NCBI GenBank assembly: GCA_001818315.1 | Contig: MHKF01000018.1 | Location: forward strand, 325-64,324 | DNA: 64,000 nucleotides | Direction of reading: 5' to 3' | Source: Candidatus Kerfeldbacteria bacterium RIFCSPLOWO2_02_FULL_42_19 | Lineage (GTDB): Bacteria > Patescibacteriota > Patescibacteriia > HO2-48-17 | Shown here: positions 1 to 64,000 of the stretch, one piece after another | Layout: each line of letters starts with the position of its first letter | Numbering within the stretch: the stretch's first letter is position 1 | Translations under genes and position numbers: made by a program | The notes under the pieces: generated by a model | Database searches by the model: none | The model's input: the letters and a program-made list of their open reading frames with translations, nothing else | Told to the model about the DNA's origin: nothing

Positions 1-58
1 TCATCAACCGTGTGATCGACGGCATGGATTTTTTTTTATTGAAACAACGTATTCAATC

Positions 59-1276
59 ATGGGTCAGCATGCGTATCACCCCAAGATGCTTCTGAAGGTT
101 TTCGTCTATGGATATTCTCTTGGTATTCGCAGCTCTCGAAAACTTGAGAATAGATTGAAAGAAGATATTGTTTTCATGTGGCTGTCGGGAAGACAAACGC
201 CTGATTTTCGAACTATCGCAGATTTCAAAAAAGCGAAGTTGGTTGATGTAAAAAGAGTCTTTCTAGAAGTGCTGGGGCTGTGCCAAGCATTGGGGATGGT
301 GAAGATCGGAAAGGTATCATTGAATGGGACCACTTTTCGAGCCGATGCTTCGGGAAACAAAATGCGCTATCGAAAGACTCTCATCAAAAACAAAGCTGTT
401 CTGGAACAACGCGTGGATGATATTTTCGTTGAAGCTGAACGCATCGATCGAGAAGAGGAAAAACTTTTGGGGAACAGGACAGAGCATACGACGGGAATAG
501 ACGCAAAGGAGATACAAAAGAAACTCAACCAAATGAGAAAGAGAAAAGAAACCCTCCAGAGAAACAAACAAAAATTACAAGCAAGAACATCCGACCTGTG
601 CCAGAAGTTGCGAACCATGCGGAAAGATCGTAACTCCATGAGTAGCACGGACAAAGATGCCACGATGATGCTCATGAAAGAAGGACATATTGCTCCAGGA
701 TACAACGCACAAGTTGCCAGTGAACATCAGGTGATTCTTGCCTATGATATTTCCTCAAACAGAAATGATCAGAGACTTTTACGATCCATGGTCAAAGCAG
801 TAAACAACAATACGGGAAAGAATCCGGATATACTCATTGCTGATGCTGGGTACGGAAACAAAATGAATTACCGCTTTCTGAAAAATCAAAAGATCACCTC
901 CTTCATTCCATACAACACTTTTAACAAAGAGATGGTGGAAAGGAGAAAAGGAGTGTATCAGCGCCCGAAAGAGGTGGATACGGAACTGGAAGGATACCAT
1001 GCTCGACAACGAATGCGACTTTTATCAGATGAAGGGAAAGCTATGATGAGACGAAGAAGAGAAGACATTGAACCAACGTTCGGGGACATCAAACGAAATA
1101 TGAACTTCAGGACTTTCCACCTCAGAGGTAAACCCAAATGCCTCACGGAGTTGGGACTCGTGAGTATTGGGCATAATCTTAAAAAGATGAAACATTGGGT
1201 AAAAAGATTGGCAGAATACGGGGATGGCAGACAAAAAGGAATAGACTTGGGAACAATCTTGGGGCATGTGTCCTAA
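59..1276 (+). CDS. IS1182-family (IS5-superfamily-like) DDE transposase
   Basis: N-terminal 'HPKMLLKVFVYGYSLGIRSSRKLE' matches the transposase InsH/DUF772 N-domain. A central K/R/Q-rich coiled-coil segment is typical of IS1182. C-terminal DDE-like motifs 'ILIADAGYGN' and '...EDIEPTFGDIKRNMNF'. No clean terminal inverted repeats found by eye. Confidence 0.7.
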   Translation: MGQHAYHPKMLLKVFVYGYSLGIRSSRKLENRLKEDIVFMWLSGRQTPDFRTIADFKKAKLVDVKRVFLEVLGLCQALGMVKIGKVSLNGTTFRADASGNKMRYRKTLIKNKAVLEQRVDDIFVEAERIDREEEKLLGNRTEHTTGIDAKEIQKKLNQMRKRKETLQRNKQKLQARTSDLCQKLRTMRKDRNSMSSTDKDATMMLMKEGHIAPGYNAQVASEHQVILAYDISSNRNDQRLLRSMVKAVNNNTGKNPDILIADAGYGNKMNYRFLKNQKITSFIPYNTFNKEMVERRKGVYQRPKEVDTELEGYHARQRMRLLSDEGKAMMRRRREDIEPTFGDIKRNMNFRTFHLRGKPKCLTELGLVSIGHNLKKMKHWVKRLAEYGDGRQKGIDLGTILGHVS

Positions 1277-1324
1277 GAAAGGACATATACCTGAAGATTG
1301 TCTCGTAAAGATTCTCACTGAATG

Positions 1325-1875
1325 TTATTGAAAAGAGTTCTCGGACAGTCTGAGGAATGCGTCGCCCGGAGAAATACAAGGGTACTCCCTTGTATTTCTG
1401 AGGCCTCTTCTGTCATGATTTGTGCATGACTGAATATTGGGTTGGATCATCCACAAAACATAGAATAGTCACTCATCTGGTCTTTTGTCCCAAGTACAGA
1501 AGAAGAGTATTGATAGGCAAAATAGCCAAGAGAATAGAACAGTTATTCATCCAATGCTGCCAGATGAACAAATGGCAGATATATGAGTTAGGCTTTGATA
1601 AAGACCACTTACATCTGATTATTCAAACCCCACCCAGTGAGTCTTTAGCCCAGGTGGTACAACTGCTCAAAGGAGGGAGTAGTCGTGTCATACGACAAGA
1701 GTACCCAGATCTGGACGAATTTCTCTGGGGAGATAGCTTTTTGGAGCGATGGCTATTTTTCCGAAAGTATCGGTACCAAGAATGAAACAGTGATGAGAGC
1801 GTATGTAAAGCGTCAAAACAAATCATGACATAGGAGCAAAAGCCCCGCCTTTTAGGGCGGAGATTCTGTTACTTC
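1325..1875 (+). mobile_element. IS200-type element (tnpA only, no tnpB) bounded by subterminal hairpins
   Basis: Left hairpin agaaatacaaggg-tact-cccttgtatttct, then the TnpA ORF, then right hairpin gccccgcc-tttta-gggcgg. Boundaries are approximate. Confidence 0.45.
1420..1785 (+). CDS. tnpA: IS200/IS605-family Y1 (HuH) transposase TnpA
   Basis: 121 aa with 'HLVFCPKYRRRVL', HuH motif 'HLHLII', and C-terminal Tyr region 'RKYRYQE'. A perfect 13-bp subterminal hairpin lies upstream (about 1349-1378) and a GC hairpin downstream (about 1843-1866). Confidence 0.8.
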   Translation: MCMTEYWVGSSTKHRIVTHLVFCPKYRRRVLIGKIAKRIEQLFIQCCQMNKWQIYELGFDKDHLHLIIQTPPSESLAQVVQLLKGGSSRVIRQEYPDLDEFLWGDSFLERWLFFRKYRYQE

Positions 1876-2049
1876 CTTCTTTTGTTTTGCCTTGAAGCGT
1901 AGATAAAAACACTGTAGTTTGTACGGCACCAGGTAAAGCAGCTGCTGTAAAACCAATAATGAATAAAGAAATAAATGTAGACATAAGTGTAAGCGAATTG
2001 ATTAAGATGTAGCCCTACCACTAGTTATAGCAGTAGGGCTACTCATGAG

Positions 2050-2976
2050 TTAGAAGATAATTGGTTCGCGGGGTGAGCGTGGAAACAACACAACTTGTTC
2101 CATGGTTCGAATACCCGTTAAATAGCGCAGTAAGCGTTGTAAACCAAAACCAGCACCGGCGGTTTGCGGAATTAGTTTCTCTTTGGCCAAATCAAGATAT
2201 ATTTCATAAGCTGACTTGTCCATATGACGTTCATCCATTTTACGAATAATAGTTTCGTAATCATTTTCTCGTTCGCCACCGCTTAATCCCTCTTCAAACC
2301 CTTCAGGGTAGATTAAATCATAGTTGATAAAACATCCTGGTGTTGTTGGATCTTCTTTGTCATAGAATTCACGATAGAAGCTTTCTAACCAAAATGGCGT
2401 GGTCATAGTTTTGCTCAAAATGGCTTCGAAATCATCACCGTATTTCTGTTTCATTTCATCAGTTGATAAACGCGGAAATGGCATTTTGAGAGTTGGTAAT
2501 GTTCTACCTAAAAATGTAAGTTCATGTGCACATTTTGTTTTACAAACTTCAGTGATTCTAATTAGCAGATCTTCCATGAGTGTATAAACATCTTCTTTCT
2601 TTCCGCCTTTTATTTCAAAATCAATTTGTTGAAATTCTAACAGATGCCGGCTTTTTGCTTCACTAGATTTTTCCAAGCGTACATTGGGGGAAATAATTAC
2701 AATTTTATCCAGATCGCCTAGTAGAGCAATCTGTTTATGGAAAATCATACTTTTTGTTAGGTGCAAATATTGTGCTTCATATTCTATACTAGCCGGATGA
2801 ACACCATGAGCTAGTGGATCAGTCAGCGGTGCTGTAATCACCGGTGGTAACTCAATAAAATCTCGTTCTCGAAAAAAAGTTTGAATTTCATATAATACTA
2901 ACGATTGTATTTTTAGTACTGCCAACATAGGTTTACTTGACGTATGCTCCATGAGTTGTTTTGTAACTTGTTTCAT
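2050..2976 (-). CDS. AsnA-like / archaeal-type asparagine synthetase A (class-II aaRS catalytic-core paralog without anticodon-binding domain)
   Basis: 308 aa. Class-II motif-1-like 'FRERDFIELPPVITA', motif-3-like 'GAGFGLQRLLRYLTG'. Too short for a full AsnRS/AspRS. Confidence 0.5.
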   Translation of the reverse strand: MKQVTKQLMEHTSSKPMLAVLKIQSLVLYEIQTFFRERDFIELPPVITAPLTDPLAHGVHPASIEYEAQYLHLTKSMIFHKQIALLGDLDKIVIISPNVRLEKSSEAKSRHLLEFQQIDFEIKGGKKEDVYTLMEDLLIRITEVCKTKCAHELTFLGRTLPTLKMPFPRLSTDEMKQKYGDDFEAILSKTMTTPFWLESFYREFYDKEDPTTPGCFINYDLIYPEGFEEGLSGGERENDYETIIRKMDERHMDKSAYEIYLDLAKEKLIPQTAGAGFGLQRLLRYLTGIRTMEQVVLFPRSPREPIIF

Positions 2977-3514
2977 AAATAGAATTAGTTTAAGTATAAG
3001 ATGTATTGATTGAGATTGTAGTTATATAATGTGGTTGCGAGCCACATTCATTTTAGTTAAAAGTTTTTTCATATTGTCATTAAAATTAAAAAATCCAGCT
3101 ACTTGGCTGGTTTATATTTTTAATTAAGTTATGGATTCAATATTATTAAAATATGGCCAGCCGTTGGAAGTGGTTATTTTGATTATTATTATTTTGGCTG
3201 GTAAATCTGTATTGCATATGATTTAGAGCTAGTATATACTCTTAACACATCTTGTCAATGAGCGTTGTGGAAAAACAATACTGAAGTTTAAGTAAAGTAA
3301 AAAACAGCAGCAGGGCGCGCGGCGGAGTTCCTCCCCGCACCCCTCCTTCCACCGCGCCTAATTAGCATTCGAATATTGAGTAAAATACGTTCGAATTTCG
3401 TCGTAAGTAGTCAGCCATAAAACTAGATACGAACTCTGAGTTTTGAGATGAGAGGGTTCGCTCACCCAGCCCCGCCATCTCCTTTAGACTCCTGGCCGGT
3501 TTCTTTTATGAATT

Positions 3515-4543
3515 TTGTTTAACTTGATAATTCCGCGTCAGCTTGCTGCGAGGAGGGAAGTAGAGCATTTCGAGGATAATACAAGATTCAATATGATTTT
3601 TGATAAGGTTTTCGTTGGGCCCTCTCGCATATCAGGCAAAGGTTTGCTTGCGCGACGCGATCTTGGTAAAGATGAGATAATTTTTCGTTTGCAAGGTCCT
3701 GTCATTCGATATAATTTTTCTCCGGACTATCGACTTGGGCCACACTGGATCAATGTTGGAGAAAATACGTGGATCATACCGACCGCGCAGGTCCCATGGC
3801 GATACATTAATCACAGCTGCACTCCTAATAGTGGACTTTGCGATCGACGTCAGGTGGTGGCTATGCGCCGCATAAGAAAAAATGAAGAAGTCACGATTGA
3901 TTATTCCTGCACTGAATCTTTTGCTTCATGGAAGATGAAGTGCTGTTGTGGTTTAAAGGATTGCCGTCGTGTGATACGCAGTGTGCAGTTTCTTCCGGAT
4001 GAGCTGTTTAGAAAATATCACGATTACATTCCTTCTTTTTTACGTAAGGTTTATGAGCAGCAAAAATTTTACGTCTTTTCTTCCAACCAGAAAAAGGGCG
4101 TATTTGCGAAGCATTTCCTTCCGAGCGGAACATATATTTTCACCGTTGAAGGGCCGGTGATTCATTATCCTTATCGACCGCATTCACTCACTGGTCCATT
4201 GTGGTTGGCTGTGAATGAAAAGTCATGGATCGTGCCGCTGAAAAATAATCCGTGGTGCTTTATGCATCATTCTTGTAGTGGCAACACCGGTCTGATTCGA
4301 AGAAACAGGATTGTTGCTTTGAAAGATATTGCCAAAGATGAAGAAATTACTATTGACGATTCTATTACCGAAGCCGATCTTTCGTGGAGAGAGAAATGCT
4401 CTTGCGGAAGTCATCAATGTCGCAAAATCGTTCGCAGCATTCAATTTCTTCCAGAGCATATTTATCAAAGTTATTTGCCTTATATCCCAACGTATTTACA
4501 AAAAGTCCATGCGTCTTTTCAAAAGCATGTTGATCGTGTGTGA
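3515..4543 (+). CDS. Tandem double SET-domain protein (two SET + post-SET Cys clusters)
   Basis: Two repeats each carry a GxG-type motif ('ISGKGLLARRDLGKDEII' / 'KKGVFAKHFLPSGTYIF'), 'NHSCTPN' / 'HHSCSGN', 'EEVTIDYS' / 'EEITIDDS', and post-SET 'CCCGLKDCR' / 'CSCGSHQCR'. The track start is TTG; the true start is more likely the ATG at about 3592 (MIFDKVFVGP). Confidence 0.65.
   Translation: MFNLIIPRQLAARREVEHFEDNTRFNMIFDKVFVGPSRISGKGLLARRDLGKDEIIFRLQGPVIRYNFSPDYRLGPHWINVGENTWIIPTAQVPWRYINHSCTPNSGLCDRRQVVAMRRIRKNEEVTIDYSCTESFASWKMKCCCGLKDCRRVIRSVQFLPDELFRKYHDYIPSFLRKVYEQQKFYVFSSNQKKGVFAKHFLPSGTYIFTVEGPVIHYPYRPHSLTGPLWLAVNEKSWIVPLKNNPWCFMHHSCSGNTGLIRRNRIVALKDIAKDEEITIDDSITEADLSWREKCSCGSHQCRKIVRSIQFLPEHIYQSYLPYIPTYLQKVHASFQKHVDRV
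3516..3550 (+). promoter_or_regulatory. Conserved 35-nt noncoding motif, copy 1 (tgtttaacttgataattccgcgtcagcttgctgcg)
   Basis: About 30/34 identical to 28858-28892. Lies just upstream of the probable ATG of the SET gene. Confidence 0.3.
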
Positions 4544-4644
4544 GTACCTATTGCTGTTTTTTTTCAGTCTCTCCATCGATATGCAGGTTTACCTTTTGAT
4601 GAGAAAATATTATTATGAATATAGACGAGATTTAAAAACATGTC

Positions 4645-5520
4645 ATGAACACAAAAATATTCTTTTTCATTCTTCTATCCTCTCTTGTCATCTATCTTGG
4701 GTGCTCAAAAAATCCATCGAATAATACAAAAGCAGATGTCTTAAAAGTAAACACGAATGCAACAGCGAAAGCGAAGCAAACGAATTCCTCATCTTCAATC
4801 GCTGGCACGTATCGTTGTTGGCATTATGAAATTAACGACGCACCTGTCGAAGCCAGCTGTCGAACATTCGCTCCACTTGTTCTGAATGCTGACGGAACGT
4901 ATAATCTATCTTCGGAAAGAGGTACGTATACTCTTACGGACGACCAGTTGATTCTTTCGGAATCAAAACTTCGAGGTCCCGGAACACTTCTCGAAAATGG
5001 AGAGCAGATTATGTTTGAATATACCGTTGGTGACCAAGATCAGCGTATCACGTATTTGAGAGATCAGGGTTCTGGAACTAGCAGTCAAGCCACTGATGTA
5101 AATATCATTACTGTCGATCTCTCAGTTGCTTTTGCAGAAGACGATGGTCGTGTGGGTTGGATTAATGTTATGAAGTTAGTCTCCGAAGACAACGGATTAC
5201 AATATGAAACACTTGCTACGGCAGATGAATCCGATGTCGTGAGTGCGCGTTTTTATGAAGTACAAGTTGATTCTATGTACACAGCTTATGCTTCAACCGG
5301 CACTGATGAATTCGTTGTTGGCACTGTCGATTTGCAGAATGTTGATACAACGGAATCGGTGATACCCATAGATCTTACGTTTCCGGCAGAAGGTTCGAGT
5401 ACGAATGTGAATGTCGGTACGGACGAAAATCTTAACAGTGATGATCCTGAAGAAGAGCCAGTCTTTTATTATGAATTTGGTCCGGGTAGAGAAGAAAATC
5501 CTGGTGGACCAGAATATTAA
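4645..5520 (+). CDS. Secreted lipoprotein, function unknown
   Basis: Signal peptide with lipobox 'YLGCSK'. Acidic, Thr-rich mature region. Confidence 0.5.
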   Translation: MNTKIFFFILLSSLVIYLGCSKNPSNNTKADVLKVNTNATAKAKQTNSSSSIAGTYRCWHYEINDAPVEASCRTFAPLVLNADGTYNLSSERGTYTLTDDQLILSESKLRGPGTLLENGEQIMFEYTVGDQDQRITYLRDQGSGTSSQATDVNIITVDLSVAFAEDDGRVGWINVMKLVSEDNGLQYETLATADESDVVSARFYEVQVDSMYTAYASTGTDEFVVGTVDLQNVDTTESVIPIDLTFPAEGSSTNVNVGTDENLNSDDPEEEPVFYYEFGPGREENPGGPEY

Positions 5521-5540
5521 TATCTGTAATATTCAATAGT

Positions 5541-5945
5541 ATGCAACTATCTCTTTTTATACTTTTAGTTCTTTCTGCATTGGGTATTGTGAATACCGCG
5601 TATCTTGTGTCGCATGTCTTCAACAAGCGGCCCGTTAAATGTTTATTTTTTCCACCAGAATGGTGTCATAAAGTTCAGTTTAGCCGCTACAGTAGAACTT
5701 TTGGCATTCCTAATTCCTTTATGGGGATATCTTTGTATCTCTTTATCTTTATCTTCGCTTTGATGTTTTTTGTTGGTTTTGTTCCTTTGTGGCCTATAAC
5801 CGTTGCAGTGACGATAGGATTTTTATTTTCACTCTATTTTACTATTATTCAAGCATTTGTTTTGAAGGCATTCTGTACGTGGTGTGTATTTTCCGCGCTT
5901 GATTTTACGTTGTTGTTTATTATTATTTTTTTCGTCGGAGTGTGA
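5541..5945 (+). CDS. VKOR-like small integral membrane thiol-oxidoreductase (tentative)
   Basis: 134 aa with 4 TM segments. Loop Cys pair 'KCLFFPPEWCH' and intramembrane 'CTWC' resemble VKOR CXXC. Confidence 0.4.
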   Translation: MQLSLFILLVLSALGIVNTAYLVSHVFNKRPVKCLFFPPEWCHKVQFSRYSRTFGIPNSFMGISLYLFIFIFALMFFVGFVPLWPITVAVTIGFLFSLYFTIIQAFVLKAFCTWCVFSALDFTLLFIIIFFVGV

Positions 5946-6092
5946 AGGTCTGTTCCCACCTACTTTTTTTGTGTAATGTGAAAGCAAAAGAGGAGGCGGA
6001 CGAGAGCTTACGCAGCACTAACAATGCACTGTGTACTGAGAAAGTGCTTATCTTCCTCCTGCTTTTATGATCAAAATTATTCAGCGGCAAGT
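5946..6092. repeat. MITE-like palindromic element, copy 1 (degenerate arms + internal palindrome)
   Basis: Arms ggtctgttcc... / ...attcagcggcaagtc. Core aaaagaggaggcgg...ctgagaaagtgc...cctcctgctttt. Confidence 0.5.
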
Positions 6093-7244
6093 CTATTTTT
6101 CGTTGAATTCGCCGAGGATCTTTTCGCTGATTTTAATAAGGTCTTCAACTGCCGCTTCTTGGTTCAACACATCGAAAGGTGAAAGAATGCTGATGTCTAC
6201 AACGAAGCGTCCTTGTGCGGATTGAATTTCCGCAAGTGTTTCTTGCGCTAACCCATCAGCTTCGCTATCAATAGATTCTGGAAGTTCTATTTCTGAGCTT
6301 TGTACCGATTCGTCAGCCGCAACCCCGGTTTTGAGTAATTCGCTTTGGTAGGCGCTTGCGAGTTCCGGTGTTTTGAATTCTAAAATCACAATTTCTATTG
6401 CTTCTTTAGGACGTTTATTGACTTGAAAACGCGCGAGTCCACCAGATTGAAAACCCTCGAACGTATCGTTTTCAAAATCACGTGAAGTGCCGAGCCAATC
6501 GCTTCCTTCAACTTTTGCTGTACCAAGATAAGTAGTGTCAGCGACGGTTTTTGGCAGTTTTCGCATAGCAATATTTTGTGGTTCGTTTGAAAAGCGTTCA
6601 AATCCATTCAGAACCCGTTTGATTCTCTCTAGTTGTTTTGCTGCAAGTTTCTCGGCAAATGGTAAGAGTTCTTTTTCTCCTTCATCAGCACTTGTAATAG
6701 CATTATTTCTATCAAAGACTTGGATTTTTGCCGCTACGGTCGCTTGTGTAAGGCGATACGTTACATTCGCTGGATCAAACTCATTTGCTTCTTGGAAATA
6801 TACAATGCTTGATTCGCCGTATTGTTTTTGGGGTGTTAATTTTGTTTCACCTTCAGATTTTACTGTAACGAAATTTTTTGCTTCTTCGCGCGAATTGAAA
6901 CTGACAATCGCATTGCCAGCAAAGATGTTGCCTGTTTTTCGATCAATAATTGCTCTTCCGATGACACTTTTAAACGGCGCTCCCTTTTCTTCTGGCTCCA
7001 TGTGGTCATTGAATTCAATTAACTGGGTACGAATCTCTCCTTGACTATCTGTTGCTTCAGCAATTTCTTTTTCTGTGAGTATCGCAAGCGCCCAGTCGCT
7101 ATCTTGAATTTTGCTTGTTTGTGGATTTTTCTGGAACCAAAAGTACAGTGCTACGGCGATGAGAATACCACCTGCTAAGCTGAGGGCGAATATGACGTAC
7201 CATTTTTTTAAAGCTGCTTGTGAGTATGTATTTTTTGTTGGCAT
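6093..7244 (-). CDS. Membrane-anchored hypothetical protein
   Basis: N-terminal TM 'YVIFALSLAGGILIAVALYFWF'. Acidic extracytoplasmic domain. The stop abuts a MITE-like repeat. Confidence 0.45.
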   Translation of the reverse strand: MPTKNTYSQAALKKWYVIFALSLAGGILIAVALYFWFQKNPQTSKIQDSDWALAILTEKEIAEATDSQGEIRTQLIEFNDHMEPEEKGAPFKSVIGRAIIDRKTGNIFAGNAIVSFNSREEAKNFVTVKSEGETKLTPQKQYGESSIVYFQEANEFDPANVTYRLTQATVAAKIQVFDRNNAITSADEGEKELLPFAEKLAAKQLERIKRVLNGFERFSNEPQNIAMRKLPKTVADTTYLGTAKVEGSDWLGTSRDFENDTFEGFQSGGLARFQVNKRPKEAIEIVILEFKTPELASAYQSELLKTGVAADESVQSSEIELPESIDSEADGLAQETLAEIQSAQGRFVVDISILSPFDVLNQEAAVEDLIKISEKILGEFNEK

Positions 7245-7312
7245 ATTTTGTATTATGAATTTTTATACTTTTTTCCCTACATTCTTCCTTAACGTAGGAT
7301 AATTTATTCTGT

Positions 7313-7930
7313 TTATTGTATTTTTAATGATTGAAGAATTTTTTCGCCCGTAGCGCTTTCCTCTGCATAATTATCGAGTTTCCCTGTAAATGAGATAATA
7401 TAGGCCTTGTTGTTTTTGACTGCCCATGCTTGTTTGATTTTTGTTTGAAAGTTCTTTCCGTCTTTTGTGAAGTCTTCCCCAGTTGCAGTATAGGTGAGTG
7501 TGTATCCCGGTACCCCATTGATTGTTGTATTTTTTGATTCGAGAATTTCTATCTCCCAATCGAGGATGTCGAGGTTTTCGAGAGCCGCTTCTGTATATTC
7601 GTCGAGTGTGACAGGATTCTCAGAGAGATCTTCCACTGTAAATGTCACATTCGTACCGTTTTCCATAGCAAAACCTACAATGCCTCCTTCTAATGCTTGT
7701 TGTTCCCAAGATGAAGGATATTCAAAACTTACACCATTCGCAGCGTCTTCGTATGTACTCCAAGTCTCTTTGGACGTGGATGTTGATGTCTTCTTTATGT
7801 CGCTATTTTGATTATTTTCACTTTCGTCGGCGATACTGAAGAGTTTATAAAAACCAATTACCAGCGCAATAATGATGACGATGATGCTGACTAGTTTTAT
7901 GAGTTTGTTTCGTTCCATTGGGGTATACAT
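7313..7930 (-). CDS. Membrane-anchored hypothetical protein
   Basis: N-terminal TM 'LVSIIVIIIALVIGFY', then a soluble domain. Confidence 0.45.
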   Translation of the reverse strand: MYTPMERNKLIKLVSIIVIIIALVIGFYKLFSIADESENNQNSDIKKTSTSTSKETWSTYEDAANGVSFEYPSSWEQQALEGGIVGFAMENGTNVTFTVEDLSENPVTLDEYTEAALENLDILDWEIEILESKNTTINGVPGYTLTYTATGEDFTKDGKNFQTKIKQAWAVKNNKAYIISFTGKLDNYAEESATGEKILQSLKIQ

Positions 7931-8198
7931 TTAAAGATAAATTTGAGTTTATGAAAATTTTCCGATCAGTCCGGCTGCTCCAAAAGACCTTGAATATATT
8001 TGATTCTTTGATTTTTTCTACTTTTGCTAGTATAGCACAATGAGTTTTTGTTGCATAACATATATTGTTTTTTTATTCGCAGATTGTTTTGCGCTTCACA
8101 TTGTAATTTTTTTTGTTTATACTCGTTGCTATAGACCGACAGTAAGAACACAATCTTTCTGATATTGTTCAAAAATAGGGAAGAAATGGAGGTGTAGG

Positions 8199-8561
8199 AT
8201 GTCAGAAAATTCTCGAAAGTTGCGTGTTAAAGTTTTGTACTATGCCGGTTGTTTGACAGACCAGATGTTGAGGGAGTACGATCTTGTACTGATTCAATCT
8301 GGCGTCGTCACGGGTCCTGCTCCTTATGGAGGAGCAGAATGGGGTCTGGTTCCAGCGTATTTGAAAGAAGGTGCGCTGCTGCCCGATGAAACAATCGTCA
8401 TAGCACAAGATCCTGTGCTCCTGCAGACACTTGTGCAGCATCTGGTTTCTCGAGTAAAGGAGTCTCAGTATTACTCTGCAGGGAGCTCATTCTCCGTCTT
8501 CATGAAGGCTGAAGAATTAGCAGGTTTTACCTCTCCAGCGTTTACACTGGAACTTCACTAA
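8199..8561 (+). CDS. Hypothetical small protein (stand-alone transcription unit)
   Basis: Strong RBS GGAGGTG 5 nt upstream of the ATG. Followed by a hairpin plus T-run terminator. Confidence 0.4.
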   Translation: MSENSRKLRVKVLYYAGCLTDQMLREYDLVLIQSGVVTGPAPYGGAEWGLVPAYLKEGALLPDETIVIAQDPVLLQTLVQHLVSRVKESQYYSAGSSFSVFMKAEELAGFTSPAFTLELH

Positions 8562-8573
8562 GTTCTTTGCTTA

Positions 8574-8606
8574 GGGCTTACCTTCGGGTAAGTCTTCGGC
8601 TTTTTT
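8574..8606 (+). terminator. Rho-independent terminator
   Basis: cttacc-ttcg-ggtaag stem-loop followed by tcttcggcTTTTTT. Confidence 0.5.
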
Positions 8607-8678
8607 GAGAGTAGAAAGAATCCTCTTTTGACATCCTACCAAAGCATTGTAGTATGAAAGAAAGAGTTTTTTGCTTCC

Positions 8679-9290
8679 ATGGCTATTCTTTTTGAACAAC
8701 TTGCTTTTTCAGAACAGATCAGTCTCCTTTTAATTCGATATGGTTTAATCGTTGTTTTTTTTGGCGCTCTTTTTTTTGGTGAGACGGTTATTTTAAGTGC
8801 TGCGTTCCTTTCTGCACAGGGCTTCTGGTCTATTATTTTTGTCTTTCTTCTTGCGTTTTTTGCCACCTTGCTTTCGGATTCCGTATGGTATTTGGTTGGC
8901 AAAAAATCGAATACTGCTTTCCAGAAATTTCGAGAACGCTACGGAGGACGTTTACCTTTGCGTTTTTTTTCACAACACCTGAGTCCGCCTCCGACGCACG
9001 CATTACTCTCTTTGTTGTTTATTAAATTTCTCTACGGCACCCGTATTCTGATGTTGTTGTATTTTGGAAGTCAAAAAGTTTCTTTTCGTTATTTCACTCT
9101 TTTAAATGCTGCGGGTACGTTTCTCTGGCTTGTCACTATTCTCCTTATCGGTTGGCTTGCGGGCCGTGGCTATGATGCTTTGGTACCTGATTTGCAACGA
9201 TTTCAGTATGTCTTTTTAACTCTCATTCTAACGGTGATTGTGATTAAGCTTTTTCTTTCATGGTTAGGAAAATTTCTTCTCAAAAAGTAA
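8679..9290 (+). CDS. DedA/VTT-family membrane protein (tentative)
   Basis: Polytopic. 'FFGALFFGETVILSAAFLSAQG' resembles the DedA/SNARE-associated motif. Confidence 0.4.
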   Translation: MAILFEQLAFSEQISLLLIRYGLIVVFFGALFFGETVILSAAFLSAQGFWSIIFVFLLAFFATLLSDSVWYLVGKKSNTAFQKFRERYGGRLPLRFFSQHLSPPPTHALLSLLFIKFLYGTRILMLLYFGSQKVSFRYFTLLNAAGTFLWLVTILLIGWLAGRGYDALVPDLQRFQYVFLTLILTVIVIKLFLSWLGKFLLKK

Positions 9291-10267
9291 CTGCGATTGT
9301 TCCTGCCTATAATGAAGCCGAACGCATCGGCGGAGTATTACGTGTACTTTCGGATCATTCTGTTTTTTCTGAGATAATCGTTGTTGATGATGGATCGTCT
9401 GATGTGACGCAATCGGTTGTTGCGCGTTATCCTGTACGGTATGTTCGGCACACAAGAAATTTTGGGAAAGCTCAGGCTATGGAAACGGGTGTGCGGTTTG
9501 CAACAAGTGAGGTTATATTTTTTTGCGATGCCGATATTTCCGGCCTGACGCACGCTATTATTGACGAAATTGTGAGGCCTGTATTGCATGGGCAGGTAGA
9601 AATGTTTATTGCGATGCGGAATCGCAAGGTGTATTTTTTGAAAACGTTGGTTGCTTTCGTCCCATTGTTAGGCGGGGAACGCGCGTTGACACGACGTTTA
9701 TGGCAGAGTGTTCCGGAGCACTATAAAAAGCGTTTTCGCATTGAGACCGCGCTGAATTTTTACGCGAAGTATTATGGCGCAGGCTTTAGGTATAAGTTAT
9801 TTCCAGGACTCTCGCAGAGTATTAAAGAACGGAAGTATGGAATTCGGATTGGACTTCAACAGCGAATGTTCCTTTTTTATGATGTTTTTGTTGCGATCAT
9901 GCGTCTGCAATTTACTGCATTGCCGAAAAATATGAAAACTATGCGCTTGATGTTTGGTTCTTTATTTTGGAGCTTTTTGGGAATTGCGGCAGGTATTATT
10001 ATTCTTCTTGTGACCAATTTTGGATCAGAGTTTTGGTTTGTGCGTTTCTTTTCAACGCAACTCCGAGCGATTGATTCTACTGTTGTGCAAAAGTTATTTT
10101 CTGTCGCGCGCCAACTTGGTCGTCAAACTTTGAGTGTTGTCGGTTGGATGATACTTGTGACGCACGGGATTGTATTTCTTGCGTCTTTGCAGCGTTTGCT
10201 TTTTTTACTGCGATCCGCTGGAATGCGTTTTATATCACTTTTTACCAAGGCAAAAATATTGCGCTAA
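9260..10267 (+). CDS. Family-2 glycosyltransferase with C-terminal TM segments (Dpm1-like)
   Basis: 'VTAIVPAYNEAERIGGVL', 'IIVVDDGSSD', 'FFCDADIS'. C-terminal hydrophobic helices. Confidence 0.7.
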   Translation: MVRKISSQKVTAIVPAYNEAERIGGVLRVLSDHSVFSEIIVVDDGSSDVTQSVVARYPVRYVRHTRNFGKAQAMETGVRFATSEVIFFCDADISGLTHAIIDEIVRPVLHGQVEMFIAMRNRKVYFLKTLVAFVPLLGGERALTRRLWQSVPEHYKKRFRIETALNFYAKYYGAGFRYKLFPGLSQSIKERKYGIRIGLQQRMFLFYDVFVAIMRLQFTALPKNMKTMRLMFGSLFWSFLGIAAGIIILLVTNFGSEFWFVRFFSTQLRAIDSTVVQKLFSVARQLGRQTLSVVGWMILVTHGIVFLASLQRLLFLLRSAGMRFISLFTKAKILR

Positions 10268-10289
10268 CTTCTTCGAAGCGGTTGTATCT

Positions 10290-10931
10290 ATGATATTTCG
10301 TGATCGAAAACATGCTGGTATAGAACTTGGAAGATTACTTTTGAAATATAAGGAATCAAAACCTGTAGTCGTTGGCTTACCTCGCGGCGGTGTTGTGGTT
10401 GCAGCAGAAGTTGCGCATGCTCTTGACGCGCCTTTGGAAATCGTTGTGCCACGCAAGATCGGATCGCCAGAGAATCCTGAATACGCCCTTGGAGCAGTGA
10501 CTGAGGATGGAGAGGTATTTTTGGATGATCAAAGAGTGACCTTGTCTTTCGTCAGCGAGCATTATATTCGCGAAGAAATCGAGAAGCAGATACACGAGGC
10601 TCAGCGTCGTGTGAAGCTGTATCGTTTGGGTCGTATCCCTATTTCTTTTCGTGATCGTTACGTGATGCTTGTGGATGATGGGATTGCTACCGGCTCGACG
10701 ATGCTTGTTGCTATTCAATATGTTCGTCAGCAAGAGCCGCAAAAAATTATTGTAGCTGTTCCTGTGATTGCTTTTGATTCGCTTCAAAAGATGAAGCAAG
10801 TTGCTGATGCAGTTGTTGCGGTGTATACGCCTTCTCTTTTTTCTGCTGTCGGAGAATTTTATGAAGACTTTCCACAAACTTCGGATGCGGAAGTCGTGAG
10901 TATTTTGCGAAAATTTTCAACTTCACTCTAA
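10290..10931 (+). CDS. Phosphoribosyltransferase-domain protein
   Basis: 'VVVGLPRGGVVVAAEVAHAL' and PRPP-binding 'VMLVDDGIATGSTM'. The track ORF starts earlier; ATG at 10290 preferred. Confidence 0.6.
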   Translation: MIFRDRKHAGIELGRLLLKYKESKPVVVGLPRGGVVVAAEVAHALDAPLEIVVPRKIGSPENPEYALGAVTEDGEVFLDDQRVTLSFVSEHYIREEIEKQIHEAQRRVKLYRLGRIPISFRDRYVMLVDDGIATGSTMLVAIQYVRQQEPQKIIVAVPVIAFDSLQKMKQVADAVVAVYTPSLFSAVGEFYEDFPQTSDAEVVSILRKFSTSL

Positions 10932-10936
10932 TCTTT

Positions 10937-12661
10937 TTATTGTTTCTTTTTTAATTCCAGCAGCAACTCCGTGAGCGAAAGGCAGTTGATGATATTTTTT
11001 TGCGTTGCCCACCCTCTGCGCGCCTGTGCAATGCCGTATGCAAGATTCGTAAAATGCGTTGGAGAATGTGCATCAGAATCAATACTGAACATTATGTTAG
11101 CCTCCATAGCCTTTCGGATATATTCATCTTTGAGATCGAGTCGTTCTGGTGACGCATTGATTTCGAGGATCACATGGTACTTTTTCGCCGCATTGATAAT
11201 AGCTTCCATGTCGACTTCATAGGCTTCGCGCCGGTGCAGAAGACGACCTGTTGGATGGAAGAGAATATGAACAGAGGGATGAGTCATTGCTTGAATGATG
11301 CGTTTGGTTTGGGTGCTTTTCGGCAGATGAAAATGGGAGTGTACAGAAATACCTACAACATCAAGTTGTCGTAAGATGGCATCTGGTAAATCGAGTGAAC
11401 CGTCTTTGAGAATGTCACATTCAGTTCCTTTGAGGACCGTGGTCGCACCTTTGAGGCGTTTGTTGACTCGGTCAATTTCCTTCCATTGTTTCTGGATGCG
11501 CTTTTCGTCGAGTCCGCGTGTCATCGTGAGTCGTTTGGTGTGATCCGTAATTGCGATGTATTCTAAGCCTTGTTTTACAGCAGCTTTCGCCATCGCTTCG
11601 ATTGACGCCGTTCCATCAGTCCAATCAGTTTGGACCTGAAGATCTCCACGGAGTGCGTTATAGGGTACGAGCTTTGGTAATTTGTTTTGGAGTGCAAGTT
11701 CGATTTCGCCCCAGTTTTCGCGCATTTCGGGTTCGATGTATTGCATGCCGAGTGCTGTATAGAGTTCTTCTTCAGTTCGACCAGCGATATATTTTTTGCC
11801 GCGAAACAGTCCGTATTCGTTGAGTTTGAGTTCTTTTTTCATAGCCTTCTCACGGAGTGCTATGTTATGTGCTTTTGATCCTGTGAAATAGTTGAGAGCA
11901 GCACCATACGATTTTTCTGGTATGACTCGAAGGTCAACATCGAGTCCATTTTTGAGTTTGATCATGGACTTTGTTTCGCCATGCGCATAGACATGTATGA
12001 CTTCGGGCATATGTACAAAAGAGTCCATGATTGTTTTTGGTTTTTTTGCTACAGCAATAATATCAACATCGCCGATGGTTTCTTTTTTGCGTCGTACAGA
12101 TCCCGCGATAGTCAGTCGTTGCACGTGCGCAAGGTTTTTCAGTCGTTGTTCGATACTAGAAATCGTAGCCATCGCATAGCCAAGAAGAAATCGCCCATGT
12201 GATTTTTTTACAAATTCAATGCCTTGTTTGAGGTTTTTCTCACTTTGTTCACCGAAGCCCGGAAGTCTGCTGATTTTTTTTGCTGCGATGGCTTTTTCGA
12301 GATCACGCAGGTTCTTAACGCCAAGTTTTTCGTAGAGTATTTTGATATGTTGTGGACCAAGGCCCTCGATCGTCGCGAGTTCATGAATATTCACTGGCAT
12401 CTTTTTTTGCAACTCTTCGTAATAGATCAGTTGACCGGTTTTGAGGAGTTCTTCTATTTTTTCCGCAAGTCCTTTGCCGATGCCGGGGATTGATTCGAGT
12501 GCCGCGCGTTTGCCTTGTGTGTATATGTCTTGAAGTTCTTCCTGTAAATCGTCGATTGTTTGAGCGGCTTTTTCATATGCCCGTGGCTTAAAAGGAATTT
12601 TTTCTATTTCCAAATAGAGCGCTATGTCGTTGAAAATTTTTGCGATATCGCTATTGTGCAT
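10937..12661 (-). CDS. polX: DNA polymerase X family protein with C-terminal PHP domain
   Basis: HhH motifs. Pol-beta nucleotidyltransferase 'GSVRRKKETIGDVDII'. PHP-type 'ITDHT...H..H' C-terminus. Confidence 0.85.
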   Translation of the reverse strand: MHNSDIAKIFNDIALYLEIEKIPFKPRAYEKAAQTIDDLQEELQDIYTQGKRAALESIPGIGKGLAEKIEELLKTGQLIYYEELQKKMPVNIHELATIEGLGPQHIKILYEKLGVKNLRDLEKAIAAKKISRLPGFGEQSEKNLKQGIEFVKKSHGRFLLGYAMATISSIEQRLKNLAHVQRLTIAGSVRRKKETIGDVDIIAVAKKPKTIMDSFVHMPEVIHVYAHGETKSMIKLKNGLDVDLRVIPEKSYGAALNYFTGSKAHNIALREKAMKKELKLNEYGLFRGKKYIAGRTEEELYTALGMQYIEPEMRENWGEIELALQNKLPKLVPYNALRGDLQVQTDWTDGTASIEAMAKAAVKQGLEYIAITDHTKRLTMTRGLDEKRIQKQWKEIDRVNKRLKGATTVLKGTECDILKDGSLDLPDAILRQLDVVGISVHSHFHLPKSTQTKRIIQAMTHPSVHILFHPTGRLLHRREAYEVDMEAIINAAKKYHVILEINASPERLDLKDEYIRKAMEANIMFSIDSDAHSPTHFTNLAYGIAQARRGWATQKNIINCLSLTELLLELKKKQ

Positions 12662-13065
12662 ATTTTACACTGAGGAATAGTGAAACTTGCAGCGCAATCA
12701 ACTTTTGTCTCGAAATCGGAATGAGGAATTTCAAGTTGAGGCGGTACGTATTCAATTGTATCGAAATCATTTCATTTTTTCAATTTCGATGGATTCTACA
12801 AGCTCAATACTGGTGATGACTTCATTGTTTCAGCTTATGTTTGCTGTGTTGAAAGTTTTCCACAGTGCGAACATTTGTCAATTTTTTCTCTTCAACTTTT
12901 TCACATTTTTCTCTTATTTCTTTTATTTTAGCCTATAATTTTTTCGTAGTTTATTCATTGACGAGCTACAATAATTTGATAGGATGACGATCACCAGTCG
13001 GTTATGTTACTAGAGGCGGACATTGATATTTATATTGAGATTGTCTGATTTTACTTTGTGAGATC

Positions 13066-13100
13066 TTTGACAAAAAGAGGTTGAGTATAAAAATTTTATT
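13066..13100 (+). promoter_or_regulatory. Sigma70-like promoter for the HAD/kinase pair
   Basis: TTGACA, 16-17 bp spacer, then TATAAAAAT. RBS AAAGGGGAG precedes ATG 13135. Confidence 0.35.
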
Positions 13101-13134
13101 TTCGTTCATTTTGTAGTAAAAAAAGGGGAGATAA

Positions 13135-13827
13135 ATGAAAATTCTTGGTAAGATGCAAAATGCACGGGCATTGGTCATTGATATTGATAATACTGTTTAC
13201 GACAATCCTGCATACTTTCAGGATGGGAATCGGAGGGAACTCGAAGCAGCGGCTTTTTGTCTAGGACATACACCAGAAAGGTTGGAACAATTGATTCAAA
13301 GTTATAGGTCCAACCAAGAACAGCTTACTGGTAGGAAACCGACAGTTACAGAAACAATGTATCACTACAGGCTTTCACCTGATCAGTGGAGCCGGTTACG
13401 TTGCGAGGTGTGGCGGCCGGAAATTTTTCTTCAGCCAAATCCAGCTTTAGCGGATGTGATATGCAAAGTTTCAACAAGTTGGCGTGCTGTTGCTTTTGCC
13501 ACGAATTCACCAAAGCAGATTGGTGTGAGAGTTCTGACATGTGTAGGTTTGGGAGACTTGCTTTCCAGCCGTAAGATACAGGTCTTTGGACCTGAGGATG
13601 TCGGAGCATCAAAGCATCAGCCGGAATTTTTCCGTGCTGTCGCGCAGGAGCTTTCTTGTCTGCCGGCAGAGTGTGTTTCCATCGGTGACAGGGAGGACAC
13701 TGAGGGGCGGGTGGCGTTTCAGGCAGGTTACGGTGTTGCGTATATTGTCGTAAATGTGGGTGAAACGATTACATTGTTACGTGCTTTATGTGACAATCAT
13801 GGAGGTATATATGGACGTGAAAATTGA
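13135..13827 (+). CDS. HAD-superfamily hydrolase
   Basis: Motif I 'ALVIDIDNTVYD' (DxDxT). Confidence 0.6.
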   Translation: MKILGKMQNARALVIDIDNTVYDNPAYFQDGNRRELEAAAFCLGHTPERLEQLIQSYRSNQEQLTGRKPTVTETMYHYRLSPDQWSRLRCEVWRPEIFLQPNPALADVICKVSTSWRAVAFATNSPKQIGVRVLTCVGLGDLLSSRKIQVFGPEDVGASKHQPEFFRAVAQELSCLPAECVSIGDREDTEGRVAFQAGYGVAYIVVNVGETITLLRALCDNHGGIYGREN

Positions 13828-14524
13828 GCATGAGATACAAACACTGTGGCGGGAGGGTGACATCCTCATTTACGGTTTGACAGGTCAAGCCGGAGCAGGT
13901 AAGACATCGAGCGCTGAAGAGGTCGTGTCTCATCTTCGTGAGCAGAACATTCCCGCTGCTTCACTTGGTTTGGACGCCTATTTCATTCTTTCAAGTGCTG
14001 AGAGAAAGGCGTGGCTTGCCGAAGGTGAGCGGGTCAGTCCTGCGGAAGGGAAGAGACGAAGGAATCAGTTGCTTTGGTGGGATTTTCAAGCACTTCAATG
14101 TGATCTTTTGCATTTCAAGCAGGGTGAACCGATTCAACTTCGTGGTGTCTATAACCGTGAAGACAAGGGTGAAAAGACCCGGAATATAGACATCGTTCCA
14201 GATGAACGTCGTGGTTTCGTTTTGGTGCTTGAGGGTGTGGCCCTGGCTCATGTCGAGGTGCTTGATGGACTAGCGTATGTCCATGCTCCCGCAGATGTGC
14301 GCTACCTTCGCATTCAAATGCGAGATAGCGCACGACGGCCGATTCCTGCAGAAGCGTGGAACAGATTCCGCCTGACACAGGAATTTGAAATTCCGTATTT
14401 TCGCGCTCACTGGGAGAAGATCCGGTGTTTCTTTGACAACTCGAATGGGGTTGGGCCATTGAAAGTGTCGATACTTTCGCCCGAAGAAGCGCTGAATGAT
14501 CTTGAACGGCCGCCGCTCCTTTAA
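13799..14524 (+). CDS. P-loop nucleoside/nucleotide kinase (uridine kinase/PRK-like)
   Basis: Walker A 'GLTGQAGAGKTS' and 'LGLDAYF'. Overlaps the HAD gene end, suggesting translational coupling. Confidence 0.5.
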   Translation: MEVYMDVKIEHEIQTLWREGDILIYGLTGQAGAGKTSSAEEVVSHLREQNIPAASLGLDAYFILSSAERKAWLAEGERVSPAEGKRRRNQLLWWDFQALQCDLLHFKQGEPIQLRGVYNREDKGEKTRNIDIVPDERRGFVLVLEGVALAHVEVLDGLAYVHAPADVRYLRIQMRDSARRPIPAEAWNRFRLTQEFEIPYFRAHWEKIRCFFDNSNGVGPLKVSILSPEEALNDLERPPLL

Positions 14525-14638
14525 CAGGAGCGTCGGTATTCATCTTTTTTCGAACATTTTTCGGTGAAAAGGGGTTTGTTCTACATCATTGAATATCAAA
14601 CGACCCCTTTTTTCGTTTGGAGCTGTTATAGATCGTGC

Positions 14639-15301
14639 TTATTGTACTCCAAATTTTTTTTGCAGTATTTGAGGCACTTCCAGTAGATGATGGATTTGTA
14701 TATCCGCTTTTTGCAAGTATCCCTCTGGAGTATATTCATGCGCTAGCCCAATACAGATCATTTGAGCGTTTTTCGCGGCTTCTATTCCATCTTTGGAATC
14801 CTCAATGATAATACATTCATCTGGCCGCAATCCTAATCGCTTGGATGCTAGGAGATATATTTCCGGATGAGGTTTTTTGTGATGAATATCCTGAAGTGAG
14901 AGGAAAATCTCAAAAAATTTTCGAATACGCAACCACACAATGACCGTATCGATCATTCGTTTTTCGTTTTGCGAACAAAGCGCCAATCGCATATTATGTT
15001 CTACTAACCAGGAGAGAAGTTTGTGCACTCCATCCACTTTACTGACGAATTTTTCTATTTGAGTGTTAAATAATTCGCGTTTCAGTTCCGTGAGTTTTTC
15101 TGGTTGCACGATCTTATGTTGTTCCGGTGTTAAAACATCAAGAAAAAAATCCTTCGATTTTCGGCCGAATTTATATTTAAAGTCTGAATCTTTCAGTATG
15201 ATCTTATAGTGTTCTTTGAGATAATTTTGATAGAAACGAAATGTTTCCAGCTCGGTTTTTATGAGTACACCGTCGAGGTCTAAAAGAATGCCTTGAATCA
15301 T
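14639..15301 (-). CDS. HAD-IA hydrolase (beta-phosphoglucomutase-like phosphatase)
   Basis: 'ILLDLDGVL', '...IIIEDSKDGIEAAKNA'. Confidence 0.8.
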   Translation of the reverse strand: MIQGILLDLDGVLIKTELETFRFYQNYLKEHYKIILKDSDFKYKFGRKSKDFFLDVLTPEQHKIVQPEKLTELKRELFNTQIEKFVSKVDGVHKLLSWLVEHNMRLALCSQNEKRMIDTVIVWLRIRKFFEIFLSLQDIHHKKPHPEIYLLASKRLGLRPDECIIIEDSKDGIEAAKNAQMICIGLAHEYTPEGYLQKADIQIHHLLEVPQILQKKFGVQ

Positions 15302-15426
15302 ATATGTTTATTCAAAGTGATTTTCATAGTGAGATTCTATAGTATAATGACAATATGATGCAAGCAATTATTTTTGATCTTGATGGGTTATGACCAACGC
15401 TGTTTTTGTAAAAATTCTGCAGTTTT

Positions 15427-15696
15427 ATGCGTAAGCGCGTGAAGATTCGAGTTTTTGGTCGTGTGCAGGGTGTATTTTTTCGCACAAACGCCAAGACGTT
15501 GGCGCAGGAGCTTGCCCTTTCGGGATGGGTGCGCAATAAACCTGATGGGAGTGTTGGGATCGAAGTAGAAGGCGATGTGACTGCGCTTTCACAATTTTTT
15601 GATTGGTGCAAACAAGGGACGCGATACGCAAAAGTCGAGCGAATAGAATCGCAGGAAATTCCTTGCGAATATTCGAAGGATTTTTGTATTCTTTAA
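15427..15696 (+). CDS. acyP: Acylphosphatase
   Basis: 'VFGRVQGVFFR' and 'GWVRNKPDGSVGIEVEG' signatures. 89 aa. Confidence 0.85.
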   Translation: MRKRVKIRVFGRVQGVFFRTNAKTLAQELALSGWVRNKPDGSVGIEVEGDVTALSQFFDWCKQGTRYAKVERIESQEIPCEYSKDFCIL

Positions 15697-15844
15697 GTTG
15701 ATAGTTTCCTGCGTTTTGTCGTAGGGTTACTACCGCCGAGAAGTGGGGATTGATTGCCGGTTTTGAGACACCTTGGAAAAGGGAAGCCCCTTCTAGGTTT
15801 CCCTTTTCCAAGTTCAAAAAAAATTCTTTTTGCTGCAATGACTT

Positions 15845-16618
15845 ATGAGTGATGGAAGATTCTCAAAGTTTATGACGCACACTCGATTTCTTGAAATCGA
15901 TTTTTTTCGTGGGCTTGCAGTGATCGGGATGCTGATCTATCACTTCTTTTTTATTCTCAATTTTTTTGAACTTACGCAATTCGAACTGCAAGAAGGCAGC
16001 TGGCTTGCATTGGCCCGTTTTGTTCAACTTATCTTTCTTTTAAGTGTTGGAGTCTCCATGGCTCTTGTTGTTCAAAAATATTCTGCACTTGAGCTGCCGA
16101 AGAGTTTTATCTACAAAAAATTATTTCGTCACGCGTTTGTGATTTTCATTTGCGCTTTGATTGTGTCAGGAGTTACGTGGATCGCTGCGCCGACTGAATT
16201 TGTGCGTTTTGGGATTTTGCATTTTATTGCCGTCAGTATTGTACTTCTATCGAGCATGGCTTTTTATCCACGTTTTGCTTTTTTGTTTGGGATACTTGTG
16301 ATCCTTCTCACACCTTTTGCGCAATTTCTTTCAGACAATCCATTTTTATATCCGTTTGGGAACACTTCTTTTCCGGCACTTGATTATTTTCCACTTTTTC
16401 CATGGATGAACCTTGTAGCATTTGGTATCGCATTGGGGCATTATGCATTTCAACGTTATGAACGTCGTTTTCTCTATTTTCTTCCAGAATCACGGGTTAT
16501 TCACTCTGTCGCTTGGCTTGGTCGCAGGAGTCTCGCGTTTTACATGCTTCACATTCCATTTCTTTTTGGCATTATTTGGTGGACGAAATATATTCTGCTT
16601 AAGACTTACGCTTTCTAG
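15845..16618 (+). CDS. Polytopic membrane protein (DUF1624/acyltransferase-like, tentative)
   Basis: 'RFLEIDFFRGLAVIGMLIYH', multiple TM helices. Confidence 0.35.
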   Translation: MSDGRFSKFMTHTRFLEIDFFRGLAVIGMLIYHFFFILNFFELTQFELQEGSWLALARFVQLIFLLSVGVSMALVVQKYSALELPKSFIYKKLFRHAFVIFICALIVSGVTWIAAPTEFVRFGILHFIAVSIVLLSSMAFYPRFAFLFGILVILLTPFAQFLSDNPFLYPFGNTSFPALDYFPLFPWMNLVAFGIALGHYAFQRYERRFLYFLPESRVIHSVAWLGRRSLAFYMLHIPFLFGIIWWTKYILLKTYAF

Positions 16619-16629
16619 GCAGTCTTATA

Positions 16630-16800
16630 GGGATTGTCACCAAATGCTATTTCTTGTGCAATGCGCATAGAAAAAGAGCTAGAAGACTCTCGCTTTCGAA
16701 GCACTGACAGTGCACAGTGTGCTGAGAAAGGAGAGTCTTCTGCCTCTTTTTCTAGGTCAAATTTTATTTTTACAGGTGCAAACGTATTCGGCTACAATCC
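16630..16800. repeat. MITE-like palindromic element, copy 2
   Basis: Arms GGGATTGTCACCAAATGC / aaacGTATTCGGCTACAATCC. Core ...acagtgcacagtgtgctgagaaaggagag.... Confidence 0.6.
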
Positions 16801-16801
16801 T

Positions 16802-17353
16802 TTATAAACGTTTTGGTCGAGATAAAGGATGATGTTCTGGCGCAAATTTTTGTCGCAATTTTTTTGAAACGAAAAAATGATAGCATAGGATTCCGAGGAG
16901 TACTCCAATAACGAAGAGTGTGACTAAAGAGATTATGGCCCGTTGTTTAGCGTCTTGATCTGCATGGACGATGAGGGGAATTTTTATGCCAGAGTTTGGT
17001 TCAAAATTTTCTGGATTTTTTGCTTGCGCTTTGATGGAAAGATGTGTACTCAAAGCACTGGCTCTTTTTGGCGTTACGGTAATGATTACTTTTTGATTTT
17101 TTTGTGGAAGCAGTTCTAGAGTACTTGGTGCGATGGAAATTCGATCTTGAAATTCATCCGCTTGGATAGTTATTAGTGCTGTTTGGTCCGAAGTATTAAA
17201 GACAGTGATCATACTTTCGGTAGGTTGATCTTGGGTTGCGGTGATTTCTATGTGAGACGGCGTAACTCCAACGCCAATAGCTTGGGCGATGTTTGGATGT
17301 ATTAAAAAATCACTGAATACGAGTACAAAAAATAGTTTAGTAAATATTTTCAT
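16802..17353 (-). CDS. Secreted protein with C-terminal TM anchor
   Basis: Signal peptide, beta-rich domain, C-terminal 'AIISLVTLFVIGVLLGILCYHFF' followed by basic residues. Confidence 0.45.
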   Translation of the reverse strand: MKIFTKLFFVLVFSDFLIHPNIAQAIGVGVTPSHIEITATQDQPTESMITVFNTSDQTALITIQADEFQDRISIAPSTLELLPQKNQKVIITVTPKRASALSTHLSIKAQAKNPENFEPNSGIKIPLIVHADQDAKQRAIISLVTLFVIGVLLGILCYHFFVSKKLRQKFAPEHHPLSRPKRL

Positions 17354-17356
17354 TGT

Positions 17357-19264
17357 TTATTGTGCTACTTGGGTTGCCCAAAATGTAAGATTACCTGTGT
17401 GCGCTCCTGCTTCCTGAAAGTTTTCCGGTACATTTAAGCCGATGCGAATTTCTTGCTGATTTTGCTTTCCAAGTCGCATTTCAAATGCCGACCAGAGTAA
17501 GTCGTTCAGTTTTAGAAACTGTTTCATAAGATTTGATCCCTCGACCTCAGGATTTACATCGATGTTGACATTTCCGGTGTTATTGATAGTCATCTGCTGT
17601 AGGGGCGCTGATGATCCCGGGGTAAGTTCACCAAAATTGATCGGGCCGCCCGTGACGGTGATGGAAATTTCTGGTTCAGGTTCTGGCTCTTGATTCTCAT
17701 CTTCGTTGTCATCATTATCGTTATTTTCATTTCCATCTTCTTCATTATCTTCAGGATTGGGAATCACAACACTTGCTGCGAGCGTAATACTTTCTGAAGG
17801 CGTTCCGACCGCAAGTGTTTCCATTCGAGAACGTACCATGCTTTGTTTTTCTGCAAAGATTTTAACGCTTCCAGATTCGGTGGGTGTATATGCTACAGCG
17901 CCATCTGCGTGCGTTGTCAATGTGTCGGTATCTGCGTGAATCGTGACCCCTGGTTCGAACTGCCAAGCGCTGCCATTAAAAATTTCACTCCTTATTGTGA
18001 TAGGTTGTTTCGGTATCGTTTTATTTGGTTCGATCAAAACTCGGAGCGGTTTCCATGTTGATTCGCCGAAATACCAAAGTACTTCATCACTTTCTTTGAG
18101 TTGATGGGCAGGCGCCGGAACTGTTCCGGGAATCCACTTCACAAGATAGAGCCAACCGGTGAGGTCGTGCGCCGCATCGTCATTGATACGCCGCAAGTAG
18201 GTTCCATTGAAATCAAGTTCGTAGGTATATCCGCAGGAAGCTGCAGCGCTTGTGATAATCTCCATTGGTGTGCGGGCTTGGATGTGGCCGGTGCAAATAT
18301 TTTTGGTTGCCCCTTCAATACGAAAGGGGATGTCGATATTTGGCAGCTCTATTACGCGTGTTGGTAACTTTTTTTGTCCGAGTGCGAGCGTTGCGAACGC
18401 GGTGTTTGCTTTGATGCCTTGCGGAATAGTGCTGACTTTCCACCAAAAATCACCTTCGCGTGTTTGCATGCTTTGGATAAAATCCAAAGGTGTTCCGAGT
18501 TGCGCGCGCCAAGTCTCGATCGATTCTTCGAGTGTCACAAGTGCAAGGACGACCCACGAGGTACTATCGGTGTTTGGTTCAGTGTCTTGGAATCCTACGA
18601 AACCGCCGGTTCGGTGTTGCTTTGTCCGGAGGAAATTTTTTGCTGTCTGAAGACTTGCGTGATTTTTTGGGATGTTACTCGCCCGCAAAGCGATGATTGC
18701 AGCAGCGGTATTATCAACGTCGCTCTCACCTCCATCAATGAGTGGAAAGCCGCCGTCCTGATTTTGATGCTGCAGAAGTGTGTTTGTGATATTTTGCATG
18801 ATTGCATCGGTTGGTTCGATACCCGCTGCTCTCAGGGCTATCATACCCCAGACATCATCGTTCAAGAGTCGCTGATCGCCGATGTGAGCATGATGATAAT
18901 AGTTGTTGAGAAATTCTTGGATGAGATTACGATCAGGTAATTTGTTGCGCGGATCGAAACCGAAAGCGGTGAGGGTCAGGATTTTTCGTGCGTAATCTGT
19001 TGCTTGGGTTTGAGGGAAGTTCTGGAGGCCGATACGTGTGACCTCTTCATTGATACGTTGCGTTGCGTCCAATCCGGCGATAGTGAATAGCGTCCAATCT
19101 ACAGTTGATGCGCCCGCAGTTTCTATCCATTGCGGACGTTTGGTTTGATCAATAAGAAAATTCAGTGCCTGCTGTTTACTTTCTTCTAGAGATTCAGCAT
19201 GCACCTCGTGCGTGTTAAGCAATGTCAATCCGAGTATGGAAATGAAAATGAGTATTTTTTTCAT
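17357..19264 (-). CDS. Secreted protein with prenyltransferase/squalene-oxidase-like (alpha/alpha-toroid) repeats and acidic low-complexity linker
   Basis: 'QDGGFPLIDGGESDVDNTAAAIIAL', 'RTGGFVGFQD...TSWVVLAL' repeats. 'EDNEEDGNENNDNDDNEDENQEPEPEPE'. Likely true start MKKILIFISILG (signal peptide) at 19264; the track ORF extends to 19405. Confidence 0.55.
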   Translation of the reverse strand: MKKILIFISILGLTLLNTHEVHAESLEESKQQALNFLIDQTKRPQWIETAGASTVDWTLFTIAGLDATQRINEEVTRIGLQNFPQTQATDYARKILTLTAFGFDPRNKLPDRNLIQEFLNNYYHHAHIGDQRLLNDDVWGMIALRAAGIEPTDAIMQNITNTLLQHQNQDGGFPLIDGGESDVDNTAAAIIALRASNIPKNHASLQTAKNFLRTKQHRTGGFVGFQDTEPNTDSTSWVVLALVTLEESIETWRAQLGTPLDFIQSMQTREGDFWWKVSTIPQGIKANTAFATLALGQKKLPTRVIELPNIDIPFRIEGATKNICTGHIQARTPMEIITSAAASCGYTYELDFNGTYLRRINDDAAHDLTGWLYLVKWIPGTVPAPAHQLKESDEVLWYFGESTWKPLRVLIEPNKTIPKQPITIRSEIFNGSAWQFEPGVTIHADTDTLTTHADGAVAYTPTESGSVKIFAEKQSMVRSRMETLAVGTPSESITLAASVVIPNPEDNEEDGNENNDNDDNEDENQEPEPEPEISITVTGGPINFGELTPGSSAPLQQMTINNTGNVNIDVNPEVEGSNLMKQFLKLNDLLWSAFEMRLGKQNQQEIRIGLNVPENFQEAGAHTGNLTFWATQVAQ

Positions 19265-19338
19265 AGGAAATTTTGAGAAGTTTTCTGAAGAGCGTCGCTT
19301 TTTTTGCAACGCTCTCCTTAAAAATCCCGTTTGTGCTT

Positions 19339-19674
19339 TTAACATGGCGACTGTGAGACTGTGAAAGTCTCTATAATGATTTCCCCAGTCATGAAATCGC
19401 GCCATTCGATAGTATCCCCCTCGTACACTTCTACTTCCTCTACCGGAATTTGTTCTTGCACGTTATTGAGGAAATAAACCAAATTCGTTGATTTATATTC
19501 ACCAAGTCCTACGACTTTTCTGCCGCATGGCGAAGTCCAAAATTCTTCGGTGATCGCGATTCGTTCGACCGTGACGTCCGCTACAGTTCGTGATTGTGGA
19601 GTAGGGCATGTTTCGTTACCGAGGAGTACTCCCAATGATGTAAGGCAGACATGTAAGAATCCTCTTCTTTTCAT
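19339..19674 (-). CDS. Small secreted hypothetical protein
   Basis: Signal-like 'MKRRGFLHVCLTSLGVLLG'. First gene of the minus-strand secreted operon. Confidence 0.35.
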   Translation of the reverse strand: MKRRGFLHVCLTSLGVLLGNETCPTPQSRTVADVTVERIAITEEFWTSPCGRKVVGLGEYKSTNLVYFLNNVQEQIPVEEVEVYEGDTIEWRDFMTGEIIIETFTVSQSPC

Positions 19675-20042
19675 GTTTCCTTGAATACCTTGGCGGTCGT
19701 TTCTTCCATCATGCATCTGCTGTCTTTTTTGCATTTTTTTTCACTCCTTTTGTGAAAATGAAAAACCGCCTTGGCGGCGGCATCACTGTTTCCATTTTTT
19801 GAGAGACAATTTCGTTCGATTTATACAGGATGTTTCTTGCCGCCCTCCATTCCACGAGAGGGGGAAGTTTTATGAGTCACAAGATCAAGTGTCTGGCTTA
19901 TACTCGGGGCATCGCAAAGTTACTCGCCGAATATTTACAGTTGCGGGACAGCGGGGGAATTACACCCACCTTCCTTTTTCTTGAGACTGTTTGTGAAGGA
20001 CGTTATTTACACTGTATCATGAAGTATTGAACCGAGGCAAAT

Positions 20043-20204
20043 GGGACTGTCGCCGACTACCCTTTCTTATGCAATGTACAAAACAAAAGAGGAGGATAAC
20101 TCTCCTTTCTCAGCACACTGTGCAGTGTCAGTGCTTCGAAAGCGAGAGTTATCCTCCTCTTTTGTTTTGTGTTTTGAACAAGAAATACATTCGGTGACAG
20201 TTCC
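20043..20204. repeat. MITE-like palindromic element, copy 3
   Basis: Arms GGGACTGTCGCCGACTACC / ACATTCGGTGACAGTTCC. Core aaaagaggaggataactctcctttctcagcacactgtgcagtg...cctcctctttt. Confidence 0.65.
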
Positions 20205-20315
20205 AAATACATGGACGCGACGCCGATTTCGAAAAAGTATTTTTGTCACTGGAATATGAGTATGATACAATATTTGTGGAACGCTTATGTTCCAAGGTTC
20301 GAAAGGAGGTTATCA

Positions 20316-20536
20316 TGTATAGTCGTGACATTCAAGATCCTTGTCGGCTAGAAATTCAATGTCCGCAGTGCGAAAAAATGAACAGTTTATCTATCAAGAG
20401 GAGGGAAGATAATGTGTTCGATTTTTACTCACGTTACTGTTGGTCCTGTCGTAGTCTGTTTCCAGACGCACTTTTGGATGCATTACTGGTCGAATGTCTC
20501 GCGCTTCTTTTTCGTAAGACGACTCACGCTGTTTAG
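20316..20536 (+). CDS. Small zinc-ribbon protein
   Basis: AAGGAGG RBS 6 nt upstream of the ATG. 'CRLEIQCPQCEKMNS...YCWSCRSLF' (CxxC x2). Confidence 0.45.
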
Positions 20537-20590
20537 GCGAGGTTTGTGCAAGAACATTTTTGTAACTGGAGGGCTTGAATAGCTTTCCAG

Positions 20591-22843
20591 TTGCCTTTTT
20601 CAGAAGCCTATATGTCTTCTTTTCCATCATGGTATCGTCATTCTTCATTTGCAGCATTTGTAGTCGTTATTCTGGTCGGGATTATTGGCGTAGGCATTTT
20701 TGTGTTGCAACAATTTGGAGTATTGAAAAATTTTACACAAACATGGTCACGCAGTGCTTCTGTTGAACTCAATCAACCTATCGTGGAACACATTCAACAA
20801 CAAGGCGCTTTGAAGAAATTTTCGAGTTCCAAAGAATTACTCGCGTTTTTAGAGAAGCATTCCCGGAGCACGCCGCTGCTTCCAACAAACGTCCTCGCGC
20901 CTACACCTCTTGGTTTTGGTGATGGATTTGGGGGTGCAGTAGAAGACATTGCTTCCGTCCCAGCATATTCTCCGACGAATATTCAAGTACCCGGTGTCGA
21001 TGAAGCGGATATTATCAAAACAGATGGGAAATATATATACGTCGTTGTCGATCAGAATCTTTATATCGTCGAAGCGTATCCTCCTGAACAAGCCAAAATT
21101 GTCGCACGGATTTTTTTTGAAGGCGTGCCGAAAGAATTGTATATCCAGGACAATTTTCTTGCTGTATATGGTTTGGATTGGACCCCGTTAGATCAAGAAA
21201 TTTCTTTGAATCGCGCTTCTGAATTCACTTTTTTTCAAGTTTTTGACATTCAGGATAAGTCCAATCCGAAAAAAATTCGTGATCTTTCTTTTGAAGGTAC
21301 ATTTTTTACATCACGACGCGTTGGAGATTATGTGTATCTTGTTGTACAGCAATATGATGTCAACCCTGATCCCGTCATGCCTATTCCGTATGTTTTGGAA
21401 AACGGGAAAGCGCTTTCGACAGATTCCACAGTTTCGCCTTGCAATTGCCCTGATGTTTTTTACTTCGATAGTCCCTATAATTTTTATCAGTTTACAACGA
21501 TTGCGGTTGTCAATATGCGCAAGTACGAAGAAGTTTTTCAGCATCAGGTTTACCTTCTACCGGGCGCGACCTCTCCGTACGTTTCCAAAGACGCTCTGTA
21601 TTTGACGTATACCAAATATATTGAACCTGATGAGTTGAGTTTTGAGGTCTTGATGGAGCGCATGTTTGATCGTTTGAGTCAAGATGCGAAAAATACTGTT
21701 TGGAATATTGAGCGTGTCGATGAGATGATTCTTTCGACTCAAGAAAAACGTTGGAAAATTTTGGAAGTATTCGGAAAATTCCGAGCGAGTCTTACGGGCG
21801 AGGAACGCACGCGTTACGACGACGAAGTCACCGCTGGTTTGAAGGCGAAGTACAAGGAAATTAGTGATAAGCTCGAAGTGACTGTGATTCATAAATTTAA
21901 GCTCGATAGCGCACGTGTTGTTTCGGTTGGCGTGGCGGAGGTGACTGGACGGGTGAATGATCAGTTTTCTATGGATGAGTCTGGCGGGTATTTTCGCATT
22001 GCGACCACAAAGGGTCCATTTTTTGCGGAATTTGTTGAAGATCCGCAGCGAACTTCGTGGAGTAATGTGTATGTGTTGGATGAAAAAATGAAAGTTGTCG
22101 GTCGCCTGGAGGGCCTCGCGAAGGGTGAAAGTATTTTTGCATCGCGTTTCTTAGGCAATCGTGTGTATCTTGTTACGTTTGAGCAAATGGATCCTCTCTT
22201 TGCGATTGATCTTTCGGATCCACGTCAACCTACCTTACTTGGGGAATTAAAACTTCCTGGATTTTCCACCTATCTTCATCCTTACAATGAAAATATCCTC
22301 ATCGGACTTGGTCATGAAACGAGCTTGGGGGAAAGCGACGCAGTAAATGTCGAGGGCCTGAAAGTTTCATTGTTTGATGTGTCGAATGTTCAAGAGTTAC
22401 GCGAGATTGATAGCTATGTGATCGGAGGTGTTGGAAGTGATTCTGAAGCATTGCGCGAACACAAAGCTTTTCTTTTCTCGAAGGAAAAGAATCTTCTCGT
22501 GTTTCCAGCACAACTGCAAAAAGTTGACTCTTCTGATTACGAACCTGTATTCGAGTTTTTAGGAGCGCTTGTATTTAATATCAATGAAAACGGAATTGAA
22601 TTGCGTGAACGTGTGAATCATAGCTTCAATCCCATATCCAATGATCCTGCGCTTACCCCTTCTGATTTTACAACTTCCATTACACGTAGCCTTTTTATCG
22701 ATGATGTGCTCTATACTTTTTCTGCTACTATGTTACAGGCTCATTCTTTAGATGATGTGTCGGAAAAAGCTCGTGTGCAGTTTCCTTCGGCTTTTGTGCC
22801 ATCACAGTTTCCTGAACCAGAAGAAATTCCTTCGAGTTTATGA
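20591..22843 (+). CDS. Membrane-anchored beta-propeller-domain protein (PF09826-like)
   Basis: N-terminal TM. C-terminal 'FASRFLGNRVYLVTFEQMDPLFAIDLSDPRQPTLLGELKLPGFSTYLHPY' resembles the Beta_propel family. Confidence 0.55.
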   Translation: MPFSEAYMSSFPSWYRHSSFAAFVVVILVGIIGVGIFVLQQFGVLKNFTQTWSRSASVELNQPIVEHIQQQGALKKFSSSKELLAFLEKHSRSTPLLPTNVLAPTPLGFGDGFGGAVEDIASVPAYSPTNIQVPGVDEADIIKTDGKYIYVVVDQNLYIVEAYPPEQAKIVARIFFEGVPKELYIQDNFLAVYGLDWTPLDQEISLNRASEFTFFQVFDIQDKSNPKKIRDLSFEGTFFTSRRVGDYVYLVVQQYDVNPDPVMPIPYVLENGKALSTDSTVSPCNCPDVFYFDSPYNFYQFTTIAVVNMRKYEEVFQHQVYLLPGATSPYVSKDALYLTYTKYIEPDELSFEVLMERMFDRLSQDAKNTVWNIERVDEMILSTQEKRWKILEVFGKFRASLTGEERTRYDDEVTAGLKAKYKEISDKLEVTVIHKFKLDSARVVSVGVAEVTGRVNDQFSMDESGGYFRIATTKGPFFAEFVEDPQRTSWSNVYVLDEKMKVVGRLEGLAKGESIFASRFLGNRVYLVTFEQMDPLFAIDLSDPRQPTLLGELKLPGFSTYLHPYNENILIGLGHETSLGESDAVNVEGLKVSLFDVSNVQELREIDSYVIGGVGSDSEALREHKAFLFSKEKNLLVFPAQLQKVDSSDYEPVFEFLGALVFNINENGIELRERVNHSFNPISNDPALTPSDFTTSITRSLFIDDVLYTFSATMLQAHSLDDVSEKARVQFPSAFVPSQFPEPEEIPSSL

Positions 22844-23571
22844 CGGATGCGACTGCCGCTCCTATTCATATTCCGCCTCGTAAGCCACGTACTCCACAGG
22901 CGAAATATATTCGGAGTATTGTGTACGGAGGTCTTGACGGTACGATTACAACTTTTGCAATTGTCGCTGGAGTCTCGGGTGCTCACCTGTCGTCTCAAAT
23001 ACTGCTCATTCTTGGTGTTGCGAATTTGATTGCTGACGGAGTTTCGATGGCCTTTGGAGATTTCTTGAGCACAGCAGCCGAACAGGAATATCGTGATGCC
23101 GAACGTCGTTACGAAGCGTGGGAACTGTATCACCGGCCCGAGCATGAGAAAAAAGAAATCATTACTTTTTATCGTGAGAAGGGGATGTCGAAAAAGGATG
23201 CGCAACAACTTGCAGATATTTTTTTCAAATATCCACAAAGTACGTTAGATCTTATGATGATCGAAGAGCACGGAATTTTACCGAATCAAGCATCGGCGTG
23301 GAAGAACGCTCTTTATACTTTTGGCGCTTTTGTCGTTTTTGGTTTTGTTCCCGTCCTCACATATGTGATCGATTTTTTTGCACATGATGTTGTGTATACA
23401 TTTTTTATAGCGAGTATGTTGACGGGTATCACTTTATTTGTCCTTGGCGCGCTCAAAACAAGAATCACCGGCGTTGCTTGGTTTCGTGCGGGACTCAAAA
23501 TGTTATTGGTTGGAGGATTTGCTGCAGCGCTTTCCTATAGCATCGGTGCTTTATTAGCAATGTTGCTATGA
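22840..23571 (+). CDS. VIT1/CCC1-family Fe/Mn transporter
   Basis: 'SIVYGGLDGTITTFAIVAGVSGA' plus 'MAFGDFLS...EQEY'. Polytopic. Confidence 0.8.
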   Translation: MTDATAAPIHIPPRKPRTPQAKYIRSIVYGGLDGTITTFAIVAGVSGAHLSSQILLILGVANLIADGVSMAFGDFLSTAAEQEYRDAERRYEAWELYHRPEHEKKEIITFYREKGMSKKDAQQLADIFFKYPQSTLDLMMIEEHGILPNQASAWKNALYTFGAFVVFGFVPVLTYVIDFFAHDVVYTFFIASMLTGITLFVLGALKTRITGVAWFRAGLKMLLVGGFAAALSYSIGALLAMLL

Positions 23572-23864
23572 TGATATTCGGCAACAGCTTTAAGATATTT
23601 CAAAAAATTTCGTTGCGATTTGTTCTGCGCGGCTGTTTGTTTTTTTTGCTGGTGATATTCTTCGCCTCTGGTTGTGTACGTACGTTTTTACCTGATTCGA
23701 ATCAAACCGGTTCTGGTAATGCAAATGTTGTTGCCAATACAAATAACGCCGCTGCGAATACTAACGCGACAGTCGTTTGTCTGACCGATGTTCGGCAGTG
23801 TCCTGACGGTTCTTTTGTGCCTCGTTTGCCACCAACCTGTGCTTTTGCGCCGTGTCCAGAGTAG
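23568..23864 (+). CDS. Small secreted Cys-containing protein
   Basis: Signal/TM, 'ASGC', C-terminal 'CLTDVRQCPDGS...CAFAPCPE'. Confidence 0.35.
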   Translation: MMIFGNSFKIFQKISLRFVLRGCLFFLLVIFFASGCVRTFLPDSNQTGSGNANVVANTNNAAANTNATVVCLTDVRQCPDGSFVPRLPPTCAFAPCPE

Positions 23865-23887
23865 TACAACATGTACCTTCTCTTAAA

Positions 23888-24069
23888 GACTGTCGCCGCA
23901 TACGCTTTTGTTTGTAAAAATATATTTGATCATAGAAAAAAGAGGAGGAAGACTATAACTTTCGAAGTACTAACAATACACAGTGTGCTGAGAAAGGAGA
24001 GTCTTCCTCCTCTTTTTTCTTTAAATAAACTTCACTTTTCAAATACAAGAGCGCATTCGGCAACAGCCC
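23888..24069. repeat. MITE-like palindromic element, copy 4 (near-identical to copy 5)
   Basis: About 150 bp share all but 1-2 positions with 24867-25050. Right arm gcgcattcggcaacagccc overlaps the SGNH hydrolase stop. Confidence 0.7.
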
Positions 24070-24881
24070 TAGAGTTGAATCACTTTCATTAATTCCTTGA
24101 ACCAGAGGGCATACCCCGCACTGCTCGGATGCAAACCGTCAGGCGCATAGAATTTTTGTGGCTTTTGTGCAAACGGATCATTCGTTCTCTCGTGCAACAG
24201 ATCCACAAAAATCACTGCGTTTTCCTGCGCCTGCTTGGATAAGACGTCGCGTACTTTTTTTGATCGTCTTTCAAATAACCAGCGGACTGCCTGCGGAATC
24301 ATCGGCGCGGATCCAAGATTTCCTGCTGGCATGAGGATGACAGCACGACTTCGCTTTTTACTTTCTTCAAGTATTGTATTTGTATCATCTGTGAGATTTT
24401 GGAGATTGGTAAAATGCAACGCGTCGTTTCCACCGAGCATCACCATGAGGATATCGTATGATTCTTTTATTTGTGTAATGCTTTGCAATCCGTCGTGTAT
24501 TCGATCGCCGCTCGTTGAAAAATTGGTAATTTCTGCTTCCGGAAAGATGTTGCCTAGTCGTCCGGCTATTGAATCGGACGGACTGTTTGAACCTATCCCA
24601 ATGCCGGTACTGTCACCGATGATGAGTATACGAAGCGTTGGTTGCTTCAGTTTTTGTTCGTAGGGTAGCGTTCTTGCGATGAGAATTTTAGAAATTGTTG
24701 CGAATTTTTTTACTTTGACGATTTCTAATGTTGTAATTGCGATCGCAACAACCGCAAGGCCTAATATCAGATATCGAAAAATTTTCATACATTTTGTATA
24801 GACTTGTTCTTGCAAAATTTTTTGTGCCTGTATTATATCACAAGTACGCCGAGGCTTTGTTTTTGTGGGCTTTCGCCACAT
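24069..24881 (-). CDS. SGNH/GDSL-family hydrolase (secreted or membrane-anchored)
   Basis: 'ILIIGDSTG' (GDSx), 'GGNDA', 'DGLHP'. Likely start MKIFRYLILGLAVV at about 24787. Both gene ends abut near-identical repeat copies. Confidence 0.8.
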   Translation of the reverse strand: MWRKPTKTKPRRTCDIIQAQKILQEQVYTKCMKIFRYLILGLAVVAIAITTLEIVKVKKFATISKILIARTLPYEQKLKQPTLRILIIGDSTGIGIGSNSPSDSIAGRLGNIFPEAEITNFSTSGDRIHDGLQSITQIKESYDILMVMLGGNDALHFTNLQNLTDDTNTILEESKKRSRAVILMPAGNLGSAPMIPQAVRWLFERRSKKVRDVLSKQAQENAVIFVDLLHERTNDPFAQKPQKFYAPDGLHPSSAGYALWFKELMKVIQL

Positions 24882-25050
24882 ACGCTTTTGTTTGTAAAAA
24901 TATATTTGATCATAGAAAAAAGAGGAGGAAGACTATAACTTTCGAAGTACTAACAATACACAGTGTGCTGAGAAAGGAGAGTCTTCCTCCTCTTTTTTCT
25001 TTAAATAAACTTCATTTTTCAAATACAAAAGCGTATGCGGCCACAGCCCC
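24867..25050. repeat. MITE-like palindromic element, copy 5
   Basis: Direct repeat of copy 4 on the other side of the SGNH hydrolase gene. Confidence 0.7.
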
Positions 25051-25123
25051 CTGAAAATGCCTTTGTTGCTTCGACAGTTTGTGTTATACTGACACAATTC
25101 TTTCGATTATTCATTTTTGTTTT

Positions 25124-26236
25124 ATGTTTTCTGCGAGACTCAAGGTTCTGCAAAAAATGCTGCGTGATCGAAATGCGCAAGCTTTTTTTATTACCAATCC
25201 TGTACATATTTTTTATTGCACCGGTTTTGTTGGTCTTGTGCCGACCGAACGCGAATCAACACTTCTTGTCACGGTTGAAGATATCTTTCTGTATGTACCT
25301 GCGATGTATGAAACACAGGCGCGAGCGTGTTCGACAGTGCAGGGAGGTCTTGTGCAACTTTCTGTTGCGCGTGAACGCGACGGTCTTTTGAAGCTCTTCG
25401 CTGCGGATGTAGCGCAACACTCCAGTATTTTATTCGAAAGTAACAATCTGAGTGTCGCGGAGTGGAAGCGAATGGAAAACTATGCCCAGCTGCGATTAGT
25501 TCCAGAAGACGGTTTTTTAGAAAATATGCGCCTTCTTAAAGATCAGCAGGAACTTGAGGTATTGCGCACGGCGGTTCGTATCGGTGACGAAGTCTTTCAA
25601 GACACCGTACATTTTTTGCAGCGCAATAATTATACGCAGCTTTTTGAATTTGATATCGCGCAGATGCTTTTGACTTTTGGGCGCAAACGCGGTGCCGATA
25701 GTTTTAGTTTTGATCCGATTGTTGCCGTTGGTTCAGGAAGTGCTGAACCACACTATTTTACTGGCGCAAAAAAATTACAAAAAGGATTGCCGCTCTTACT
25801 TGATTTTGGGTTTCGCTATAAAGGGTATTGTTCAGATCTCACTCGTACGGTGTATCTTGGCAAAGCGTCTGAACGTTTTCGGCAAATGTATGGATTTGTT
25901 TTAGCATCTAATCAAGTAGGTATCTCCAGTTGTAAGTCTCACGTGACTACTAGGAGTGTGTATGATGCTGCTAATCGTGTTTTTCAAGAACAGCGTCTTG
26001 AAAAACATTTTATTCACGGTCTTGGACACGGTATTGGTTTGCAAGTTCATGAACCGCCTTATGCGCGTGCGGATATGGATACTGTTCTTGCTCCTGGTAT
26101 GACGTTGACTATTGAACCCGGTCTTTATTTTGAGAAAGAATTTGGTATTCGCATTGAAGATCTTACGGTCATAACTTCGAATGGATGCGAAGTGCTGTCT
26201 ACTCGGAGTGAGAAACACTTGATTGAGATTATTTAA
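25124..26236 (+). CDS. M24-family Xaa-Pro aminopeptidase/dipeptidase
   Basis: 'HGLGHGIGLQVHEPPY', 'IEPGLYF', 'IRIEDLTVIT'. Confidence 0.85.
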   Translation: MFSARLKVLQKMLRDRNAQAFFITNPVHIFYCTGFVGLVPTERESTLLVTVEDIFLYVPAMYETQARACSTVQGGLVQLSVARERDGLLKLFAADVAQHSSILFESNNLSVAEWKRMENYAQLRLVPEDGFLENMRLLKDQQELEVLRTAVRIGDEVFQDTVHFLQRNNYTQLFEFDIAQMLLTFGRKRGADSFSFDPIVAVGSGSAEPHYFTGAKKLQKGLPLLLDFGFRYKGYCSDLTRTVYLGKASERFRQMYGFVLASNQVGISSCKSHVTTRSVYDAANRVFQEQRLEKHFIHGLGHGIGLQVHEPPYARADMDTVLAPGMTLTIEPGLYFEKEFGIRIEDLTVITSNGCEVLSTRSEKHLIEII

Positions 26237-26237
26237 T

Positions 26238-26353
26238 GGGACTGTCGCCGAATACCATAGCTTATTTTAGTCAAATAAACCTCCTCGCTTTTCAATTTTT
26301 TCGCTCAAAATTTTCATTTTTCACAGACGAAAGCGTATTCGGCGACAGTCCCT
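26238..26353. repeat. MITE-like palindromic element, copy 6 (arms with a different interior)
   Basis: GGGACTGTCGCCGAATACC ... GAAAGCGTATTCGGCGACAGTCCC. Fills the gap between convergent M24 peptidase and DUF43 genes and contains the DUF43 stop. Confidence 0.7.
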
Positions 26354-27083
26354 GAGTATAGAAAGCGGTTCGATGTTGGTCGAGTTGGCGAATGTTGATG
26401 CGCGATGTAGGTTGTAGAATATACAGATCGCTCTTTGAACCGATACTTTTTGCTTCGTAATACGCATTGAATCCCCGTATTTTTTCTTGAATAATCAACC
26501 CGAGGTCGGTAATAATTTTTTGAATTTTTAATCCTCGCTCGGTACTTTGATCAGTATATCCGTAACAAAGGAGATAATATTTTTGCGCGAGGAGTTTTGG
26601 ATTTTTTCGCGCTTTGTTTGTTCCTTTTCCTATGCTTGCTTCGAGCGCGCGAAGAAGCCACGTATGTACCGCTTGTGGCGTATAGGGTGGATCGAAAAAA
26701 ATAATATCATAACCGCACAGCTGTGATCTTTGTAGCGGATTTCGGAGGTCGTGTTCAATGCATTGTATGTCAAGCTTTTCATTGGTAGCTATATGTTGAA
26801 TATAGCCGAGGAGTTTTTTATCTATATCAATAACGGTGATAGTTTGTGTTTTGTATAACAGCGCAAGCGCGATAGAAGTAACATCATCGTCGCCTAAAAA
26901 AAGTATTCTCTTTTTTGCAAAATGCGTGAGTTCAGCGATACGTTGTACTCTTTTGAGAACCGTGTGTTCTTTTGCGAAGAATTGATCGAGCTCACGTTGA
27001 GGTTTTGGTCGCTCGCATTTGTAACGATTGAGAAGAATTGTAAACTCTGTACAAGCAAATTGCGAGAGAGGTTGATGAGCCAT
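26292..27083 (-). CDS. DUF43-like SAM-dependent methyltransferase-fold protein (possible polyamine aminopropyltransferase)
   Basis: 'ILFLGDDDVTSIALAL', 'VIDIDKKLL', 'IIFFDPPYT'. The last ~20 codons and the stop lie inside a MITE-like repeat. Confidence 0.4.
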   Translation of the reverse strand: MAHQPLSQFACTEFTILLNRYKCERPKPQRELDQFFAKEHTVLKRVQRIAELTHFAKKRILFLGDDDVTSIALALLYKTQTITVIDIDKKLLGYIQHIATNEKLDIQCIEHDLRNPLQRSQLCGYDIIFFDPPYTPQAVHTWLLRALEASIGKGTNKARKNPKLLAQKYYLLCYGYTDQSTERGLKIQKIITDLGLIIQEKIRGFNAYYEAKSIGSKSDLYILQPTSRINIRQLDQHRTAFYTQGLSPNTLSSVKNENFERKN

Positions 27084-27137
27084 AATTGTATCGACGTTTC
27101 AGTGTGATTATGATACCTTAGAGGGAGTGACTTTTCT

Positions 27138-27326
27138 ATGACATCGTCTCTATTTTATAAAGAATATCGTTGCCCGAATGATCAAAAGTTGCTTTTTAAA
27201 GGCATACTTATTAATAGTGAGGTAGAGGTAAAGTGTCGCCTGTGTAAGCAGCTTATTTTGATACAGGGCGAAGCTGAAAATAAGTATATTTGCAAAAAAC
27301 ACGATTGTCCATTTCGAGCAATATAA
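27138..27326 (+). CDS. Com-like zinc-ribbon protein (Mu Com family)
   Basis: 'YRCPNDQKLLFKGILINSEVEVKCRLCK' parallels Mu Com 'RCKNCNKLLFKA...IEIRCPRCK'. The second Cys of the first knuckle is replaced. Confidence 0.45.
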   Translation: MTSSLFYKEYRCPNDQKLLFKGILINSEVEVKCRLCKQLILIQGEAENKYICKKHDCPFRAI

Positions 27327-27380
27327 GGATCGCCGGGGATGTCAGCATCTTTCTTATGTTATTTTTATGACTCGTCCGTC

Positions 27381-28013
27381 TTATTTCAGTTGCGCCTTTT
27401 TGTGATATCTTTTTGTCGTCGCGTGTGAAGCGAGGAAGGGAAAAATGATACTTAAGAAACTCATGAATGCGACGATAGTGAAAACGAGTTGGAAACCAAA
27501 GACTTCTGCTATTATTCCACCGAGGAATCCAGTGATTCCGGCTGCGATTCCAAGTATAGTACTATCTAATGCCCATTCTGTTCCTTCTTTTCCTTTATCG
27601 ATGTGACGTGTAAAAATTGCGCCCCAGGCGGGGATGATTAATGCAAAACCGAGCGCCGCAATAAACTGTACAATGTAGAGATGCAAGGGTTTCGTTATGC
27701 TTATAAAAAGCAAAGAAGCAATACCCACAATGATCTGTCCAAGTATGATCGCTCTGTAATCATCTTGTTCGCCTGGGTTCTTATCGAGTACGTGCGCGAT
27801 TGGAATTTGTAGTATTGATTTTGAGATCCAGTAGATAGCCGCTGCAATTCCGACCATCGCCGCACTTCCACCGGGTATTTTTTTTGTAATAAAAATCGCA
27901 AAAATCGGTTCAATCAAACCCCACGCTGCAAAGAGAATGAAATCTGATGCAATGAGATATCGTATGGTGTTATTCAGAGAAAAACGAAGCATATTTTTAT
28001 CTTTAGAACTCAT
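27381..28013 (-). CDS. Polytopic membrane protein, function unknown
   Basis: About 6 TM helices. Confidence 0.45.
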   Translation of the reverse strand: MSSKDKNMLRFSLNNTIRYLIASDFILFAAWGLIEPIFAIFITKKIPGGSAAMVGIAAAIYWISKSILQIPIAHVLDKNPGEQDDYRAIILGQIIVGIASLLFISITKPLHLYIVQFIAALGFALIIPAWGAIFTRHIDKGKEGTEWALDSTILGIAAGITGFLGGIIAEVFGFQLVFTIVAFMSFLSIIFPFLASHATTKRYHKKAQLK

Positions 28014-28099
28014 CTACAAGTCCGCTCATTCATTACAGACTTCGTAGATTGTATGTTATACTTTCTGTGTAAAATTTTTATACGAAAGGAGGGGTGCAT

Positions 28100-28162
28100 A
28101 TGTCAGAAGAGACATGTTCAGGCTGCGGGAATCCTATGAGCTCTTGCACCTGCAGCAACTAG
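28100..28162 (+). CDS. Cys-rich micro-protein, 20 aa (MSEETCSGCGNPMSSCTCSN)
   Basis: AAGGAGGGG RBS 7 nt upstream of the ATG. Immediately followed by a hairpin. Not in the ORF track because it is under 60 aa. Confidence 0.4.
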   Translation: MSEETCSGCGNPMSSCTCSN

Positions 28163-28171
28163 TCAACGACG

Positions 28172-28216
28172 AAATCCGCGGTTGATATGATCGCGGATTT
28201 TGCATCTTTCTTTTTT
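28172..28216. terminator. Bidirectional terminator hairpin between convergent genes
   Basis: aaatccgcg-gttgatatgat-cgcggattt followed by a T-rich tract. Confidence 0.45.
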
Positions 28217-28848
28217 CATTGCTCAACACATATACCGTTTTGACATGCTTCATTTGCACGACACTTTCGGGCATGTTCGGCAACAACTACTTCGCCTTTG
28301 AGGCCGCAATCATATTGTACAAGTTCTCCGTTTCGACACGTATCTTCTTGATAGGCGCCAGTTGCTGGATTACCCACTTGCCCTTTTTCGCGTCGTTTAT
28401 TGAAAGGATCCGTATCTTTACAATCTTTTCCCGGGACATATTGTCCGGCACAAAAGGCTTCATCCCCATCCCAGGCGCATTCCTCGTTGCCCTTACAATG
28501 CGTGAGTACAGTATCTTCTTGTCCTCTTGTACAGATTCTTTCACCTACTCTTTTTGGTCCGCCACAAAAATCATTGTAGGTTGTACGAATTTTGCGAACT
28601 CGATCTTCCACTCGTACGAATCCTGGCACATATTTATCCGCTCCACCGTCGGAATCCGAACATAATATTCCGGCGTCTGTGTTTGGAATTCTGCCGCCGA
28701 TGAGTGCCGCCGCGATGGTGCTAAAGACCGACGTAAGTCCTATAATAACGCTCACAAAGACTATGACTTTTGGGAGGAGACCTATTTGATATTTTGTTTT
28801 TGTGAGTGTTTGCTGATTTTTTTCTTTGATTATTTTTCTTTTTGGCAT
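28216..28848 (-). CDS. Cys-rich secreted/membrane-anchored protein
   Basis: N-terminal TM. At least 16 Cys in the mature domain ('CSDSDGG...CGGP...CTRG...CKGNEECAWDGDEAFCAG...'). Confidence 0.5.
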   Translation of the reverse strand: MPKRKIIKEKNQQTLTKTKYQIGLLPKVIVFVSVIIGLTSVFSTIAAALIGGRIPNTDAGILCSDSDGGADKYVPGFVRVEDRVRKIRTTYNDFCGGPKRVGERICTRGQEDTVLTHCKGNEECAWDGDEAFCAGQYVPGKDCKDTDPFNKRREKGQVGNPATGAYQEDTCRNGELVQYDCGLKGEVVVAEHARKCRANEACQNGICVEQ

Positions 28849-28857
28849 ATTTTTTTT

Positions 28858-28892
28858 TGTTAACTTGATAATTCCGCGATCGCTTGCTGCGC
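28858..28892 (+). promoter_or_regulatory. Conserved 35-nt noncoding motif, copy 2
   Basis: tgttaacttgataattccgcgatcgcttgctgcg. Sits 10 nt from the start codon of the minus-strand Cys-rich gene. Confidence 0.3.
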
Positions 28893-28905
28893 GACGGTTT
28901 ATTTT

Positions 28906-30450
28906 TTAGAGAAAAATTTGGATAATCCCTTGCAATTTTGGTACATCACCGGAATACGTCCCGAGGAGGGTAAACATGAGTTCATGGAGTTTTGCGATCG
29001 CCTGTGAAGCCATGATCGCTGAGTCGGGCGGAGTAATTGTGACCGGTTCATTGTAATCAAAAACATTTGCTTTGATGTGAAAAGTCATGTCATTTCCGAC
29101 ACTTGGATCGTAATACTGAATCGTCGTGTCTAATTGATAAATAAAATTATCTTTCCCGATCCAGATTTCGACTGGAATATCCTGCGTGTGCGCCAGCACA
29201 TATTCAAAAATTTCCATCAAAGCAATCATTTGCGGATTATAAACGAGGTCTGATGCTTGATTGAGCGCTGCTTGCATTTCCTCCTGATTGATCACCGTGC
29301 GATAATGATCTGTTGTGACGCCATTGATAGTTTCTGCGCCGATGTATTCGGCTTCCTCGAGTGTGCCAAGGGCAGTATAAAGGATCCAATATTCGTTCAG
29401 CGCTTCTTTTGCTTGTGAGAGGTCAGGCATAGCCTCATCTTCGTAATATTCAGCAATTTCTTCATAGACGATTTTGAGCCATTTTCCACTGATGGACGTT
29501 CCCGTGATACCTTTCGCCGTGCTTATAAAATTATTAATCGCTGTGACATTCGTTTGCATACCATCTATTTTGAGGTAGGCAATTCCGTCAACGGTTTTTT
29601 CTTCTCCGCCGCCTTGCGCCGTCACTCCATTCGCATTGAGATTATAACTCACATCAAATTCAGAATCGGGATATAAAAATTCTTCTTGCTCGATTTTTCC
29701 CGTTCCATCGAGTTTCAGGTTCGCACGTGCAAGTCCCTTTGCGTCCATTGTGATGTTGAATCCAAAACCGAGCGAAGAAACTTTTTGCGAATTTTTATAA
29801 TTCGCACTCAGCATATCGAGCTCTGCATTCGTCAGATCACCGTCGTTTGCCAACGGCGCTTCTGTTGGTGCTGCCGTATTTGTTGATTCGATCGGAGGTT
29901 CTGTTGTTGTATTTGTGGATTCAGTTGGTGTCGGTTGTGTTATGTTCGTTTCAGTTGTTGCTTGTGTATTGCTGTTGATTTGTTCTGGCGCGGTATTTTG
30001 GTTTGCGTTTGTTGTCTGTGACAGTGTTTCGTTCGTTTGCGTTGCTCCTGTATTTTTATTATCATCCTGATTGAATACGATGTTAAAAATTCTTGTAAAT
30101 ATTCCCTGAACCTCGGTGCTACTTGTATTTGTCTCATTGTTTGGTGACGTACTATTGGTGTTAGATTGCGTTTGTGTGTTTTGATTTTCAGGTTCAGAAG
30201 ATTGCAAGGATTGAGGAGTAAAAGGCCATCGTTGCTGTGTGTACGCGAATACTCCATACGCACCAACGCCGAGTATGAACATGATTCCAAGAATTATACT
30301 TATCATGCGAGTTTTGCGATTCTTTTTTGTTGACGGTGTTTCAGGAAGGGGTATGTAAGGAAATGGGGCGTTTTCAGGTGGAATACCGCCTGGACCCATA
30401 TTTTGCGGCGGTACATATGTTGGGGTATTTGCGTTGTTTGTAAGATTCAT
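28906..30450 (-). CDS. Membrane-anchored low-complexity (Asn/Thr/Gln-rich) surface protein
   Basis: N-terminal TM 'MISIILGIMFILGVGAYGVFAY', long T/N/Q-rich region, structured C-terminal domain. Confidence 0.5.
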   Translation of the reverse strand: MNLTNNANTPTYVPPQNMGPGGIPPENAPFPYIPLPETPSTKKNRKTRMISIILGIMFILGVGAYGVFAYTQQRWPFTPQSLQSSEPENQNTQTQSNTNSTSPNNETNTSSTEVQGIFTRIFNIVFNQDDNKNTGATQTNETLSQTTNANQNTAPEQINSNTQATTETNITQPTPTESTNTTTEPPIESTNTAAPTEAPLANDGDLTNAELDMLSANYKNSQKVSSLGFGFNITMDAKGLARANLKLDGTGKIEQEEFLYPDSEFDVSYNLNANGVTAQGGGEEKTVDGIAYLKIDGMQTNVTAINNFISTAKGITGTSISGKWLKIVYEEIAEYYEDEAMPDLSQAKEALNEYWILYTALGTLEEAEYIGAETINGVTTDHYRTVINQEEMQAALNQASDLVYNPQMIALMEIFEYVLAHTQDIPVEIWIGKDNFIYQLDTTIQYYDPSVGNDMTFHIKANVFDYNEPVTITPPDSAIMASQAIAKLHELMFTLLGTYSGDVPKLQGIIQIFL

Positions 30451-30523
30451 ATGCGTTATTCCTCTATTTTATTTCCAATGCTATAATTTTATATTATACA
30501 ATACTTTTCATTTGCGCACGATT

Positions 30524-31309
30524 ATGTTTAGCGGTTTGCTTTCAAAATACCTTAATCTTGATCAGTTTTCTACACATCATATTGTCAATAAACTGGCTTA
30601 TCAAGCGATTTTTCAGCGGCGTCGCTTCAGTTTTATGCATTTTCCAAGTCTGTCAGATATCCAAACCTATGAAGGATATCGAGGTCCTGATGGTTTATGG
30701 ATAAGAAAACAAATGCCGACCTCACAGCATGCTTATAATCCGGTCAACGGTGAGGGTAATGCTTTGTCTGTTATTAGTAGCGAGTATGATCTTTTGCAGT
30801 CGAGTCTTACAAACGATCCTCGTACTGCGGCGCGCTCTGCGGCGTATTTGTCGCATTTCATTGTTGATGCCTTGGATCCAGCACATCATATCGGCAACTT
30901 TAAATCTCGTGACCCTGTACCTGTATACGATGATTGGTCCGACCCGTTTTTAGATATGCGCCAATCTTTCTGGAAAAATATTCGAAATCGACATTTCTTT
31001 TTTGAATTGTGTTCAGCTTTCTATTTGTGGCGTAGTCAGCATCTTTTTTTGCGTGTCCCAAGACGACCTCTTCAATTCAGGCACAAAAAATTTTACAAGC
31101 CACAACTTCTTCTCCTTTTTAAGAAGCGTGTACAATACGTCCATCGCTTTCGCATCTACGAGCGTTTTTTCATTCGTCGACATCGAATACAAGTCAAACG
31201 TCAAATACTCTCATTTTTATTTCCGCTGATGATTCGGTCTGTGAGTTTATTTTGGATGCATGCAATTCAACAAGCGTCCTTAGGTCGTAAAACCCATGTT
31301 TTGAGGTAA
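30524..31309 (+). CDS. Zinc-dependent phospholipase C / S1-P1 nuclease-superfamily protein, C-terminal part possibly degenerate
   Basis: 'STHHIVNKLAYQAIF' and 'AAYLSHFIVDALDPAHHIGNF' parallel B. cereus PLC 'NSHLWIVNRAIDIM' and 'LHYLGDVNQPMHAANF'. The last ~100 codons are Arg/Phe-rich and look non-native. Confidence 0.4.
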   Translation: MFSGLLSKYLNLDQFSTHHIVNKLAYQAIFQRRRFSFMHFPSLSDIQTYEGYRGPDGLWIRKQMPTSQHAYNPVNGEGNALSVISSEYDLLQSSLTNDPRTAARSAAYLSHFIVDALDPAHHIGNFKSRDPVPVYDDWSDPFLDMRQSFWKNIRNRHFFFELCSAFYLWRSQHLFLRVPRRPLQFRHKKFYKPQLLLLFKKRVQYVHRFRIYERFFIRRHRIQVKRQILSFLFPLMIRSVSLFWMHAIQQASLGRKTHVLR

Positions 31310-31350
31310 AGCAAATTCGTCACGAAAGATTATTCAGGGACAAGTCTATT

Positions 31351-32223
31351 ATGCAGAGCATGAGTTTGATTGTGAATCTTTACGCAGGTCGGGGGCGTAT
31401 GTTCCCATCGATGTTACCCGAACTACAAAAACGTTTGACAAAGCGATATCGGGAAATTCGTGTTTTTTATTCTCAGCAGAAAGGTGACGTTACTTTGCTT
31501 GCGCGAAAAATAGCGAAGACAACTGATGTTGTTGTCGCATGTGGAGGTGACGGTACTGTGAATGAAGTGCTCAACGGAATTATGGATACGCGCGTAGTTT
31601 TTGGTTTACTCCCTTTTGGAACGACGAATGTTTTTGCGCACGAGCTTGGTATCGGTCATGATGTACAGAAAGCGTGTCAAGCGCTTTTTCAAAAGCAAAT
31701 ACGTCGTATTGATGTTGGTTGTGCGAACGGACGTTTTTTTATTCTTTGGTGCGGTGTAGGTCTTGACGCCTATGTTATTCAAAGAGTTCAGCCGTGGCTG
31801 AAAAGAATGTTTGGACCCATTGCTTTTGATATTACGATTTTACGAAAGATTTTTTTTCTCAAAGCTCAGAAATTGCGTATCGTTCTTGACGATCGTGCAC
31901 CAATGTCAGGTTGTTTCGTTGTTGTGACGAATACGAAATTGTATGGTGGAAGACTTGTTGCACCTGATGCGCAATTGGATGACGGATTGTTTAATGTTCT
32001 GATAGTACGCAAAGGTGATATGTTCAGTCTTTTTCGTAATTACCTTGGTGTCTCACGCAAATCCCATCCGAGATTCGTTAATGTTGAAAATTTTCCGGCG
32101 CGTCATGTTCGTATTGAAGCAGTGACCCACGCTCTTGCGCAAGTTGATGGCGAAATTATGGGTCCTGCGCCAGTGGATATTTCTATTCGTTCCAAAGTTT
32201 TACCTGTGCTTGTGTCTGAATAA
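31351..32223 (+). CDS. Diacylglycerol/lipid kinase catalytic-domain protein (YegS/DgkB-like)
   Basis: 'VVACGGDGTVNEVLNGI', 'LPFGTTNVFA'. Confidence 0.8.
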   Translation: MQSMSLIVNLYAGRGRMFPSMLPELQKRLTKRYREIRVFYSQQKGDVTLLARKIAKTTDVVVACGGDGTVNEVLNGIMDTRVVFGLLPFGTTNVFAHELGIGHDVQKACQALFQKQIRRIDVGCANGRFFILWCGVGLDAYVIQRVQPWLKRMFGPIAFDITILRKIFFLKAQKLRIVLDDRAPMSGCFVVVTNTKLYGGRLVAPDAQLDDGLFNVLIVRKGDMFSLFRNYLGVSRKSHPRFVNVENFPARHVRIEAVTHALAQVDGEIMGPAPVDISIRSKVLPVLVSE

Positions 32224-32264
32224 ATGCGGGGGTTTGAACTTCTCACTGATTATGCAACACATCT

Positions 32265-33422
32265 ATGAATCGGCAGCCGATATATCTTGATTACGCAGCA
32301 GCGACTCCGGTCGCACCGGAAGTTTCTCAACATATGCAGAATTTGTCGCGAGAAATTTTTGCGAATCCGTCGAGTTCCCATGTTTTTGGACGCAAGGCGC
32401 GACAGATTATTGATGATGCACGAGCGCACATTGCTACTATTTTGCATTGTGAAGTGAGCGAAATTTATTTTACTCATAGTGCTACTGAAGCTAATAATCT
32501 TGCTTTGCGCGGTATTGCCTACGCGGCGCGTAGACAGTATCACCGCAATCATATTGTTGTTTCTGCTGTCGAACACAGTTCTATTTTGCAAACAGCTAAA
32601 GCCTTGGAACATGAAGATTTTCGTGTTACGTACCTTCCTGTGGATCGTTATGGTGTTGTTCAGGAGGACGCGCTTGTGAGTGCAATTTCACACGATACAA
32701 ACTTGGTAAGTATTATGATTGCGAATAACGAAGTTGGTACGATTCAACCTATTCAGTCGTATGTCGCGCTTGTCCGTACATGTGCGCCTTATGTTGCATT
32801 TCACACGGATGCAGTACAATGGCCCGGTTTTGGCACATTGAATACTCAATCACTTGGTATTGATGCCATGACCCTCAGCGGCGCAAAAATATACGGACCA
32901 CCGGATTGTAGTATGTTATTTGTGCGAAACGGTATCGCTTGCGACCCACTCCTTTTTGGTGGAAGACAGGAACATGGATTATGGCCTGGCACGGAACACG
33001 CTGTGAGTATCGCTGGCTTTGCATATGCTTTGGAACTCGCGGAAGCACGGCGATCGGCAGCGGATTCTTTCCACGCACGTCGCAATATATTTCTTGAGAC
33101 TTTACGATCTCATGTCTCAGATTGTGTTGTTAATGGACATCAGGACAATATACTTCCTCATATCGTGCATCTGACGTTTCCGGGTGTTGATCAGGATGCG
33201 CTGTTGGTTGCACTCGATCAGGTTGGTCTTGCTGTTTCTGGAGGAGCAGCCTGTGATGCTGGCGCGCAGAGAATTTCGCATGTCATCGAGGCGTTGCATC
33301 TTCCGAAACTTTTCAAGCAAGCGCATATGCGTTTGAGTTTTGGTATCTCGACTTCCGAAAAGGAATTGCGAGAAGCCGCTGAACGCATTGTGCAAGTCGT
33401 TTCGCAACTTCGTTCCACATAG
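32265..33422 (+). CDS. Cysteine desulfurase (class V aminotransferase, NifS/IscS-like)
   Basis: 'IYLDYAAATP', PLP-Lys region 'TLSGAKIYGP', 'HTDAVQ'. Confidence 0.85.
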   Translation: MNRQPIYLDYAAATPVAPEVSQHMQNLSREIFANPSSSHVFGRKARQIIDDARAHIATILHCEVSEIYFTHSATEANNLALRGIAYAARRQYHRNHIVVSAVEHSSILQTAKALEHEDFRVTYLPVDRYGVVQEDALVSAISHDTNLVSIMIANNEVGTIQPIQSYVALVRTCAPYVAFHTDAVQWPGFGTLNTQSLGIDAMTLSGAKIYGPPDCSMLFVRNGIACDPLLFGGRQEHGLWPGTEHAVSIAGFAYALELAEARRSAADSFHARRNIFLETLRSHVSDCVVNGHQDNILPHIVHLTFPGVDQDALLVALDQVGLAVSGGAACDAGAQRISHVIEALHLPKLFKQAHMRLSFGISTSEKELREAAERIVQVVSQLRST

Positions 33423-33433
33423 CTTTCCTTTGA

Positions 33434-34174
33434 TTGATTTGTTATACTATCTCTATGCTGAAGGTAAAGAAAAATAGAGGCATTTATCCTTCCACGGGCG
33501 GCAAAATTTTATTTTCCAGCTTACGCAGTAATGTCACCTGGATGGTTTTTCGAATTATGTCCGAGTTCGTCAGCGGTTTTGAATTCTTGTCAAAACTCAA
33601 ACACGAAGTCAGTTTTTTTGGATCGGCGCGTTTTCCCGAACACAATGTTCATTATCAAGAAGCTAGGCAACTCGCACGCATGTTAAATCGCGCCGGGTAT
33701 ACGATTATTACAGGCGGTGGCGCTGGGATTATGGAAGCGGGAAATCGCGGCGCTGTCGAAGGCCATGGCAAAGGCGAATCAGTAGGTATTAACATTCAGC
33801 TTCCAAAAGAGCAACGTACCAATCCTTATGTTCGTAAATCCATGGCATTTAGTTTCTTTTTTACACGCAAGGTTATGCTTTCAGCTTCGTCACAGGCATA
33901 TGTTTTTTTTCCTGGCGGCTTCGGAACGCTTGATGAATTTTTTGAAATGTTGAATCTGATACAGACACGCAAAATCGAACCAGTGAAACTTATCCTGATT
34001 GGTAAAGATTTTTGGCAACCCCTTTTGGATTGGATTACAAAAGTGATGTATACGCAACACAAAGCGATTTCAAAACAGGACATGCGTATTTATTCTGTGG
34101 CTTCAGATATTCATGATGCTTTTCGAATCATTCGTTCTTCTCACGAGCGGGCGTATGTGAATCGTGAACATTAA
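33434..34174 (+). CDS. LOG-family (TIGR00730) Rossmann-fold nucleotide-binding protein
   Basis: 'VSFFGSAR', 'IITGGGAGIMEAGNRGA', 'FFPGGFGTLDEFFE'. Confidence 0.8.
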   Translation: MICYTISMLKVKKNRGIYPSTGGKILFSSLRSNVTWMVFRIMSEFVSGFEFLSKLKHEVSFFGSARFPEHNVHYQEARQLARMLNRAGYTIITGGGAGIMEAGNRGAVEGHGKGESVGINIQLPKEQRTNPYVRKSMAFSFFFTRKVMLSASSQAYVFFPGGFGTLDEFFEMLNLIQTRKIEPVKLILIGKDFWQPLLDWITKVMYTQHKAISKQDMRIYSVASDIHDAFRIIRSSHERAYVNREH

Positions 34175-34180
34175 GATCTT

Positions 34181-35218
34181 TTGTGTTATAATAGATTTGT
34201 TCTCGAGTTATCAACACTATTCTATTCTATGTTTGAAAATACACAAAAACCAAGACAAAATCCATCATCTCAATCATATCCGCAAGACACGGGCATGTCT
34301 TCACAACAACTCCCGAGACCGGGTATCCAGCAATCCTCGGTACGTTCAGCGGCAGAAGATATTTTTGCGGAAACAAGTGACATGACTCCGCAGTCACCGC
34401 AATTTGTTTCGCAACCAGATCTTTCTTCGCGAGGACAAGGCGCTGAGTCACTTTCCCCAGGACCAACTTCTCAGCCAATGGCAACAGCACCAGCCGGCGC
34501 TGGTGTTACGGGAACCTCTGCCGGGAGTTCTGGTCTTACACCACCTGGCACACCTCAAAATCCTTTTGTGCCTGTTCAACCCGGTAACATACCTTCCTCA
34601 TCTTTACCGTTAGGGAGTAGAGCTTTAAGTCGGAGTCAAAAAATTATTTTGGTTTTAGTAGGTATTTTTGTCGTAGGAATATTGCTTGCGGGAGGATTTT
34701 TCCTTTACATTTATATTCAAAAACGTGCACAGCCGGACGTCCCCATTGATGCTATGGGTCTGAATGTGAATGCTTTGCGTAATCAAGCATTACAGAATGC
34801 GAATGAGAGTAGTGCCGGGAACGCGAACGTCAACACAAATCGCGCTGTAGGCACCGTCAATACGAATATTCCTGTGATCAATCTCAATCAAAACACGAAT
34901 CGTTCGACGCAAAATGCGAATCAAAATGTGAATGCGAATGAACTTGTAAATGCTTTTCTGAACACTAATACGACGAGTAATGCTAATGCTGCGGGTAATA
35001 CGAATGCCGTTACGAATACCTCTAGAAATAGCAATACGAATACGACGCCTTCAGCTACGAGCGATTTGGATGCTGACGGACTTCTGTATGAAGCAGAAAT
35101 GAAATATGGAACTGATCCTAATAATGCTGATAGCGATAAGGATGGGTATCTCGATGGCGAAGAAGTTGAGAATGGATATGATCCATTAGGTCCAGGAAAA
35201 CTCAAAACTACAAAATAA
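34181..35218 (+). CDS. Low-complexity surface protein with TM and C-terminal TSP3-like Ca-binding motif
   Basis: P/S/T/Q-rich N-terminus, TM 'IILVLVGIFVVGILLAGGFFLYI', N/T-rich region, 'DLDADGLLYEAEMKYGTDPNNADSDKDGYLDGEEV'. Confidence 0.45.
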   Translation: MCYNRFVLELSTLFYSMFENTQKPRQNPSSQSYPQDTGMSSQQLPRPGIQQSSVRSAAEDIFAETSDMTPQSPQFVSQPDLSSRGQGAESLSPGPTSQPMATAPAGAGVTGTSAGSSGLTPPGTPQNPFVPVQPGNIPSSSLPLGSRALSRSQKIILVLVGIFVVGILLAGGFFLYIYIQKRAQPDVPIDAMGLNVNALRNQALQNANESSAGNANVNTNRAVGTVNTNIPVINLNQNTNRSTQNANQNVNANELVNAFLNTNTTSNANAAGNTNAVTNTSRNSNTNTTPSATSDLDADGLLYEAEMKYGTDPNNADSDKDGYLDGEEVENGYDPLGPGKLKTTK

Positions 35219-35221
35219 AGA

Positions 35222-36502
35222 GTGCGTATGTTACGACGCTGGATAAGCACTCTAGGCAGTTTCTTTATTATAGGATGTTTTTTGTTACCTTTGCCTCTCA
35301 AAGCAGAGACAATTTTATATTCTGTTTTTTTGGACTCCTCAACGCTTGCACAAGGTTATGCTTTAGAATATGCAGATGTCACTATCGATATCCCTCCTGG
35401 TATTTTCACCGAAGCATTAGAAGCGAAAATTAAAAGACCTTCAGAAAAAGATATTCCTCCATTCCCAGCGCACAAAACATTGGTGAGTGAAGTATATATT
35501 TACGATATTCGTATGCAGAGCCCACAGATTTTAAAGAAACCGGTAGGTGTGACACTTGGCGTTCAAAGTAACACTTCCGCTATGAAGCGTCTTTATTTTT
35601 TTGATCGGAATGTTTCACAATGGGTTTCCATGCCATCGAAATTTAATTCCACAACGCATAGCATTCATTCATCTTTACCTTTTCCGTATTCACTCATCGC
35701 TGTGTTCGAGGATGCTCAGACATCTGGTGCGCCTGCACTAGAAAAAGATGCGTTATGGTCACAATATGATAGCGCCGCTTTTTCGGTGCTCGATCGGCGT
35801 ACGAAACGTGTGCTGTATGAAAAACAAAGTTATGTCGTGCGACCTATGGCTTCATTGACTAAACTTATGACAGCACTTGTTGCGCTCGAACAAGGTTTTG
35901 ATTTTAAACAGGTCGCAACGTATGATGCGAGTTGCGATCGGATTGGATCTCGATTGAATGTAAAGTCAGGAGAAACTTTGTATGTGCGAGATTTGTGGTA
36001 TACGATGCTTGCGGGTTCTGCAAATAATGCCGCGGTGTGTTTTGTACGTGCGTTAGGTTTTGACGAAAAGACGTTTGTTCGCACAATGAATGCCAAAGCG
36101 AATCAACTTGGACTTATACATACGCATTTTGTCGATGCAACCGGTCTTTCTGAAGAAAATGTTACGACAGCTGCAGAATTTGCTGTGATCGTCAGTGAAG
36201 CCTCGCGGTATTTCAAAGTATTGCAGGCGACGACTGTTCCAGCATATCGTTTTACTACTCTCAATCGCGGTATTCCACATACTATTCGGAATACGAATCG
36301 TTTTCTTTTTAACCTTGAATATCGCATTACCGCCGCGAAGACCGGTTATACTGATGAAGCACTCTACACGCAGGTGATCGCGGCAAAAAATGAACAAGGT
36401 GATGAAATCATTGTAGTATTGCTCGGTAATCCCAGCTGGCAGGATCGGTATGACGAAACAAAGCAACTTGTGCGAGAGACCTTCCAAAATTATCGTTGGT
36501 AA
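35222..36502 (+). CDS. D-alanyl-D-alanine carboxypeptidase (S11 serine peptidase, PBP5/6-like)
   Basis: SxxK 'ASLTKLM', SxN 'SANNAA', KTG 'KTGYT'. Confidence 0.85.
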   Translation: MRMLRRWISTLGSFFIIGCFLLPLPLKAETILYSVFLDSSTLAQGYALEYADVTIDIPPGIFTEALEAKIKRPSEKDIPPFPAHKTLVSEVYIYDIRMQSPQILKKPVGVTLGVQSNTSAMKRLYFFDRNVSQWVSMPSKFNSTTHSIHSSLPFPYSLIAVFEDAQTSGAPALEKDALWSQYDSAAFSVLDRRTKRVLYEKQSYVVRPMASLTKLMTALVALEQGFDFKQVATYDASCDRIGSRLNVKSGETLYVRDLWYTMLAGSANNAAVCFVRALGFDEKTFVRTMNAKANQLGLIHTHFVDATGLSEENVTTAAEFAVIVSEASRYFKVLQATTVPAYRFTTLNRGIPHTIRNTNRFLFNLEYRITAAKTGYTDEALYTQVIAAKNEQGDEIIVVLLGNPSWQDRYDETKQLVRETFQNYRW

Positions 36503-36606
36503 GTTGAGTTGAGCATAGAATGCCTTTTGGTGTTGATTTTATTTTAAAATTCCGTACACTGTACAAAGCTTTGTAATGTGTATACAACCTGAAAGGGGGT
36601 GATGAC

Positions 36607-37239
36607 ATGTATAAGGTTGGAATTTGTGGCGGAAGTTGCGCTGGGAAATTGAAAGTTGTGCACGCTTTGTCTGGATTTTTGGGGCAAGAGTGCTTTGTTA
36701 TTTCGCAAGATCAATACTATCGCGATCTTGCGCATTTGCCTCCTGCGGAGCGTGCAAAGATGAATTTCGATCATCCTAATGCTATTGAATGGCAACTCCT
36801 CCTTTCCGATCTTGCGCAATTGGAGGCTGGGTGTATTGTGCATCCACCGCTTTATGATTTTTCTACGCATAGTCGTAGATCAGTGAGTCAGGAGATCACA
36901 CCGCGGCCGATTCTTTTGCTGGAAGGGCATTTACTATTTACCAGCCCTATCTTCGCACATTTGGATTTGAAGATTTTCGTCTACGCACCTGCTGCTGTTC
37001 GATTGCAACGCAGACTTGCTCGTGATATTCAGGAACGCGGTCGGACAGCAGAAAGTATCAAAAAGCAGTGGAATATGACGGTACTTCCGATGCATCAGAA
37101 GTTTGTGGAACCGTATATGATGACCGCTGATTTTATTATTCCTAACATCGGGGATTTTAATTCTGCTCCGTTATGTCTCCTTGCTGATGGCATGAAGCAG
37201 TCTTTGCATCGTGTACCTCCTGAGCTTGTGATGCTTTGA
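36607..37239 (+). CDS. udk: Uridine kinase
   Basis: P-loop 'GICGGSCAGK', 'ISQDQYY', 'NFDHPNA'. Confidence 0.75.
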   Translation: MYKVGICGGSCAGKLKVVHALSGFLGQECFVISQDQYYRDLAHLPPAERAKMNFDHPNAIEWQLLLSDLAQLEAGCIVHPPLYDFSTHSRRSVSQEITPRPILLLEGHLLFTSPIFAHLDLKIFVYAPAAVRLQRRLARDIQERGRTAESIKKQWNMTVLPMHQKFVEPYMMTADFIIPNIGDFNSAPLCLLADGMKQSLHRVPPELVML

Positions 37240-37261
37240 GTTTTTTTCAGTTCTCTTTTGT

Positions 37262-37310
37262 GAGTTCCAAGTCTTGCGGTTATGACATGACTTGGAACTT
37301 GTTGTTTTTA
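37262..37310 (+). terminator. Rho-independent terminator after udk
   Basis: gagttccaagtc-ttgcggttatgacat-gacttggaactt followed by gttgttttta. Confidence 0.5.
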
Positions 37311-37364
37311 GGGTCTGTCGCTGAATGCGATTTCGTAGGCGAAAGCGTATTCAGCGACAGACCC
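37311..37364. repeat. MITE-like element, copy 7 (minimal: two arms only)
   Basis: GGGTCTGTCGCTGAATGCG-atttcgtaggc-GAAAGCGTATTCAGCGACAGACCC. Confidence 0.65.
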
Positions 37365-37482
37365 TAAAATTTTTGACAGCTTTTTGACCTTTTGCTATGG
37401 TAGTGCGTTCAGCGTGCTGGTTTTTACCTTTTTGTTGGGTAAACACGTTGAATATTTGACAATCTAACAATGGAGAGGTCAC

Positions 37483-38268
37483 ATGACAGAACAGGTTCAG
37501 TGTCCATCAAGACCGCTCTTTGTGCATGTCACACTTTCGTGGCTTGCGACACTCAGTGTCGCGGATTTGAGGAAAGCCGTGTACATGCACAATGGCGATC
37601 GCGCAGTCGTCATTCGCATCGGGAGTCTCAGTGGACGCGTAGGAGCGTTCATGCTCTACGATCACCGCGCTTTCAGCGTTACGACGGTTCGCATGTCGTG
37701 TCACGATTTGGAATGGCAGCGCAGTGTTCTCGTCGCTCTCGGACAGCCAGCGTTGGCTACTTGGAAGCAAACGCAGCACGGCATCGTGATCCAGTTGAAT
37801 TTTCCTGGCGAAACCCTCGCTCAGTATTCCGTGCCAGCAATCTGCCTTTCGGTTTATTGGCTTCCAAAGGGTGCGGTACAGCACAATGAAGCGCTCTGGC
37901 ACTGGAGTACGCTCGGCAGCGGAGTGATTCCGTCAGAGTTTCGTCTGTTTCTCACAGACGATCAACACACCGTGATTGGCCGCGGGCAGGAATACTCCTT
38001 CGAGGCATCAGATCGGGTGCGGCCGGTCTGGAAAGCAGACAAACGTCGCAGGAAGCATGTGGTGCCTGGACCCGCGTTTCAAAAGTCGAAGTCCGAGTCT
38101 GTAGCGCTCGTTCCCATCGTCGAAACGACCCCAGTAGTTCCACTGAGTAACGATCTTCCGAATTCCAGATCTTCAACTCCAGAATTAGCTTCCTGTATTG
38201 CACTGGAGCGGGTTCTCCCCTCGGTTGAGGCACTCCTTCCATGGCGACCAGAACAGCCAGCAGACTGA
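37483..38268 (+). CDS. Hypothetical protein encoded in a GC-rich (apparently foreign) island
   Basis: GGAGAGG RBS 4 nt upstream of the ATG. This is the longest ORF in a roughly 1.1-kb segment whose GC content is far above the surroundings. Overlapping ORFs on both strands are probably artefacts of high GC. Confidence 0.35.
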   Translation: MTEQVQCPSRPLFVHVTLSWLATLSVADLRKAVYMHNGDRAVVIRIGSLSGRVGAFMLYDHRAFSVTTVRMSCHDLEWQRSVLVALGQPALATWKQTQHGIVIQLNFPGETLAQYSVPAICLSVYWLPKGAVQHNEALWHWSTLGSGVIPSEFRLFLTDDQHTVIGRGQEYSFEASDRVRPVWKADKRRRKHVVPGPAFQKSKSESVALVPIVETTPVVPLSNDLPNSRSSTPELASCIALERVLPSVEALLPWRPEQPAD

Positions 38269-38483
38269 TCGCTGTCGCCCTTTCGTTCCTTCCATGTTTT
38301 TTTCTCACCTTCAATCTCGATTTTGCCAAACTTGTTTTTGACATTGCTCCTTCCTTTCTCATGATTTTCTTCCTCTTCCTTTGTGCGGCCCTGCATTGTG
38401 CGGGGTCGTTTCTTTTCCAGCGTACGCAAGTTGTGCTATAAAAGAAAAGGCTGTCTAAAAGCCTCATATTTTATATTTTTCTC

Positions 38484-39608
38484 ATGAAATTTGGTCACAA
38501 GAAAAAAGTTATTGTTGCCATGTCCGGAGGCGTGGATTCGTCTGTGGCGGCTTTGCTTTTGCAGCAACAAGGGTATGATGTGACGGGAGTGTTTATGAAA
38601 AATTGGTCCGGTACTTCCCTCGGTCTCACAGGAGTTGCCGCGCGTCAGTGGGAAAATCAGTGTCCTTGGGAGCGCGATGCGTATGATGTACGTCGGGTTT
38701 GTCAACGTTTACATATCCCGTACTACACTTTTAATTTTGAAAAAGAATACAAAGATGCGGTACTTGATTATTTTTTTCGGGAATACCGCGCTGGTCGTAC
38801 CCCGAATCCTGATATTATGTGCAATAAGGAAATCAAGTTTAAGGTATTTTTAGAAAAAGCATTGTCCCTCGGTGTCGATGCTATTGCTACAGGGCACTAT
38901 GCGCGTTGTGTTGTGCGTGAGTCAAAGTTCGAAGTGCATATTCCGCATGATCGCGCGAAAGATCAAACTTACTTTTTGTATACCCTGACGCAAGCACAAC
39001 TTGCGCATACTCTGTTTCCGCTTGCGGATTACACAAAATCGGAAGTACGTGCGCTTGCGCGGCAGACGAATCTTCCGACGCATAATAAACCAGACAGTCA
39101 GGGGATTTGCTTTGTGGGGGAAGTTGATATACGCAAGTTTCTTGAAACGACGATTGCACGAACTCCGGGCGCGATTGTGAGTGTTGATAATGAAGTGATC
39201 GGAGTACATCAAGGTCTCGCGTTTTATACGATTGGTCAGCGTGAAGGTTTGAATATTGATCGCGGTGGACCGTGGTATGTTGTGGATAAACGAGTTGATC
39301 GTAATAAACTCATTGTAGCGTGTGGTGCTCATCATAAGGCGCTTTTTTCGCACGGACTTCTTGCAACTCAAGCGCATTGGATTTCCCTTGAGCCCACGCA
39401 ATTTCCTTTGCATTGTCTTGCGAGGATACGATATCGTCAGACTCTTGAATTAGCGACGGTGCAGAAATCAAAAGAGTCTGAAGAGCCTTCGCGTCTTGAC
39501 GTACAATTTTCCACGCCACAACGTGCGATTACCCCCGGTCAATCCATTGTTTTTTATGACGGTGATCACATGCTCGGTGGAGCAGTCATAGAGCAATCTC
39601 TTCACTGA
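38484..39608 (+). CDS. mnmA: tRNA-specific 2-thiouridylase
   Basis: PP-loop 'VIVAMSGGVDSSVAA', 'NPDIMCN', 'DSQGICFVGE'. Confidence 0.9.
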   Translation: MKFGHKKKVIVAMSGGVDSSVAALLLQQQGYDVTGVFMKNWSGTSLGLTGVAARQWENQCPWERDAYDVRRVCQRLHIPYYTFNFEKEYKDAVLDYFFREYRAGRTPNPDIMCNKEIKFKVFLEKALSLGVDAIATGHYARCVVRESKFEVHIPHDRAKDQTYFLYTLTQAQLAHTLFPLADYTKSEVRALARQTNLPTHNKPDSQGICFVGEVDIRKFLETTIARTPGAIVSVDNEVIGVHQGLAFYTIGQREGLNIDRGGPWYVVDKRVDRNKLIVACGAHHKALFSHGLLATQAHWISLEPTQFPLHCLARIRYRQTLELATVQKSKESEEPSRLDVQFSTPQRAITPGQSIVFYDGDHMLGGAVIEQSLH

Positions 39609-39665
39609 CGGGTTTGTCGCCGAATACCATTTCTGCTGCAATTGCAGCATTTCGTCCAGAATCGC
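39609..39665. repeat. MITE-like element, copy 8 (left arm + partial interior only)
   Basis: GGGTTTGTCGCCGAATACCATTTCTGCTGCAAT... matches the left 45 bp of copy 9. No right arm found. Confidence 0.5.
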
Positions 39666-40095
39666 TCTCTCCAACAACTTTGAGTTTGATGCGCGTGATT
39701 ATTTCCATGTGCATCGCCTGAAGGTTTTTTTCTTGGATCGGGCATTCTACGCTGGTACCTTCGCGAAACGACCTCTTGGTGTTGGGCCGCTGATAGGCGT
39801 CAATCACACGTTCGGCGCATTTCCTGTAGGAATTGCATTCGCTGGACCTCTCTACCGCTGGACAGATAGTACCTTTGGTTTCTTTGAACTGTCGCTTATA
39901 ATTCGGTTTTGAGCTATTATTAAAGCACAAGACCTAAATGCAAGCATTGCTTTATAAGTAAAAGCGTTTCTTGGGGTGCTACGAGTTGCAAGTACGAAAC
40001 TTGTGCCGTAGTATCCCATTTTTTTATTCAGCATTTTGTCAATTTCTGTATTGCTTCACTTTGCCAAGAATTTTTTTTTCGCTATACTCAGTTCT

Positions 40096-41949
40096 ATGCA
40101 TACTCATGAAATACGTCGAAAATACCTTGCGTTTTTTCAGAAGCAGGGTCACGCGATTATTCCTTCGGCGCCCCTTATTCCTGAGCATGATCCGACAACG
40201 TTATTTACGGGTTCTGGAATGCAGCCGATTTTGCCGTATTTATTAGGTGCACCGCATCCCGAAGGCACGCGACTTACGAATTCCCAGAAGTGTTTTCGCG
40301 CTGAAGATATTCCAGAAGTAGGTGACAATCGTCACACGACATTTTTTGAAATGCTTGGTAATTGGTCACTCGGCGATTATTTTCAAAAGGAACAGATCAC
40401 TTGGATTTTCACATTTCTTACGCAAGAAATCGGGCTTGATCCGAAACGTTTATACGTGTCGGTTTTTCGTGGAAAAGAAACGATTGGCGTGTCACGAGAT
40501 GACGTTTCAATACAATTATGGCAGGAACAGTTTCGCCGCGTTGGTACCAGGGCAAAAGCAGTAGATGATTCATGGCACAAAGGATTACAAGGCGGGCACA
40601 TTTTTTACTATGACGAGAAAAAAAATTGGTGGTCGCGTTCAGGAGTGCCGGAAAAAATGCCTGTTGGTGAGCCGGGAGGGCCGGATTCCGAAATGTTTTG
40701 GGATTTTGGTGCCGAGTGGCAATTGCATGAAAATTCAATTTTTAAAGATCAGGTGTGCCACGTGAATTGTGATTGCGGTCGATTTATGGAGATCGGCAAC
40801 AATGTTTTTATGACGTATCTCCGAACTCGGGATGGATTTACGCCGCTGCCGAAGAAAAATGTGGATTTCGGCGGAGGCTTGGAGCGCATAGCTGCTGCTG
40901 TCAATAATAATCCTGATATCTTTCGCATTGATATTTTTTCCGAGGCTCGTAATACTCTTGAACAATTGTCAGGTATTTCGTACGGTTCAGCAACTCAAGC
41001 GACTAAAGTCTTCCGAATTATTCTCGATCACATACGCGCTGCAACTTTCCTGATAGCTGACGGCGTGTACCCTTCCAATAAAGATCAAGGTTATTTTGTG
41101 CGGCGACTGCTTCGTCGCGCTTTGCAGTATGCTTCTCAAATTCACATTGAAAAGCAATGTGCTGCCCTGCTTGTAGAAAATTTTATTGCATTGTATGAAC
41201 GAGTTTACCCAGAGCTTGTCCGAAACAAAACAAGAATCGTTCAAGAAATTGTTCAAGAGGAAGAAAAATTTCGTAAGACACTTACGCGCGGACTCAAAGT
41301 TTTTTCACAGATTCGAGACAACGGCAAAATTTCTGGTGAACAGGCGTTCGATTTATTTACTACGTATGGATTTCCGTTTGAGATGACACAGGAACTTGCT
41401 CAAGCAGCAGGTATTGTTGTGGATACCCAAGGTTTTCATGAAGCCATGCAGAAGCATCAGGAGCTTTCGCGCACAGGCGCTTCGCAAAAATTTTCTGGAG
41501 GGCTTGCTGATCATTCTCAGTTCACAGTTCGAGGACACACCGCAACGCATTTACTCCATCAAGCTTTGCGAAAAGTCTTAGGTCCACATGTTGTGCAAAA
41601 AGGGAGTAATATTACGCCGCAGCGCATCCGATTCGATTTTTCGCATCCTACAAAACTTTCAGATTCAGAGTTGCAAGCTGTCGAGCGTATAGTGAATGAA
41701 GAAATTCGTCGGGATTTACCTGTGAGTTTTGAAGTTTTGAGTGTTGCAGAAGCAAAAAAGAAGGGTGCTATGGGTGTTTTTGATGAGCGTTACGGTAGTA
41801 AAGTGAAGGTCTATCGCATCGGTGATTTTTCGTACGAAATTTGTGGAGGACCGCATGTCGCTCATACTACTGAAGTAGGGAAGTTTCGGATCGTGAAAGA
41901 AGAAGCGTGTTCCGCCGGAGTACGGCGCATCAAAGCAGTTTTGACTTGA
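40096..41949 (+). CDS. alaS: Alanine--tRNA ligase (catalytic + editing domains, no C-Ala domain)
   Basis: 'HTTFFEMLGNWSLGDYFK', editing 'HTATHLLHQAL' and 'CGGPHV'. Ends about 30 aa after the editing core. ATG at 40096 preferred over the track start. Confidence 0.85.
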   Translation: MHTHEIRRKYLAFFQKQGHAIIPSAPLIPEHDPTTLFTGSGMQPILPYLLGAPHPEGTRLTNSQKCFRAEDIPEVGDNRHTTFFEMLGNWSLGDYFQKEQITWIFTFLTQEIGLDPKRLYVSVFRGKETIGVSRDDVSIQLWQEQFRRVGTRAKAVDDSWHKGLQGGHIFYYDEKKNWWSRSGVPEKMPVGEPGGPDSEMFWDFGAEWQLHENSIFKDQVCHVNCDCGRFMEIGNNVFMTYLRTRDGFTPLPKKNVDFGGGLERIAAAVNNNPDIFRIDIFSEARNTLEQLSGISYGSATQATKVFRIILDHIRAATFLIADGVYPSNKDQGYFVRRLLRRALQYASQIHIEKQCAALLVENFIALYERVYPELVRNKTRIVQEIVQEEEKFRKTLTRGLKVFSQIRDNGKISGEQAFDLFTTYGFPFEMTQELAQAAGIVVDTQGFHEAMQKHQELSRTGASQKFSGGLADHSQFTVRGHTATHLLHQALRKVLGPHVVQKGSNITPQRIRFDFSHPTKLSDSELQAVERIVNEEIRRDLPVSFEVLSVAEAKKKGAMGVFDERYGSKVKVYRIGDFSYEICGGPHVAHTTEVGKFRIVKEEACSAGVRRIKAVLT

Positions 41950-42098
41950 CGAAATTTCCACGATCATTATAATGTGATTATAGATTCAGCACTTCACGAA
42001 TTTGTGTTTGTCCTCATGAGAACGGTTTTATAAGGCAGTCTTTGTATCTTCCTTATCTGCCGTGGTTCCGTGAGGTTCCAAAGGCATTTTTATTTATC

Positions 42099-42260
42099 GG
42101 GTCTGTCGCCGAATACCATTTCTGCTGCAATCGTAGAATTTCGGTCAGCATCGTTTCAAAATTTTTCGGCTTATATTCCATATAAACCTCAAAATTTATT
42201 CAGCGATTCTGTCACGAAATTCTACGATTTCGTGACGAAAGCGTATTCGGCGACAGACCC
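42099..42260. repeat. MITE-like palindromic element, copy 9
   Basis: GGGTCTGTCGCCGAATACCATTTCTGCTGCAATCG ... GAAAGCGTATTCGGCGACAGACCC. Lies between alaS and infA. Confidence 0.7.
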
Positions 42261-42265
42261 TCATC

Positions 42266-42658
42266 GTGATTGTTATAGAGATAAACTTTTTTGTGCAGCT
42301 TCAGTCCTCTCGTAAAGAAGAGCGCCAATCGCAGACAGAGCAACCTCCTGCTCCGTTAAGAGCTTCAGATGCGCCGTCTTCGTCTTCTTCTTCGCGCATT
42401 ACTTCCGGTATTCAGTCTTCTCAGTCTTCCGCGCGTATTAAGACGAACAAAAGAGGTTTCTTAGAGACGGAAGGTACCGTAGAAGAATTACTTCCGAATG
42501 CCCATTTTATTGTACTCCTCGAGAACGGGCATAAGATTCGTGCTCATCTTTCTGGTAAAATGCGAATGTATAAAATTCGTATTCTTCCAGGTGATCGTGT
42601 CACTATTGAAATGACTCCCTATGACCTCACGAAGGGAAGAGTTATTTATCGACATTGA
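42266..42658 (+). CDS. infA: Translation initiation factor IF-1 with Ser-rich N-terminal extension
   Basis: '[60 protein letters not shown]'. No in-frame ATG before this domain; likely a GTG start at 42266 or 42293. Confidence 0.7.
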
Positions 42659-42664
42659 TTGTAT

Positions 42665-42778
42665 ATGAAGGTTCGTGCTTCTGTGAAAAAAATTTGTGAT
42701 AAATGTAAAGTCGTGCGCCGTAAAGGACGCGTTCGCATTATTTGTGCGAATCCAAAACATAAGCAACGTCAAGGTTAA
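42665..42778 (+). CDS. rpmJ: 50S ribosomal protein L36
   Basis: [37 protein letters not shown]. Not in the ORF track because it is under 60 aa. Confidence 0.85.
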
Positions 42779-42783
42779 TTTCT

Positions 42784-43173
42784 ATGGCTCGCATCGCTGG
42801 TGTTACATTACCAAAAGAGAAGCGCATTGAGATTGCTCTCATGTATATCTTTGGTATTGGACCAACACTCTCAAAGAATATTTTGCGACAGACAGGCGTG
42901 CATCCCGATAAACGAACAAAGGATCTTACTTTGGAGGAAGTGAATACGTTGCGAGAAGCTATTGAAAAAGGTGAGTACACGATAGAAGGCGAGTTGCGTC
43001 GTGAAATTTATGGTCATGTCAAGCGACTTCGCGATATCGGTAGTTATCGCGGTATGCGTCATGCCAAGCGTTTACCAGTACGCGGTCAACGAACTCGAAC
43101 GAATTCTCGGACTATACGAGGAAATGTGCGACGTACGACGCTCAGCGGTCGACGTACGTTAGAAAAGACATAA
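42784..43173 (+). CDS. rpsM: 30S ribosomal protein S13
   Basis: '[26 protein letters not shown]'. Confidence 0.9.
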
Positions 43174-43189
43174 GATTATATATTGATAT

Positions 43190-43663
43190 ATGGAACAAAT
43201 TGCTTCAAAGCAAATCTCTTCTTCAACTTCAACCGCTACTCCGTCAGGTACAGTAACATCTGATCACGCTGTTTCGGAGCAGATAGTTGTCAGTCGTAGT
43301 AAGAAAAAACGGCGTGTTGTGACTCGTGGAAAAGTGCATATTCATTCTACTTACAACAATACTATTTTTACGATCACAGACCTTGCTGGCAATGTTATTG
43401 CCTGGTCGAGCGCTGGAAAGGTTGGATTTAGTGGACCAAAAAAATCAACGCCCTATGCCGCTGGGATAGTTGTTCGGAGTACGATTGACAAAGCAAAAGA
43501 ATACGGACTCAAGGATGTTGTCGTTGAGGTAAAAGGTATTGGTACTGGACGAGATGCGGCAATTCGTGCAGTAGCTGCGCAGGGTTTAAACATTCTGAAT
43601 ATTCGTGATGTGACGCCGATTCCTCATAATGGCTGTAAACGTCCAAAACCTCGTCGGGTATAA
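43190..43663 (+). CDS. rpsK: 30S ribosomal protein S11 (with N-terminal extension)
   Basis: 'IHSTYNNTIFTITDLAGNVIAWSSAGKVGFSGPKKSTPYAA'. Confidence 0.9.
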   Translation: MEQIASKQISSSTSTATPSGTVTSDHAVSEQIVVSRSKKKRRVVTRGKVHIHSTYNNTIFTITDLAGNVIAWSSAGKVGFSGPKKSTPYAAGIVVRSTIDKAKEYGLKDVVVEVKGIGTGRDAAIRAVAAQGLNILNIRDVTPIPHNGCKRPKPRRV

Positions 43664-43680
43664 TTTTTATTTTTTCTCTC

Positions 43681-44322
43681 ATGTCTCAATATCTCGGAGC
43701 AAAATGTAAACTTTGTAGACGCGCAGGTGCAAAGCTTTTCCTTAAAGGAGAGCGTTGCTTAAGTTCAAAATGCGCTATTGTAAAGCGTAATTATCCTCCT
43801 GGACAACATGGTGGAGAACGTCAAGGTCGTTTATCTGAATATGGTTTACAACTTCGCACAAAGCAGAAATTGAAACAAATGTACGGCTTGCGTGAGGCTC
43901 AGTTTTTAAACACCTTTCAGAAGGCAGAACGTTTGCGCGGTAATACTGCGGCACATCTTATGCGACTTTTAGAACAGCGGTTGGATACGATTGTGCTTCG
44001 CGGGGGATTCGCGAGTTCTCGAGCGCAAGCTCGTCAACTCGTGCAGCACGGACATTTTTTGGTCAATGATAAAAAAGTTAATATTCCATCGTATCAGACG
44101 AAAGTTGGTGACACGATTACTGTGAGTCAAACTAAGACCAACAAAACATTTTGGAAAGATAGAAGCGCACGATCGACGAGTGAAGTACGTGAATTAGAAA
44201 TTCCGCAGTGGCTTTCGAGTGATCTTGCACAAGGTGTTATGAAAATTCTGACCGAACCAGAAACGCAACAACTCGCTGACAATATGAATATTTCGTTGAT
44301 TGTTGAATTTTATTCTAAGTAA
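43681..44322 (+). CDS. rpsD: 30S ribosomal protein S4
   Basis: 'YLGAKCKLCRRAGAKLFLKGERC'. Confidence 0.9.
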   Translation: MSQYLGAKCKLCRRAGAKLFLKGERCLSSKCAIVKRNYPPGQHGGERQGRLSEYGLQLRTKQKLKQMYGLREAQFLNTFQKAERLRGNTAAHLMRLLEQRLDTIVLRGGFASSRAQARQLVQHGHFLVNDKKVNIPSYQTKVGDTITVSQTKTNKTFWKDRSARSTSEVRELEIPQWLSSDLAQGVMKILTEPETQQLADNMNISLIVEFYSK

Positions 44323-44337
44323 GCCTAAATCATACGT

Positions 44338-45192
44338 ATGAACGAACTTACTTTACCTACACAGTTTCAAATAGAATCGTTGAGCGCTCGCCGAGCGCAT
44401 ATCAGTATTCAGCCATTGCATCCAGGTTTTGGCATTACTTTGGGAAATGCTCTTCGTCGCGTACTTCTTTCTTCACTACCCGGAGGTGCGATTACCGCGA
44501 TTAAAATCAAAGGAGTAAAGCATGAGTTTTCTGTGCTCTCAAATATGAAGGAAGATGTAGTAGATGTGATCCTGAATCTTAAGTCGCTGCGTTTAAAATC
44601 ACTTGCCGATGGCCCAGTGAAGCTTGTATTGGATATGAAGGGTGAAAAAGTTGTCAAAGCAAAAGACATTGAAAAAAATGCGCAAGTGGAAATTCTTGAT
44701 CTGGATCATTATATTGCTACGTTAACAAGTTCGGATGCAGAGTTGAAGATGGAAATGTGGGTGGAAAACGGGCGTGGATATGATCCAGTAGAAGGGCGTG
44801 TTTCTGATCGTACTGAGGTCGGTGTGATTGAAATTGATGCACTGTTTTCTCCTGTGCGATTGACAAATTTTACCGTAGAAAATATGCGCGTTGGACAATT
44901 GACGAATTATAATAAATTGATGGTAGATATTGAAACCGATGGCTCTGTTACTCCACTGGAAACATTTCAATCCGCTGCGAAAATTCTTGTGACTCATTTT
45001 CAATTATTCATGGACGTACCAGGTCTTTCTGTTCAGACTTCACCTGTTCAAACTCCACCGGTTGCCGAGATTGACTCGATTCCTGCTGTTTCCGATGAAT
45101 CTCATGAATCAGTATCGGAGTTAAAGAGTACGAAACTTTTCAAAAAGAGCAAAGCAGGCGGCAAAGCGTCTCGTAAAAAGAAATCTGAATAA
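44338..45192 (+). CDS. rpoA: DNA-directed RNA polymerase alpha subunit, NTD only (alpha-CTD replaced by basic tail)
   Basis: 'GFGITLGNALRRVLLSSLPG'. 284 aa ending in 'KSKAGGKASRKKKSE', with no HhH CTD. Confidence 0.85.
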   Translation: MNELTLPTQFQIESLSARRAHISIQPLHPGFGITLGNALRRVLLSSLPGGAITAIKIKGVKHEFSVLSNMKEDVVDVILNLKSLRLKSLADGPVKLVLDMKGEKVVKAKDIEKNAQVEILDLDHYIATLTSSDAELKMEMWVENGRGYDPVEGRVSDRTEVGVIEIDALFSPVRLTNFTVENMRVGQLTNYNKLMVDIETDGSVTPLETFQSAAKILVTHFQLFMDVPGLSVQTSPVQTPPVAEIDSIPAVSDESHESVSELKSTKLFKKSKAGGKASRKKKSE

Positions 45193-45200
45193 TTTTTTCC

Positions 45201-45566
45201 ATGCGTCATCGTAAACGAGGTAAAATTTTAGATCGCGCTCAAAGCAGTCGCAAAGCACTCTTACGTCAGATGATTGTCAGCTTTATCTTGCATGGCCGTA
45301 TGCAAACAACTCTTGCGAAAGCAAAGGTCGTGCAGCAAGCAGTTGAACCGCTTGTGACGATGGCGCGTCGCAATACTCTTGCTGTTCGGCGGACATTACT
45401 TAAATTGTGTGGGACAAGTTCGGATGCACAACAAGCAGTGCGTCTCTTACTTGAAAAGTTTGGACCAAAATATGCTCAGCGTAAGGGTGGCTATACTCGT
45501 CTTGTGAAAGGAAAAGTACGTCTCGGCGATGGAGCGCAACGTGTTTTTCTCGAATTTATTGAATGA
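45201..45566 (+). CDS. rplQ: 50S ribosomal protein L17
   Basis: 'MRHRKRGKILDRAQSSRKALLRQM'. Confidence 0.9.
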   Translation: MRHRKRGKILDRAQSSRKALLRQMIVSFILHGRMQTTLAKAKVVQQAVEPLVTMARRNTLAVRRTLLKLCGTSSDAQQAVRLLLEKFGPKYAQRKGGYTRLVKGKVRLGDGAQRVFLEFIE

Positions 45567-45573
45567 TATTTTT

Positions 45574-46005
45574 ATGGTTATTACTCTACCATCGTCTTCA
45601 CAAACTATACATTCTCAGCCGAAATTGGCGATTTCCCAGCAATCTCCCGTACGACTTGTACGTCATACACATCTTCTCGATGCTACTGGTGTTTCCGTCG
45701 GGCGTTTCGCAAGTCACATTGCGCAGCTTCTTATGGGAAAGCATAAAACATCATGGCGTAGTTATAAAGATGTTGGAGATATTGTACATGTGAAAAATGT
45801 ACAGCATTTGAAACTTACAGGAAAAAAACTCACCAATAAAGTTTATGTTCGATATTCCGGATATCCTGGTGGATTAAAAAGTATAAAGTCTTCGGAATTA
45901 CTTGCGCAGAATCCACAGAAACTTTTACGTCTTGCGGTGTACAATATGTTGCCAAAGAACTTTCAGCGAGACCGACTTATGAAACGTTTGCGTTTTCATT
46001 CATAA
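45574..46005 (+). CDS. rplM: 50S ribosomal protein L13
   Basis: 'DATGVSVGRFASHIAQLLMGKHK...VRYSGYPGGLK'. Confidence 0.85.
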   Translation: MVITLPSSSQTIHSQPKLAISQQSPVRLVRHTHLLDATGVSVGRFASHIAQLLMGKHKTSWRSYKDVGDIVHVKNVQHLKLTGKKLTNKVYVRYSGYPGGLKSIKSSELLAQNPQKLLRLAVYNMLPKNFQRDRLMKRLRFHS

Positions 46006-46014
46006 TTTATCTTC

Positions 46015-46596
46015 ATGCCTACCAAAACAACAAAGAAACCGCGTGTTATTACGCGTACTACTAAAAAGAGCACCAGTTCGTCAAAGCGTATAAAACGTAA
46101 AGCAACCTCTAAGATTCCGTTAACTCCAGCAACTACTCTTCAACCAAAAGAAGGTACGACTCCAACAGTGCTTCCTGTGTCACAAGAGAGTGCGGTATTA
46201 CGCAAAAAGTCGTATCTATATGCGGTTGGTAGACGTAAATCCGCCGTTGCTCGTGTGCGACTTTATGTTGATAAGCAATCCGAAATTACGGTGAATGAGA
46301 GATCTGCGGCTCAATATTTTCATAATTTTTATCTCGAGAAGATCGTAAGTGATCCCCTCCGTGCCACTGAATTACTTGGCAAAGTTGGATTGAGTATTAA
46401 AGTCAGTGGCGGTGGACCTCGGGGACAGGCTGAAAGTATTCGTCATGGCATCGCACGAGTATTGACAAGTTGGCAAAAAGAATTTCGTGCTCCACTGAAA
46501 CAAGCTGGGTTTTTACGTCGTGATCCACGTGTGAAGGAACGCAAAAAATACGGGTTAAAGAGAGCACGTCGTGCTCCACAATGGTCGAAGCGCTAA
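46015..46596 (+). CDS. rpsI: 30S ribosomal protein S9 (with about 60-aa basic N-terminal extension)
   Basis: 'AVGRRKSAVARVRLY...GGGPRGQAESIRHGIARVL...RRDPRVKERKKYGLKRARRAPQWSKR'. Confidence 0.9.
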   Translation: MPTKTTKKPRVITRTTKKSTSSSKRIKRKATSKIPLTPATTLQPKEGTTPTVLPVSQESAVLRKKSYLYAVGRRKSAVARVRLYVDKQSEITVNERSAAQYFHNFYLEKIVSDPLRATELLGKVGLSIKVSGGGPRGQAESIRHGIARVLTSWQKEFRAPLKQAGFLRRDPRVKERKKYGLKRARRAPQWSKR

Positions 46597-48080
46597 ACTT
46601 GCGGCTTGATACCATGCAACAAAGTCTGGCCAAAAATACAACCTTACTGACTGCAGCATTTGCTTTTCAGAAAATTCTGTCTTTTTTTTATTTTACCGCC
46701 ATCGCTCGCAGTATCGGCGAAGAGAATCTTGGTAAATATGGGTTCGCTCTCACGTTTACCTCGATCTTTGTTATTTTTATGGATTTTGGTTTGGGGCCAA
46801 TTTTAACTCGGGAAGGCGCTAAAGATGAACGTACGCTTGGAGAAAATCTTCGTCGCATTGTTGCATTGAAACTTTTTCTTACCTTTTTCTCACTTATTGC
46901 TTTAGTATTGACGTTGTGGATCTACCATGAGATCAAGCCTGTTCCAGTTGATACGCGACTTTTAACATACCTCGCGATTGGTATCATCATCTTTGATACT
47001 TTTACTTTCACATTTTTTTCAATTTTTCGAGCAAGGCAGCGTCTGCAATACGAGGCGCTTGGTATTATGATTTATCAGGCGTTGATTGTCACAGCTGGAC
47101 TTTTTGTAATTTATTCTCATCTTCCGCTCTATGCTTTGATTCTGGCGATTCTTCTTGGGAGTATGTTTCAATTTACGTATTCGTTATTACTCGTAAAGTG
47201 GAAAGCGAAACTTTCTGTATGGCCGCACTTTGATTTTGGAACATTTAAAAAATTTATTTTCCTCGGCGCGCCTTTCGCGCTTGCAGGAATTTTTTTTAAA
47301 CTCAACGGATCCATTGATACGGTGATGTTGCACGGTTTGGCTGGCGAACGCTATGTTGGTTGGTATCTGGTAGCGCTGAAACTCACCACAGCTTTGACAG
47401 TGTTACCAGGGGCTTTTGCTACTGGTTTTTTTCCAGCAATGAGTCATTATTATCAACATGCTCGAGAAAAAATGGCTACGCTCTTTGAGCATTCTATGTT
47501 TTACCTCATGGTCATTAGTCTCCCGATCACTTTTGGAGTTCTGGTGATTGCTGATCGGATCATCCTCACTGTCTATGGGCCTGCTTTTGAAGCTTCGATT
47601 CAGGCATTGCAGATTTTTATTTCGAGTCTCTTATTTGTCTTTTTGAATTACCCTGTTGGTAACCTACTCAATGCAGCAGATAAACAAATGCGTAATACCG
47701 TACATATGGGGATTGCATTGTTCGTGAATATCATTTTGAATATTATGCTTATACCAAAATATACCTATATCGGTGCAAGTTTTGCCGCGCTCGCAACCCA
47801 TATAGTACTCATCCTTTTGGGTTTGCCGGTCGTATATCGCATTGTTCGTTTTCGTGTGCGATATCTTATCGATAAGCTGCTCCGTGTTTTTACTGCCGCC
47901 AGTATTATGGGAGTGTGTCTTTTTGTCATCGAACCTTATTTTTCTTTTTCTTTCGGTTTAATCTTTCTTATTTTTGTCGGTGCTTTTGTATACGCCATCG
48001 CACTTTTTTTAGTGCGCGCATTTTCGTTCGATGAACTTCGTTTTCTGTACTCTATTGCCTTAAGAAAAAAAGCGGTATGA
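46581..48080 (+). CDS. Wzx-like polysaccharide flippase (MOP superfamily)
   Basis: 499 aa with 12-14 TM helices, directly upstream of glycosyltransferases. Confidence 0.55.
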   Translation: MVEALNLRLDTMQQSLAKNTTLLTAAFAFQKILSFFYFTAIARSIGEENLGKYGFALTFTSIFVIFMDFGLGPILTREGAKDERTLGENLRRIVALKLFLTFFSLIALVLTLWIYHEIKPVPVDTRLLTYLAIGIIIFDTFTFTFFSIFRARQRLQYEALGIMIYQALIVTAGLFVIYSHLPLYALILAILLGSMFQFTYSLLLVKWKAKLSVWPHFDFGTFKKFIFLGAPFALAGIFFKLNGSIDTVMLHGLAGERYVGWYLVALKLTTALTVLPGAFATGFFPAMSHYYQHAREKMATLFEHSMFYLMVISLPITFGVLVIADRIILTVYGPAFEASIQALQIFISSLLFVFLNYPVGNLLNAADKQMRNTVHMGIALFVNIILNIMLIPKYTYIGASFAALATHIVLILLGLPVVYRIVRFRVRYLIDKLLRVFTAASIMGVCLFVIEPYFSFSFGLIFLIFVGAFVYAIALFLVRAFSFDELRFLYSIALRKKAV

Positions 48081-49246
48081 AGCGAACGTTGCTTGTGACT
48101 CTTGATTTTCCGCCGCACATTGGTGGAGTAGCGCGCTATTATGATCAGTTATCGCGTCATCTTCCAAGCGATTTTTTTCTGGTGTTCGCGCCTTCTGTTT
48201 CAGACGCACATGAAGTTTCGGCACAAAGAGCATATGATCAACACGTGACGTTTCGTGTTCTTCGCGGTAGATTTTTTTGGAAATGGATGTGGCCGCATTG
48301 GTTGCCATTGCTCTGGCGCGTTGGGTGTGTCGTTCGTAAGGAGCACATCGAGCACGTTCTTGTTGGACAGATTCTTCCTGTCGGCACGGTGCTCTGGTTA
48401 TTGAATTTGATTTCGAGCATTGGTGTATTTCCTGTATTTTCTTATACTGTGATGACGCACGCGATGGATGTGATGCTTGTGCATCAAACACCGCGAAAGA
48501 AATGGCTCGCGAAGCATATACTTGCCAACGCGCACTCAGTGACGAGTGTCAGTACTTTTACAAAAGAGTACCTACAGCGTTTCGGTGTTGTTGAAAATCG
48601 ATTGCATGTGCTCCCGCCGGGTGTCTCTACGTCCATGTTTGGATCGTCCACATCGCGAAGCGATATCCGAAAAGAGATGCAATGTGAAGATGCCTTTTTG
48701 TTACTTTCTGTTGGACGACTTGTCGAACGGAAAGGATATGATAGGGTGATTCAAGCACTTTCTGCACTCTCTGGTCGTTATCCTCATATTCATTACCTGA
48801 TTGTTGGTGCTGGACCGTATGAAACTGCTTTACGAGCTCTTGTTGTACGTACAGGTTTAGTGAATCGTGTGCATTTGATAGGGCAAGTGTCTGATAATAA
48901 CCTTCCGAGTTATTATGCAACATGTGATGTTTTTATTTTACCGACAAGAGTCCTTGATGCTGGTAAGGATGTCGAAGGATTTGGTATTGTATTTTTAGAG
49001 GCCGCTTCTTTTGGTAAGCCTGTTATTGCCGGCAATACTGGCGGGGTTACGGATGCTGTGATTGATGAAGTGACAGGACTCTTGGTTGATCCAGAAAATA
49101 TTTCACATCTTGCAACGGCTATCGAGCGTCTCTATACAAATCCAGTATTGCGCAGTCGTTTTGGCGAAGCAGGGAAGAAACGTGTGCAAGAGCAATTTCA
49201 GTGGCCTACGATTGCTAAAAAATTTGAGGCACTATTGTCTTCGTAA
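48077..49246 (+). CDS. GT4-family glycosyltransferase
   Basis: 'EGFGIVFLEAASFGKPVIAGNTGGVTD'. Confidence 0.85.
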   Translation: MKRTLLVTLDFPPHIGGVARYYDQLSRHLPSDFFLVFAPSVSDAHEVSAQRAYDQHVTFRVLRGRFFWKWMWPHWLPLLWRVGCVVRKEHIEHVLVGQILPVGTVLWLLNLISSIGVFPVFSYTVMTHAMDVMLVHQTPRKKWLAKHILANAHSVTSVSTFTKEYLQRFGVVENRLHVLPPGVSTSMFGSSTSRSDIRKEMQCEDAFLLLSVGRLVERKGYDRVIQALSALSGRYPHIHYLIVGAGPYETALRALVVRTGLVNRVHLIGQVSDNNLPSYYATCDVFILPTRVLDAGKDVEGFGIVFLEAASFGKPVIAGNTGGVTDAVIDEVTGLLVDPENISHLATAIERLYTNPVLRSRFGEAGKKRVQEQFQWPTIAKKFEALLSS

Positions 49247-49275
49247 TCGCTCATATCGCGCAGTACGTCTCATAT

Positions 49276-50409
49276 ATGTTGCAAAATTCGATTGATATTG
49301 TCATGTTTGGCATGTCTGCTGCTTTTGAATGGGAGCAGGGATTTCGTAATCGGAATTTTTTTATTCTCCAAGCGCTCCTCAAGCATCCACGTGTTTCCCG
49401 TATTATTTTGGTTGATTTTGTGCCACCGACACTCAAGCGCGCACTGAAAGAATATTATTATGCGAAACTATTTCAGGGCGCAGGCGCTCTCTTACGCGGT
49501 TGGAATTTTCGTTGCACCCAAGCAAAACAGAATTTATATGTTTATTCTGGCATTTCGCATAAACCTTTAGTCAAGGTACTCACGCATTTAGGTATTCAGC
49601 GTCCCGTTCTTTGGTCATATAATCCGCTCGTTGTTGATTATCTTGCCGATATTCCGCATTCATTTTTTGTATTCGACGCAGTAGACAATTGGAGTGTACA
49701 CTCGGCGTATCGCAAGCACGCGAAAGAGCTTGTAAAAAATTACGATGTGATTCACAATGACGCTGATGTTATTTTTACGGTGGCTCCAGAATTGCGCAAT
49801 GTATTTCGTGGACATACACAAGTGCACTGGATTCCGAACGGCGTTGACTTTGCGCATTTTTCTACTCCCCGAGCAGTCCCACAGGATTTAGCCTCTATTC
49901 CTCACCCTCGTCTTGGCTATACCGGCGTCATTCAAGATCGCTTTGATGTCGCATTACTTTCACACGTTGTCGCGGAAAGACCAGATTGGCATTTTGTGTT
50001 GATTGGAGACGTTTGGCCTGATGCTCATATTGAATCACTACGAAAATACCCTCATGTTCATTTTTTTGGAAGAAAAACGTATGATATATTGCCGGCGTAT
50101 CTTCAGCATATTGATGTTGGTATCGTGCCGCATAAAGTGAATGCCTTCACGCAGACGATGAATCCACTCAAGATATATGAGTATCTCGCCTGTGGAAAAC
50201 CGGTCGTGAGCACGCCGGTTGCTGGAACGGAAATGTTCGCACACTATGTGAGTTGTGCTCCTACCGCTCAACAGTTTCAACATGCTCTTACGGAAGCTTT
50301 GCGTGATGATTCTATTGAACGTGTGCAACAACGACAAGCGTTCATGCGTGCACATACTTGGGAAAATCGCGTGCAGAGGATGTTTGCTATTATGGATACA
50401 GTGCATTAA
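49276..50409 (+). CDS. Glycosyltransferase (GT4-like)
   Basis: 'KIYEYLACGKPVVSTPVAG'. Confidence 0.6.
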   Translation: MLQNSIDIVMFGMSAAFEWEQGFRNRNFFILQALLKHPRVSRIILVDFVPPTLKRALKEYYYAKLFQGAGALLRGWNFRCTQAKQNLYVYSGISHKPLVKVLTHLGIQRPVLWSYNPLVVDYLADIPHSFFVFDAVDNWSVHSAYRKHAKELVKNYDVIHNDADVIFTVAPELRNVFRGHTQVHWIPNGVDFAHFSTPRAVPQDLASIPHPRLGYTGVIQDRFDVALLSHVVAERPDWHFVLIGDVWPDAHIESLRKYPHVHFFGRKTYDILPAYLQHIDVGIVPHKVNAFTQTMNPLKIYEYLACGKPVVSTPVAGTEMFAHYVSCAPTAQQFQHALTEALRDDSIERVQQRQAFMRAHTWENRVQRMFAIMDTVH

Positions 50410-50428
50410 CTTTTTTTTTAAAAGTGAT

Positions 50429-51235
50429 ATGCGTGTGTCAAAATATGTTACGCTGTTTCAGCTGACTTGGCAGGAATACTTGGCATATAGAATGAATTTT
50501 GCGCTGGAAGTATTCGGTTCGATTTTTCTGATCCTGGTTACGACCCTGGTATGGAAAACACTCTTTTCTACTCAAGGGTCCTTGATTGCAGGTTATTCGG
50601 AACATGAAATGATCACCTATGTTGTTGGTGCAGGTATGATTTCTTCGCTTCTGCTTTTAACTGCGCAAGGTGATGATATTAATGATGATATTCAGCAAGG
50701 CAGGCTTTCGGTACTGCTCTTGAAACCGTTTCATGCGACCGTGTATTGGTTGATTCGAGATATGTGTAGAAAATCTCTCACATTTATTATTGGCATTGTT
50801 GGGTATAGTGTGGTATTTCTTTTGTATCATGATATACTTTTTTTCCCAACTTCACTTTGGCAATTTGTGCTCTTTTTGGTATTTTTGTTCGTTGCTTCCC
50901 TTTTACATTACGGATTTTTTTATATTTTGAGTATTCTTAGTTTTTGGATAGATCAGACATGGGGATTTCGATTCGTCATGCGTGTTGTGATGGAAATTGC
51001 TGCCGGCGCTCTTATTCCTTTGAATCTTTTTGCTCCGCTGTGGCAGAAAATTTTTAGCGCTCTTCCGTTTCAATTTTTTGCATATGTGCCTATGCAAGTG
51101 TATATCGGAAAAGTTTCGTATTCACAGGCCTTTCTTTTATTAGGAGAGGGCATTTTGTGGCTTGGAGGCATTGCTATGATAGGGTATATCCTGTGGCGTA
51201 AAGGAATTCGCTTATACACAGCTCAAGGAAATTGA
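50429..51235 (+). CDS. ABC-2-type transporter permease, paralog A1
   Basis: Polytopic. 'LAYRMNFALEVFGSIF' N-terminus is typical of ABC-2 permeases. Resembles the permease at 52037. Confidence 0.55.
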   Translation: MRVSKYVTLFQLTWQEYLAYRMNFALEVFGSIFLILVTTLVWKTLFSTQGSLIAGYSEHEMITYVVGAGMISSLLLLTAQGDDINDDIQQGRLSVLLLKPFHATVYWLIRDMCRKSLTFIIGIVGYSVVFLLYHDILFFPTSLWQFVLFLVFLFVASLLHYGFFYILSILSFWIDQTWGFRFVMRVVMEIAAGALIPLNLFAPLWQKIFSALPFQFFAYVPMQVYIGKVSYSQAFLLLGEGILWLGGIAMIGYILWRKGIRLYTAQGN

Positions 51236-52050
51236 TTATCAATATGCTCGCAAAGACCTTGCTGAAATATTTTCATCTTTTTGTACTGTTTGGAAAAATC
51301 AGTATGATGAACCAGATAGCTTCGCGTCTGACCTTTGTCGTTGCTGTGATTGGAAAAATTATTCGCAGTGCGCTTTTAGTAGTATTTTTTCAGGCTCTTT
51401 TTTTGCACGTTTCATCGTTTGCGGGTTGGAGTTTTCCGGAAGTTTTACTTCTTATTGCTGTGTACTTGACGGTCGAATGGGCTGTGATTGTAACCTTTCA
51501 CCGGAATTTAGCCTACTGGTTTCCGAAGACGCTTCTCGATGGAAGTTTTGATTTTATACTCACGAAACCGCTCAGTCCCTTATTTTATTCGAGCTTTCGT
51601 ATTGTGGATTGGTTTGATATTGTGAGTGTACCTCCCATTGTGTTGTTGTGGGTGTATGTTTTGTCTCGGTTTCCCTGGTCATTGCAAGTTCAGGATATTG
51701 TGCTTTTTGTAGTTTTTCTGTTGCTTGCTATTCTATTTTATTTTGCACTTTTGCTTATGATTGCTTCTACAGCTTTTTGGACGATTCATGCAACGGGTGT
51801 TGGGCGATTTTTGGAAAATATTTTTCGTGCGGCACGATATCCTACGAGTTCTTTTCGAGGAGTTTTTCGTATTGTATTTCTTTTTGTTATTCCTCTTGGT
51901 TTTGTCGCGACTTTGCCAGTGGAAGTTCTGCTTGCACGCAGCTCATGGTACTCTATGTCGTATATGATAGTATTCGTCGCATTTTTGCTTTTCTTGGCAA
52001 TTCGATTCTGGCGTTTTGCTCTGAAACATTATTCGAGTGCCAGTAGTTAA
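51232..52050 (+). CDS. ABC-2-type transporter permease, paralog B1
   Basis: Polytopic. Ends 'HYSSASS' like the permease at 52821. Confidence 0.55.
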   Translation: MIINMLAKTLLKYFHLFVLFGKISMMNQIASRLTFVVAVIGKIIRSALLVVFFQALFLHVSSFAGWSFPEVLLLIAVYLTVEWAVIVTFHRNLAYWFPKTLLDGSFDFILTKPLSPLFYSSFRIVDWFDIVSVPPIVLLWVYVLSRFPWSLQVQDIVLFVVFLLLAILFYFALLLMIASTAFWTIHATGVGRFLENIFRAARYPTSSFRGVFRIVFLFVIPLGFVATLPVEVLLARSSWYSMSYMIVFVAFLLFLAIRFWRFALKHYSSASS

Positions 52051-52840
52051 GTTTATGTTTTCGAAATACATTCACACAGCGAAACTTTCCATACAAAATC
52101 AAATTGTTTACCGTTTTAACATCACTGTTTTTGCGCTTAAAGAAGTTATTGTTGCGTTTGCGCTTATTATTTTTTGGCATGCAGTGTATCAGGATGGATT
52201 TACACTTGGTAATTTTTCGTTTCATTCGCTTGTCGTGTATTACCTTACCGTTGCCTTGATGCAACTCGCGAGTAGCGAAGGTATTGCCTGGAATCTGATT
52301 GAAGATATTCAGGAAGGTAACATTTTGAATTTTATTCTTAAACCCCTCCAGAGCATTTGGTTTTTTCTTGCGCGCACTATCGGCGGAAAGATCGGACAGA
52401 GTTTTTTCTTGTGGCCTCTTCTCGGGTTCATTTTTATTGGCTTTTGGTATTTTCATCTTGTGACGATGCTTTCAATCGTGGCTTTTTTTCTCTTTTTTAT
52501 CCTTGCGCTTCTTTTGAGCTATTTTACTTATTTTCTCATTGCTATCATTGCTTTTTATACTGAATCAAGTTGGGCTTTTATTCTTTTTTGGCATTTTATC
52601 TCCAGTTTTCTTGGCGGCGCTTTTTTACCTCTTGATGCTTTTCCACTTTGGCTGCAACATTTGAGTGCATTCCTTCCGTTTCAGTATTTATTTTATGTGC
52701 CGGCTCGTTTTCTTGCTGGCGACTTTGAAAATTTTTGGTTTGCACTTTTGATAGTGTTCGCTTGGATAAGTATCTTTGCATTACTCTCAAAGTTTTTGTG
52801 GCATATCGGCATAAAATCTTATGAAGCCTATGGCAGATAA
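52037..52840 (+). CDS. ABC-2-type transporter permease, paralog A2
   Basis: Polytopic. Likely start MFSKYIH at 52055. Confidence 0.55.
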   Translation: MPVVKFMFSKYIHTAKLSIQNQIVYRFNITVFALKEVIVAFALIIFWHAVYQDGFTLGNFSFHSLVVYYLTVALMQLASSEGIAWNLIEDIQEGNILNFILKPLQSIWFFLARTIGGKIGQSFFLWPLLGFIFIGFWYFHLVTMLSIVAFFLFFILALLLSYFTYFLIAIIAFYTESSWAFILFWHFISSFLGGAFLPLDAFPLWLQHLSAFLPFQYLFYVPARFLAGDFENFWFALLIVFAWISIFALLSKFLWHIGIKSYEAYGR

Positions 52841-53642
52841 GAAATCTTCTTTGCGACGTTATGTGCGAATCTTGTTTGCCTATATGCGTCTGTATCTTGC
52901 ACGACGAATGGCGTACCGGTTTGATTTTGTTTTGAATTTTATTTTGGCGGTTCTTTTTACGAGTATGTCACTCCTTTTTGTAACTTTTGTGTATCGCAAT
53001 GTCCCGGTTGTTGCCGGGTGGACGCGCGATGAAGCTTTGTTGATCGTTGCTTCCTATTCGATTGTGAATGGACTCGCGTGGATGTTTTGTTTCGGTGGAT
53101 TCTGGAATTTTGATCTGTTGCTTTCGACAGGAAAGTTCGATTCTTTTTTAGTGAAGCCTGCTCCGCCTATACTCCTTGTTGCTTTTTATCGTACAACGCT
53201 TGAAGATATCAGCGAGGTTTTGATTGGTGTTGTCCTTATCGCTCGGTATTATGTGCAGCATTCGGAACTCCATGTCTTTCCACATGTGTTCGGTGTTGCG
53301 CTGAGTTTACTATATGGCTTTATTATATATACAAGTGTTTTTGTGCTGGCGAAATGCTTGAGCTTTAAAAAAATTCAAAGTTGGTCTATGAATCGACTCG
53401 TGACGGATATGTTTGCGATAGGAAAATATCCTCAGAGTATTTTTCGTCAGACACTTTTACGTTTTACGACAACAGTCATCCTCCCGATTGCTTTTATTGG
53501 CACAGTACCCGCGAATTTTGTGAAAGGCGAGGGGACTATCGCGATTCTTCTTCTTGGCTTTGTGTTAACATGTATTTTTTTGTTTCTCACGCGCTTTGTG
53601 TGGCAGCGTTCATTGCGTGATTATTCAAGCGCCAGCAGTTAA
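52821..53642 (+). CDS. ABC-2-type transporter permease, paralog B2
   Basis: Polytopic. 'MAYRFDFVLNFILAVLF'. Ends 'DYSSASS'. Confidence 0.55.
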   Translation: MKPMADKKSSLRRYVRILFAYMRLYLARRMAYRFDFVLNFILAVLFTSMSLLFVTFVYRNVPVVAGWTRDEALLIVASYSIVNGLAWMFCFGGFWNFDLLLSTGKFDSFLVKPAPPILLVAFYRTTLEDISEVLIGVVLIARYYVQHSELHVFPHVFGVALSLLYGFIIYTSVFVLAKCLSFKKIQSWSMNRLVTDMFAIGKYPQSIFRQTLLRFTTTVILPIAFIGTVPANFVKGEGTIAILLLGFVLTCIFLFLTRFVWQRSLRDYSSASS

Positions 53643-53711
53643 AGTTTTAGCACAGACTCCCGCAATGCGCTTGCAGGAGTCTTTTTTGACTGCGATTTTG
53701 ATACTCGCGTT

Positions 53712-56078
53712 TTACGGTACTAATATCACGCGCCGTGTTACTCTCGTAAAGTCACTGGATTCGTTTGCTCGACGTCTGAGTTCAAAGACCATCGGTCGAC
53801 CTCGGTAGTCTTCTAATTTACAACTGTCAAATTCGAATGCTACCGTTTGATATCGCTCCCATTCATCTGTACCAAAATTTGTTGCATCGCTTTCGTTCGA
53901 AGCACAGATTTGAATAAGACCCCCGTCTTTCTTCGCTAAGCCGACTCGAAGTTGGAACTCTCCGGTGTCCTTTGGATCCAGGAGATTGAGTATCCAACTT
54001 TGCACAGGTACTTTCTTCAATTCACGTGTTTTGCTATACAATTCAGTATCACGGACAAACGGATAGGCGATATAGTAGAAAGAATTCAAGAATTTGCTTT
54101 CTTCGTGGACATACCTGCGCGGTGGAAGGAGCACAAGACCGTCTTCATTCACAACAACTTCTTTAAATATTTCGTTATTCCATTCATTGCGTTCTTTTAT
54201 GACATGGTCACTATCGAGTTGAACTTGCAAGAGGTTCCCGCCGGTTGTGAGTGCAGGATCTATTGCAGCGAATGTGAGTTGCTTCATACCGCGTGCCTTG
54301 AGCGTTTCGATAGTCTTCGTTATTTCTTTTTCACCTTTGATATTGAGTGTTATTGTGAAATTCGATGTTGCATTTTTGCTGGGATTCCATACTGCCATGT
54401 GGTATTGATATTGGTACTGTAAACTATTGATTGCGTTTTCATCCGGCACTTCCATTGCTTTTGTTTTGACTTGAACAATGCCATTTGAGAGAAGTTCTGG
54501 TAAAGCAGCTTTTTGTTGGAGGAATTTTTGTACATTCTTTAACGCTTTGCTTATTTTCGCAGACAGTGTTCCTTTTATATAGACAACATCATAATTAGCA
54601 GCGATATTTTTAAGCATGGACACTACGGTTCCTGGAGCCCAATCATCTGGTAATTCTGGACAGTACGTGCCCATTTGCGATGATTTCACACAGAATTTCG
54701 GCAAATACTCTCCTGGAGTCCAATCGTCTGGAATGTTTGTTCCAGGTGTCCAGCCATCAGGAAGCAGCGTGCCTGGTTCCCAATTATATTGATCAAGAAG
54801 TCCAGCAATGATCGCCCAAAGAGTTCCGAGATATTCACCAGCTTCCACGGTAAGTTCTTTTTTATCGAGCATCACGAAGGTAAAAGCTTTGTTATTTTTG
54901 GTATTGGCATCTGTGCCATTCTGCCATTCGAGAGAACCCAGCGCATTGATAAAGGCGTTAATTTCACCGGACCTAATTTGACCGTCACCGTTACTATCTA
55001 AAACAGGGAGGTTCAGTATTTTGTAACCTGACGGAGCCGTTACGGCAATAATATTACTATTCTTTATAAGATTTTTTGGCAGCGTGAACTGGAAGAAAGC
55101 CTTGCCACCAGCTGGGTAGAGAGTATCCGTTGTGCCTAATCTTGCGAAGAGTGCTTCGAGTGCCGCTTTTGCAGTTGGATAATCGTTGAGTGCTTCCAGC
55201 GCTTCATCTTTCCACGCTGACACTGCATCGGAATAATCAAATTCAATATCGAGACCGCTCTGGACTTTATTATTCACTTTCACTTCGAGGTTCGCAAAAT
55301 CACGCACGAGCGTACTCTGGCTGAGATTGATCACATATCCTGTAATCTCAAGGCCAGTGAGTTGGCTATCCTCATCAAGCTGCGGTATTGCTGTTAAGCC
55401 TTGGGTTGCAATATCCGGAGGATTGCTTGGCTGTTGTTGATCTTGATTGGGCTCTGGTGCTGTGACGGGAGCAAAAAGGATAACGTATTTGAGGTTGTTT
55501 GTTGTATTTTCGTCAGTAGCACTTGATCCGTCTGTTTTACTGAATGTTTTGTTCATAATCACGCTGGCAACAGCACCCGTTGTTTTATAGAACAAGCTTG
55601 GTTGGTTGAAGGAGAATTTTTTCTCTTCGCCAGGATTTAAAATACAATTCGTTGCTTCGGATTCTTCGTTGCACGAAAAACCTGCTTGCTTGCTGTATTG
55701 TTTGAGTATATCTGCAATTTCTTCATTAATTTTTCCAGCGTTTTGGAGAAAAGTAATCGTTGCTTCTTTCATATCAGGGAAGAGCTTGAGTTGCGTTGGT
55801 TTCACTACTACAGCTTCTGTTCCGCGATTCACAATTTTCCCTTCGATATTCAGAAGCACGAGACCATCTACTTCAAGTTTACTCGGAATTGCTGTAAGAT
55901 TTTCCACAGATACATCATATTTTGGCTGTTCATAGCTTACTTCTTCTGCGATGTTCTGTGTTGGCGCACGTTCAGCGCTGAGAGTTACTTGATTGCTACT
56001 CAAAAATAAGAAAACAAAAATTGCTAAAAAGGCGAATATTTTTTGCAAGTTTCTTTTGAAAGATTCTCGTCCGTACAT
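53712..56078 (-). CDS. Large secreted/cell-surface protein, function unknown
   Basis: 788 aa. N-terminal signal/TM 'IFAFLAIFVFLFLSS'. Confidence 0.5.
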   Translation of the reverse strand: MYGRESFKRNLQKIFAFLAIFVFLFLSSNQVTLSAERAPTQNIAEEVSYEQPKYDVSVENLTAIPSKLEVDGLVLLNIEGKIVNRGTEAVVVKPTQLKLFPDMKEATITFLQNAGKINEEIADILKQYSKQAGFSCNEESEATNCILNPGEEKKFSFNQPSLFYKTTGAVASVIMNKTFSKTDGSSATDENTTNNLKYVILFAPVTAPEPNQDQQQPSNPPDIATQGLTAIPQLDEDSQLTGLEITGYVINLSQSTLVRDFANLEVKVNNKVQSGLDIEFDYSDAVSAWKDEALEALNDYPTAKAALEALFARLGTTDTLYPAGGKAFFQFTLPKNLIKNSNIIAVTAPSGYKILNLPVLDSNGDGQIRSGEINAFINALGSLEWQNGTDANTKNNKAFTFVMLDKKELTVEAGEYLGTLWAIIAGLLDQYNWEPGTLLPDGWTPGTNIPDDWTPGEYLPKFCVKSSQMGTYCPELPDDWAPGTVVSMLKNIAANYDVVYIKGTLSAKISKALKNVQKFLQQKAALPELLSNGIVQVKTKAMEVPDENAINSLQYQYQYHMAVWNPSKNATSNFTITLNIKGEKEITKTIETLKARGMKQLTFAAIDPALTTGGNLLQVQLDSDHVIKERNEWNNEIFKEVVVNEDGLVLLPPRRYVHEESKFLNSFYYIAYPFVRDTELYSKTRELKKVPVQSWILNLLDPKDTGEFQLRVGLAKKDGGLIQICASNESDATNFGTDEWERYQTVAFEFDSCKLEDYRGRPMVFELRRRANESSDFTRVTRRVILVP

Positions 56079-56194
56079 AATTTTGTCTTTTTAAGACTTA
56101 AATGTGATTCACTATACATGATACATATTTTGTCTTTCTTACGCAACAGAATGATTTTCTTTACAGTTCAGCCCGATTTCTCTAGAATGCAGAC

Positions 56195-57208
56195 ATGTCA
56201 CAAGCTGTAATCTACGTGCAACATCTTTCCAAGCGTTACGAGTATTACAAAAAAGCTCCGGGGCTTCTTGCGTCGGTTAAAAGTATCTTTCATCGTGAAA
56301 AATTGTTTACAGATGCTGTAAAAAACGTTTCTTTTCAGATTGACACCGGAGAACTCGTTGGATTCCTTGGGCCGAACGGTGCTGGGAAGACGACAACACT
56401 CAAAATACTTTCTGGTATTTTGTATCCAACGAGCGGTGAGGTTCAGGTTTTGGGATATACTCCCTGGGAACGGAAACCTGTTTTTCAAAAACAATTTAGT
56501 CTTGTGATGGGGCAAAAAAATCAGCTTTGGTGGGATCTTCCAGCAATGGAAACATTCATTCTCAACAAAGAAATTTATGAAATTCCACAAAAGCTTTTTG
56601 ATCGCACAGTGAACGAACTTGGTCAGCTATTGGATATCATCGATATTCTTGAAGTTCCGGTGCGTAAACTTTCTCTTGGTCAACGAATGAAATGCGAGCT
56701 CGCTGCTGCACTTTTACATCAGCCAAAGGTGCTCTTTCTTGACGAGCCTACTATTGGACTCGATGTCACTTCCCAGCAAAATATTCGGAATTTTATAAAA
56801 CGCTATAACAAGGAAAAGCAAACTACTATTGTGCTGACCTCACATTATATGGATGACATAGTCGAATTATGCAAACGCGTGATCATTATTGATTTAGGTT
56901 CTATCGTCTATGATGGAAGTCTCGCTGAACTCATTGATCGTCATGCCGATTACAAACTTCTGAAGATTACTTTTACTGAAGACGTTTCCAAGGAACGCTT
57001 ACAAGCTTTTGGGAAGGTGAATGACTATACACCGAAAAGCGTGGTGTTACATGTTCCGAAAACTTCCTATAAATCTCTTGCAACAAAAGCACTTAAGGAT
57101 TTACCCGTCGATGATATTCTGATTGATGAAGTTGAACTCGAAGAAGTAATTCGTGATATTTTCGCTGCAACAAAAGAAGAAAAACGAACAAGCATTTCTT
57201 ATGAGTAA
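56195..57208 (+). CDS. ABC transporter ATP-binding protein
   Basis: Walker A 'GPNGAGKTT', signature 'LSLGQRMK', Walker B 'VLFLDEPTIGLD'. Confidence 0.9.
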   Translation: MSQAVIYVQHLSKRYEYYKKAPGLLASVKSIFHREKLFTDAVKNVSFQIDTGELVGFLGPNGAGKTTTLKILSGILYPTSGEVQVLGYTPWERKPVFQKQFSLVMGQKNQLWWDLPAMETFILNKEIYEIPQKLFDRTVNELGQLLDIIDILEVPVRKLSLGQRMKCELAAALLHQPKVLFLDEPTIGLDVTSQQNIRNFIKRYNKEKQTTIVLTSHYMDDIVELCKRVIIIDLGSIVYDGSLAELIDRHADYKLLKITFTEDVSKERLQAFGKVNDYTPKSVVLHVPKTSYKSLATKALKDLPVDDILIDEVELEEVIRDIFAATKEEKRTSISYE

Positions 57209-57211
57209 CTT

Positions 57212-58111
57212 TTGAATTTTATGTCTCATACTCTCGATGTTTCTATTGTGATTGTGAATTGGAATGTGAAAGATATTCTTCACAGGTGTCTTGAATCTCT
57301 TTATCAGTATACTCATGGTATTACTTTTGAAATTTTTGTGATTGATAATGCTTCGAGTGATGGAAGTGTTGATATGATTCGTAAAAATTTTCCATATGTT
57401 CAGCTGATCGCAAATACTGAAAACGCAGGTTTTGGGAAAGCCCAAAATCAAGGTATACAACAAGCTCGTGGAAAATATATTTGTATTTTTAATCCGGATA
57501 CGGCGATTACTGACAATGTTTTCAAAAAAATGTTTGACTGGATGGAACACCCTGAACACACGAAGGTAGTTCTCTTAGGACCGAAACTTATGTATCCTGA
57601 TGGAAGACCGCAGCCAAGTATTAAACGTTTTCCTACTGCTGTTTCACAGATGATTATTTTATTGAAATGTCATCATGTTTTCGGTTGGTTTGGTCCAGTG
57701 AGGCGGTATCTTGCGAAGGACTTTGATTATAATATTGAACAGCCTGTAGATCAGATGATGGGTGCGTGTATTTTCGCACGTGCAAGTGCGCTCCATGCAC
57801 TCAAAGGATTTGATGAGGATTTCTGGATTTGGTTTGAAGATGTTGATTTATGTAAACGTTCGAAAGCGAGTGGATGGGAAAATTGGTATACGCCGTTGAT
57901 ATCTATCATACATCACGAAGGGAAAAGTTTTGGACAAATCTTTTCGCCAACGAAGCAGCGGTACTTTAATGCGAGTTTGAAAGTATATGCTCGTAAATAC
58001 TATAATGCACCGTCCCAAATTATTCTTGCATTTTTGGCTCCTGTGAGTCTTTTTCTTAGCTACATTGTTTCATGGCTTCACATCAAACCCAGACCACAAT
58101 CTCGGGTGTAA
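57212..58111 (+). CDS. GT2-family glycosyltransferase
   Basis: 'VSIVIVNWNVKD', 'VIDNASSDGS', 'FNPDT'. Confidence 0.85.
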   Translation: MNFMSHTLDVSIVIVNWNVKDILHRCLESLYQYTHGITFEIFVIDNASSDGSVDMIRKNFPYVQLIANTENAGFGKAQNQGIQQARGKYICIFNPDTAITDNVFKKMFDWMEHPEHTKVVLLGPKLMYPDGRPQPSIKRFPTAVSQMIILLKCHHVFGWFGPVRRYLAKDFDYNIEQPVDQMMGACIFARASALHALKGFDEDFWIWFEDVDLCKRSKASGWENWYTPLISIIHHEGKSFGQIFSPTKQRYFNASLKVYARKYYNAPSQIILAFLAPVSLFLSYIVSWLHIKPRPQSRV

Positions 58112-59640
58112 CGATTGATTTTCGTCATTTTTTTCAGGCGCATTATCACACGACACTTCTCGCACTCCTTGCTTTTGAGGTCCTTTCGTTTTTGAGTTTT
58201 CTTTTTCTGCCACTCAATACTCTTTTTTGCGTGTTTTTTATTTTTTTCACGTTTCTTCTCTCGCTTCATGATTTGCGAATTGGAGTATTTATAGCACTCG
58301 CTGAACTCGTTGTCGCCTCTAAAGGCTATCTTTTTTATCTCGATTTTGGTTCCTTTCTTATGTCCCTTCGGCTTGGTATTTTCCTTGCTGTTATGTTTGC
58401 TTGGTTTTTGACAGTCCTCAGAGGACGGCGTCAGATTCAGTTTTTTCACTCCAGGCATTGGAAATTCTACTTGCTTTTTTTTGTCGTCATTTTTTTTGGA
58501 ATCGTCAATGGCTTTATGCATTATAATACCGCCTCAAATATTTTTTATGATGTGAATGGCTTTTTATATTTTGGCTTCGTTTTTCCTTTTTTTGATGCCT
58601 TACGCACTCCAAAAGATTTTTTGCAGGCATTGCAAGTAATGTTCGCTGGCATTACAGTGACGATTTTAAAATCTCTTTTTTTACTCTTTATTTTTTCTCA
58701 GCAATTTTTACATGTGCTCCCTCCAATATATAAGTGGGTGAGAGTCACGGGCGTCGGAGAAATTACTTTGCTCGGTAATTTTTTCTACCGTATTTTTTTT
58801 CAGAGTCATGTGTATGAAGTCATTTTCTTTTTTCTCATTTTTTCGTTCTGCATTTTTCCCAAACGCAAGCATTCATATTCGCGATTTGATTGGTCTGTTA
58901 TCACACGAGGGGCTTTGTGTTTGCTGGTGATTTTTCTTAGTTATTCACGGAGTTTTTGGCTCGGGACTATTATGGCGCTTTTTCTTATCTACTTGTTGCT
59001 TTTTTTCTATTGGCATCTGAGTTTGAAACGCTTAGCGTTTTCTCTTTTCGCACTCGTGTTGGTATTTTTTATTGATTATGCTTTGATTTTTGGCACTGTA
59101 AATTTTCCACTTCCAAATCGTGCGGCGACATTTGGCCTTACAAGCCTCTTAACCGAACGCACCGAAGACCTCACGGAAGAAGCGGCTTCGGCGAGCCGTT
59201 TTCAGTTACTCGGCCCATTACTTCAAAAAAATATTTCGTCTCCTCTTTTCGGTACTGGGTTTGGTTCGACAGTCAGGTATCAAACGCGTGATCCTCGGGC
59301 ACTCGAAACTCATCCTGATGGTTGGTATACGACGTATGCTTTCGAATGGGGATATCTGGATCTTTGGTTGAAATTGGGTCTTATTGGTCTTGTGATATAT
59401 CTTTGGTTGCTATTGAAAATCATTCTCGATGCGAGAGTATTTTTTAAACACCCCGAAAACGATTCTTCATGTCTTGTGATTGGCGTTCTTTTTGGTGTGA
59501 TTGCTTTGATATTGATCAATGCTACAACCCCATTTTTAAATCATCCTCTCGGGATTGGATGGATTATTTTTGTGAGTGCGCTTGTGGAGGTTTTTCGCAA
59601 TCATTATGTATCATCACACCAAACCAATCAGGTTGCATGA
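58072..59640 (+). CDS. O-antigen ligase/polymerase-like polytopic membrane protein (tentative)
   Basis: 522 aa, at least 10 TM helices, large extracytoplasmic loop near the C-terminus. Sits in the glycan locus. Confidence 0.35.
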   Translation: MASHQTQTTISGVTIDFRHFFQAHYHTTLLALLAFEVLSFLSFLFLPLNTLFCVFFIFFTFLLSLHDLRIGVFIALAELVVASKGYLFYLDFGSFLMSLRLGIFLAVMFAWFLTVLRGRRQIQFFHSRHWKFYLLFFVVIFFGIVNGFMHYNTASNIFYDVNGFLYFGFVFPFFDALRTPKDFLQALQVMFAGITVTILKSLFLLFIFSQQFLHVLPPIYKWVRVTGVGEITLLGNFFYRIFFQSHVYEVIFFFLIFSFCIFPKRKHSYSRFDWSVITRGALCLLVIFLSYSRSFWLGTIMALFLIYLLLFFYWHLSLKRLAFSLFALVLVFFIDYALIFGTVNFPLPNRAATFGLTSLLTERTEDLTEEAASASRFQLLGPLLQKNISSPLFGTGFGSTVRYQTRDPRALETHPDGWYTTYAFEWGYLDLWLKLGLIGLVIYLWLLLKIILDARVFFKHPENDSSCLVIGVLFGVIALILINATTPFLNHPLGIGWIIFVSALVEVFRNHYVSSHQTNQVA

Positions 59641-60277
59641 GATTCTCATTCTTGTTGGAATTATTTTTCTGCTTATACTTTTGGTTGTGCATTTTCTTCC
59701 GTACTCAAGTATTCTGTTCAAGCGGGAAACGCTCCGACTCTTTATTGATCGTGCTGGAATTTTCGGCCCTTTGGTGATTATTTTTGTTATGGTACTTGAA
59801 ACCGTCGTTGCGCCGTTGCCTGGAATTTTTCTGCCGACAATCTCTGGTTTCTTTTTTGGTTTTTGGCTTGGCTCGTTGTATGCTTATATTGGGGATGTCC
59901 TTGGTGCTTGTGTCGCCTTTAGTTTAGCTCGTCATTTTGGGCAACCTTTTGTTCAACGCATTGCTTCTCAAGAAACAGTTGAGCGTTCGCAAATATTGAT
60001 TAACAAGTATAGTCGGTATCTTTTCATTTTGTACGCTGTCCCAATTTTTCCGATTGATATTGTGAGTTTGCTTCTCGGTATTTCACCGCTTCCGTTTCGA
60101 AGATTTTTGACTATTATTCTTTTAGCATTTGTGCCGAACATACTGCTTTTAAATTTTTTCGGTGATTATCTCTTTCGTGCTTCCTGGTGGAGTTTCTCGA
60201 TGATCGGTATTGTGATTATGCTTTGTATTTTTGTCTGGTTCGTTTCTAACACTCGTCGTAAGTCCACTTATTTATAA
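59576..60277 (+). CDS. TVP38/TMEM64 (VTT/DedA-like) family membrane protein
   Basis: 'ETVVAPLPGIFLPTISGFFFG', 'LYAVPIFPIDIVSLLLGISPLPF'. Confidence 0.55.
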   Translation: MRLWRFFAIIMYHHTKPIRLHEILILVGIIFLLILLVVHFLPYSSILFKRETLRLFIDRAGIFGPLVIIFVMVLETVVAPLPGIFLPTISGFFFGFWLGSLYAYIGDVLGACVAFSLARHFGQPFVQRIASQETVERSQILINKYSRYLFILYAVPIFPIDIVSLLLGISPLPFRRFLTIILLAFVPNILLLNFFGDYLFRASWWSFSMIGIVIMLCIFVWFVSNTRRKSTYL

Positions 60278-60287
60278 TTTTACACGT

Positions 60288-61328
60288 ATGGATTTTTGCA
60301 AAGTAAGTATTATTATCGTAACCTATAATAGTGCTCGATATATTCGACCTCTCTTAGCGTCGATTGTTGCACAAACAGAAAAGAGTATTGAAGTGATTGT
60401 CGTCGATAATGCTTCTCAAGATGAGACGGTTGCGGTTCTTGAAAAAGAATATACGCAAACAGTGAGGGTAATAAAAAATCCGACGAATGATTGGTTTTCG
60501 AAAGGCTATAATCGTGGGATACGGGAAAGCCATGGGGAGTATGTGTTGATTTGTAATCATGACGTTATTTTGATGCCGGATTTTCTTGAAAAACTTTTGC
60601 AGCGTATAGAATCTGATCCAAAGATTGCTTGTGTAGGTGGAAAAGTTTTGAAATTTCCGCAAAAAGACATGGAGTTTACGTATGATCTGGCGCGATTGAA
60701 TTCTTTGAGAGGATACTTTAAAATAGATACGACTGGCATTCAAGTATTTCGAAATCGTAGGTTTATTGATCGCGGTGAAAGTGAGGAAGATAGGGGTCAA
60801 TATAATCGCGAGGAAGAAGTTTTTGGTTTTTCCGGAGCCCTTGTGTTATTGCGTCGAGCTGCGTTAGAAACCGTAAAATTCGAGGAGGAATACTTTGATG
60901 AAGACATGATCGCGTACAAAGAAGATGTTGACATGGCATGGCGTTTGCGACACGCGGGTTTTACGGTTTGGTATGTTGCAAAAGCCTTGGCATATCATAA
61001 TCGACGTGTCAGTCGCGATACTGGGCTTGGTATGCTGGCGACGATCCAGAATCGGCGCGGTAAATTTCATAAGGATAGTTTTTTTTCGTATAAAAATCAT
61101 TGGCATGTACTTATTAAAAACGATACATTCGCAAATTTTTTCAAGGACAGTCTCTTTATATTTTGGTATGAGCTTCGTAAGTTTATCTATATTCTCTGTT
61201 TTGAACCTCACACTCTTGCGGCGATACCTCAATTTTTTCGTGAATTTCCGCGGATGCGCAAGAAACGTAGCGTTATTTTTTCAAATTCCAAACTTTCGAA
61301 CGCATCTATTCGTCGCTGGTTTCTTTAA
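60288..61328 (+). CDS. GT2-family glycosyltransferase
   Basis: 'VSIIIVTYNSARY', 'VVDNASQDET'. Confidence 0.85.
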   Translation: MDFCKVSIIIVTYNSARYIRPLLASIVAQTEKSIEVIVVDNASQDETVAVLEKEYTQTVRVIKNPTNDWFSKGYNRGIRESHGEYVLICNHDVILMPDFLEKLLQRIESDPKIACVGGKVLKFPQKDMEFTYDLARLNSLRGYFKIDTTGIQVFRNRRFIDRGESEEDRGQYNREEEVFGFSGALVLLRRAALETVKFEEEYFDEDMIAYKEDVDMAWRLRHAGFTVWYVAKALAYHNRRVSRDTGLGMLATIQNRRGKFHKDSFFSYKNHWHVLIKNDTFANFFKDSLFIFWYELRKFIYILCFEPHTLAAIPQFFREFPRMRKKRSVIFSNSKLSNASIRRWFL

Positions 61329-61334
61329 TACTTT

Positions 61335-62171
61335 ATGAGAGTATCATTTGTTATTCTGAATTATAAGACTCGTGAATTTCTCAAGAATCATTTACAGAAT
61401 ATTCTCGAAATTCGACTGCCCTTCGAATACGAAGTGATTGTTGTTGATAATGCCTCTCGAGACGGAAGCGTTGAAATGGTACAACAAGAATTTTTAAACA
61501 AGAAAGTCCCAATGGAATTGCGTTTAATTGCATCGAATAAGAATCTCGGATGGTCGGCTGGCAACAATCTTGGAATACGCGAAGCGCGTGGCGAATATGT
61601 TATTTTGAGTAACACTGATATTTTATATTCGAGCGCTGCGGATGTTGTGGATGTAGTGCGCTTTATGGATGAACATCCTGAGATTGGTATTGTCGGACCG
61701 CGTTTGTGGAATCCAGACGGAACCTATCAATATTCTTGTTATAGGTTTTATCGACTTTTTACGCCGGTGTATAGGCGTACACCCCTCGGGAGACTCTCTT
61801 TTGCTCAACATGATATTCAGCGACATTTGATGACGGATTTTAACCATGATACGGTTCGAGAAGTAGATTGGTTACAGGGTTCGAATATGTTCATTAGGCG
61901 CGCAGTTTTCGAAAAAATCGGCCTTATTGACGAACGTTTTTTCCTCTATTTTTCTGATCTAGAGTTTTGTTATCGCGCATGGGACCATAATATTAAAGTA
62001 GTGTATTTTTCCAACACACATACAATGCATTTTCATAAACGTGAATCAGCCGCGAGTCACGGGTTGAGTGTTATGTTGAGTTATATCACTCGGATCCACA
62101 TTAAAGATTGGTTTCGATTCTTACGTAAACACAAAAATAAACTCCCTCAATTTCGTCCTCATCCGTTATGA
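61335..62171 (+). CDS. GT2-family glycosyltransferase
   Basis: 'VSFVILNYKTREFL', 'VVDNASRDGS', 'NTDILY'. Confidence 0.85.
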   Translation: MRVSFVILNYKTREFLKNHLQNILEIRLPFEYEVIVVDNASRDGSVEMVQQEFLNKKVPMELRLIASNKNLGWSAGNNLGIREARGEYVILSNTDILYSSAADVVDVVRFMDEHPEIGIVGPRLWNPDGTYQYSCYRFYRLFTPVYRRTPLGRLSFAQHDIQRHLMTDFNHDTVREVDWLQGSNMFIRRAVFEKIGLIDERFFLYFSDLEFCYRAWDHNIKVVYFSNTHTMHFHKRESAASHGLSVMLSYITRIHIKDWFRFLRKHKNKLPQFRPHPL

Positions 62172-64000
62172 CAGATTTTTTGCAAGCTCACTCTATGTCC
62201 TCTGACAAGAAAAAGCATTCTCAATCTCACAAAAAAAATCGTTCATGGTCCCGTACGTTTTTTTTGCGCATCTTTTTTCTTGGTTGTTTTCTTTTATTGT
62301 TTGTTGGTATTCTTGTAGCCTTCAATTATGCTGATGCACGGAGTGTTTATACGAACGCACTTTCGGGGAAGCAACAGTTGGAAGAAGCACAAAAATTTTT
62401 CGAAGCGCAACGTTTCGGAGATGGTGCAACCGCTTTAGTGCAAGCACGAAAGGATTTCCAGTCTGCAAAAGAGAATCTCGATCATGTCTCGGAACTGAAA
62501 TTTATTCCGCTTGTTGGCAGACAGATCCGTGCGGTAGAAGATATCCTTATCGCCGGTATTCAACTTTCTTCTGCGCTTGAAAAAATTGTTCGCTTCGGTG
62601 ATGAAATTTTTTCCGTCCTCGAGCAAGAAAAAGACTTGACCCTGGATCAAATTACTCCTGAACAGAAGGTTGCTATTCTTAAACGCATGTACGAAGCTCC
62701 ACCGGATCTTCAAGGCGCTCGAGCCGAGGTCGATCTTGCAATGCTGGCCATGAATCGATTGCCTAAACGCGGACTCGTTGCTCCAGTACAAAAAGCTGCT
62801 GCGACTCTTTCTCAGCATTTGCCTCTTATGAAACAAATTATTGATCAAGCAGTTCCTGCAATTGAGGCTATTCCACCTCTTGTTGGGTATCCCGAGTTAA
62901 AATCCTACTTGTTTCTTCTGCAGAATAATAATGAATTGCGCCCCACTGGTGGGTTTATTGGTACGTACGGTATTTTAAAACTCAAAAACGGAGACATTGT
63001 ATCTTTTTCGACTGATAATATTTATAATCTCGATGAACCGTATAAAGACACGCTGTTTTTTGACCCGCCGTGGCAACTCAAAAAATATCTCGGTGCTACG
63101 CAATGGTTCTTGCGCGATTCGAATTGGGAACCGGATTTTCCAACCGCTGCCGCTCGTGCAGAAGAATTGTATCTTTTGGAAGGTGGCACTGAAAATCTCG
63201 ATGGCGTGATTGCAGTAACCCCTGTCTTTCTTCAATCCTTACTTGCATTAACCGGTCCAATTTCGGCTCATGGTATTGAATTTACGAGTGACAATTTTGT
63301 AGAACAACTTGAATATCAAGTCGGACAGGGTTTTTATCGTCAAGGTATCTCAGCGTCTGAACGCAAGGAAGTCATTGGCGCGCTTGCTGACACGATTTTA
63401 TCGAAACTTATGAAGTTACCAAAAGAGCGTTGGAAAGATCTTTGGTTGACCCTCGAATCCAATTTAAGTGAAAAGCACATTTTATTGTCGCTGAAGGAAT
63501 CATCCTTACAACAACTTGTACAAGCGCAAGGATGGGGAGGCGAAATCAAAGCATCGGATGGTGATTTTCTTTTTGTTGTTGATGCGAATATGGCCAGTTT
63601 AAAATCTGATCCAGGGGTCAAGCGTACCATCCGTTATTCGATTACTGATGATAAGGAACGTGGGTTAGTAGGTCGCGTGGATATACAGTATCGTAATGAA
63701 GGATATTTTGGATGGAAGTCAACACGGTACCGGACGTATACTCGGGTGTATGTGCCGGAAGGGAGCGAACTCCTTGAATCAGCCGGGGTCATGGAAAATG
63801 ATAAATTGCATGGCGGAAATCCTGGTGAAGTTGAAGTTGTTAATGAGTTTAGCAAGACGCGCTTCGGAGCATTTATTTCTATTGAACCCCAACAAGAGGG
63901 GACGCTTTCTTTTCTTTATAAACTTCCGCAATCGCTTACACAACAAGTACAAACTGGTACGTACACTTTATTTGTTCAAAAGCAACCCGGTACTCTTGGT
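62168..64000 (+). CDS. DUF4012-family protein (N-terminal TM), 3'-partial at the window edge
   Basis: My own translation gives 'NNNELRPTGGFIGTYGILKL', a DUF4012 hallmark. N-terminal TM 'IFFLGCFLLLFVGILVAF'. Absent from the ORF track because there is no in-window stop. Confidence 0.6.
   Translation, partial: MTDFLQAHSMSSDKKKHSQSHKKNRSWSRTFFLRIFFLGCFLLLFVGILVAFNYADARSVYTNALSGKQQLEEAQKFFEAQRFGDGATALVQARKDFQSAKENLDHVSELKFIPLVGRQIRAVEDILIAGIQLSSALEKIVRFGDEIFSVLEQEKDLTLDQITPEQKVAILKRMYEAPPDLQGARAEVDLAMLAMNRLPKRGLVAPVQKAAATLSQHLPLMKQIIDQAVPAIEAIPPLVGYPELKSYLFLLQNNNELRPTGGFIGTYGILKLKNGDIVSFSTDNIYNLDEPYKDTLFFDPPWQLKKYLGATQWFLRDSNWEPDFPTAAARAEELYLLEGGTENLDGVIAVTPVFLQSLLALTGPISAHGIEFTSDNFVEQLEYQVGQGFYRQGISASERKEVIGALADTILSKLMKLPKERWKDLWLTLESNLSEKHILLSLKESSLQQLVQAQGWGGEIKASDGDFLFVVDANMASLKSDPGVKRTIRYSITDDKERGLVGRVDIQYRNEGYFGWKSTRYRTYTRVYVPEGSELLESAGVMENDKLHGGNPGEVEVVNEFSKTRFGAFISIEPQQEGTLSFLYKLPQSLTQQVQTGTYTLFVQKQPGTLG

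Follow-up and report, generated by a model that had tools for sequence, protein, structure and literature searches.

Does a bacterial protein built from two SET units in tandem contain two working methyltransferases, or does one of the units serve the other? The question is raised by a gene in the metagenome-assembled genome of Candidatus Kerfeldbacteria, a groundwater ultra-small bacterium. It lies in a stretch of 64,000 nucleotides that was analysed as a whole (the window). The maximal open reading frame is uninterrupted from a TTG at 3515 to 4543 on the forward strand (342 amino acids) and carries both SET units, as first described. The true start is probably the ATG at 3593 (M27), because the majority of homologues start at about M27, residues 1-22 of the 342-residue form have pLDDT values below 50, and the public record OGY78938.1 is exactly the product expected from this start. 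The gene would thus occupy 3593..4543 and encode 316 amino acids. The 342-residue form is absent from public records, where the exact 316-residue sequence is present. Residues are numbered here on the longer form, and all features described are on the forward strand. A regulatory RNA search of the region upstream of the gene (2900-3650) returned no Rfam match at E<=0.1.

Each half of the protein separately matches the Pfam SET profile (PF00856; gathering score 22.4 bits), residues 1-183 with 43.4 bits (E=5e-11) and residues 184-342 with 34.8 bits (E=2.3e-8), and no Pfam domain other than SET was found. The two halves are 45% identical across 139 residues (E=1e-49), far beyond chance, and the protein from this Candidatus Kerfeldbacteria genome is indeed an internally duplicated SET plus post-SET protein in a bacterium. 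A repeat search within the gene detected no DNA-level repeat between its halves, and therefore the duplication is old. A recent duplication or an assembly artefact was ruled out on these grounds, and because the two-unit layout recurs in many independent assemblies. We identified 29 homologues, with a query coverage of about 87-92%. Of these, 28 have the identical two-unit layout at full length, and one (P0029) is truncated in the N-terminal unit. The conservation values given below come from an alignment of 29 sequences, the window protein and the 28 full-length homologues, in which every named homologue belongs to the Patescibacteria. A scan of GTDB for a pattern with an obligatory D[DN]S recovered the two-unit gene in seven further species genomes, all of them labelled as Patescibacteria-group taxa.

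The N-terminal unit has the features expected of a SET enzyme and is predicted to be catalytic. Its SET core (3605..3907, residues 31-131) contains the GxG turn, which provides one wall of the SAM pocket (G41-K42-G43, 3635..3643), with Gly41 present in 27 of the 29 sequences and Gly43 in all. The NHSCxPN motif reads NHSCTPN (N99-N105, 3809..3829), and N99, H100 and C102 are each invariant. Asp129 and the catalytic Tyr130 of EEVTIDY (3884..3904) are likewise found in 29/29. The three cysteines of the post-SET CxCx4C cluster (C143/C145/C150, 3941..3964) are also invariant and, from the sequence, are predicted to form a Zn site together with C102. Downstream of the cluster is a conserved two-helix tail with the pattern IRSVQFLPxxLFxKYxxYIPxFL (3971..4063), which leads straight into the first strand of the C-terminal unit.

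The C-terminal unit (4064..4540, residues 184-342) also comprises a SET core, a post-SET cluster and a tail, and is predicted to be a non-catalytic pseudo-SET. Its GxG turn is degenerate (K193-K194-G195, 4091..4099); only 6 of the 29 family sequences have its first Gly and 13 its second, and indels occur here. The next motif reads HHSCSGN (H251-N257, 4265..4285), with the Asn of NHSC replaced by His and the Pro by Gly. The six most frequent residues at position 251 are Arg (18), Lys (4), Asn (3), His, Glu and Asp (1 each), and P0019 has Pro. The third motif is EEITIDD (4340..4360), in which Asp282 replaces the catalytic Tyr; the column contains Asp in 25 sequences, Asn in three and Tyr in one. 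H252, S253 and C254 are retained in all 29 sequences, as are the post-SET cysteines C295/C297/C302 (4397..4420), which with C254 form a second predicted Zn cluster. The preliminary description had read GxG, NHSCxPN and EE[VI]TIDY in both halves and had called the modules complete. The N half carries all of these motifs, and the CxCx4C cluster is found in both halves. The C half, with KKG, HHSCSGN and EEITIDD, has lost the catalytic set including SAM-binding residues, and the catalytic Tyr, whose retention in both halves had been raised as a point to check, is kept as Y130 in the first and replaced by D282 in the second. We considered a salt bridge between Arg251 and Asp282 that would fill the dead pocket, but no strict rule connects the two positions, as Glu, Asp or Pro at 251 also occurs alongside Asp282.

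This asymmetry is family-wide. The Asn and Tyr of the N-terminal unit are each present in 29/29 sequences, and those of the C-terminal unit in 3/29 and 1/29, respectively. The constraint on the C-terminal unit nevertheless equals that on the N-terminal unit, with a mean pairwise identity (n=29) of 48% versus 47% in the core and of 52% versus 44% in the post-SET region plus tail. As the C-terminal unit is as conserved as its partner, it is not decaying. Given this constraint and the missing catalytic motifs, it is most likely an obligatory non-catalytic partner. We therefore propose that the protein is probably a single-chain pseudo-dimer of one active SET unit and one non-catalytic pseudo-SET, each with its post-SET cluster and helical tail.

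The same conservation could instead indicate that both units are catalytic. In the C-terminal unit, Asp282 would then do the work of the Tyr, for instance by serving as a general base, and this unit would act on an acceptor other than the lysine epsilon-amine or yield a different product state, so that the protein would be a dual-specificity methyltransferase. Position 282 is specific rather than drifting, and the unit retains H252, S253, C254, N257 and E277 as well as its Zn cysteines. Furthermore, the small bacterial SET enzyme BurB functions with Leu before HSC (LLHSC), which indicates that an Asn at this position is dispensable. On the other hand, most members have lost the C-terminal GxG turn that lines the SAM pocket, with indels, and the range of residues that replace the Asn is unlike a redesigned active site. 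In addition, BurB keeps the Tyr (MDY), and NH and DY are both present in 100 of 101 single-unit relatives whose unit fits the N-type profile best. We thus consider a second active site unlikely.

In a tree of the individual units, the N-terminal units and the C-terminal units form sister clades that agree in their internal branching, and this agreement points to one ancient duplication followed by co-divergence. The basal C-terminal units, those of P0006 and P0033/P0208, retain NH and DY. In our proposal of an active unit fused to a pseudo-SET, the C-terminal unit would be a paralogue from this single tandem duplication that lost the GxG turn, the NHSC Asn and the catalytic Tyr. Purifying selection would maintain its fold and Zn cysteines, along with a set of highly conserved motifs specific to this unit.

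The AlphaFold2 model of the two-unit protein is confident and rigid (pLDDT 90.5, pTM 0.81). The tail of the N-terminal unit is modelled as two helices (162-171 and 174-182) followed by a strand (185-189), with pLDDT values of 93-96, and the junction between the units runs from helix to strand with no low-confidence linker. The pTM and the confidence at the junction argue for a fixed interface between the units, and the pseudo-dimeric arrangement suggested previously is plausible in this model. The pTM is also consistent with a pseudo-two-fold packing, so that the two units may pack like a SET dimer. Some relatives with a SET domain are known to function as oligomers, BurB among them. A precedent is vSET (PBCV-1 A612L, PDB 1N3J/3KMA; E=2.6e-6 against the family profile), a minimal SET core that is functional as a SET dimer and forms a side-by-side homodimer (bioRxiv 10.1101/264291). 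The vSET units associate non-covalently, are identical and active, and have no post-SET Zn cluster, whereas the units of the window protein are fused and 45% identical, and only one of them has the catalytic residues.

By analogy rather than homology, the proposed arrangement resembles the enzyme/pseudo-enzyme methyltransferase pairs PRMT7, METTL3-METTL14 and G9a-GLP. The shared logic is that of a duplicated homodimer in which one copy is non-catalytic and is kept for structure or substrate binding. PRMT7 has two modules in one chain, like the window protein, but PRMT7 and METTL3/14 have the Rossmann class I fold and not the SET fold, and in G9a-GLP the chains are separate and both are active. 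To our knowledge, none of these pairs is bacterial.

Searches with the model and with the sequences placed the protein near eukaryotic and bacterial SET enzymes of known structure. Foldseek matched the SET domains of MLL, BurB, ASH1L and SETD2 with a probability of 1.00. The MLL matches had E values of 2.7e-10 (MLL4) to 5.9e-10 at 28-29% identity. By sequence, too, the N-terminal unit came closest to KMT2/MLL (phmmer, E about 1e-10), and the SET domain of KMT2A was the best PDB match to the family profile (E=1.6e-20, profile positions 4-128). The N-terminal unit and KMT2A/MLL1 (PDB 2W5Y, 5F5E, 7U5V) have GxG, NHSCxPN, DY and CxCx4C in common. The window protein differs from MLL in that it has the 'QFLP...YIP' two-helix tail after the cluster and a second, degenerate SET unit in the same chain, and in that it lacks the N-flanking and WRAD-interacting regions; the bacterium has no histone substrate. 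The relation to SET1/MLL (KMT2) is therefore one of resemblance and not of membership. The isolated MLL SET domain requires partner proteins for full activity, a dependence that parallels the helper role proposed for the C-terminal unit.

A close bacterial system is BurB of Burkholderia thailandensis (PDB 9L4T, 9L4V), likewise a small SET plus post-SET protein (172 amino acids). BurB is a methionine S-methyltransferase that crystallises as a dimer and is tetrameric in solution (PMC12542666). The window protein may accordingly be imagined as a small-molecule methyltransferase that converts methionine to S-methylmethionine or acts on another metabolite, and not as a protein-lysine enzyme. BurB is among the best solved matches of the protein (phmmer, E=4.3e-6) and the top one for the C-terminal unit (2.7e-5). 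It matches the family profile with E=1.3e-11 and the model by Foldseek with E=1.4e-9 at a target TM of 0.64 (range of the BurB matches 0.61-0.64), the post-SET 'LP' tail is common to both, and BurB is oligomeric. However, the N-terminal unit fits KMT2 far better and over its full length (1.6e-20 versus 1.3e-11 over a partial stretch). The alignment to BurB covers only the C-terminal part of each unit (query residues 98-164 and 67-139), extending through the post-SET tail. BurB is also a single unit that retains Tyr at the catalytic position, and it acts on free methionine in a DMSP/virulence-factor pathway; the window protein has two units and no bur-type biosynthetic gene context. BurB-like use of a substrate cannot be judged from sequence, because BurB binds its substrate with main-chain atoms (PMC12542666). 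Biosynthetic neighbours are conserved in 0 of 13 distinct loci. The strongly reduced metabolism of Patescibacteria likewise speaks against this alternative, and we regard it as improbable.

To compare gene neighbourhoods, we analysed 14 loci by all-against-all BLAST of their open reading frames and by Pfam; two of the loci (L005 and L006) are near-duplicates, leaving 13 distinct ones. Apart from the SET gene and its antisense shadow frames, no neighbour was conserved across them, and so the neighbourhood gives no indication of the substrate, for which the preliminary description had suggested a nucleoid, ribosomal or host protein. Translation-related genes recur, including AlaRS with a ribosomal-protein cluster, FtsJ/RsmG/RsmE, TypA/BipA (twice), CysRS and, in the window, AsnA. 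We do not count these as evidence because small genomes of this kind are rich in them. The divergent neighbour at 2050-2976 was considered as the EF-P lysyl-transferase EpmA, but it is an asparagine synthetase A (322 bits against a cut-off of 309 bits), and the theme of lysine modification that EpmA would have suggested falls with it. The gene was not assigned to a defence system, as PADLOC returned no match. The two units are strongly basic, with a mean pI of about 9.6 and about +11 each; this charge does not discriminate between substrates, as the single-unit relatives and the other proteins of the window (median pI 8.96) are basic too.

Effectors are frequent among the bacterial SET proteins that have been characterised (PMC3980110), and many Patescibacteria live as episymbionts (PMC11665869, PMC10936435). 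The protein could thus be secreted as an effector and methylate proteins of the Patescibacterium's partner organism, comparable to Legionella RomA/LegAS4 and Chlamydia NUE, which act on host histones. We consider this very unlikely. No N-terminal signal-like segment is evident in the 316-residue product, which begins directly at the SET core, and the Pfam results (SET only) include no ankyrin, NLS or secretion-associated domain. Secretion genes are not conserved nearby, and histone tails are absent from the known hosts of Patescibacteria, which are prokaryotes.

We therefore return to the proposed pair of an active unit and a pseudo-SET. The N-terminal unit would work as a SAM-dependent methyltransferase in which G41xG43 and N99-H100 hold SAM, Tyr130 positions the acceptor and the Zn cluster C102/C143/C145/C150 closes the channel. 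The acceptor is most likely the epsilon-amine of a protein lysine, presumably from the bacterium's own proteome, although BurB, itself a small SET protein from a bacterium, methylates a small molecule. The C-terminal unit is predicted to be inactive and would stand in for the second protomer of the ancestral homodimer, either stabilising the active unit or docking the substrate. In view of the strong conservation of D282 and the invariance of H252, S253, C254 and N257, the C-terminal unit might also bind a ligand or perform other chemistry. It is conceivable, if rather doubtful, that it is a new functional module derived from SET with a role beyond scaffolding. It might then read or dock a (methyl)lysine substrate within the chain or activate the N-terminal unit allosterically, or its chemistry may have been altered so that Asp replaces Tyr.

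Bacterial SET proteins had been presented as typically single-domain, and the tandem layout as unusual for that reason. This was overstated, as about 45 of the 150 nearest representatives (of clusters at 50% identity) have at least two SET units. Examples are a Pirellula sp. protein (MCU0721342.1, P0072) and the Trypanosoma brucei Q38DZ4 cluster (P0035), in which a single chain has at least two SET plus post-SET units; Trypanosoma proteins in this set have 7-8. The units inside each of these proteins are mutual closest relatives, and so the proteins arose independently. That other lineages (P0041, P0072, P0034) have duplicated a SET unit in tandem on their own suggests that fusion of two SET units is a recurrent solution. 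The Patescibacteria family differs from most other two-unit SET proteins, which have NH and DY in both units, and none of the other multi-SET proteins shows a fixed Tyr-to-Asp change. A literature search on tandem or double SET domains in bacteria, and on SET proteins in Patescibacteria, found nothing relevant.

The tandem SET protein of the Patescibacteria is best read as an uncharacterised and modest variation on a well-known enzyme family. It opens no long-standing question, as the concepts of a SET enzyme, of a bacterial SET protein and of a pseudo-enzyme partner are established, and tandem SET proteins are fairly common among its relatives. If our model is right, the family would be a clean natural case of a homodimeric SET enzyme that became a fused pair of enzyme and pseudo-enzyme, with evolutionary intermediates still extant in P0006 and P0208, which keep both sets of catalytic motifs. 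It would also offer a compact, probably soluble system of 316 amino acids for the role of the second protomer in dimeric SET enzymes. If the C-terminal unit is a reader or activator, a bacterial lysine methyltransferase would combine the 'writer' and its reader/activator in a single chain, and would be the SET-fold equivalent of PRMT7, or of MLL together with the partners that activate it. The model, if true, points to the methylation of proteins or metabolites in organisms of barely known physiology.

The SET-domain protein is encoded by a single open reading frame at 3515..4543, as the preliminary description had stated; the frame is uninterrupted, lies on the forward strand and has 342 codons from a TTG start. 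The true start is most likely the ATG at 3593 (M27), because most homologues begin a few residues ahead of the first SET strand, residues 1-22 of the long form have pLDDT <50 in the AlphaFold2 model, and public collections hold the exact 316-aa product, not the 342-aa form. Public databases label the gene only as hypothetical or ‘SET domain-containing’; the record of the 316-aa product, OGY78938.1 (‘hypothetical protein A3B74_03545’ / ‘SET domain-containing protein’), gives Candidatus Kerfeldbacteria bacterium RIFCSPHIGHO2_02_FULL_42_14 as source organism. Residues are numbered here on the 342-aa form, and the N unit (~residues 1-183) and C unit (184-342) denote the two copies of SET core, post-SET segment and tail.

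SET (PF00856) was the sole Pfam match in the whole protein and occurred twice. In separate scans, residues 1-183 scored 43.4 bits and residues 184-342 scored 34.8 bits, both significant against the gathering score of 22.4 bits, and the halves align to each other over 139 residues without gaps (45% identity, E=1e-49). With both halves past the SET threshold and aligning this well, the protein is genuinely duplicated internally, at a level far above chance. There is no DNA-level repeat between the two halves; the duplication is therefore old, and an assembly artefact as its source was ruled out.

The two units had been described as complete modules, each with GxG, NHSCxPN and EE[VI]TIDY motifs and a CxCx4C post-SET cluster. 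The cysteine cluster is indeed present in both (C143-x-C145-x4-C150 and C295-x-C297-x4-C302), and the N unit carries the other three motifs as G41-K-G43, N99-HSCTPN and EEVTID-Y130. The corresponding C-unit residues are K193-K-G195, H251-HSCSGN and EEITID-D282. The catalytic Tyr is thus retained in the N unit only (Y130, replaced by D282 in the C unit), and completeness does not extend to the C unit, which lacks this Tyr, the Asn of NHSC and the GxG turn.

A search of a protein set of 5.8 billion clusters returned 29 homologues (~87-92% query coverage, 42-55% identity), one of them from a Candidatus Magasanikbacteria MAG; 28 of the 29 have both units at full length, whereas P0029 (237 aa) has a truncated N unit. 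In the 29 aligned sequences (window protein plus the 28 full-length homologues), the first Gly of GxG is present in 27/29 N units but in only 6/29 C units, with indels, and the second in 29/29 and 13/29, respectively. The Asn of NHSC is found in all 29 N units, whereas the C unit has Arg (18), Lys (4), Asn (3), single His, Glu and Asp, and Pro in homologue P0019. The catalytic Tyr position is Tyr in 29/29 N units and Asp (25), Asn (3) or Tyr (1) in C units. Scanning GTDB with one genome for each species, by means of a motif (E[LI]x[IV]D[DN]S[IM]TE) that is biased to the Asp/Asn form, added seven homologues, all labelled Patescibacteria-group (Uhrbacteria, Magasanikbacteria, one ‘Saccharibacteria’ and unclassified Patescibacteria); NHSC/IDY followed by xHSC/IDD was seen in 7/7. 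The asymmetry between the units is a property of the family, not an accident of the window genome.

Its motif losses notwithstanding, the C unit is not undergoing decay: its core has a mean pairwise identity of 48% (47% in the N unit), its post-SET segment and tail one of 52% (44% in the N unit), and H252, S253, C254, N257, D281, E286, W291 and the three post-SET Cys are invariant. From these motif patterns, the C unit is probably non-catalytic. Alternatively, both units might be active, the C unit through Asp-based chemistry, an idea supported by Asp282 and the H-S-C-x-P-N core being specifically conserved; this is unlikely given that the C-unit GxG is lost with indels and that the Asn position varies freely. 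A C unit acting as a reader, activator or altered-chemistry module is a minor possibility.

AlphaFold2, run on a 30-sequence alignment, gave a model with mean pLDDT 90.5 and pTM 0.81, in which a beta-rich SET core and a brief post-SET stretch are followed, in each unit, by two helices (N unit, 162-171 and 174-182; C unit, 314-323 and 326-341). From the second N-unit helix the chain passes directly into the first C-unit strand (185-189) at pLDDT of at least 93, and the model predicts no flexible linker between the units. A pTM of 0.81 for a two-domain chain indicates that their mutual orientation is confidently fixed, and we infer a pseudo-two-fold axis relating them. No PDB structure matched both units, Foldseek returning single-unit matches only (query TM at most 0.33): the SET domains of MLL4, MLL1 and MLL3 (E=2.7e-10 and weaker, 25-30% identity), the Burkholderia thailandensis methionine S-methyltransferase BurB (E=1.4e-9, target TM 0.64), and ASH1L, SETD2 and NSD. 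In a viral structure library, too, all SET proteins were single-unit. The family profile matched the KMT2A SET domain (E=1.6e-20) across the whole N unit, BurB (E=1.3e-11) and vSET, the minimal viral SET protein of PBCV-1 (E=2.6e-6). For the C unit alone, BurB was the best solved match (E=2.7e-5), in an alignment that also takes in the conserved ‘IRSIQFLP...’ tail.

Over its entire length the N unit is nearest to lysine methyltransferases of the KMT2 type, so a protein lysine is the most probable acceptor. The similarity to BurB, which has a small-molecule acceptor, could instead suggest a metabolite methyltransferase, but the KMT2 match is better and longer and biosynthetic gene context is absent, making this improbable. 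Taken together, a non-catalytic C unit and a protein-lysine acceptor form a reasonably likely combination.

BurB is a dimer in crystals and a tetramer in solution (PMC12542666), and vSET is a side-by-side homodimer, unlike the majority of SET enzymes, which are monomeric (bioRxiv 10.1101/264291). These known relatives thus work as oligomers. On the simplest interpretation, a small homodimeric SET, post-SET and tail enzyme was duplicated and fused, after which one active site would have become dispensable. The N unit would remain the catalyst, with SAM bound via GxG and N-H, the acceptor positioned by Tyr130 and the channel closed by Zn; the C unit would no longer catalyse but would still be indispensable, stabilising the N unit and/or docking substrate. 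PRMT7, with two methyltransferase modules per chain of which the second is inactive, and the enzyme/pseudo-enzyme pair METTL3-METTL14 follow the same logic.

When the units were placed one by one in a neighbour-joining tree (simple, distance-based and with no support values), every N unit fell in one clade and every C unit in its sister clade, with matching internal groupings (among them P0002/P0009/P0005, P0003/P0004/P0011, window/P0001 and P0007/P0014/P0016). Such a pattern is the mark of a single duplication in the family ancestor with subsequent co-divergence. Those C units that retain NH and DY (those of P0006 and of P0033, the latter with a full-length cluster mate, P0208, of 322 aa) branch basally in the C clade, consistent with loss of the C-unit catalytic residues after fusion. 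Of the 101 single-unit relatives that have the N-type profile as the best match of their unit, 100 carry NH and DY, and the Asp form among ‘single’ proteins is confined to 87-93-aa fragments. P0038 (181 aa, MEK7540119.1, Patescibacteria group MAG), a lone N-type unit, is nested in the tandem-family N clade beside P0025; splitting or truncation of a tandem gene could account for it, as could secondary C-unit loss.

The window, a Kerfeldbacteria contig of ~41% GC, places the gene downstream of a divergent asparagine synthetase A gene (2050-2976, minus strand; NCBIfam 322 bits against a 309-bit cut-off). Its 308-aa product contains the class II aminoacyl-tRNA-synthetase catalytic core only and is an AsnA of the AsnRS-paralogue type. 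An unannotated 291-aa protein and then a VKOR-family protein are encoded downstream. No neighbour is conserved across 13 distinct loci, where the neighbours are wholly different, and the context points to no partner or substrate. PADLOC gave no match. The symbiotic lifestyle of Patescibacteria might suggest a secreted effector, yet the protein is without signal, targeting domain or secretion context, and such a role is very unlikely.

Several other features were observed. The intergenic region upstream of the SET gene (3295-3505, 39% GC) contains two GC-rich patches (~3305-3360 and ~3450-3500). Its minus strand folds at -72 kcal/mol (z = -2.05; plus strand z = -2.5), and at the end of this strand a GC-rich hairpin precedes U6, resembling an intrinsic terminator or small-RNA 3' end; no Rfam match was found below E = 0.3. 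Mobile elements lie ~2 kb from the SET gene: adjoining forward-strand genes at the window start encode a DDE transposase (DUF772 + DDE_Tnp_1; 59-1276) and an IS200-like Y1 transposase (1420-1785) with apparent C-terminal truncation (profile positions 3-96 of 121). A cobalamin riboswitch (19867-20019, minus strand; 34.1 bits against a gathering score of 31.5 bits) precedes a 682-aa protein (17357-19405, minus strand) in which Pfam finds nothing but prenyltransferase/squalene-cyclase alpha-alpha toroid domains. As the transcobalamin alpha-domain has a similar toroid, this protein may be B12-binding or B12-scavenging, not a terpene enzyme. At the P0012 locus (L007, 5328-9599), the gene directly downstream of the SET gene encodes a HerA/DUF87-type ATPase of 1,423 aa, split by an intein that carries a LAGLIDADG endonuclease (Pfam).

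A literature search for Patescibacteria SET proteins or bacterial tandem SET proteins found nothing. An exhaustive HMMER search of 1.84 billion cluster representatives with the family profile gave 13,854 matches at E<=1e-3 (137 at E<=1e-30), and ~45 of the best 150 have at least two SET and post-SET units, including a Pirellula sp. protein (358 aa) and Trypanosoma proteins (1,449 aa, 7-8 units). The tandem arrangement is thus less unusual than initially proposed. In P0041, P0072 and P0034, the two units of the same protein are mutual nearest relatives in the unit tree and therefore arose by independent duplications, so fusion of two SET units is a recurrent event. Some relatives (P0035/P0039/P0136, Trypanosoma and relatives; 960-1,479 aa) carry 3-8 consecutive units, many degenerate (AHSC, NY, NL or NF replacing NHSC and DY); these kinetoplastid arrays look like a separate, much larger case with probable pseudo-units. 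Most two-unit proteins among the best 150 keep NH and DY in both units. What sets the Patescibacteria family apart is that degeneration of one unit has become fixed, and its sequences point to a SET methyltransferase whose paralogous partner is a pseudo-enzyme.

Follow-up and report, generated by a model that had tools for sequence, protein, structure and literature searches.

Nine arm-bounded repeats in a Candidatus Kerfeldbacteria contig as probable copies of a MITE widespread in Patescibacteria

Classical foldback MITEs, among them Correia/NEMIS, RUP, ERIC and RPE, are nearly whole-length palindromes of ~100-200 bp that occur in many intergenic copies and can give neighbouring genes codons, stops, promoters or hairpins. 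These families differ in their terminal inverted repeats (TIRs), target-site duplications (TSDs) and hosts, with TA as the TSD of both Correia and RUP. REPs measure 20-40 nt, have no TSDs and are associated with RAYT Y1 transposases. QMITE2, which occurs in Coxiella and has short relatives reported in alphaproteobacteria, combines 7-11-bp direct repeats with a GTAG REP core targeted by IS1111. Finally, the TIMEs—262 bp long, with the canonical 38-bp Tn3 IR—are found in Proteobacteria near Tn3 transposases. They are mobilised in trans, generate 5-bp (sometimes 6-bp) duplications in A+T-rich DNA, can bracket host genes as two copies and are usually single-copy, which has been attributed to transposition immunity (PMC4133298).

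Here, we analysed a 64-kb stretch of DNA (the window) from Candidatus Kerfeldbacteria (Patescibacteria/CPR), a reduced-genome organism, as the preliminary description of this DNA had supposed from the letters alone. With up to three mismatches allowed, the 18-nt arm GGGRYTGTCGCCGAATAC was matched 13 times in the window, against 0.09 matches expected, and none of 100 shuffled windows reached this number. These matches represent eight arm pairs and one half element, i.e., nine copies (A-I) within 36 kb—in line with the approximately nine copies with ~18-bp inverted arms reported before. An inner palindrome of ~81 nt (AAAAAGAGGAGG...CCTCCTCTTTTT) is present in copies A, B, C (inverted), D and E, the five for which it had been claimed. 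All nine copies listed earlier were thus recovered, with the corrections that the one placed at 23888 starts at 23886, that H is a half element and that A is badly decayed. A search with an nhmmer profile of the canonical element yielded no further copy in the window, and none lies past 42.3 kb.

Copy A, 5946..6094, plus strand: decayed GAGGAGG-core copy between convergent genes
Copy B, 16630..16801, plus strand: 172 bp, GAGGAGG core, identified by arm pattern and core palindrome
Copy C, 20043..20204, minus strand: 162 bp, GAGGAGG core, inverted relative to B, D and E
Copy D, 23886..24070, plus strand: 185 bp, GAGGAGG core
Copy E, 24867..25050, plus strand: 184 bp, GAGGAGG core, in direct orientation with D
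Copy F, 26238..26352, minus strand: 115 bp, shortened canonical-type element with perfect 18/18 arms
Copy G, 37311..37364, no strand assigned: 54 bp, near arms-only, two arms and a short GCGATTTCGTAGGCGAAAGC centre
Copy H, 39610..39679, minus strand: half element, the right-hand 70 bp of the canonical form
Copy I, 42099..42260, minus strand: full canonical 162-bp element between alaS and infA

Copy A follows a VKOR gene (stop at 5945), and its arm end is overlapped by the stop codon (6093-6095) of a minus-strand 383-aa ORF. Its left arm, read by eye, matches at 12 of 18 positions, its inner palindrome (5985-6065) shares 60% identity with the reference copy, its whole-copy fold is no better than shuffles (z -1.3/-1.5) and its flanks hold no TSD. 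Copy B lies between convergent genes for an HGSNAT-like acyltransferase and a 183-aa Ig-like protein and has an exact 5-bp TSD (TTATA, 16625-16629 and 16802-16806), the right copy of which contains the TAA stop of the minus-strand gene. Copy C is located between divergent units, 23 nt upstream of a cobalamin riboswitch (19867-20019, minus strand); its flanks, CAAAT and AAATA, share a direct repeat of 4 bases, or of 5 if the right end is set one base shorter. Copies D and E, at a spacing of 980, are 94-96% identical and bracket a GDSL-lipase gene (24069-24881, minus strand), whose stop codon (24069-24071) overlaps the right arm of D and whose longest-ORF ATG falls within the left arm of E; a TSD is absent from the flanks of both. 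For the M24 peptidase downstream of E, other records give a length of 359 aa, pointing to a start ~26 codons inside the ORF start at 25079. The peptidase gene stops 1 nt short of the left arm of copy F, which matches profile positions 1-162 in minus orientation (E 2.5e-10), has no TSD (flanks TTAAT and TGAGT) and contributes the last 60 nt of a BpsA_C-like gene (26292-27083, minus strand). Copy G, with arms that are 93% complementary, sits between tandem genes, one uridine kinase-like and the other a 261-aa ORF. Copy H (profile positions 97-162, E 9.8e-09) begins directly behind mnmA, 1 nt past its stop codon, and is 88% identical to the matching part of copy I, and the ORFs overlapping it are not conserved genes. 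Copy I (E 6e-38) has counterparts, matching at 68-85%, in MAG contigs of Magasanikbacteria, Parcubacteria and Patescibacteria, and its flanks (TTATC and TCATC) agree at four of five bases.

The arms are modular, with different interiors in different copies, as had been noted before. Both the gene order and the copies recur in independent assemblies of the same species. Recent activity in this genome, on the other hand, finds no backing: within the window, the TSD is exact only at B (with 4/5 bases at C and I), and the GAGGAGG-type copies are 62-75% identical to one another, save for D and E. Judged by these identities, most window copies are old—the exception being the pair around the GDSL-lipase gene.

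The repeats extend well beyond the window. The same arms occur in at least ~70 other low-GC contigs, where they bound elements of mostly 160-164 bp, and the arm-bearing contigs named in record titles are MAGs of Parcubacteria, Falkowbacteria, Magasanikbacteria and Azambacteria. Among the matches listed, the window, genome contigs and metagenome contigs together gave 87 paired-arm elements of 36-235 bp (mode 161-163 bp), and near arms-only forms like copy G (36-62 bp) recur elsewhere (11/87). Nearly all contigs with arms are low-GC, and 72 of the 104 low-GC loci have the arms in pairs; the high-GC matches are single arms, save for three loci at 51% GC. A single MAG, JAZDNE01, was the source of 25 of the 55 genome loci, several of which hold at least two arm pairs, and many of its copies lie at contig ends, as expected of a high-copy repeat. 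Across copies, the 18-nt arms are nearly invariant. No published description of the family was found in our literature search.

An exact 5-bp direct repeat flanks 37 of the 87 elements and a longer one none, while a control shifted by 3 nt gave no 5-bp repeat at all (0/87). These TSDs are 91% A+T, as compared with 60% for the host loci. Moreover, one MAG provides a filled/empty pair, in which locus L018 reads TACAA, element, TACAA and locus L055 a single TACAA, with flanks that are 92% identical. The TSDs and the filled/empty site demonstrate insertion by transposition. The preliminary description had called the repeats MITE-like while leaving room for REP/BIME; since TSDs are present, the latter is rejected. 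Small size, TIRs, a TSD of fixed length, multiple copies per genome and the lack of a conserved ORF identify a genuine MITE family in several Patescibacteria lineages.

We are confident that the nine repeats belong to a non-autonomous DNA transposon found widely among Patescibacteria. An enzyme acting in trans, which we infer to be a DDE-type transposase, would bind the conserved 18-nt termini GGGACTGTCGCCGAATRC and probably also the co-varying subterminal ~30 nt on both ends. Insertion into A+T-rich DNA would proceed via a 5-bp staggered cut, the repair of which would yield the observed 5-bp direct repeat. The canonical form is a 160-164-bp foldback; copies A-E are a lineage-specific derivative whose core was replaced by the ~81-nt GAGGAGG palindrome, and shortened (F), near arms-only (G) and half-element (H) forms are also present in the window. 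In compact genomes, copies would survive only between genes; the stop codons, C-terminal codons and long hairpins that they provide there are incidental, and the consequences for the host are presumably neutral.

The preliminary description saw the five GAGGAGG copies as nested, with a second, internal palindrome of ~90 bp. Read as two elements, each would hold an independent ~90-bp palindromic element inserted into an arm-bounded MITE. The GAGGAGG core is a self-contained hairpin, and nesting does occur at other loci, with GC-rich perfect palindromes in the centre of copies in L001, L017 and L067. However, the armless core is absent from the window and from 196 loci (contigs of the same species excepted), no duplication flanks it, and the canonical core is not interrupted but lacking altogether—the GAGGAGG core takes its place between retained left-type and right-type subterminal sequences. 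We consider nesting very improbable.

As for the enzyme, neither an autonomous copy nor an arm pair enclosing a transposase was present in ~100 low-GC arm-bearing loci among the matches listed, so the cognate transposase with matching TIRs proposed earlier was not recovered there; the large ORFs near arms are housekeeping genes (NrdD, FBA, Lgt, PilB, UvrB and the Ile/Val-tRNA synthetases). The window itself has just two transposase genes, one frameshifted and of the IS1182 family at 59..1276 (NF033551, 287 bits) and the other an IS200-like Y1 gene (IS200 100.8 bits; RAYT model 24.7 bits, cutoff 80), and the ends of neither match the arms. By their termini, the arms resemble Tn3, IS1182 and IS26 ends about equally.

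Descent from a Tn3-family transposon (TIME/E622-like), with a ~1000-aa transposase, IRs of ~38-49 nt and 5-bp A+T-rich duplications, seems unlikely to us. Speaking for it, the halves co-vary to ~49 nt, unusually long for IS TIRs, direct copies D and E bracket a gene in a TIME-COMP-like arrangement, and, at a 1-nt offset, 12 of the first 18 nt agree with the Tn3 IR (a score equalled by 2-5 of 2000 shuffles). The sequence compared, which we take to be the Tn3 IR, has exact matches in >5000 plasmids. The likeness nevertheless ends after ~12 nt (14-16/37 overall), and the arms fit IS1182 and IS26 ends nearly as closely; with GGG rather than GGGG and without the inner TAAG, the arms do not form the 38-bp Tn3-type IR (GGGG...TAAG), although the TSD is of the 5-6-bp A+T-rich kind. 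Furthermore, the D/E composite has no TSD, and no Tn3-family transposase was detected in the window, in the arm-bearing loci retrieved or near any arm of the loci examined. A 5-bp A+T-rich TSD is the product of TIMEs and Tn3-family transposons, but the high copy number here is at odds with the usually single-copy state of TIMEs (PMC4133298).

We are more sceptical still of a family derived from or mobilised by an IS1182/IS5-type IS, e.g., the one at the window start. An IS1182-family transposase gene does lie in the same window; its homologues, some in named Patescibacteria, are abundant and come from the groundwater samples that also gave MITE copies, and the IRs (CAGACTGTCCGAGAACTC) share a GACTGTC...CGA.AA core with the arm (10-11/18). 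Yet the terminal dinucleotides differ (CA vs GG), the window copy is frameshifted, none of the IS1182 copies read has a visible TSD, and tblastn of 120 IS1182 homologues against 180 arm-bearing loci found none. The TIRs and TSD of the family are thus not those of an IS1182 element, as they would be in an IS1182-derived MITE.

Beyond the arms, the whole element is a foldback, because its halves co-vary over ~49 nt (96.7% of cells paired, vs 36-52% in slid controls) and, in nearly all of 25 diverse copies, the central hairpin persists although its stem sequence differs. Pairs changed on both sides number 13, vs 6.5+-1.6 in shuffles (0/500 reach this value). Folded both ways, copies B-G and I form long hairpins, with dG from -37 to -89 kcal/mol and z from -6 to -15 (dG and z, respectively: B, -67.5 and -7.1; C, -89.4 and -12.9; D, -71 and -9.8; E, -83.5 and -15.4; F, -37.5/-47.2 and -6.4/-9.7; G, -41.2 and -10.9; I, -76.8 and -13.9).

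Such very stable folds on both strands would suit a hairpin that is retained because it serves the host: it might terminate transcription in both directions, stabilise mRNA 3' ends or act as some other structured RNA, REP/BIME-like and with transposition secondary. The A-run/stem/T-run symmetry of the GAGGAGG core, the small terminator-like hairpins called within C, D and E, the stop codons abutted by six window copies, the compensatory changes along the entire foldback and the excess of G:T over A:C between halves (256:110) point the same way. Even so, we hold a host role to be highly improbable: the TSDs and the filled/empty site demonstrate transposition, terminator-like sites are not enriched vs shuffles, arm co-variation is equally expected if both ends fit one transposase, and Rfam returned only sub-threshold hairpin look-alikes, with no family at or above the gathering score. 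The copies had also been placed almost exclusively at gene ends. In fact, 83 of the 87 lie outside long ORFs (>=150 aa), but 52 element sides face 5' ends and 48 face 3' ends, and orientation is random (13/17 and 17/16). This pattern is as expected from selfish insertion filtered by purifying selection; with no bias across genomes in orientation or toward gene 3' ends, the data do not support selection for a terminator or RNA function.

Recognition of the TIRs would not by itself call for co-variation of the whole foldback, which counts against the trans-mobilised MITE that we favour; selection on a single-stranded hairpin is another possible source of this co-variation and of the G:T excess. 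A related reading, to which we assign a limited chance, is a pan-Patescibacteria foldback MITE superfamily moved by a transposase that is not itself bounded by the 18-nt termini of the family. The enzyme would then be host-resident or domesticated, carried by a phage or episome, or a member of a new transposase family. Were this to hold, the whole-length compensatory evolution would imply a single-stranded hairpin transposition intermediate and not only two-end protein recognition, and the element, its 18-nt termini identical across several candidate phyla, would mark DNA exchange between CPR lineages—possibly also with four MAGs labelled Gammaproteobacteria.

No copy has a conserved ORF, and at its length the element could not encode a transposase. 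Copy I contains a GAGG-N7-ATG and a 42-codon ORF, from which a small protein might be read on the minus strand (MEYKPKNFETMLTEILRLQQKWYSATDP), and the translations of some copies look alike. This likeness lies at the DNA level, however; the same frame has stops in most of the 25 diverse copies, each of the three frames examined is interrupted in most of them, and none stays open throughout. Coding is thus extremely improbable, and effectively refuted.

Compared with known systems, the family resembles REP/BIME in being intergenic, hairpin-forming and high-copy, but differs in its clear TSDs and in a window Y1 ORF that falls below the RAYT cutoff. It can be likened to Correia/NEMIS, RUP, ERIC and RPE, which have other TIRs, TSDs and hosts; in the literature searched, none of the classical foldback families is described from Patescibacteria. 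QMITE2 of Coxiella burnetii, with palindromic elements of 150-190 bp and TIRs, is likewise similar and is set apart, going by its description, from the present family with its 5-bp TSDs and Kerfeldbacteria/Patescibacteria hosts. With the TIMEs and other Tn3-derived MITEs (TIME1-4, IS101 and E622), it shares a short, non-coding make-up and long terminal inverted repeats—and departs from them in its length of ~162 bp, its numerous copies, its Patescibacteria hosts and a likeness to the Tn3 IR that covers only the first ~12 nt.

In the window, the arm motif GGGRYTGTCGCCGAATAC was matched 13 times (at most three mismatches), against 0.09 matches expected from shuffling, and nine elements, copies A to I, were delineated at the following arm positions.

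Copies of the element in the window
5946/6094: copy A, decayed arm pair, inner palindrome present
16630/16801: copy B, inverted arm pair, inner palindrome present
20043/20204: copy C, inverted arm pair, inner palindrome present, inverted
23886/24070: copy D, inverted arm pair, inner palindrome present
24867/25050: copy E, inverted arm pair, inner palindrome present
26238/26352: copy F, inverted arm pair
37311/37364: copy G, inverted arm pair, little beyond the two arms
39610: copy H, single arm, right-hand 70 bp of an element only
42099/42260: copy I, inverted arm pair, canonical form

The preliminary description of these repeats—numerous arms, inverted pairs and a shared inner palindrome—was accurate, and all of the copies it named exist, although A proved heavily degraded, H is only part of an element and the start given as 23888 moves to 23886. 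The inner palindrome, of about 81 nt (AAAAAGAGGAGG...CCTCCTCTTTTT), is common to the copies at 5946, 16630, 20043 (inverted), 23886 and 24867. On folding, every copy except the decayed A yielded a long and stable hairpin, with dG values of -37 to -89 kcal/mol and z-scores of -6 to -15 against mononucleotide shuffles. A profile of related elements found no extra copies in the window, and none lies beyond 42.3 kb. A surface-polysaccharide cluster at 46581-62171 (a flippase, GT4 and GT2 glycosyltransferases, a Wzy-like ligase and an ABC ATPase, with four tandem ABC-2 membrane paralogues at 50255-53642) contains no MITE copies at all. We also noted a 38-nt direct repeat unrelated to the MITE, 87% identical between 3513-3550, at the start of a SET-domain gene, and 28854-28891, in an intergenic spacer 25 kb off. 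Two neighbouring 210-aa ORFs at 27381-28848 (minus strand), one with a half-length MFS_1 match and the other without a Pfam match, may represent a split or decayed transporter gene.

Far from being confined to the window, the arms were found in many other low-GC contigs. An exact-arm scan with one genome per species returned 55 loci; those of high GC held a single arm each, in a number close to the chance 18-mer matches estimated for such a collection, whereas the low-GC loci came mostly from MAGs labelled Parcubacteria, Falkowbacteria, Magasanikbacteria, Azambacteria or Patescibacteria, together with the unclassified MAG JAZDNE01, many of whose arms lie at contig ends. A metagenome scan added at least 119 loci with the same low-GC/high-GC split. 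Among the matches listed, paired arms occurred at 72 of 104 low-GC loci versus 3 of 70 loci at GC ≥0.5, these three all being 51% GC, and the 87 paired-arm elements displayed a sharp size peak at 161-163 bp. Copy I represents this canonical form and is 68-85% identical to elements of other lineages. The arms also enclose unrelated interiors, shortened forms and 36-62-bp forms that are little more than two arms, so that the 'different or no interior' first described for some window copies holds elsewhere too. These near arms-only palindromes make up 11 of the 87 elements (e.g., 12747-12782 of contig L110, 564-599 of L154, 898-934 of L136 and 37311-37364 of the window) and may be foldback deletion products or abutted-end junctions. 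A plasmid collection gave one weak partial match to the arm (E about 1), located on a Paracoccus plasmid within a gene for a transporter, and viral contigs gave three matches only, all in high-GC contigs.

Regarding the host, proteins of the window have exact matches on groundwater metagenome contigs and in assembly GCA_001818335.1 (MHKG01), and the transposase that opens the window is listed at NCBI under Candidatus Kerfeldbacteria bacterium RIFCSPHIGHO2_02_FULL. The earlier remark on a reduced genome was right, since Candidatus Kerfeldbacteria belongs to the Patescibacteria (CPR). Typical copies were also seen in four MAGs labelled 'uncultured Gammaproteobacteria' (contigs L009, L013, L035 and L043; L013 has a GC content of 34%), one such copy following tuf immediately; either these MAGs are mislabelled or the family extends across phyla.

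Evidence of transposition came from the flanks. Exact 5-bp direct repeats border 37 of the 87 paired-arm elements among the matches listed, with no repeat longer than 5 bp and none in a control shifted by 3 nt (0/87). The duplicated pentamers are 91% A+T, versus 60% in the host loci, and prefer T at position 2 and A at positions 3-4. Moreover, one MAG contains a filled/empty pair within a repeated sequence: the element of contig L018 lies between TACAA and TACAA, and contig L055, with flanks 92% identical, holds a single, uninterrupted TACAA. A second such pair (L045/L062) is more diverged. Within the window, only copy B is flanked by a perfect duplication (TTATA); copies C and I retain 4 of 5 duplicated bases, and the remaining copies have no target-site duplication (TSD). 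Each of the three frames examined is broken by stop codons in most copies; a small ORF in copy I, considered as a possible coding function, is not conserved. Because TSDs, filled and empty sites and stop codons in translation occur together, the element is a MITE by its defining features and not a REP/BIME, as the preliminary description had alternatively proposed; REP/BIME sequences make no duplications, and this element does.

An alignment of 25 non-redundant canonical copies exposed the anatomy of the element. The 18 terminal nucleotides are almost invariant, and past them co-variation between the left and right ends extends to about 49 nt. Pairing holds in 96.7% of cells and falls to 36-52% when the partner is slid by 1-3 columns, and 13 of 36 pairs are changed on both sides (6.5±1.6 in shuffles, 0/500). 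A short central hairpin is retained in nearly all 25 copies with differing stem sequences, e.g., GGTTTAGC/GCTAAGCC, GGTTTATAT/ATATAAGCC, TAATGT/ACATTA and CGATGT/ATATCG. Since the ends co-vary and the central hairpin is kept with different stems, the element is a foldback over its whole length. The subterminal sequences differ between left (GCTTTCGT...) and right (CCATTTCTGC...), so the element has an orientation. The GAGGAGG-type window copies keep both subterminal types around a different core of about 81 nt, which was found in same-species contigs only and never without arms. We therefore read this core as a probable lineage-specific replacement, and not as the two nested mobile elements first envisaged. 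Genuine nesting does occur in other genomes, where GC-rich perfect palindromes (e.g., CTGCCTGCCGGCAGGCAG) sit in the central loop of the MITE (Patescibacteria contigs, at about 7187-7331 of L001, 1052-1286 of L017 and about 150-320 of L067) and stretch one copy to 235 bp; they are a second small palindromic element targeting the MITE. Across candidate phyla the arms remain 18/18 identical and the interiors have diverged. Mismatches between the two halves favour G:T over A:C (256 vs 110) in the element's own orientation, despite a random genomic orientation, and near arms-only short forms recur. The arm identity, the G:T excess and the short forms would be compatible with an intermediate in the form of a single-stranded hairpin, or with a transposase of an unusual type.

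Recent activity, as initially proposed, is not borne out within the window: most GAGGAGG-type copies are 62-75% identical to one another, and only B has a perfect TSD. The exceptions are D and E, at 94-96% identity; the two run in the same direction on either side of a GDSL-lipase gene and resemble a composite. No duplication was found at D, at E or around the D-GDSL-E unit, and the pair may equally well have arisen by gene conversion or local transposition as by mobilisation of the lipase gene. Same-species assemblies show the same arrangement or a contig break at these copies. For the peptidase beside these copies, the nearest homologue is 48% identical, so that an empty-site comparison was not feasible; the databases hold no close relatives of the window species.

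The relationship of the element to neighbouring genes was examined next to its proposed RNA or terminator role. Several window copies encroach on genes: the arm end overlaps the stop codon of a 383-aa ORF at copy A and of the GDSL lipase at copy D, the TAA stop of an Ig-like protein gene falls within the right TTATA at copy B, copy F supplies the last 60 nt of a BpsA_C-like gene, and the stops of an M24 peptidase and of mnmA lie 1 nt from arms. Copy C is located 23 nt upstream of a cobalamin riboswitch, at the expected promoter site. Scoring 34.1 bits, which exceeds the gathering threshold, this riboswitch (19867-20019, minus strand) stands at the front of an apparent operon at 16802-20019 (minus strand) encoding a 131-aa ORF without a Pfam match, a 682-aa prenyltransferase/terpene-cyclase-like protein and the 183-aa Ig-like protein—an unusual cargo for B12 regulation. 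The infA ORF at 42266-42658 (plus strand; 130 aa) has a serine-rich, low-complexity N-terminal extension that begins at the MITE arm, and its true start is probably much further downstream. Placement 'almost exclusively at gene ends' is overstated: 83 of the 87 elements among the matches listed lie outside long ORFs (≥150 aa), but element sides face gene 5' and 3' ends about equally (52 vs 48), with no preference for 3' ends. Orientation relative to neighbours showed no preference (61 copies among the matches listed), terminator-like and promoter-like sites were not enriched over shuffles, and no Rfam family scored above threshold. A selected RNA or terminator role is thus not supported across the family, though individual copies may have one; most simply, the element is read as selfish DNA that a compact genome tolerates only between its genes and that affects gene ends incidentally. 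Genome annotation should allow for stop codons, C-terminal residues and start codons that derive from the element in some neighbouring genes.

Patescibacteria have genomes of roughly 1 Mb and are generally regarded as carrying little mobile DNA. In full-text searches, neither MITEs of Patescibacteria or of the Candidate Phyla Radiation nor the arm sequence turned up in any paper; the kind of element is well known, and the present family appears undescribed. Some MAGs hold dozens of near-identical copies, which, together with the TSDs and the termini conserved across candidate phyla, suggests that transposition has been active and recurrent in the radiation. The element also accounts for some of the breaks in CPR MAG assemblies, where contigs terminate in it, and the arm plus the 5-bp TSD offers a simple marker for insertions, strain variation and possible horizontal transfer.

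A cognate transposase supplied in trans, with matching inverted repeats, had been anticipated; none was found among the loci listed. In about 100 low-GC loci among the matches listed, no arm pair encloses a transposase, and the ORFs adjoining arms are housekeeping genes. Housekeeping genes alone also emerged when the ORFs of the first 55 loci were all clustered, when ORFs next to unpaired arms were inspected and when arm pairs wider than the element were sought in the viral and metagenome scan loci listed. Two sets of long ORFs near arms (about 700-1050 aa) turned out to be NrdD and Ile/Val-tRNA synthetases. The window itself begins with two transposase genes.

Transposase features of the window
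59-1356, continuing upstream of the window: IS1182-family insertion sequence, transposase ORF 59..1276 (NF033551, 287 bits)
1420-1785, plus strand: IS200/IS605-type Y1 transposase ORF (NF033573, 100.8 bits), just downstream of IS1182

The Y1 ORF matches the REP-associated RAYT model weakly and below threshold. Compared with homologues of 453 aa, the IS1182 transposase is frameshifted at its N-terminus; the element's right inverted repeat lies at about 1336-1356, and the DNA upstream of the element differs between same-species assemblies (L181/L184 vs L182/L183), suggesting a possible rearrangement or strain polymorphism. Origin from an IS1182/IS5-like transposase draws on the presence of this gene and on the IS1182 ends (CAGACTGTCCGAGAACTC, read from sister contigs and a Patescibacteria homologue), which have the GACTGTC core in common with the arm at 10-11 of 18 positions; yet the terminal bases differ, IS1182 copies show no visible duplication and the 180 arm-bearing loci listed are devoid of IS1182 genes. 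The window element is unconvincing as the mobiliser, and we consider an origin of this type quite improbable.

Copies of a Patescibacteria IS1182 homologue lie in the middle of a palindrome of about 40 nt beside a tRNA gene (1240-1400 of contig L188, 1590-1700 of L189), which suggests that insertion may be hairpin-targeted and is reminiscent of IS1111 in QMITE2 of Coxiella. QMITE2 is itself similar on paper to the window elements; QMITE1 and QMITE2, considered on account of the 42% GC and the palindromic repeats, were set aside, as the host is Candidatus Kerfeldbacteria and the arm matches fall in Patescibacteria MAGs.

Because the ends of Tn3 (12/18, at the arm tip and not beyond), IS1182 and IS26 (9-11/18) all resemble the arm tip, this motif is common to several DDE families and does not discriminate among them; the likeness to the Tn3 inverted repeat, limited to the tip, was rejected as an identification. 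By the properties of IS families, Tn3 best accommodates GGG(G) ends together with long inverted repeats and a 5-bp duplication rich in A+T, but the canonical Tn3 inverted repeat is absent, copies are numerous and the loci examined showed no Tn3 transposase, making a Tn3-like origin unlikely, if still worth entertaining. In their behaviour, the closest parallels are the TIMEs, Tn3-derived MITEs that act very similarly (PMC4133298).
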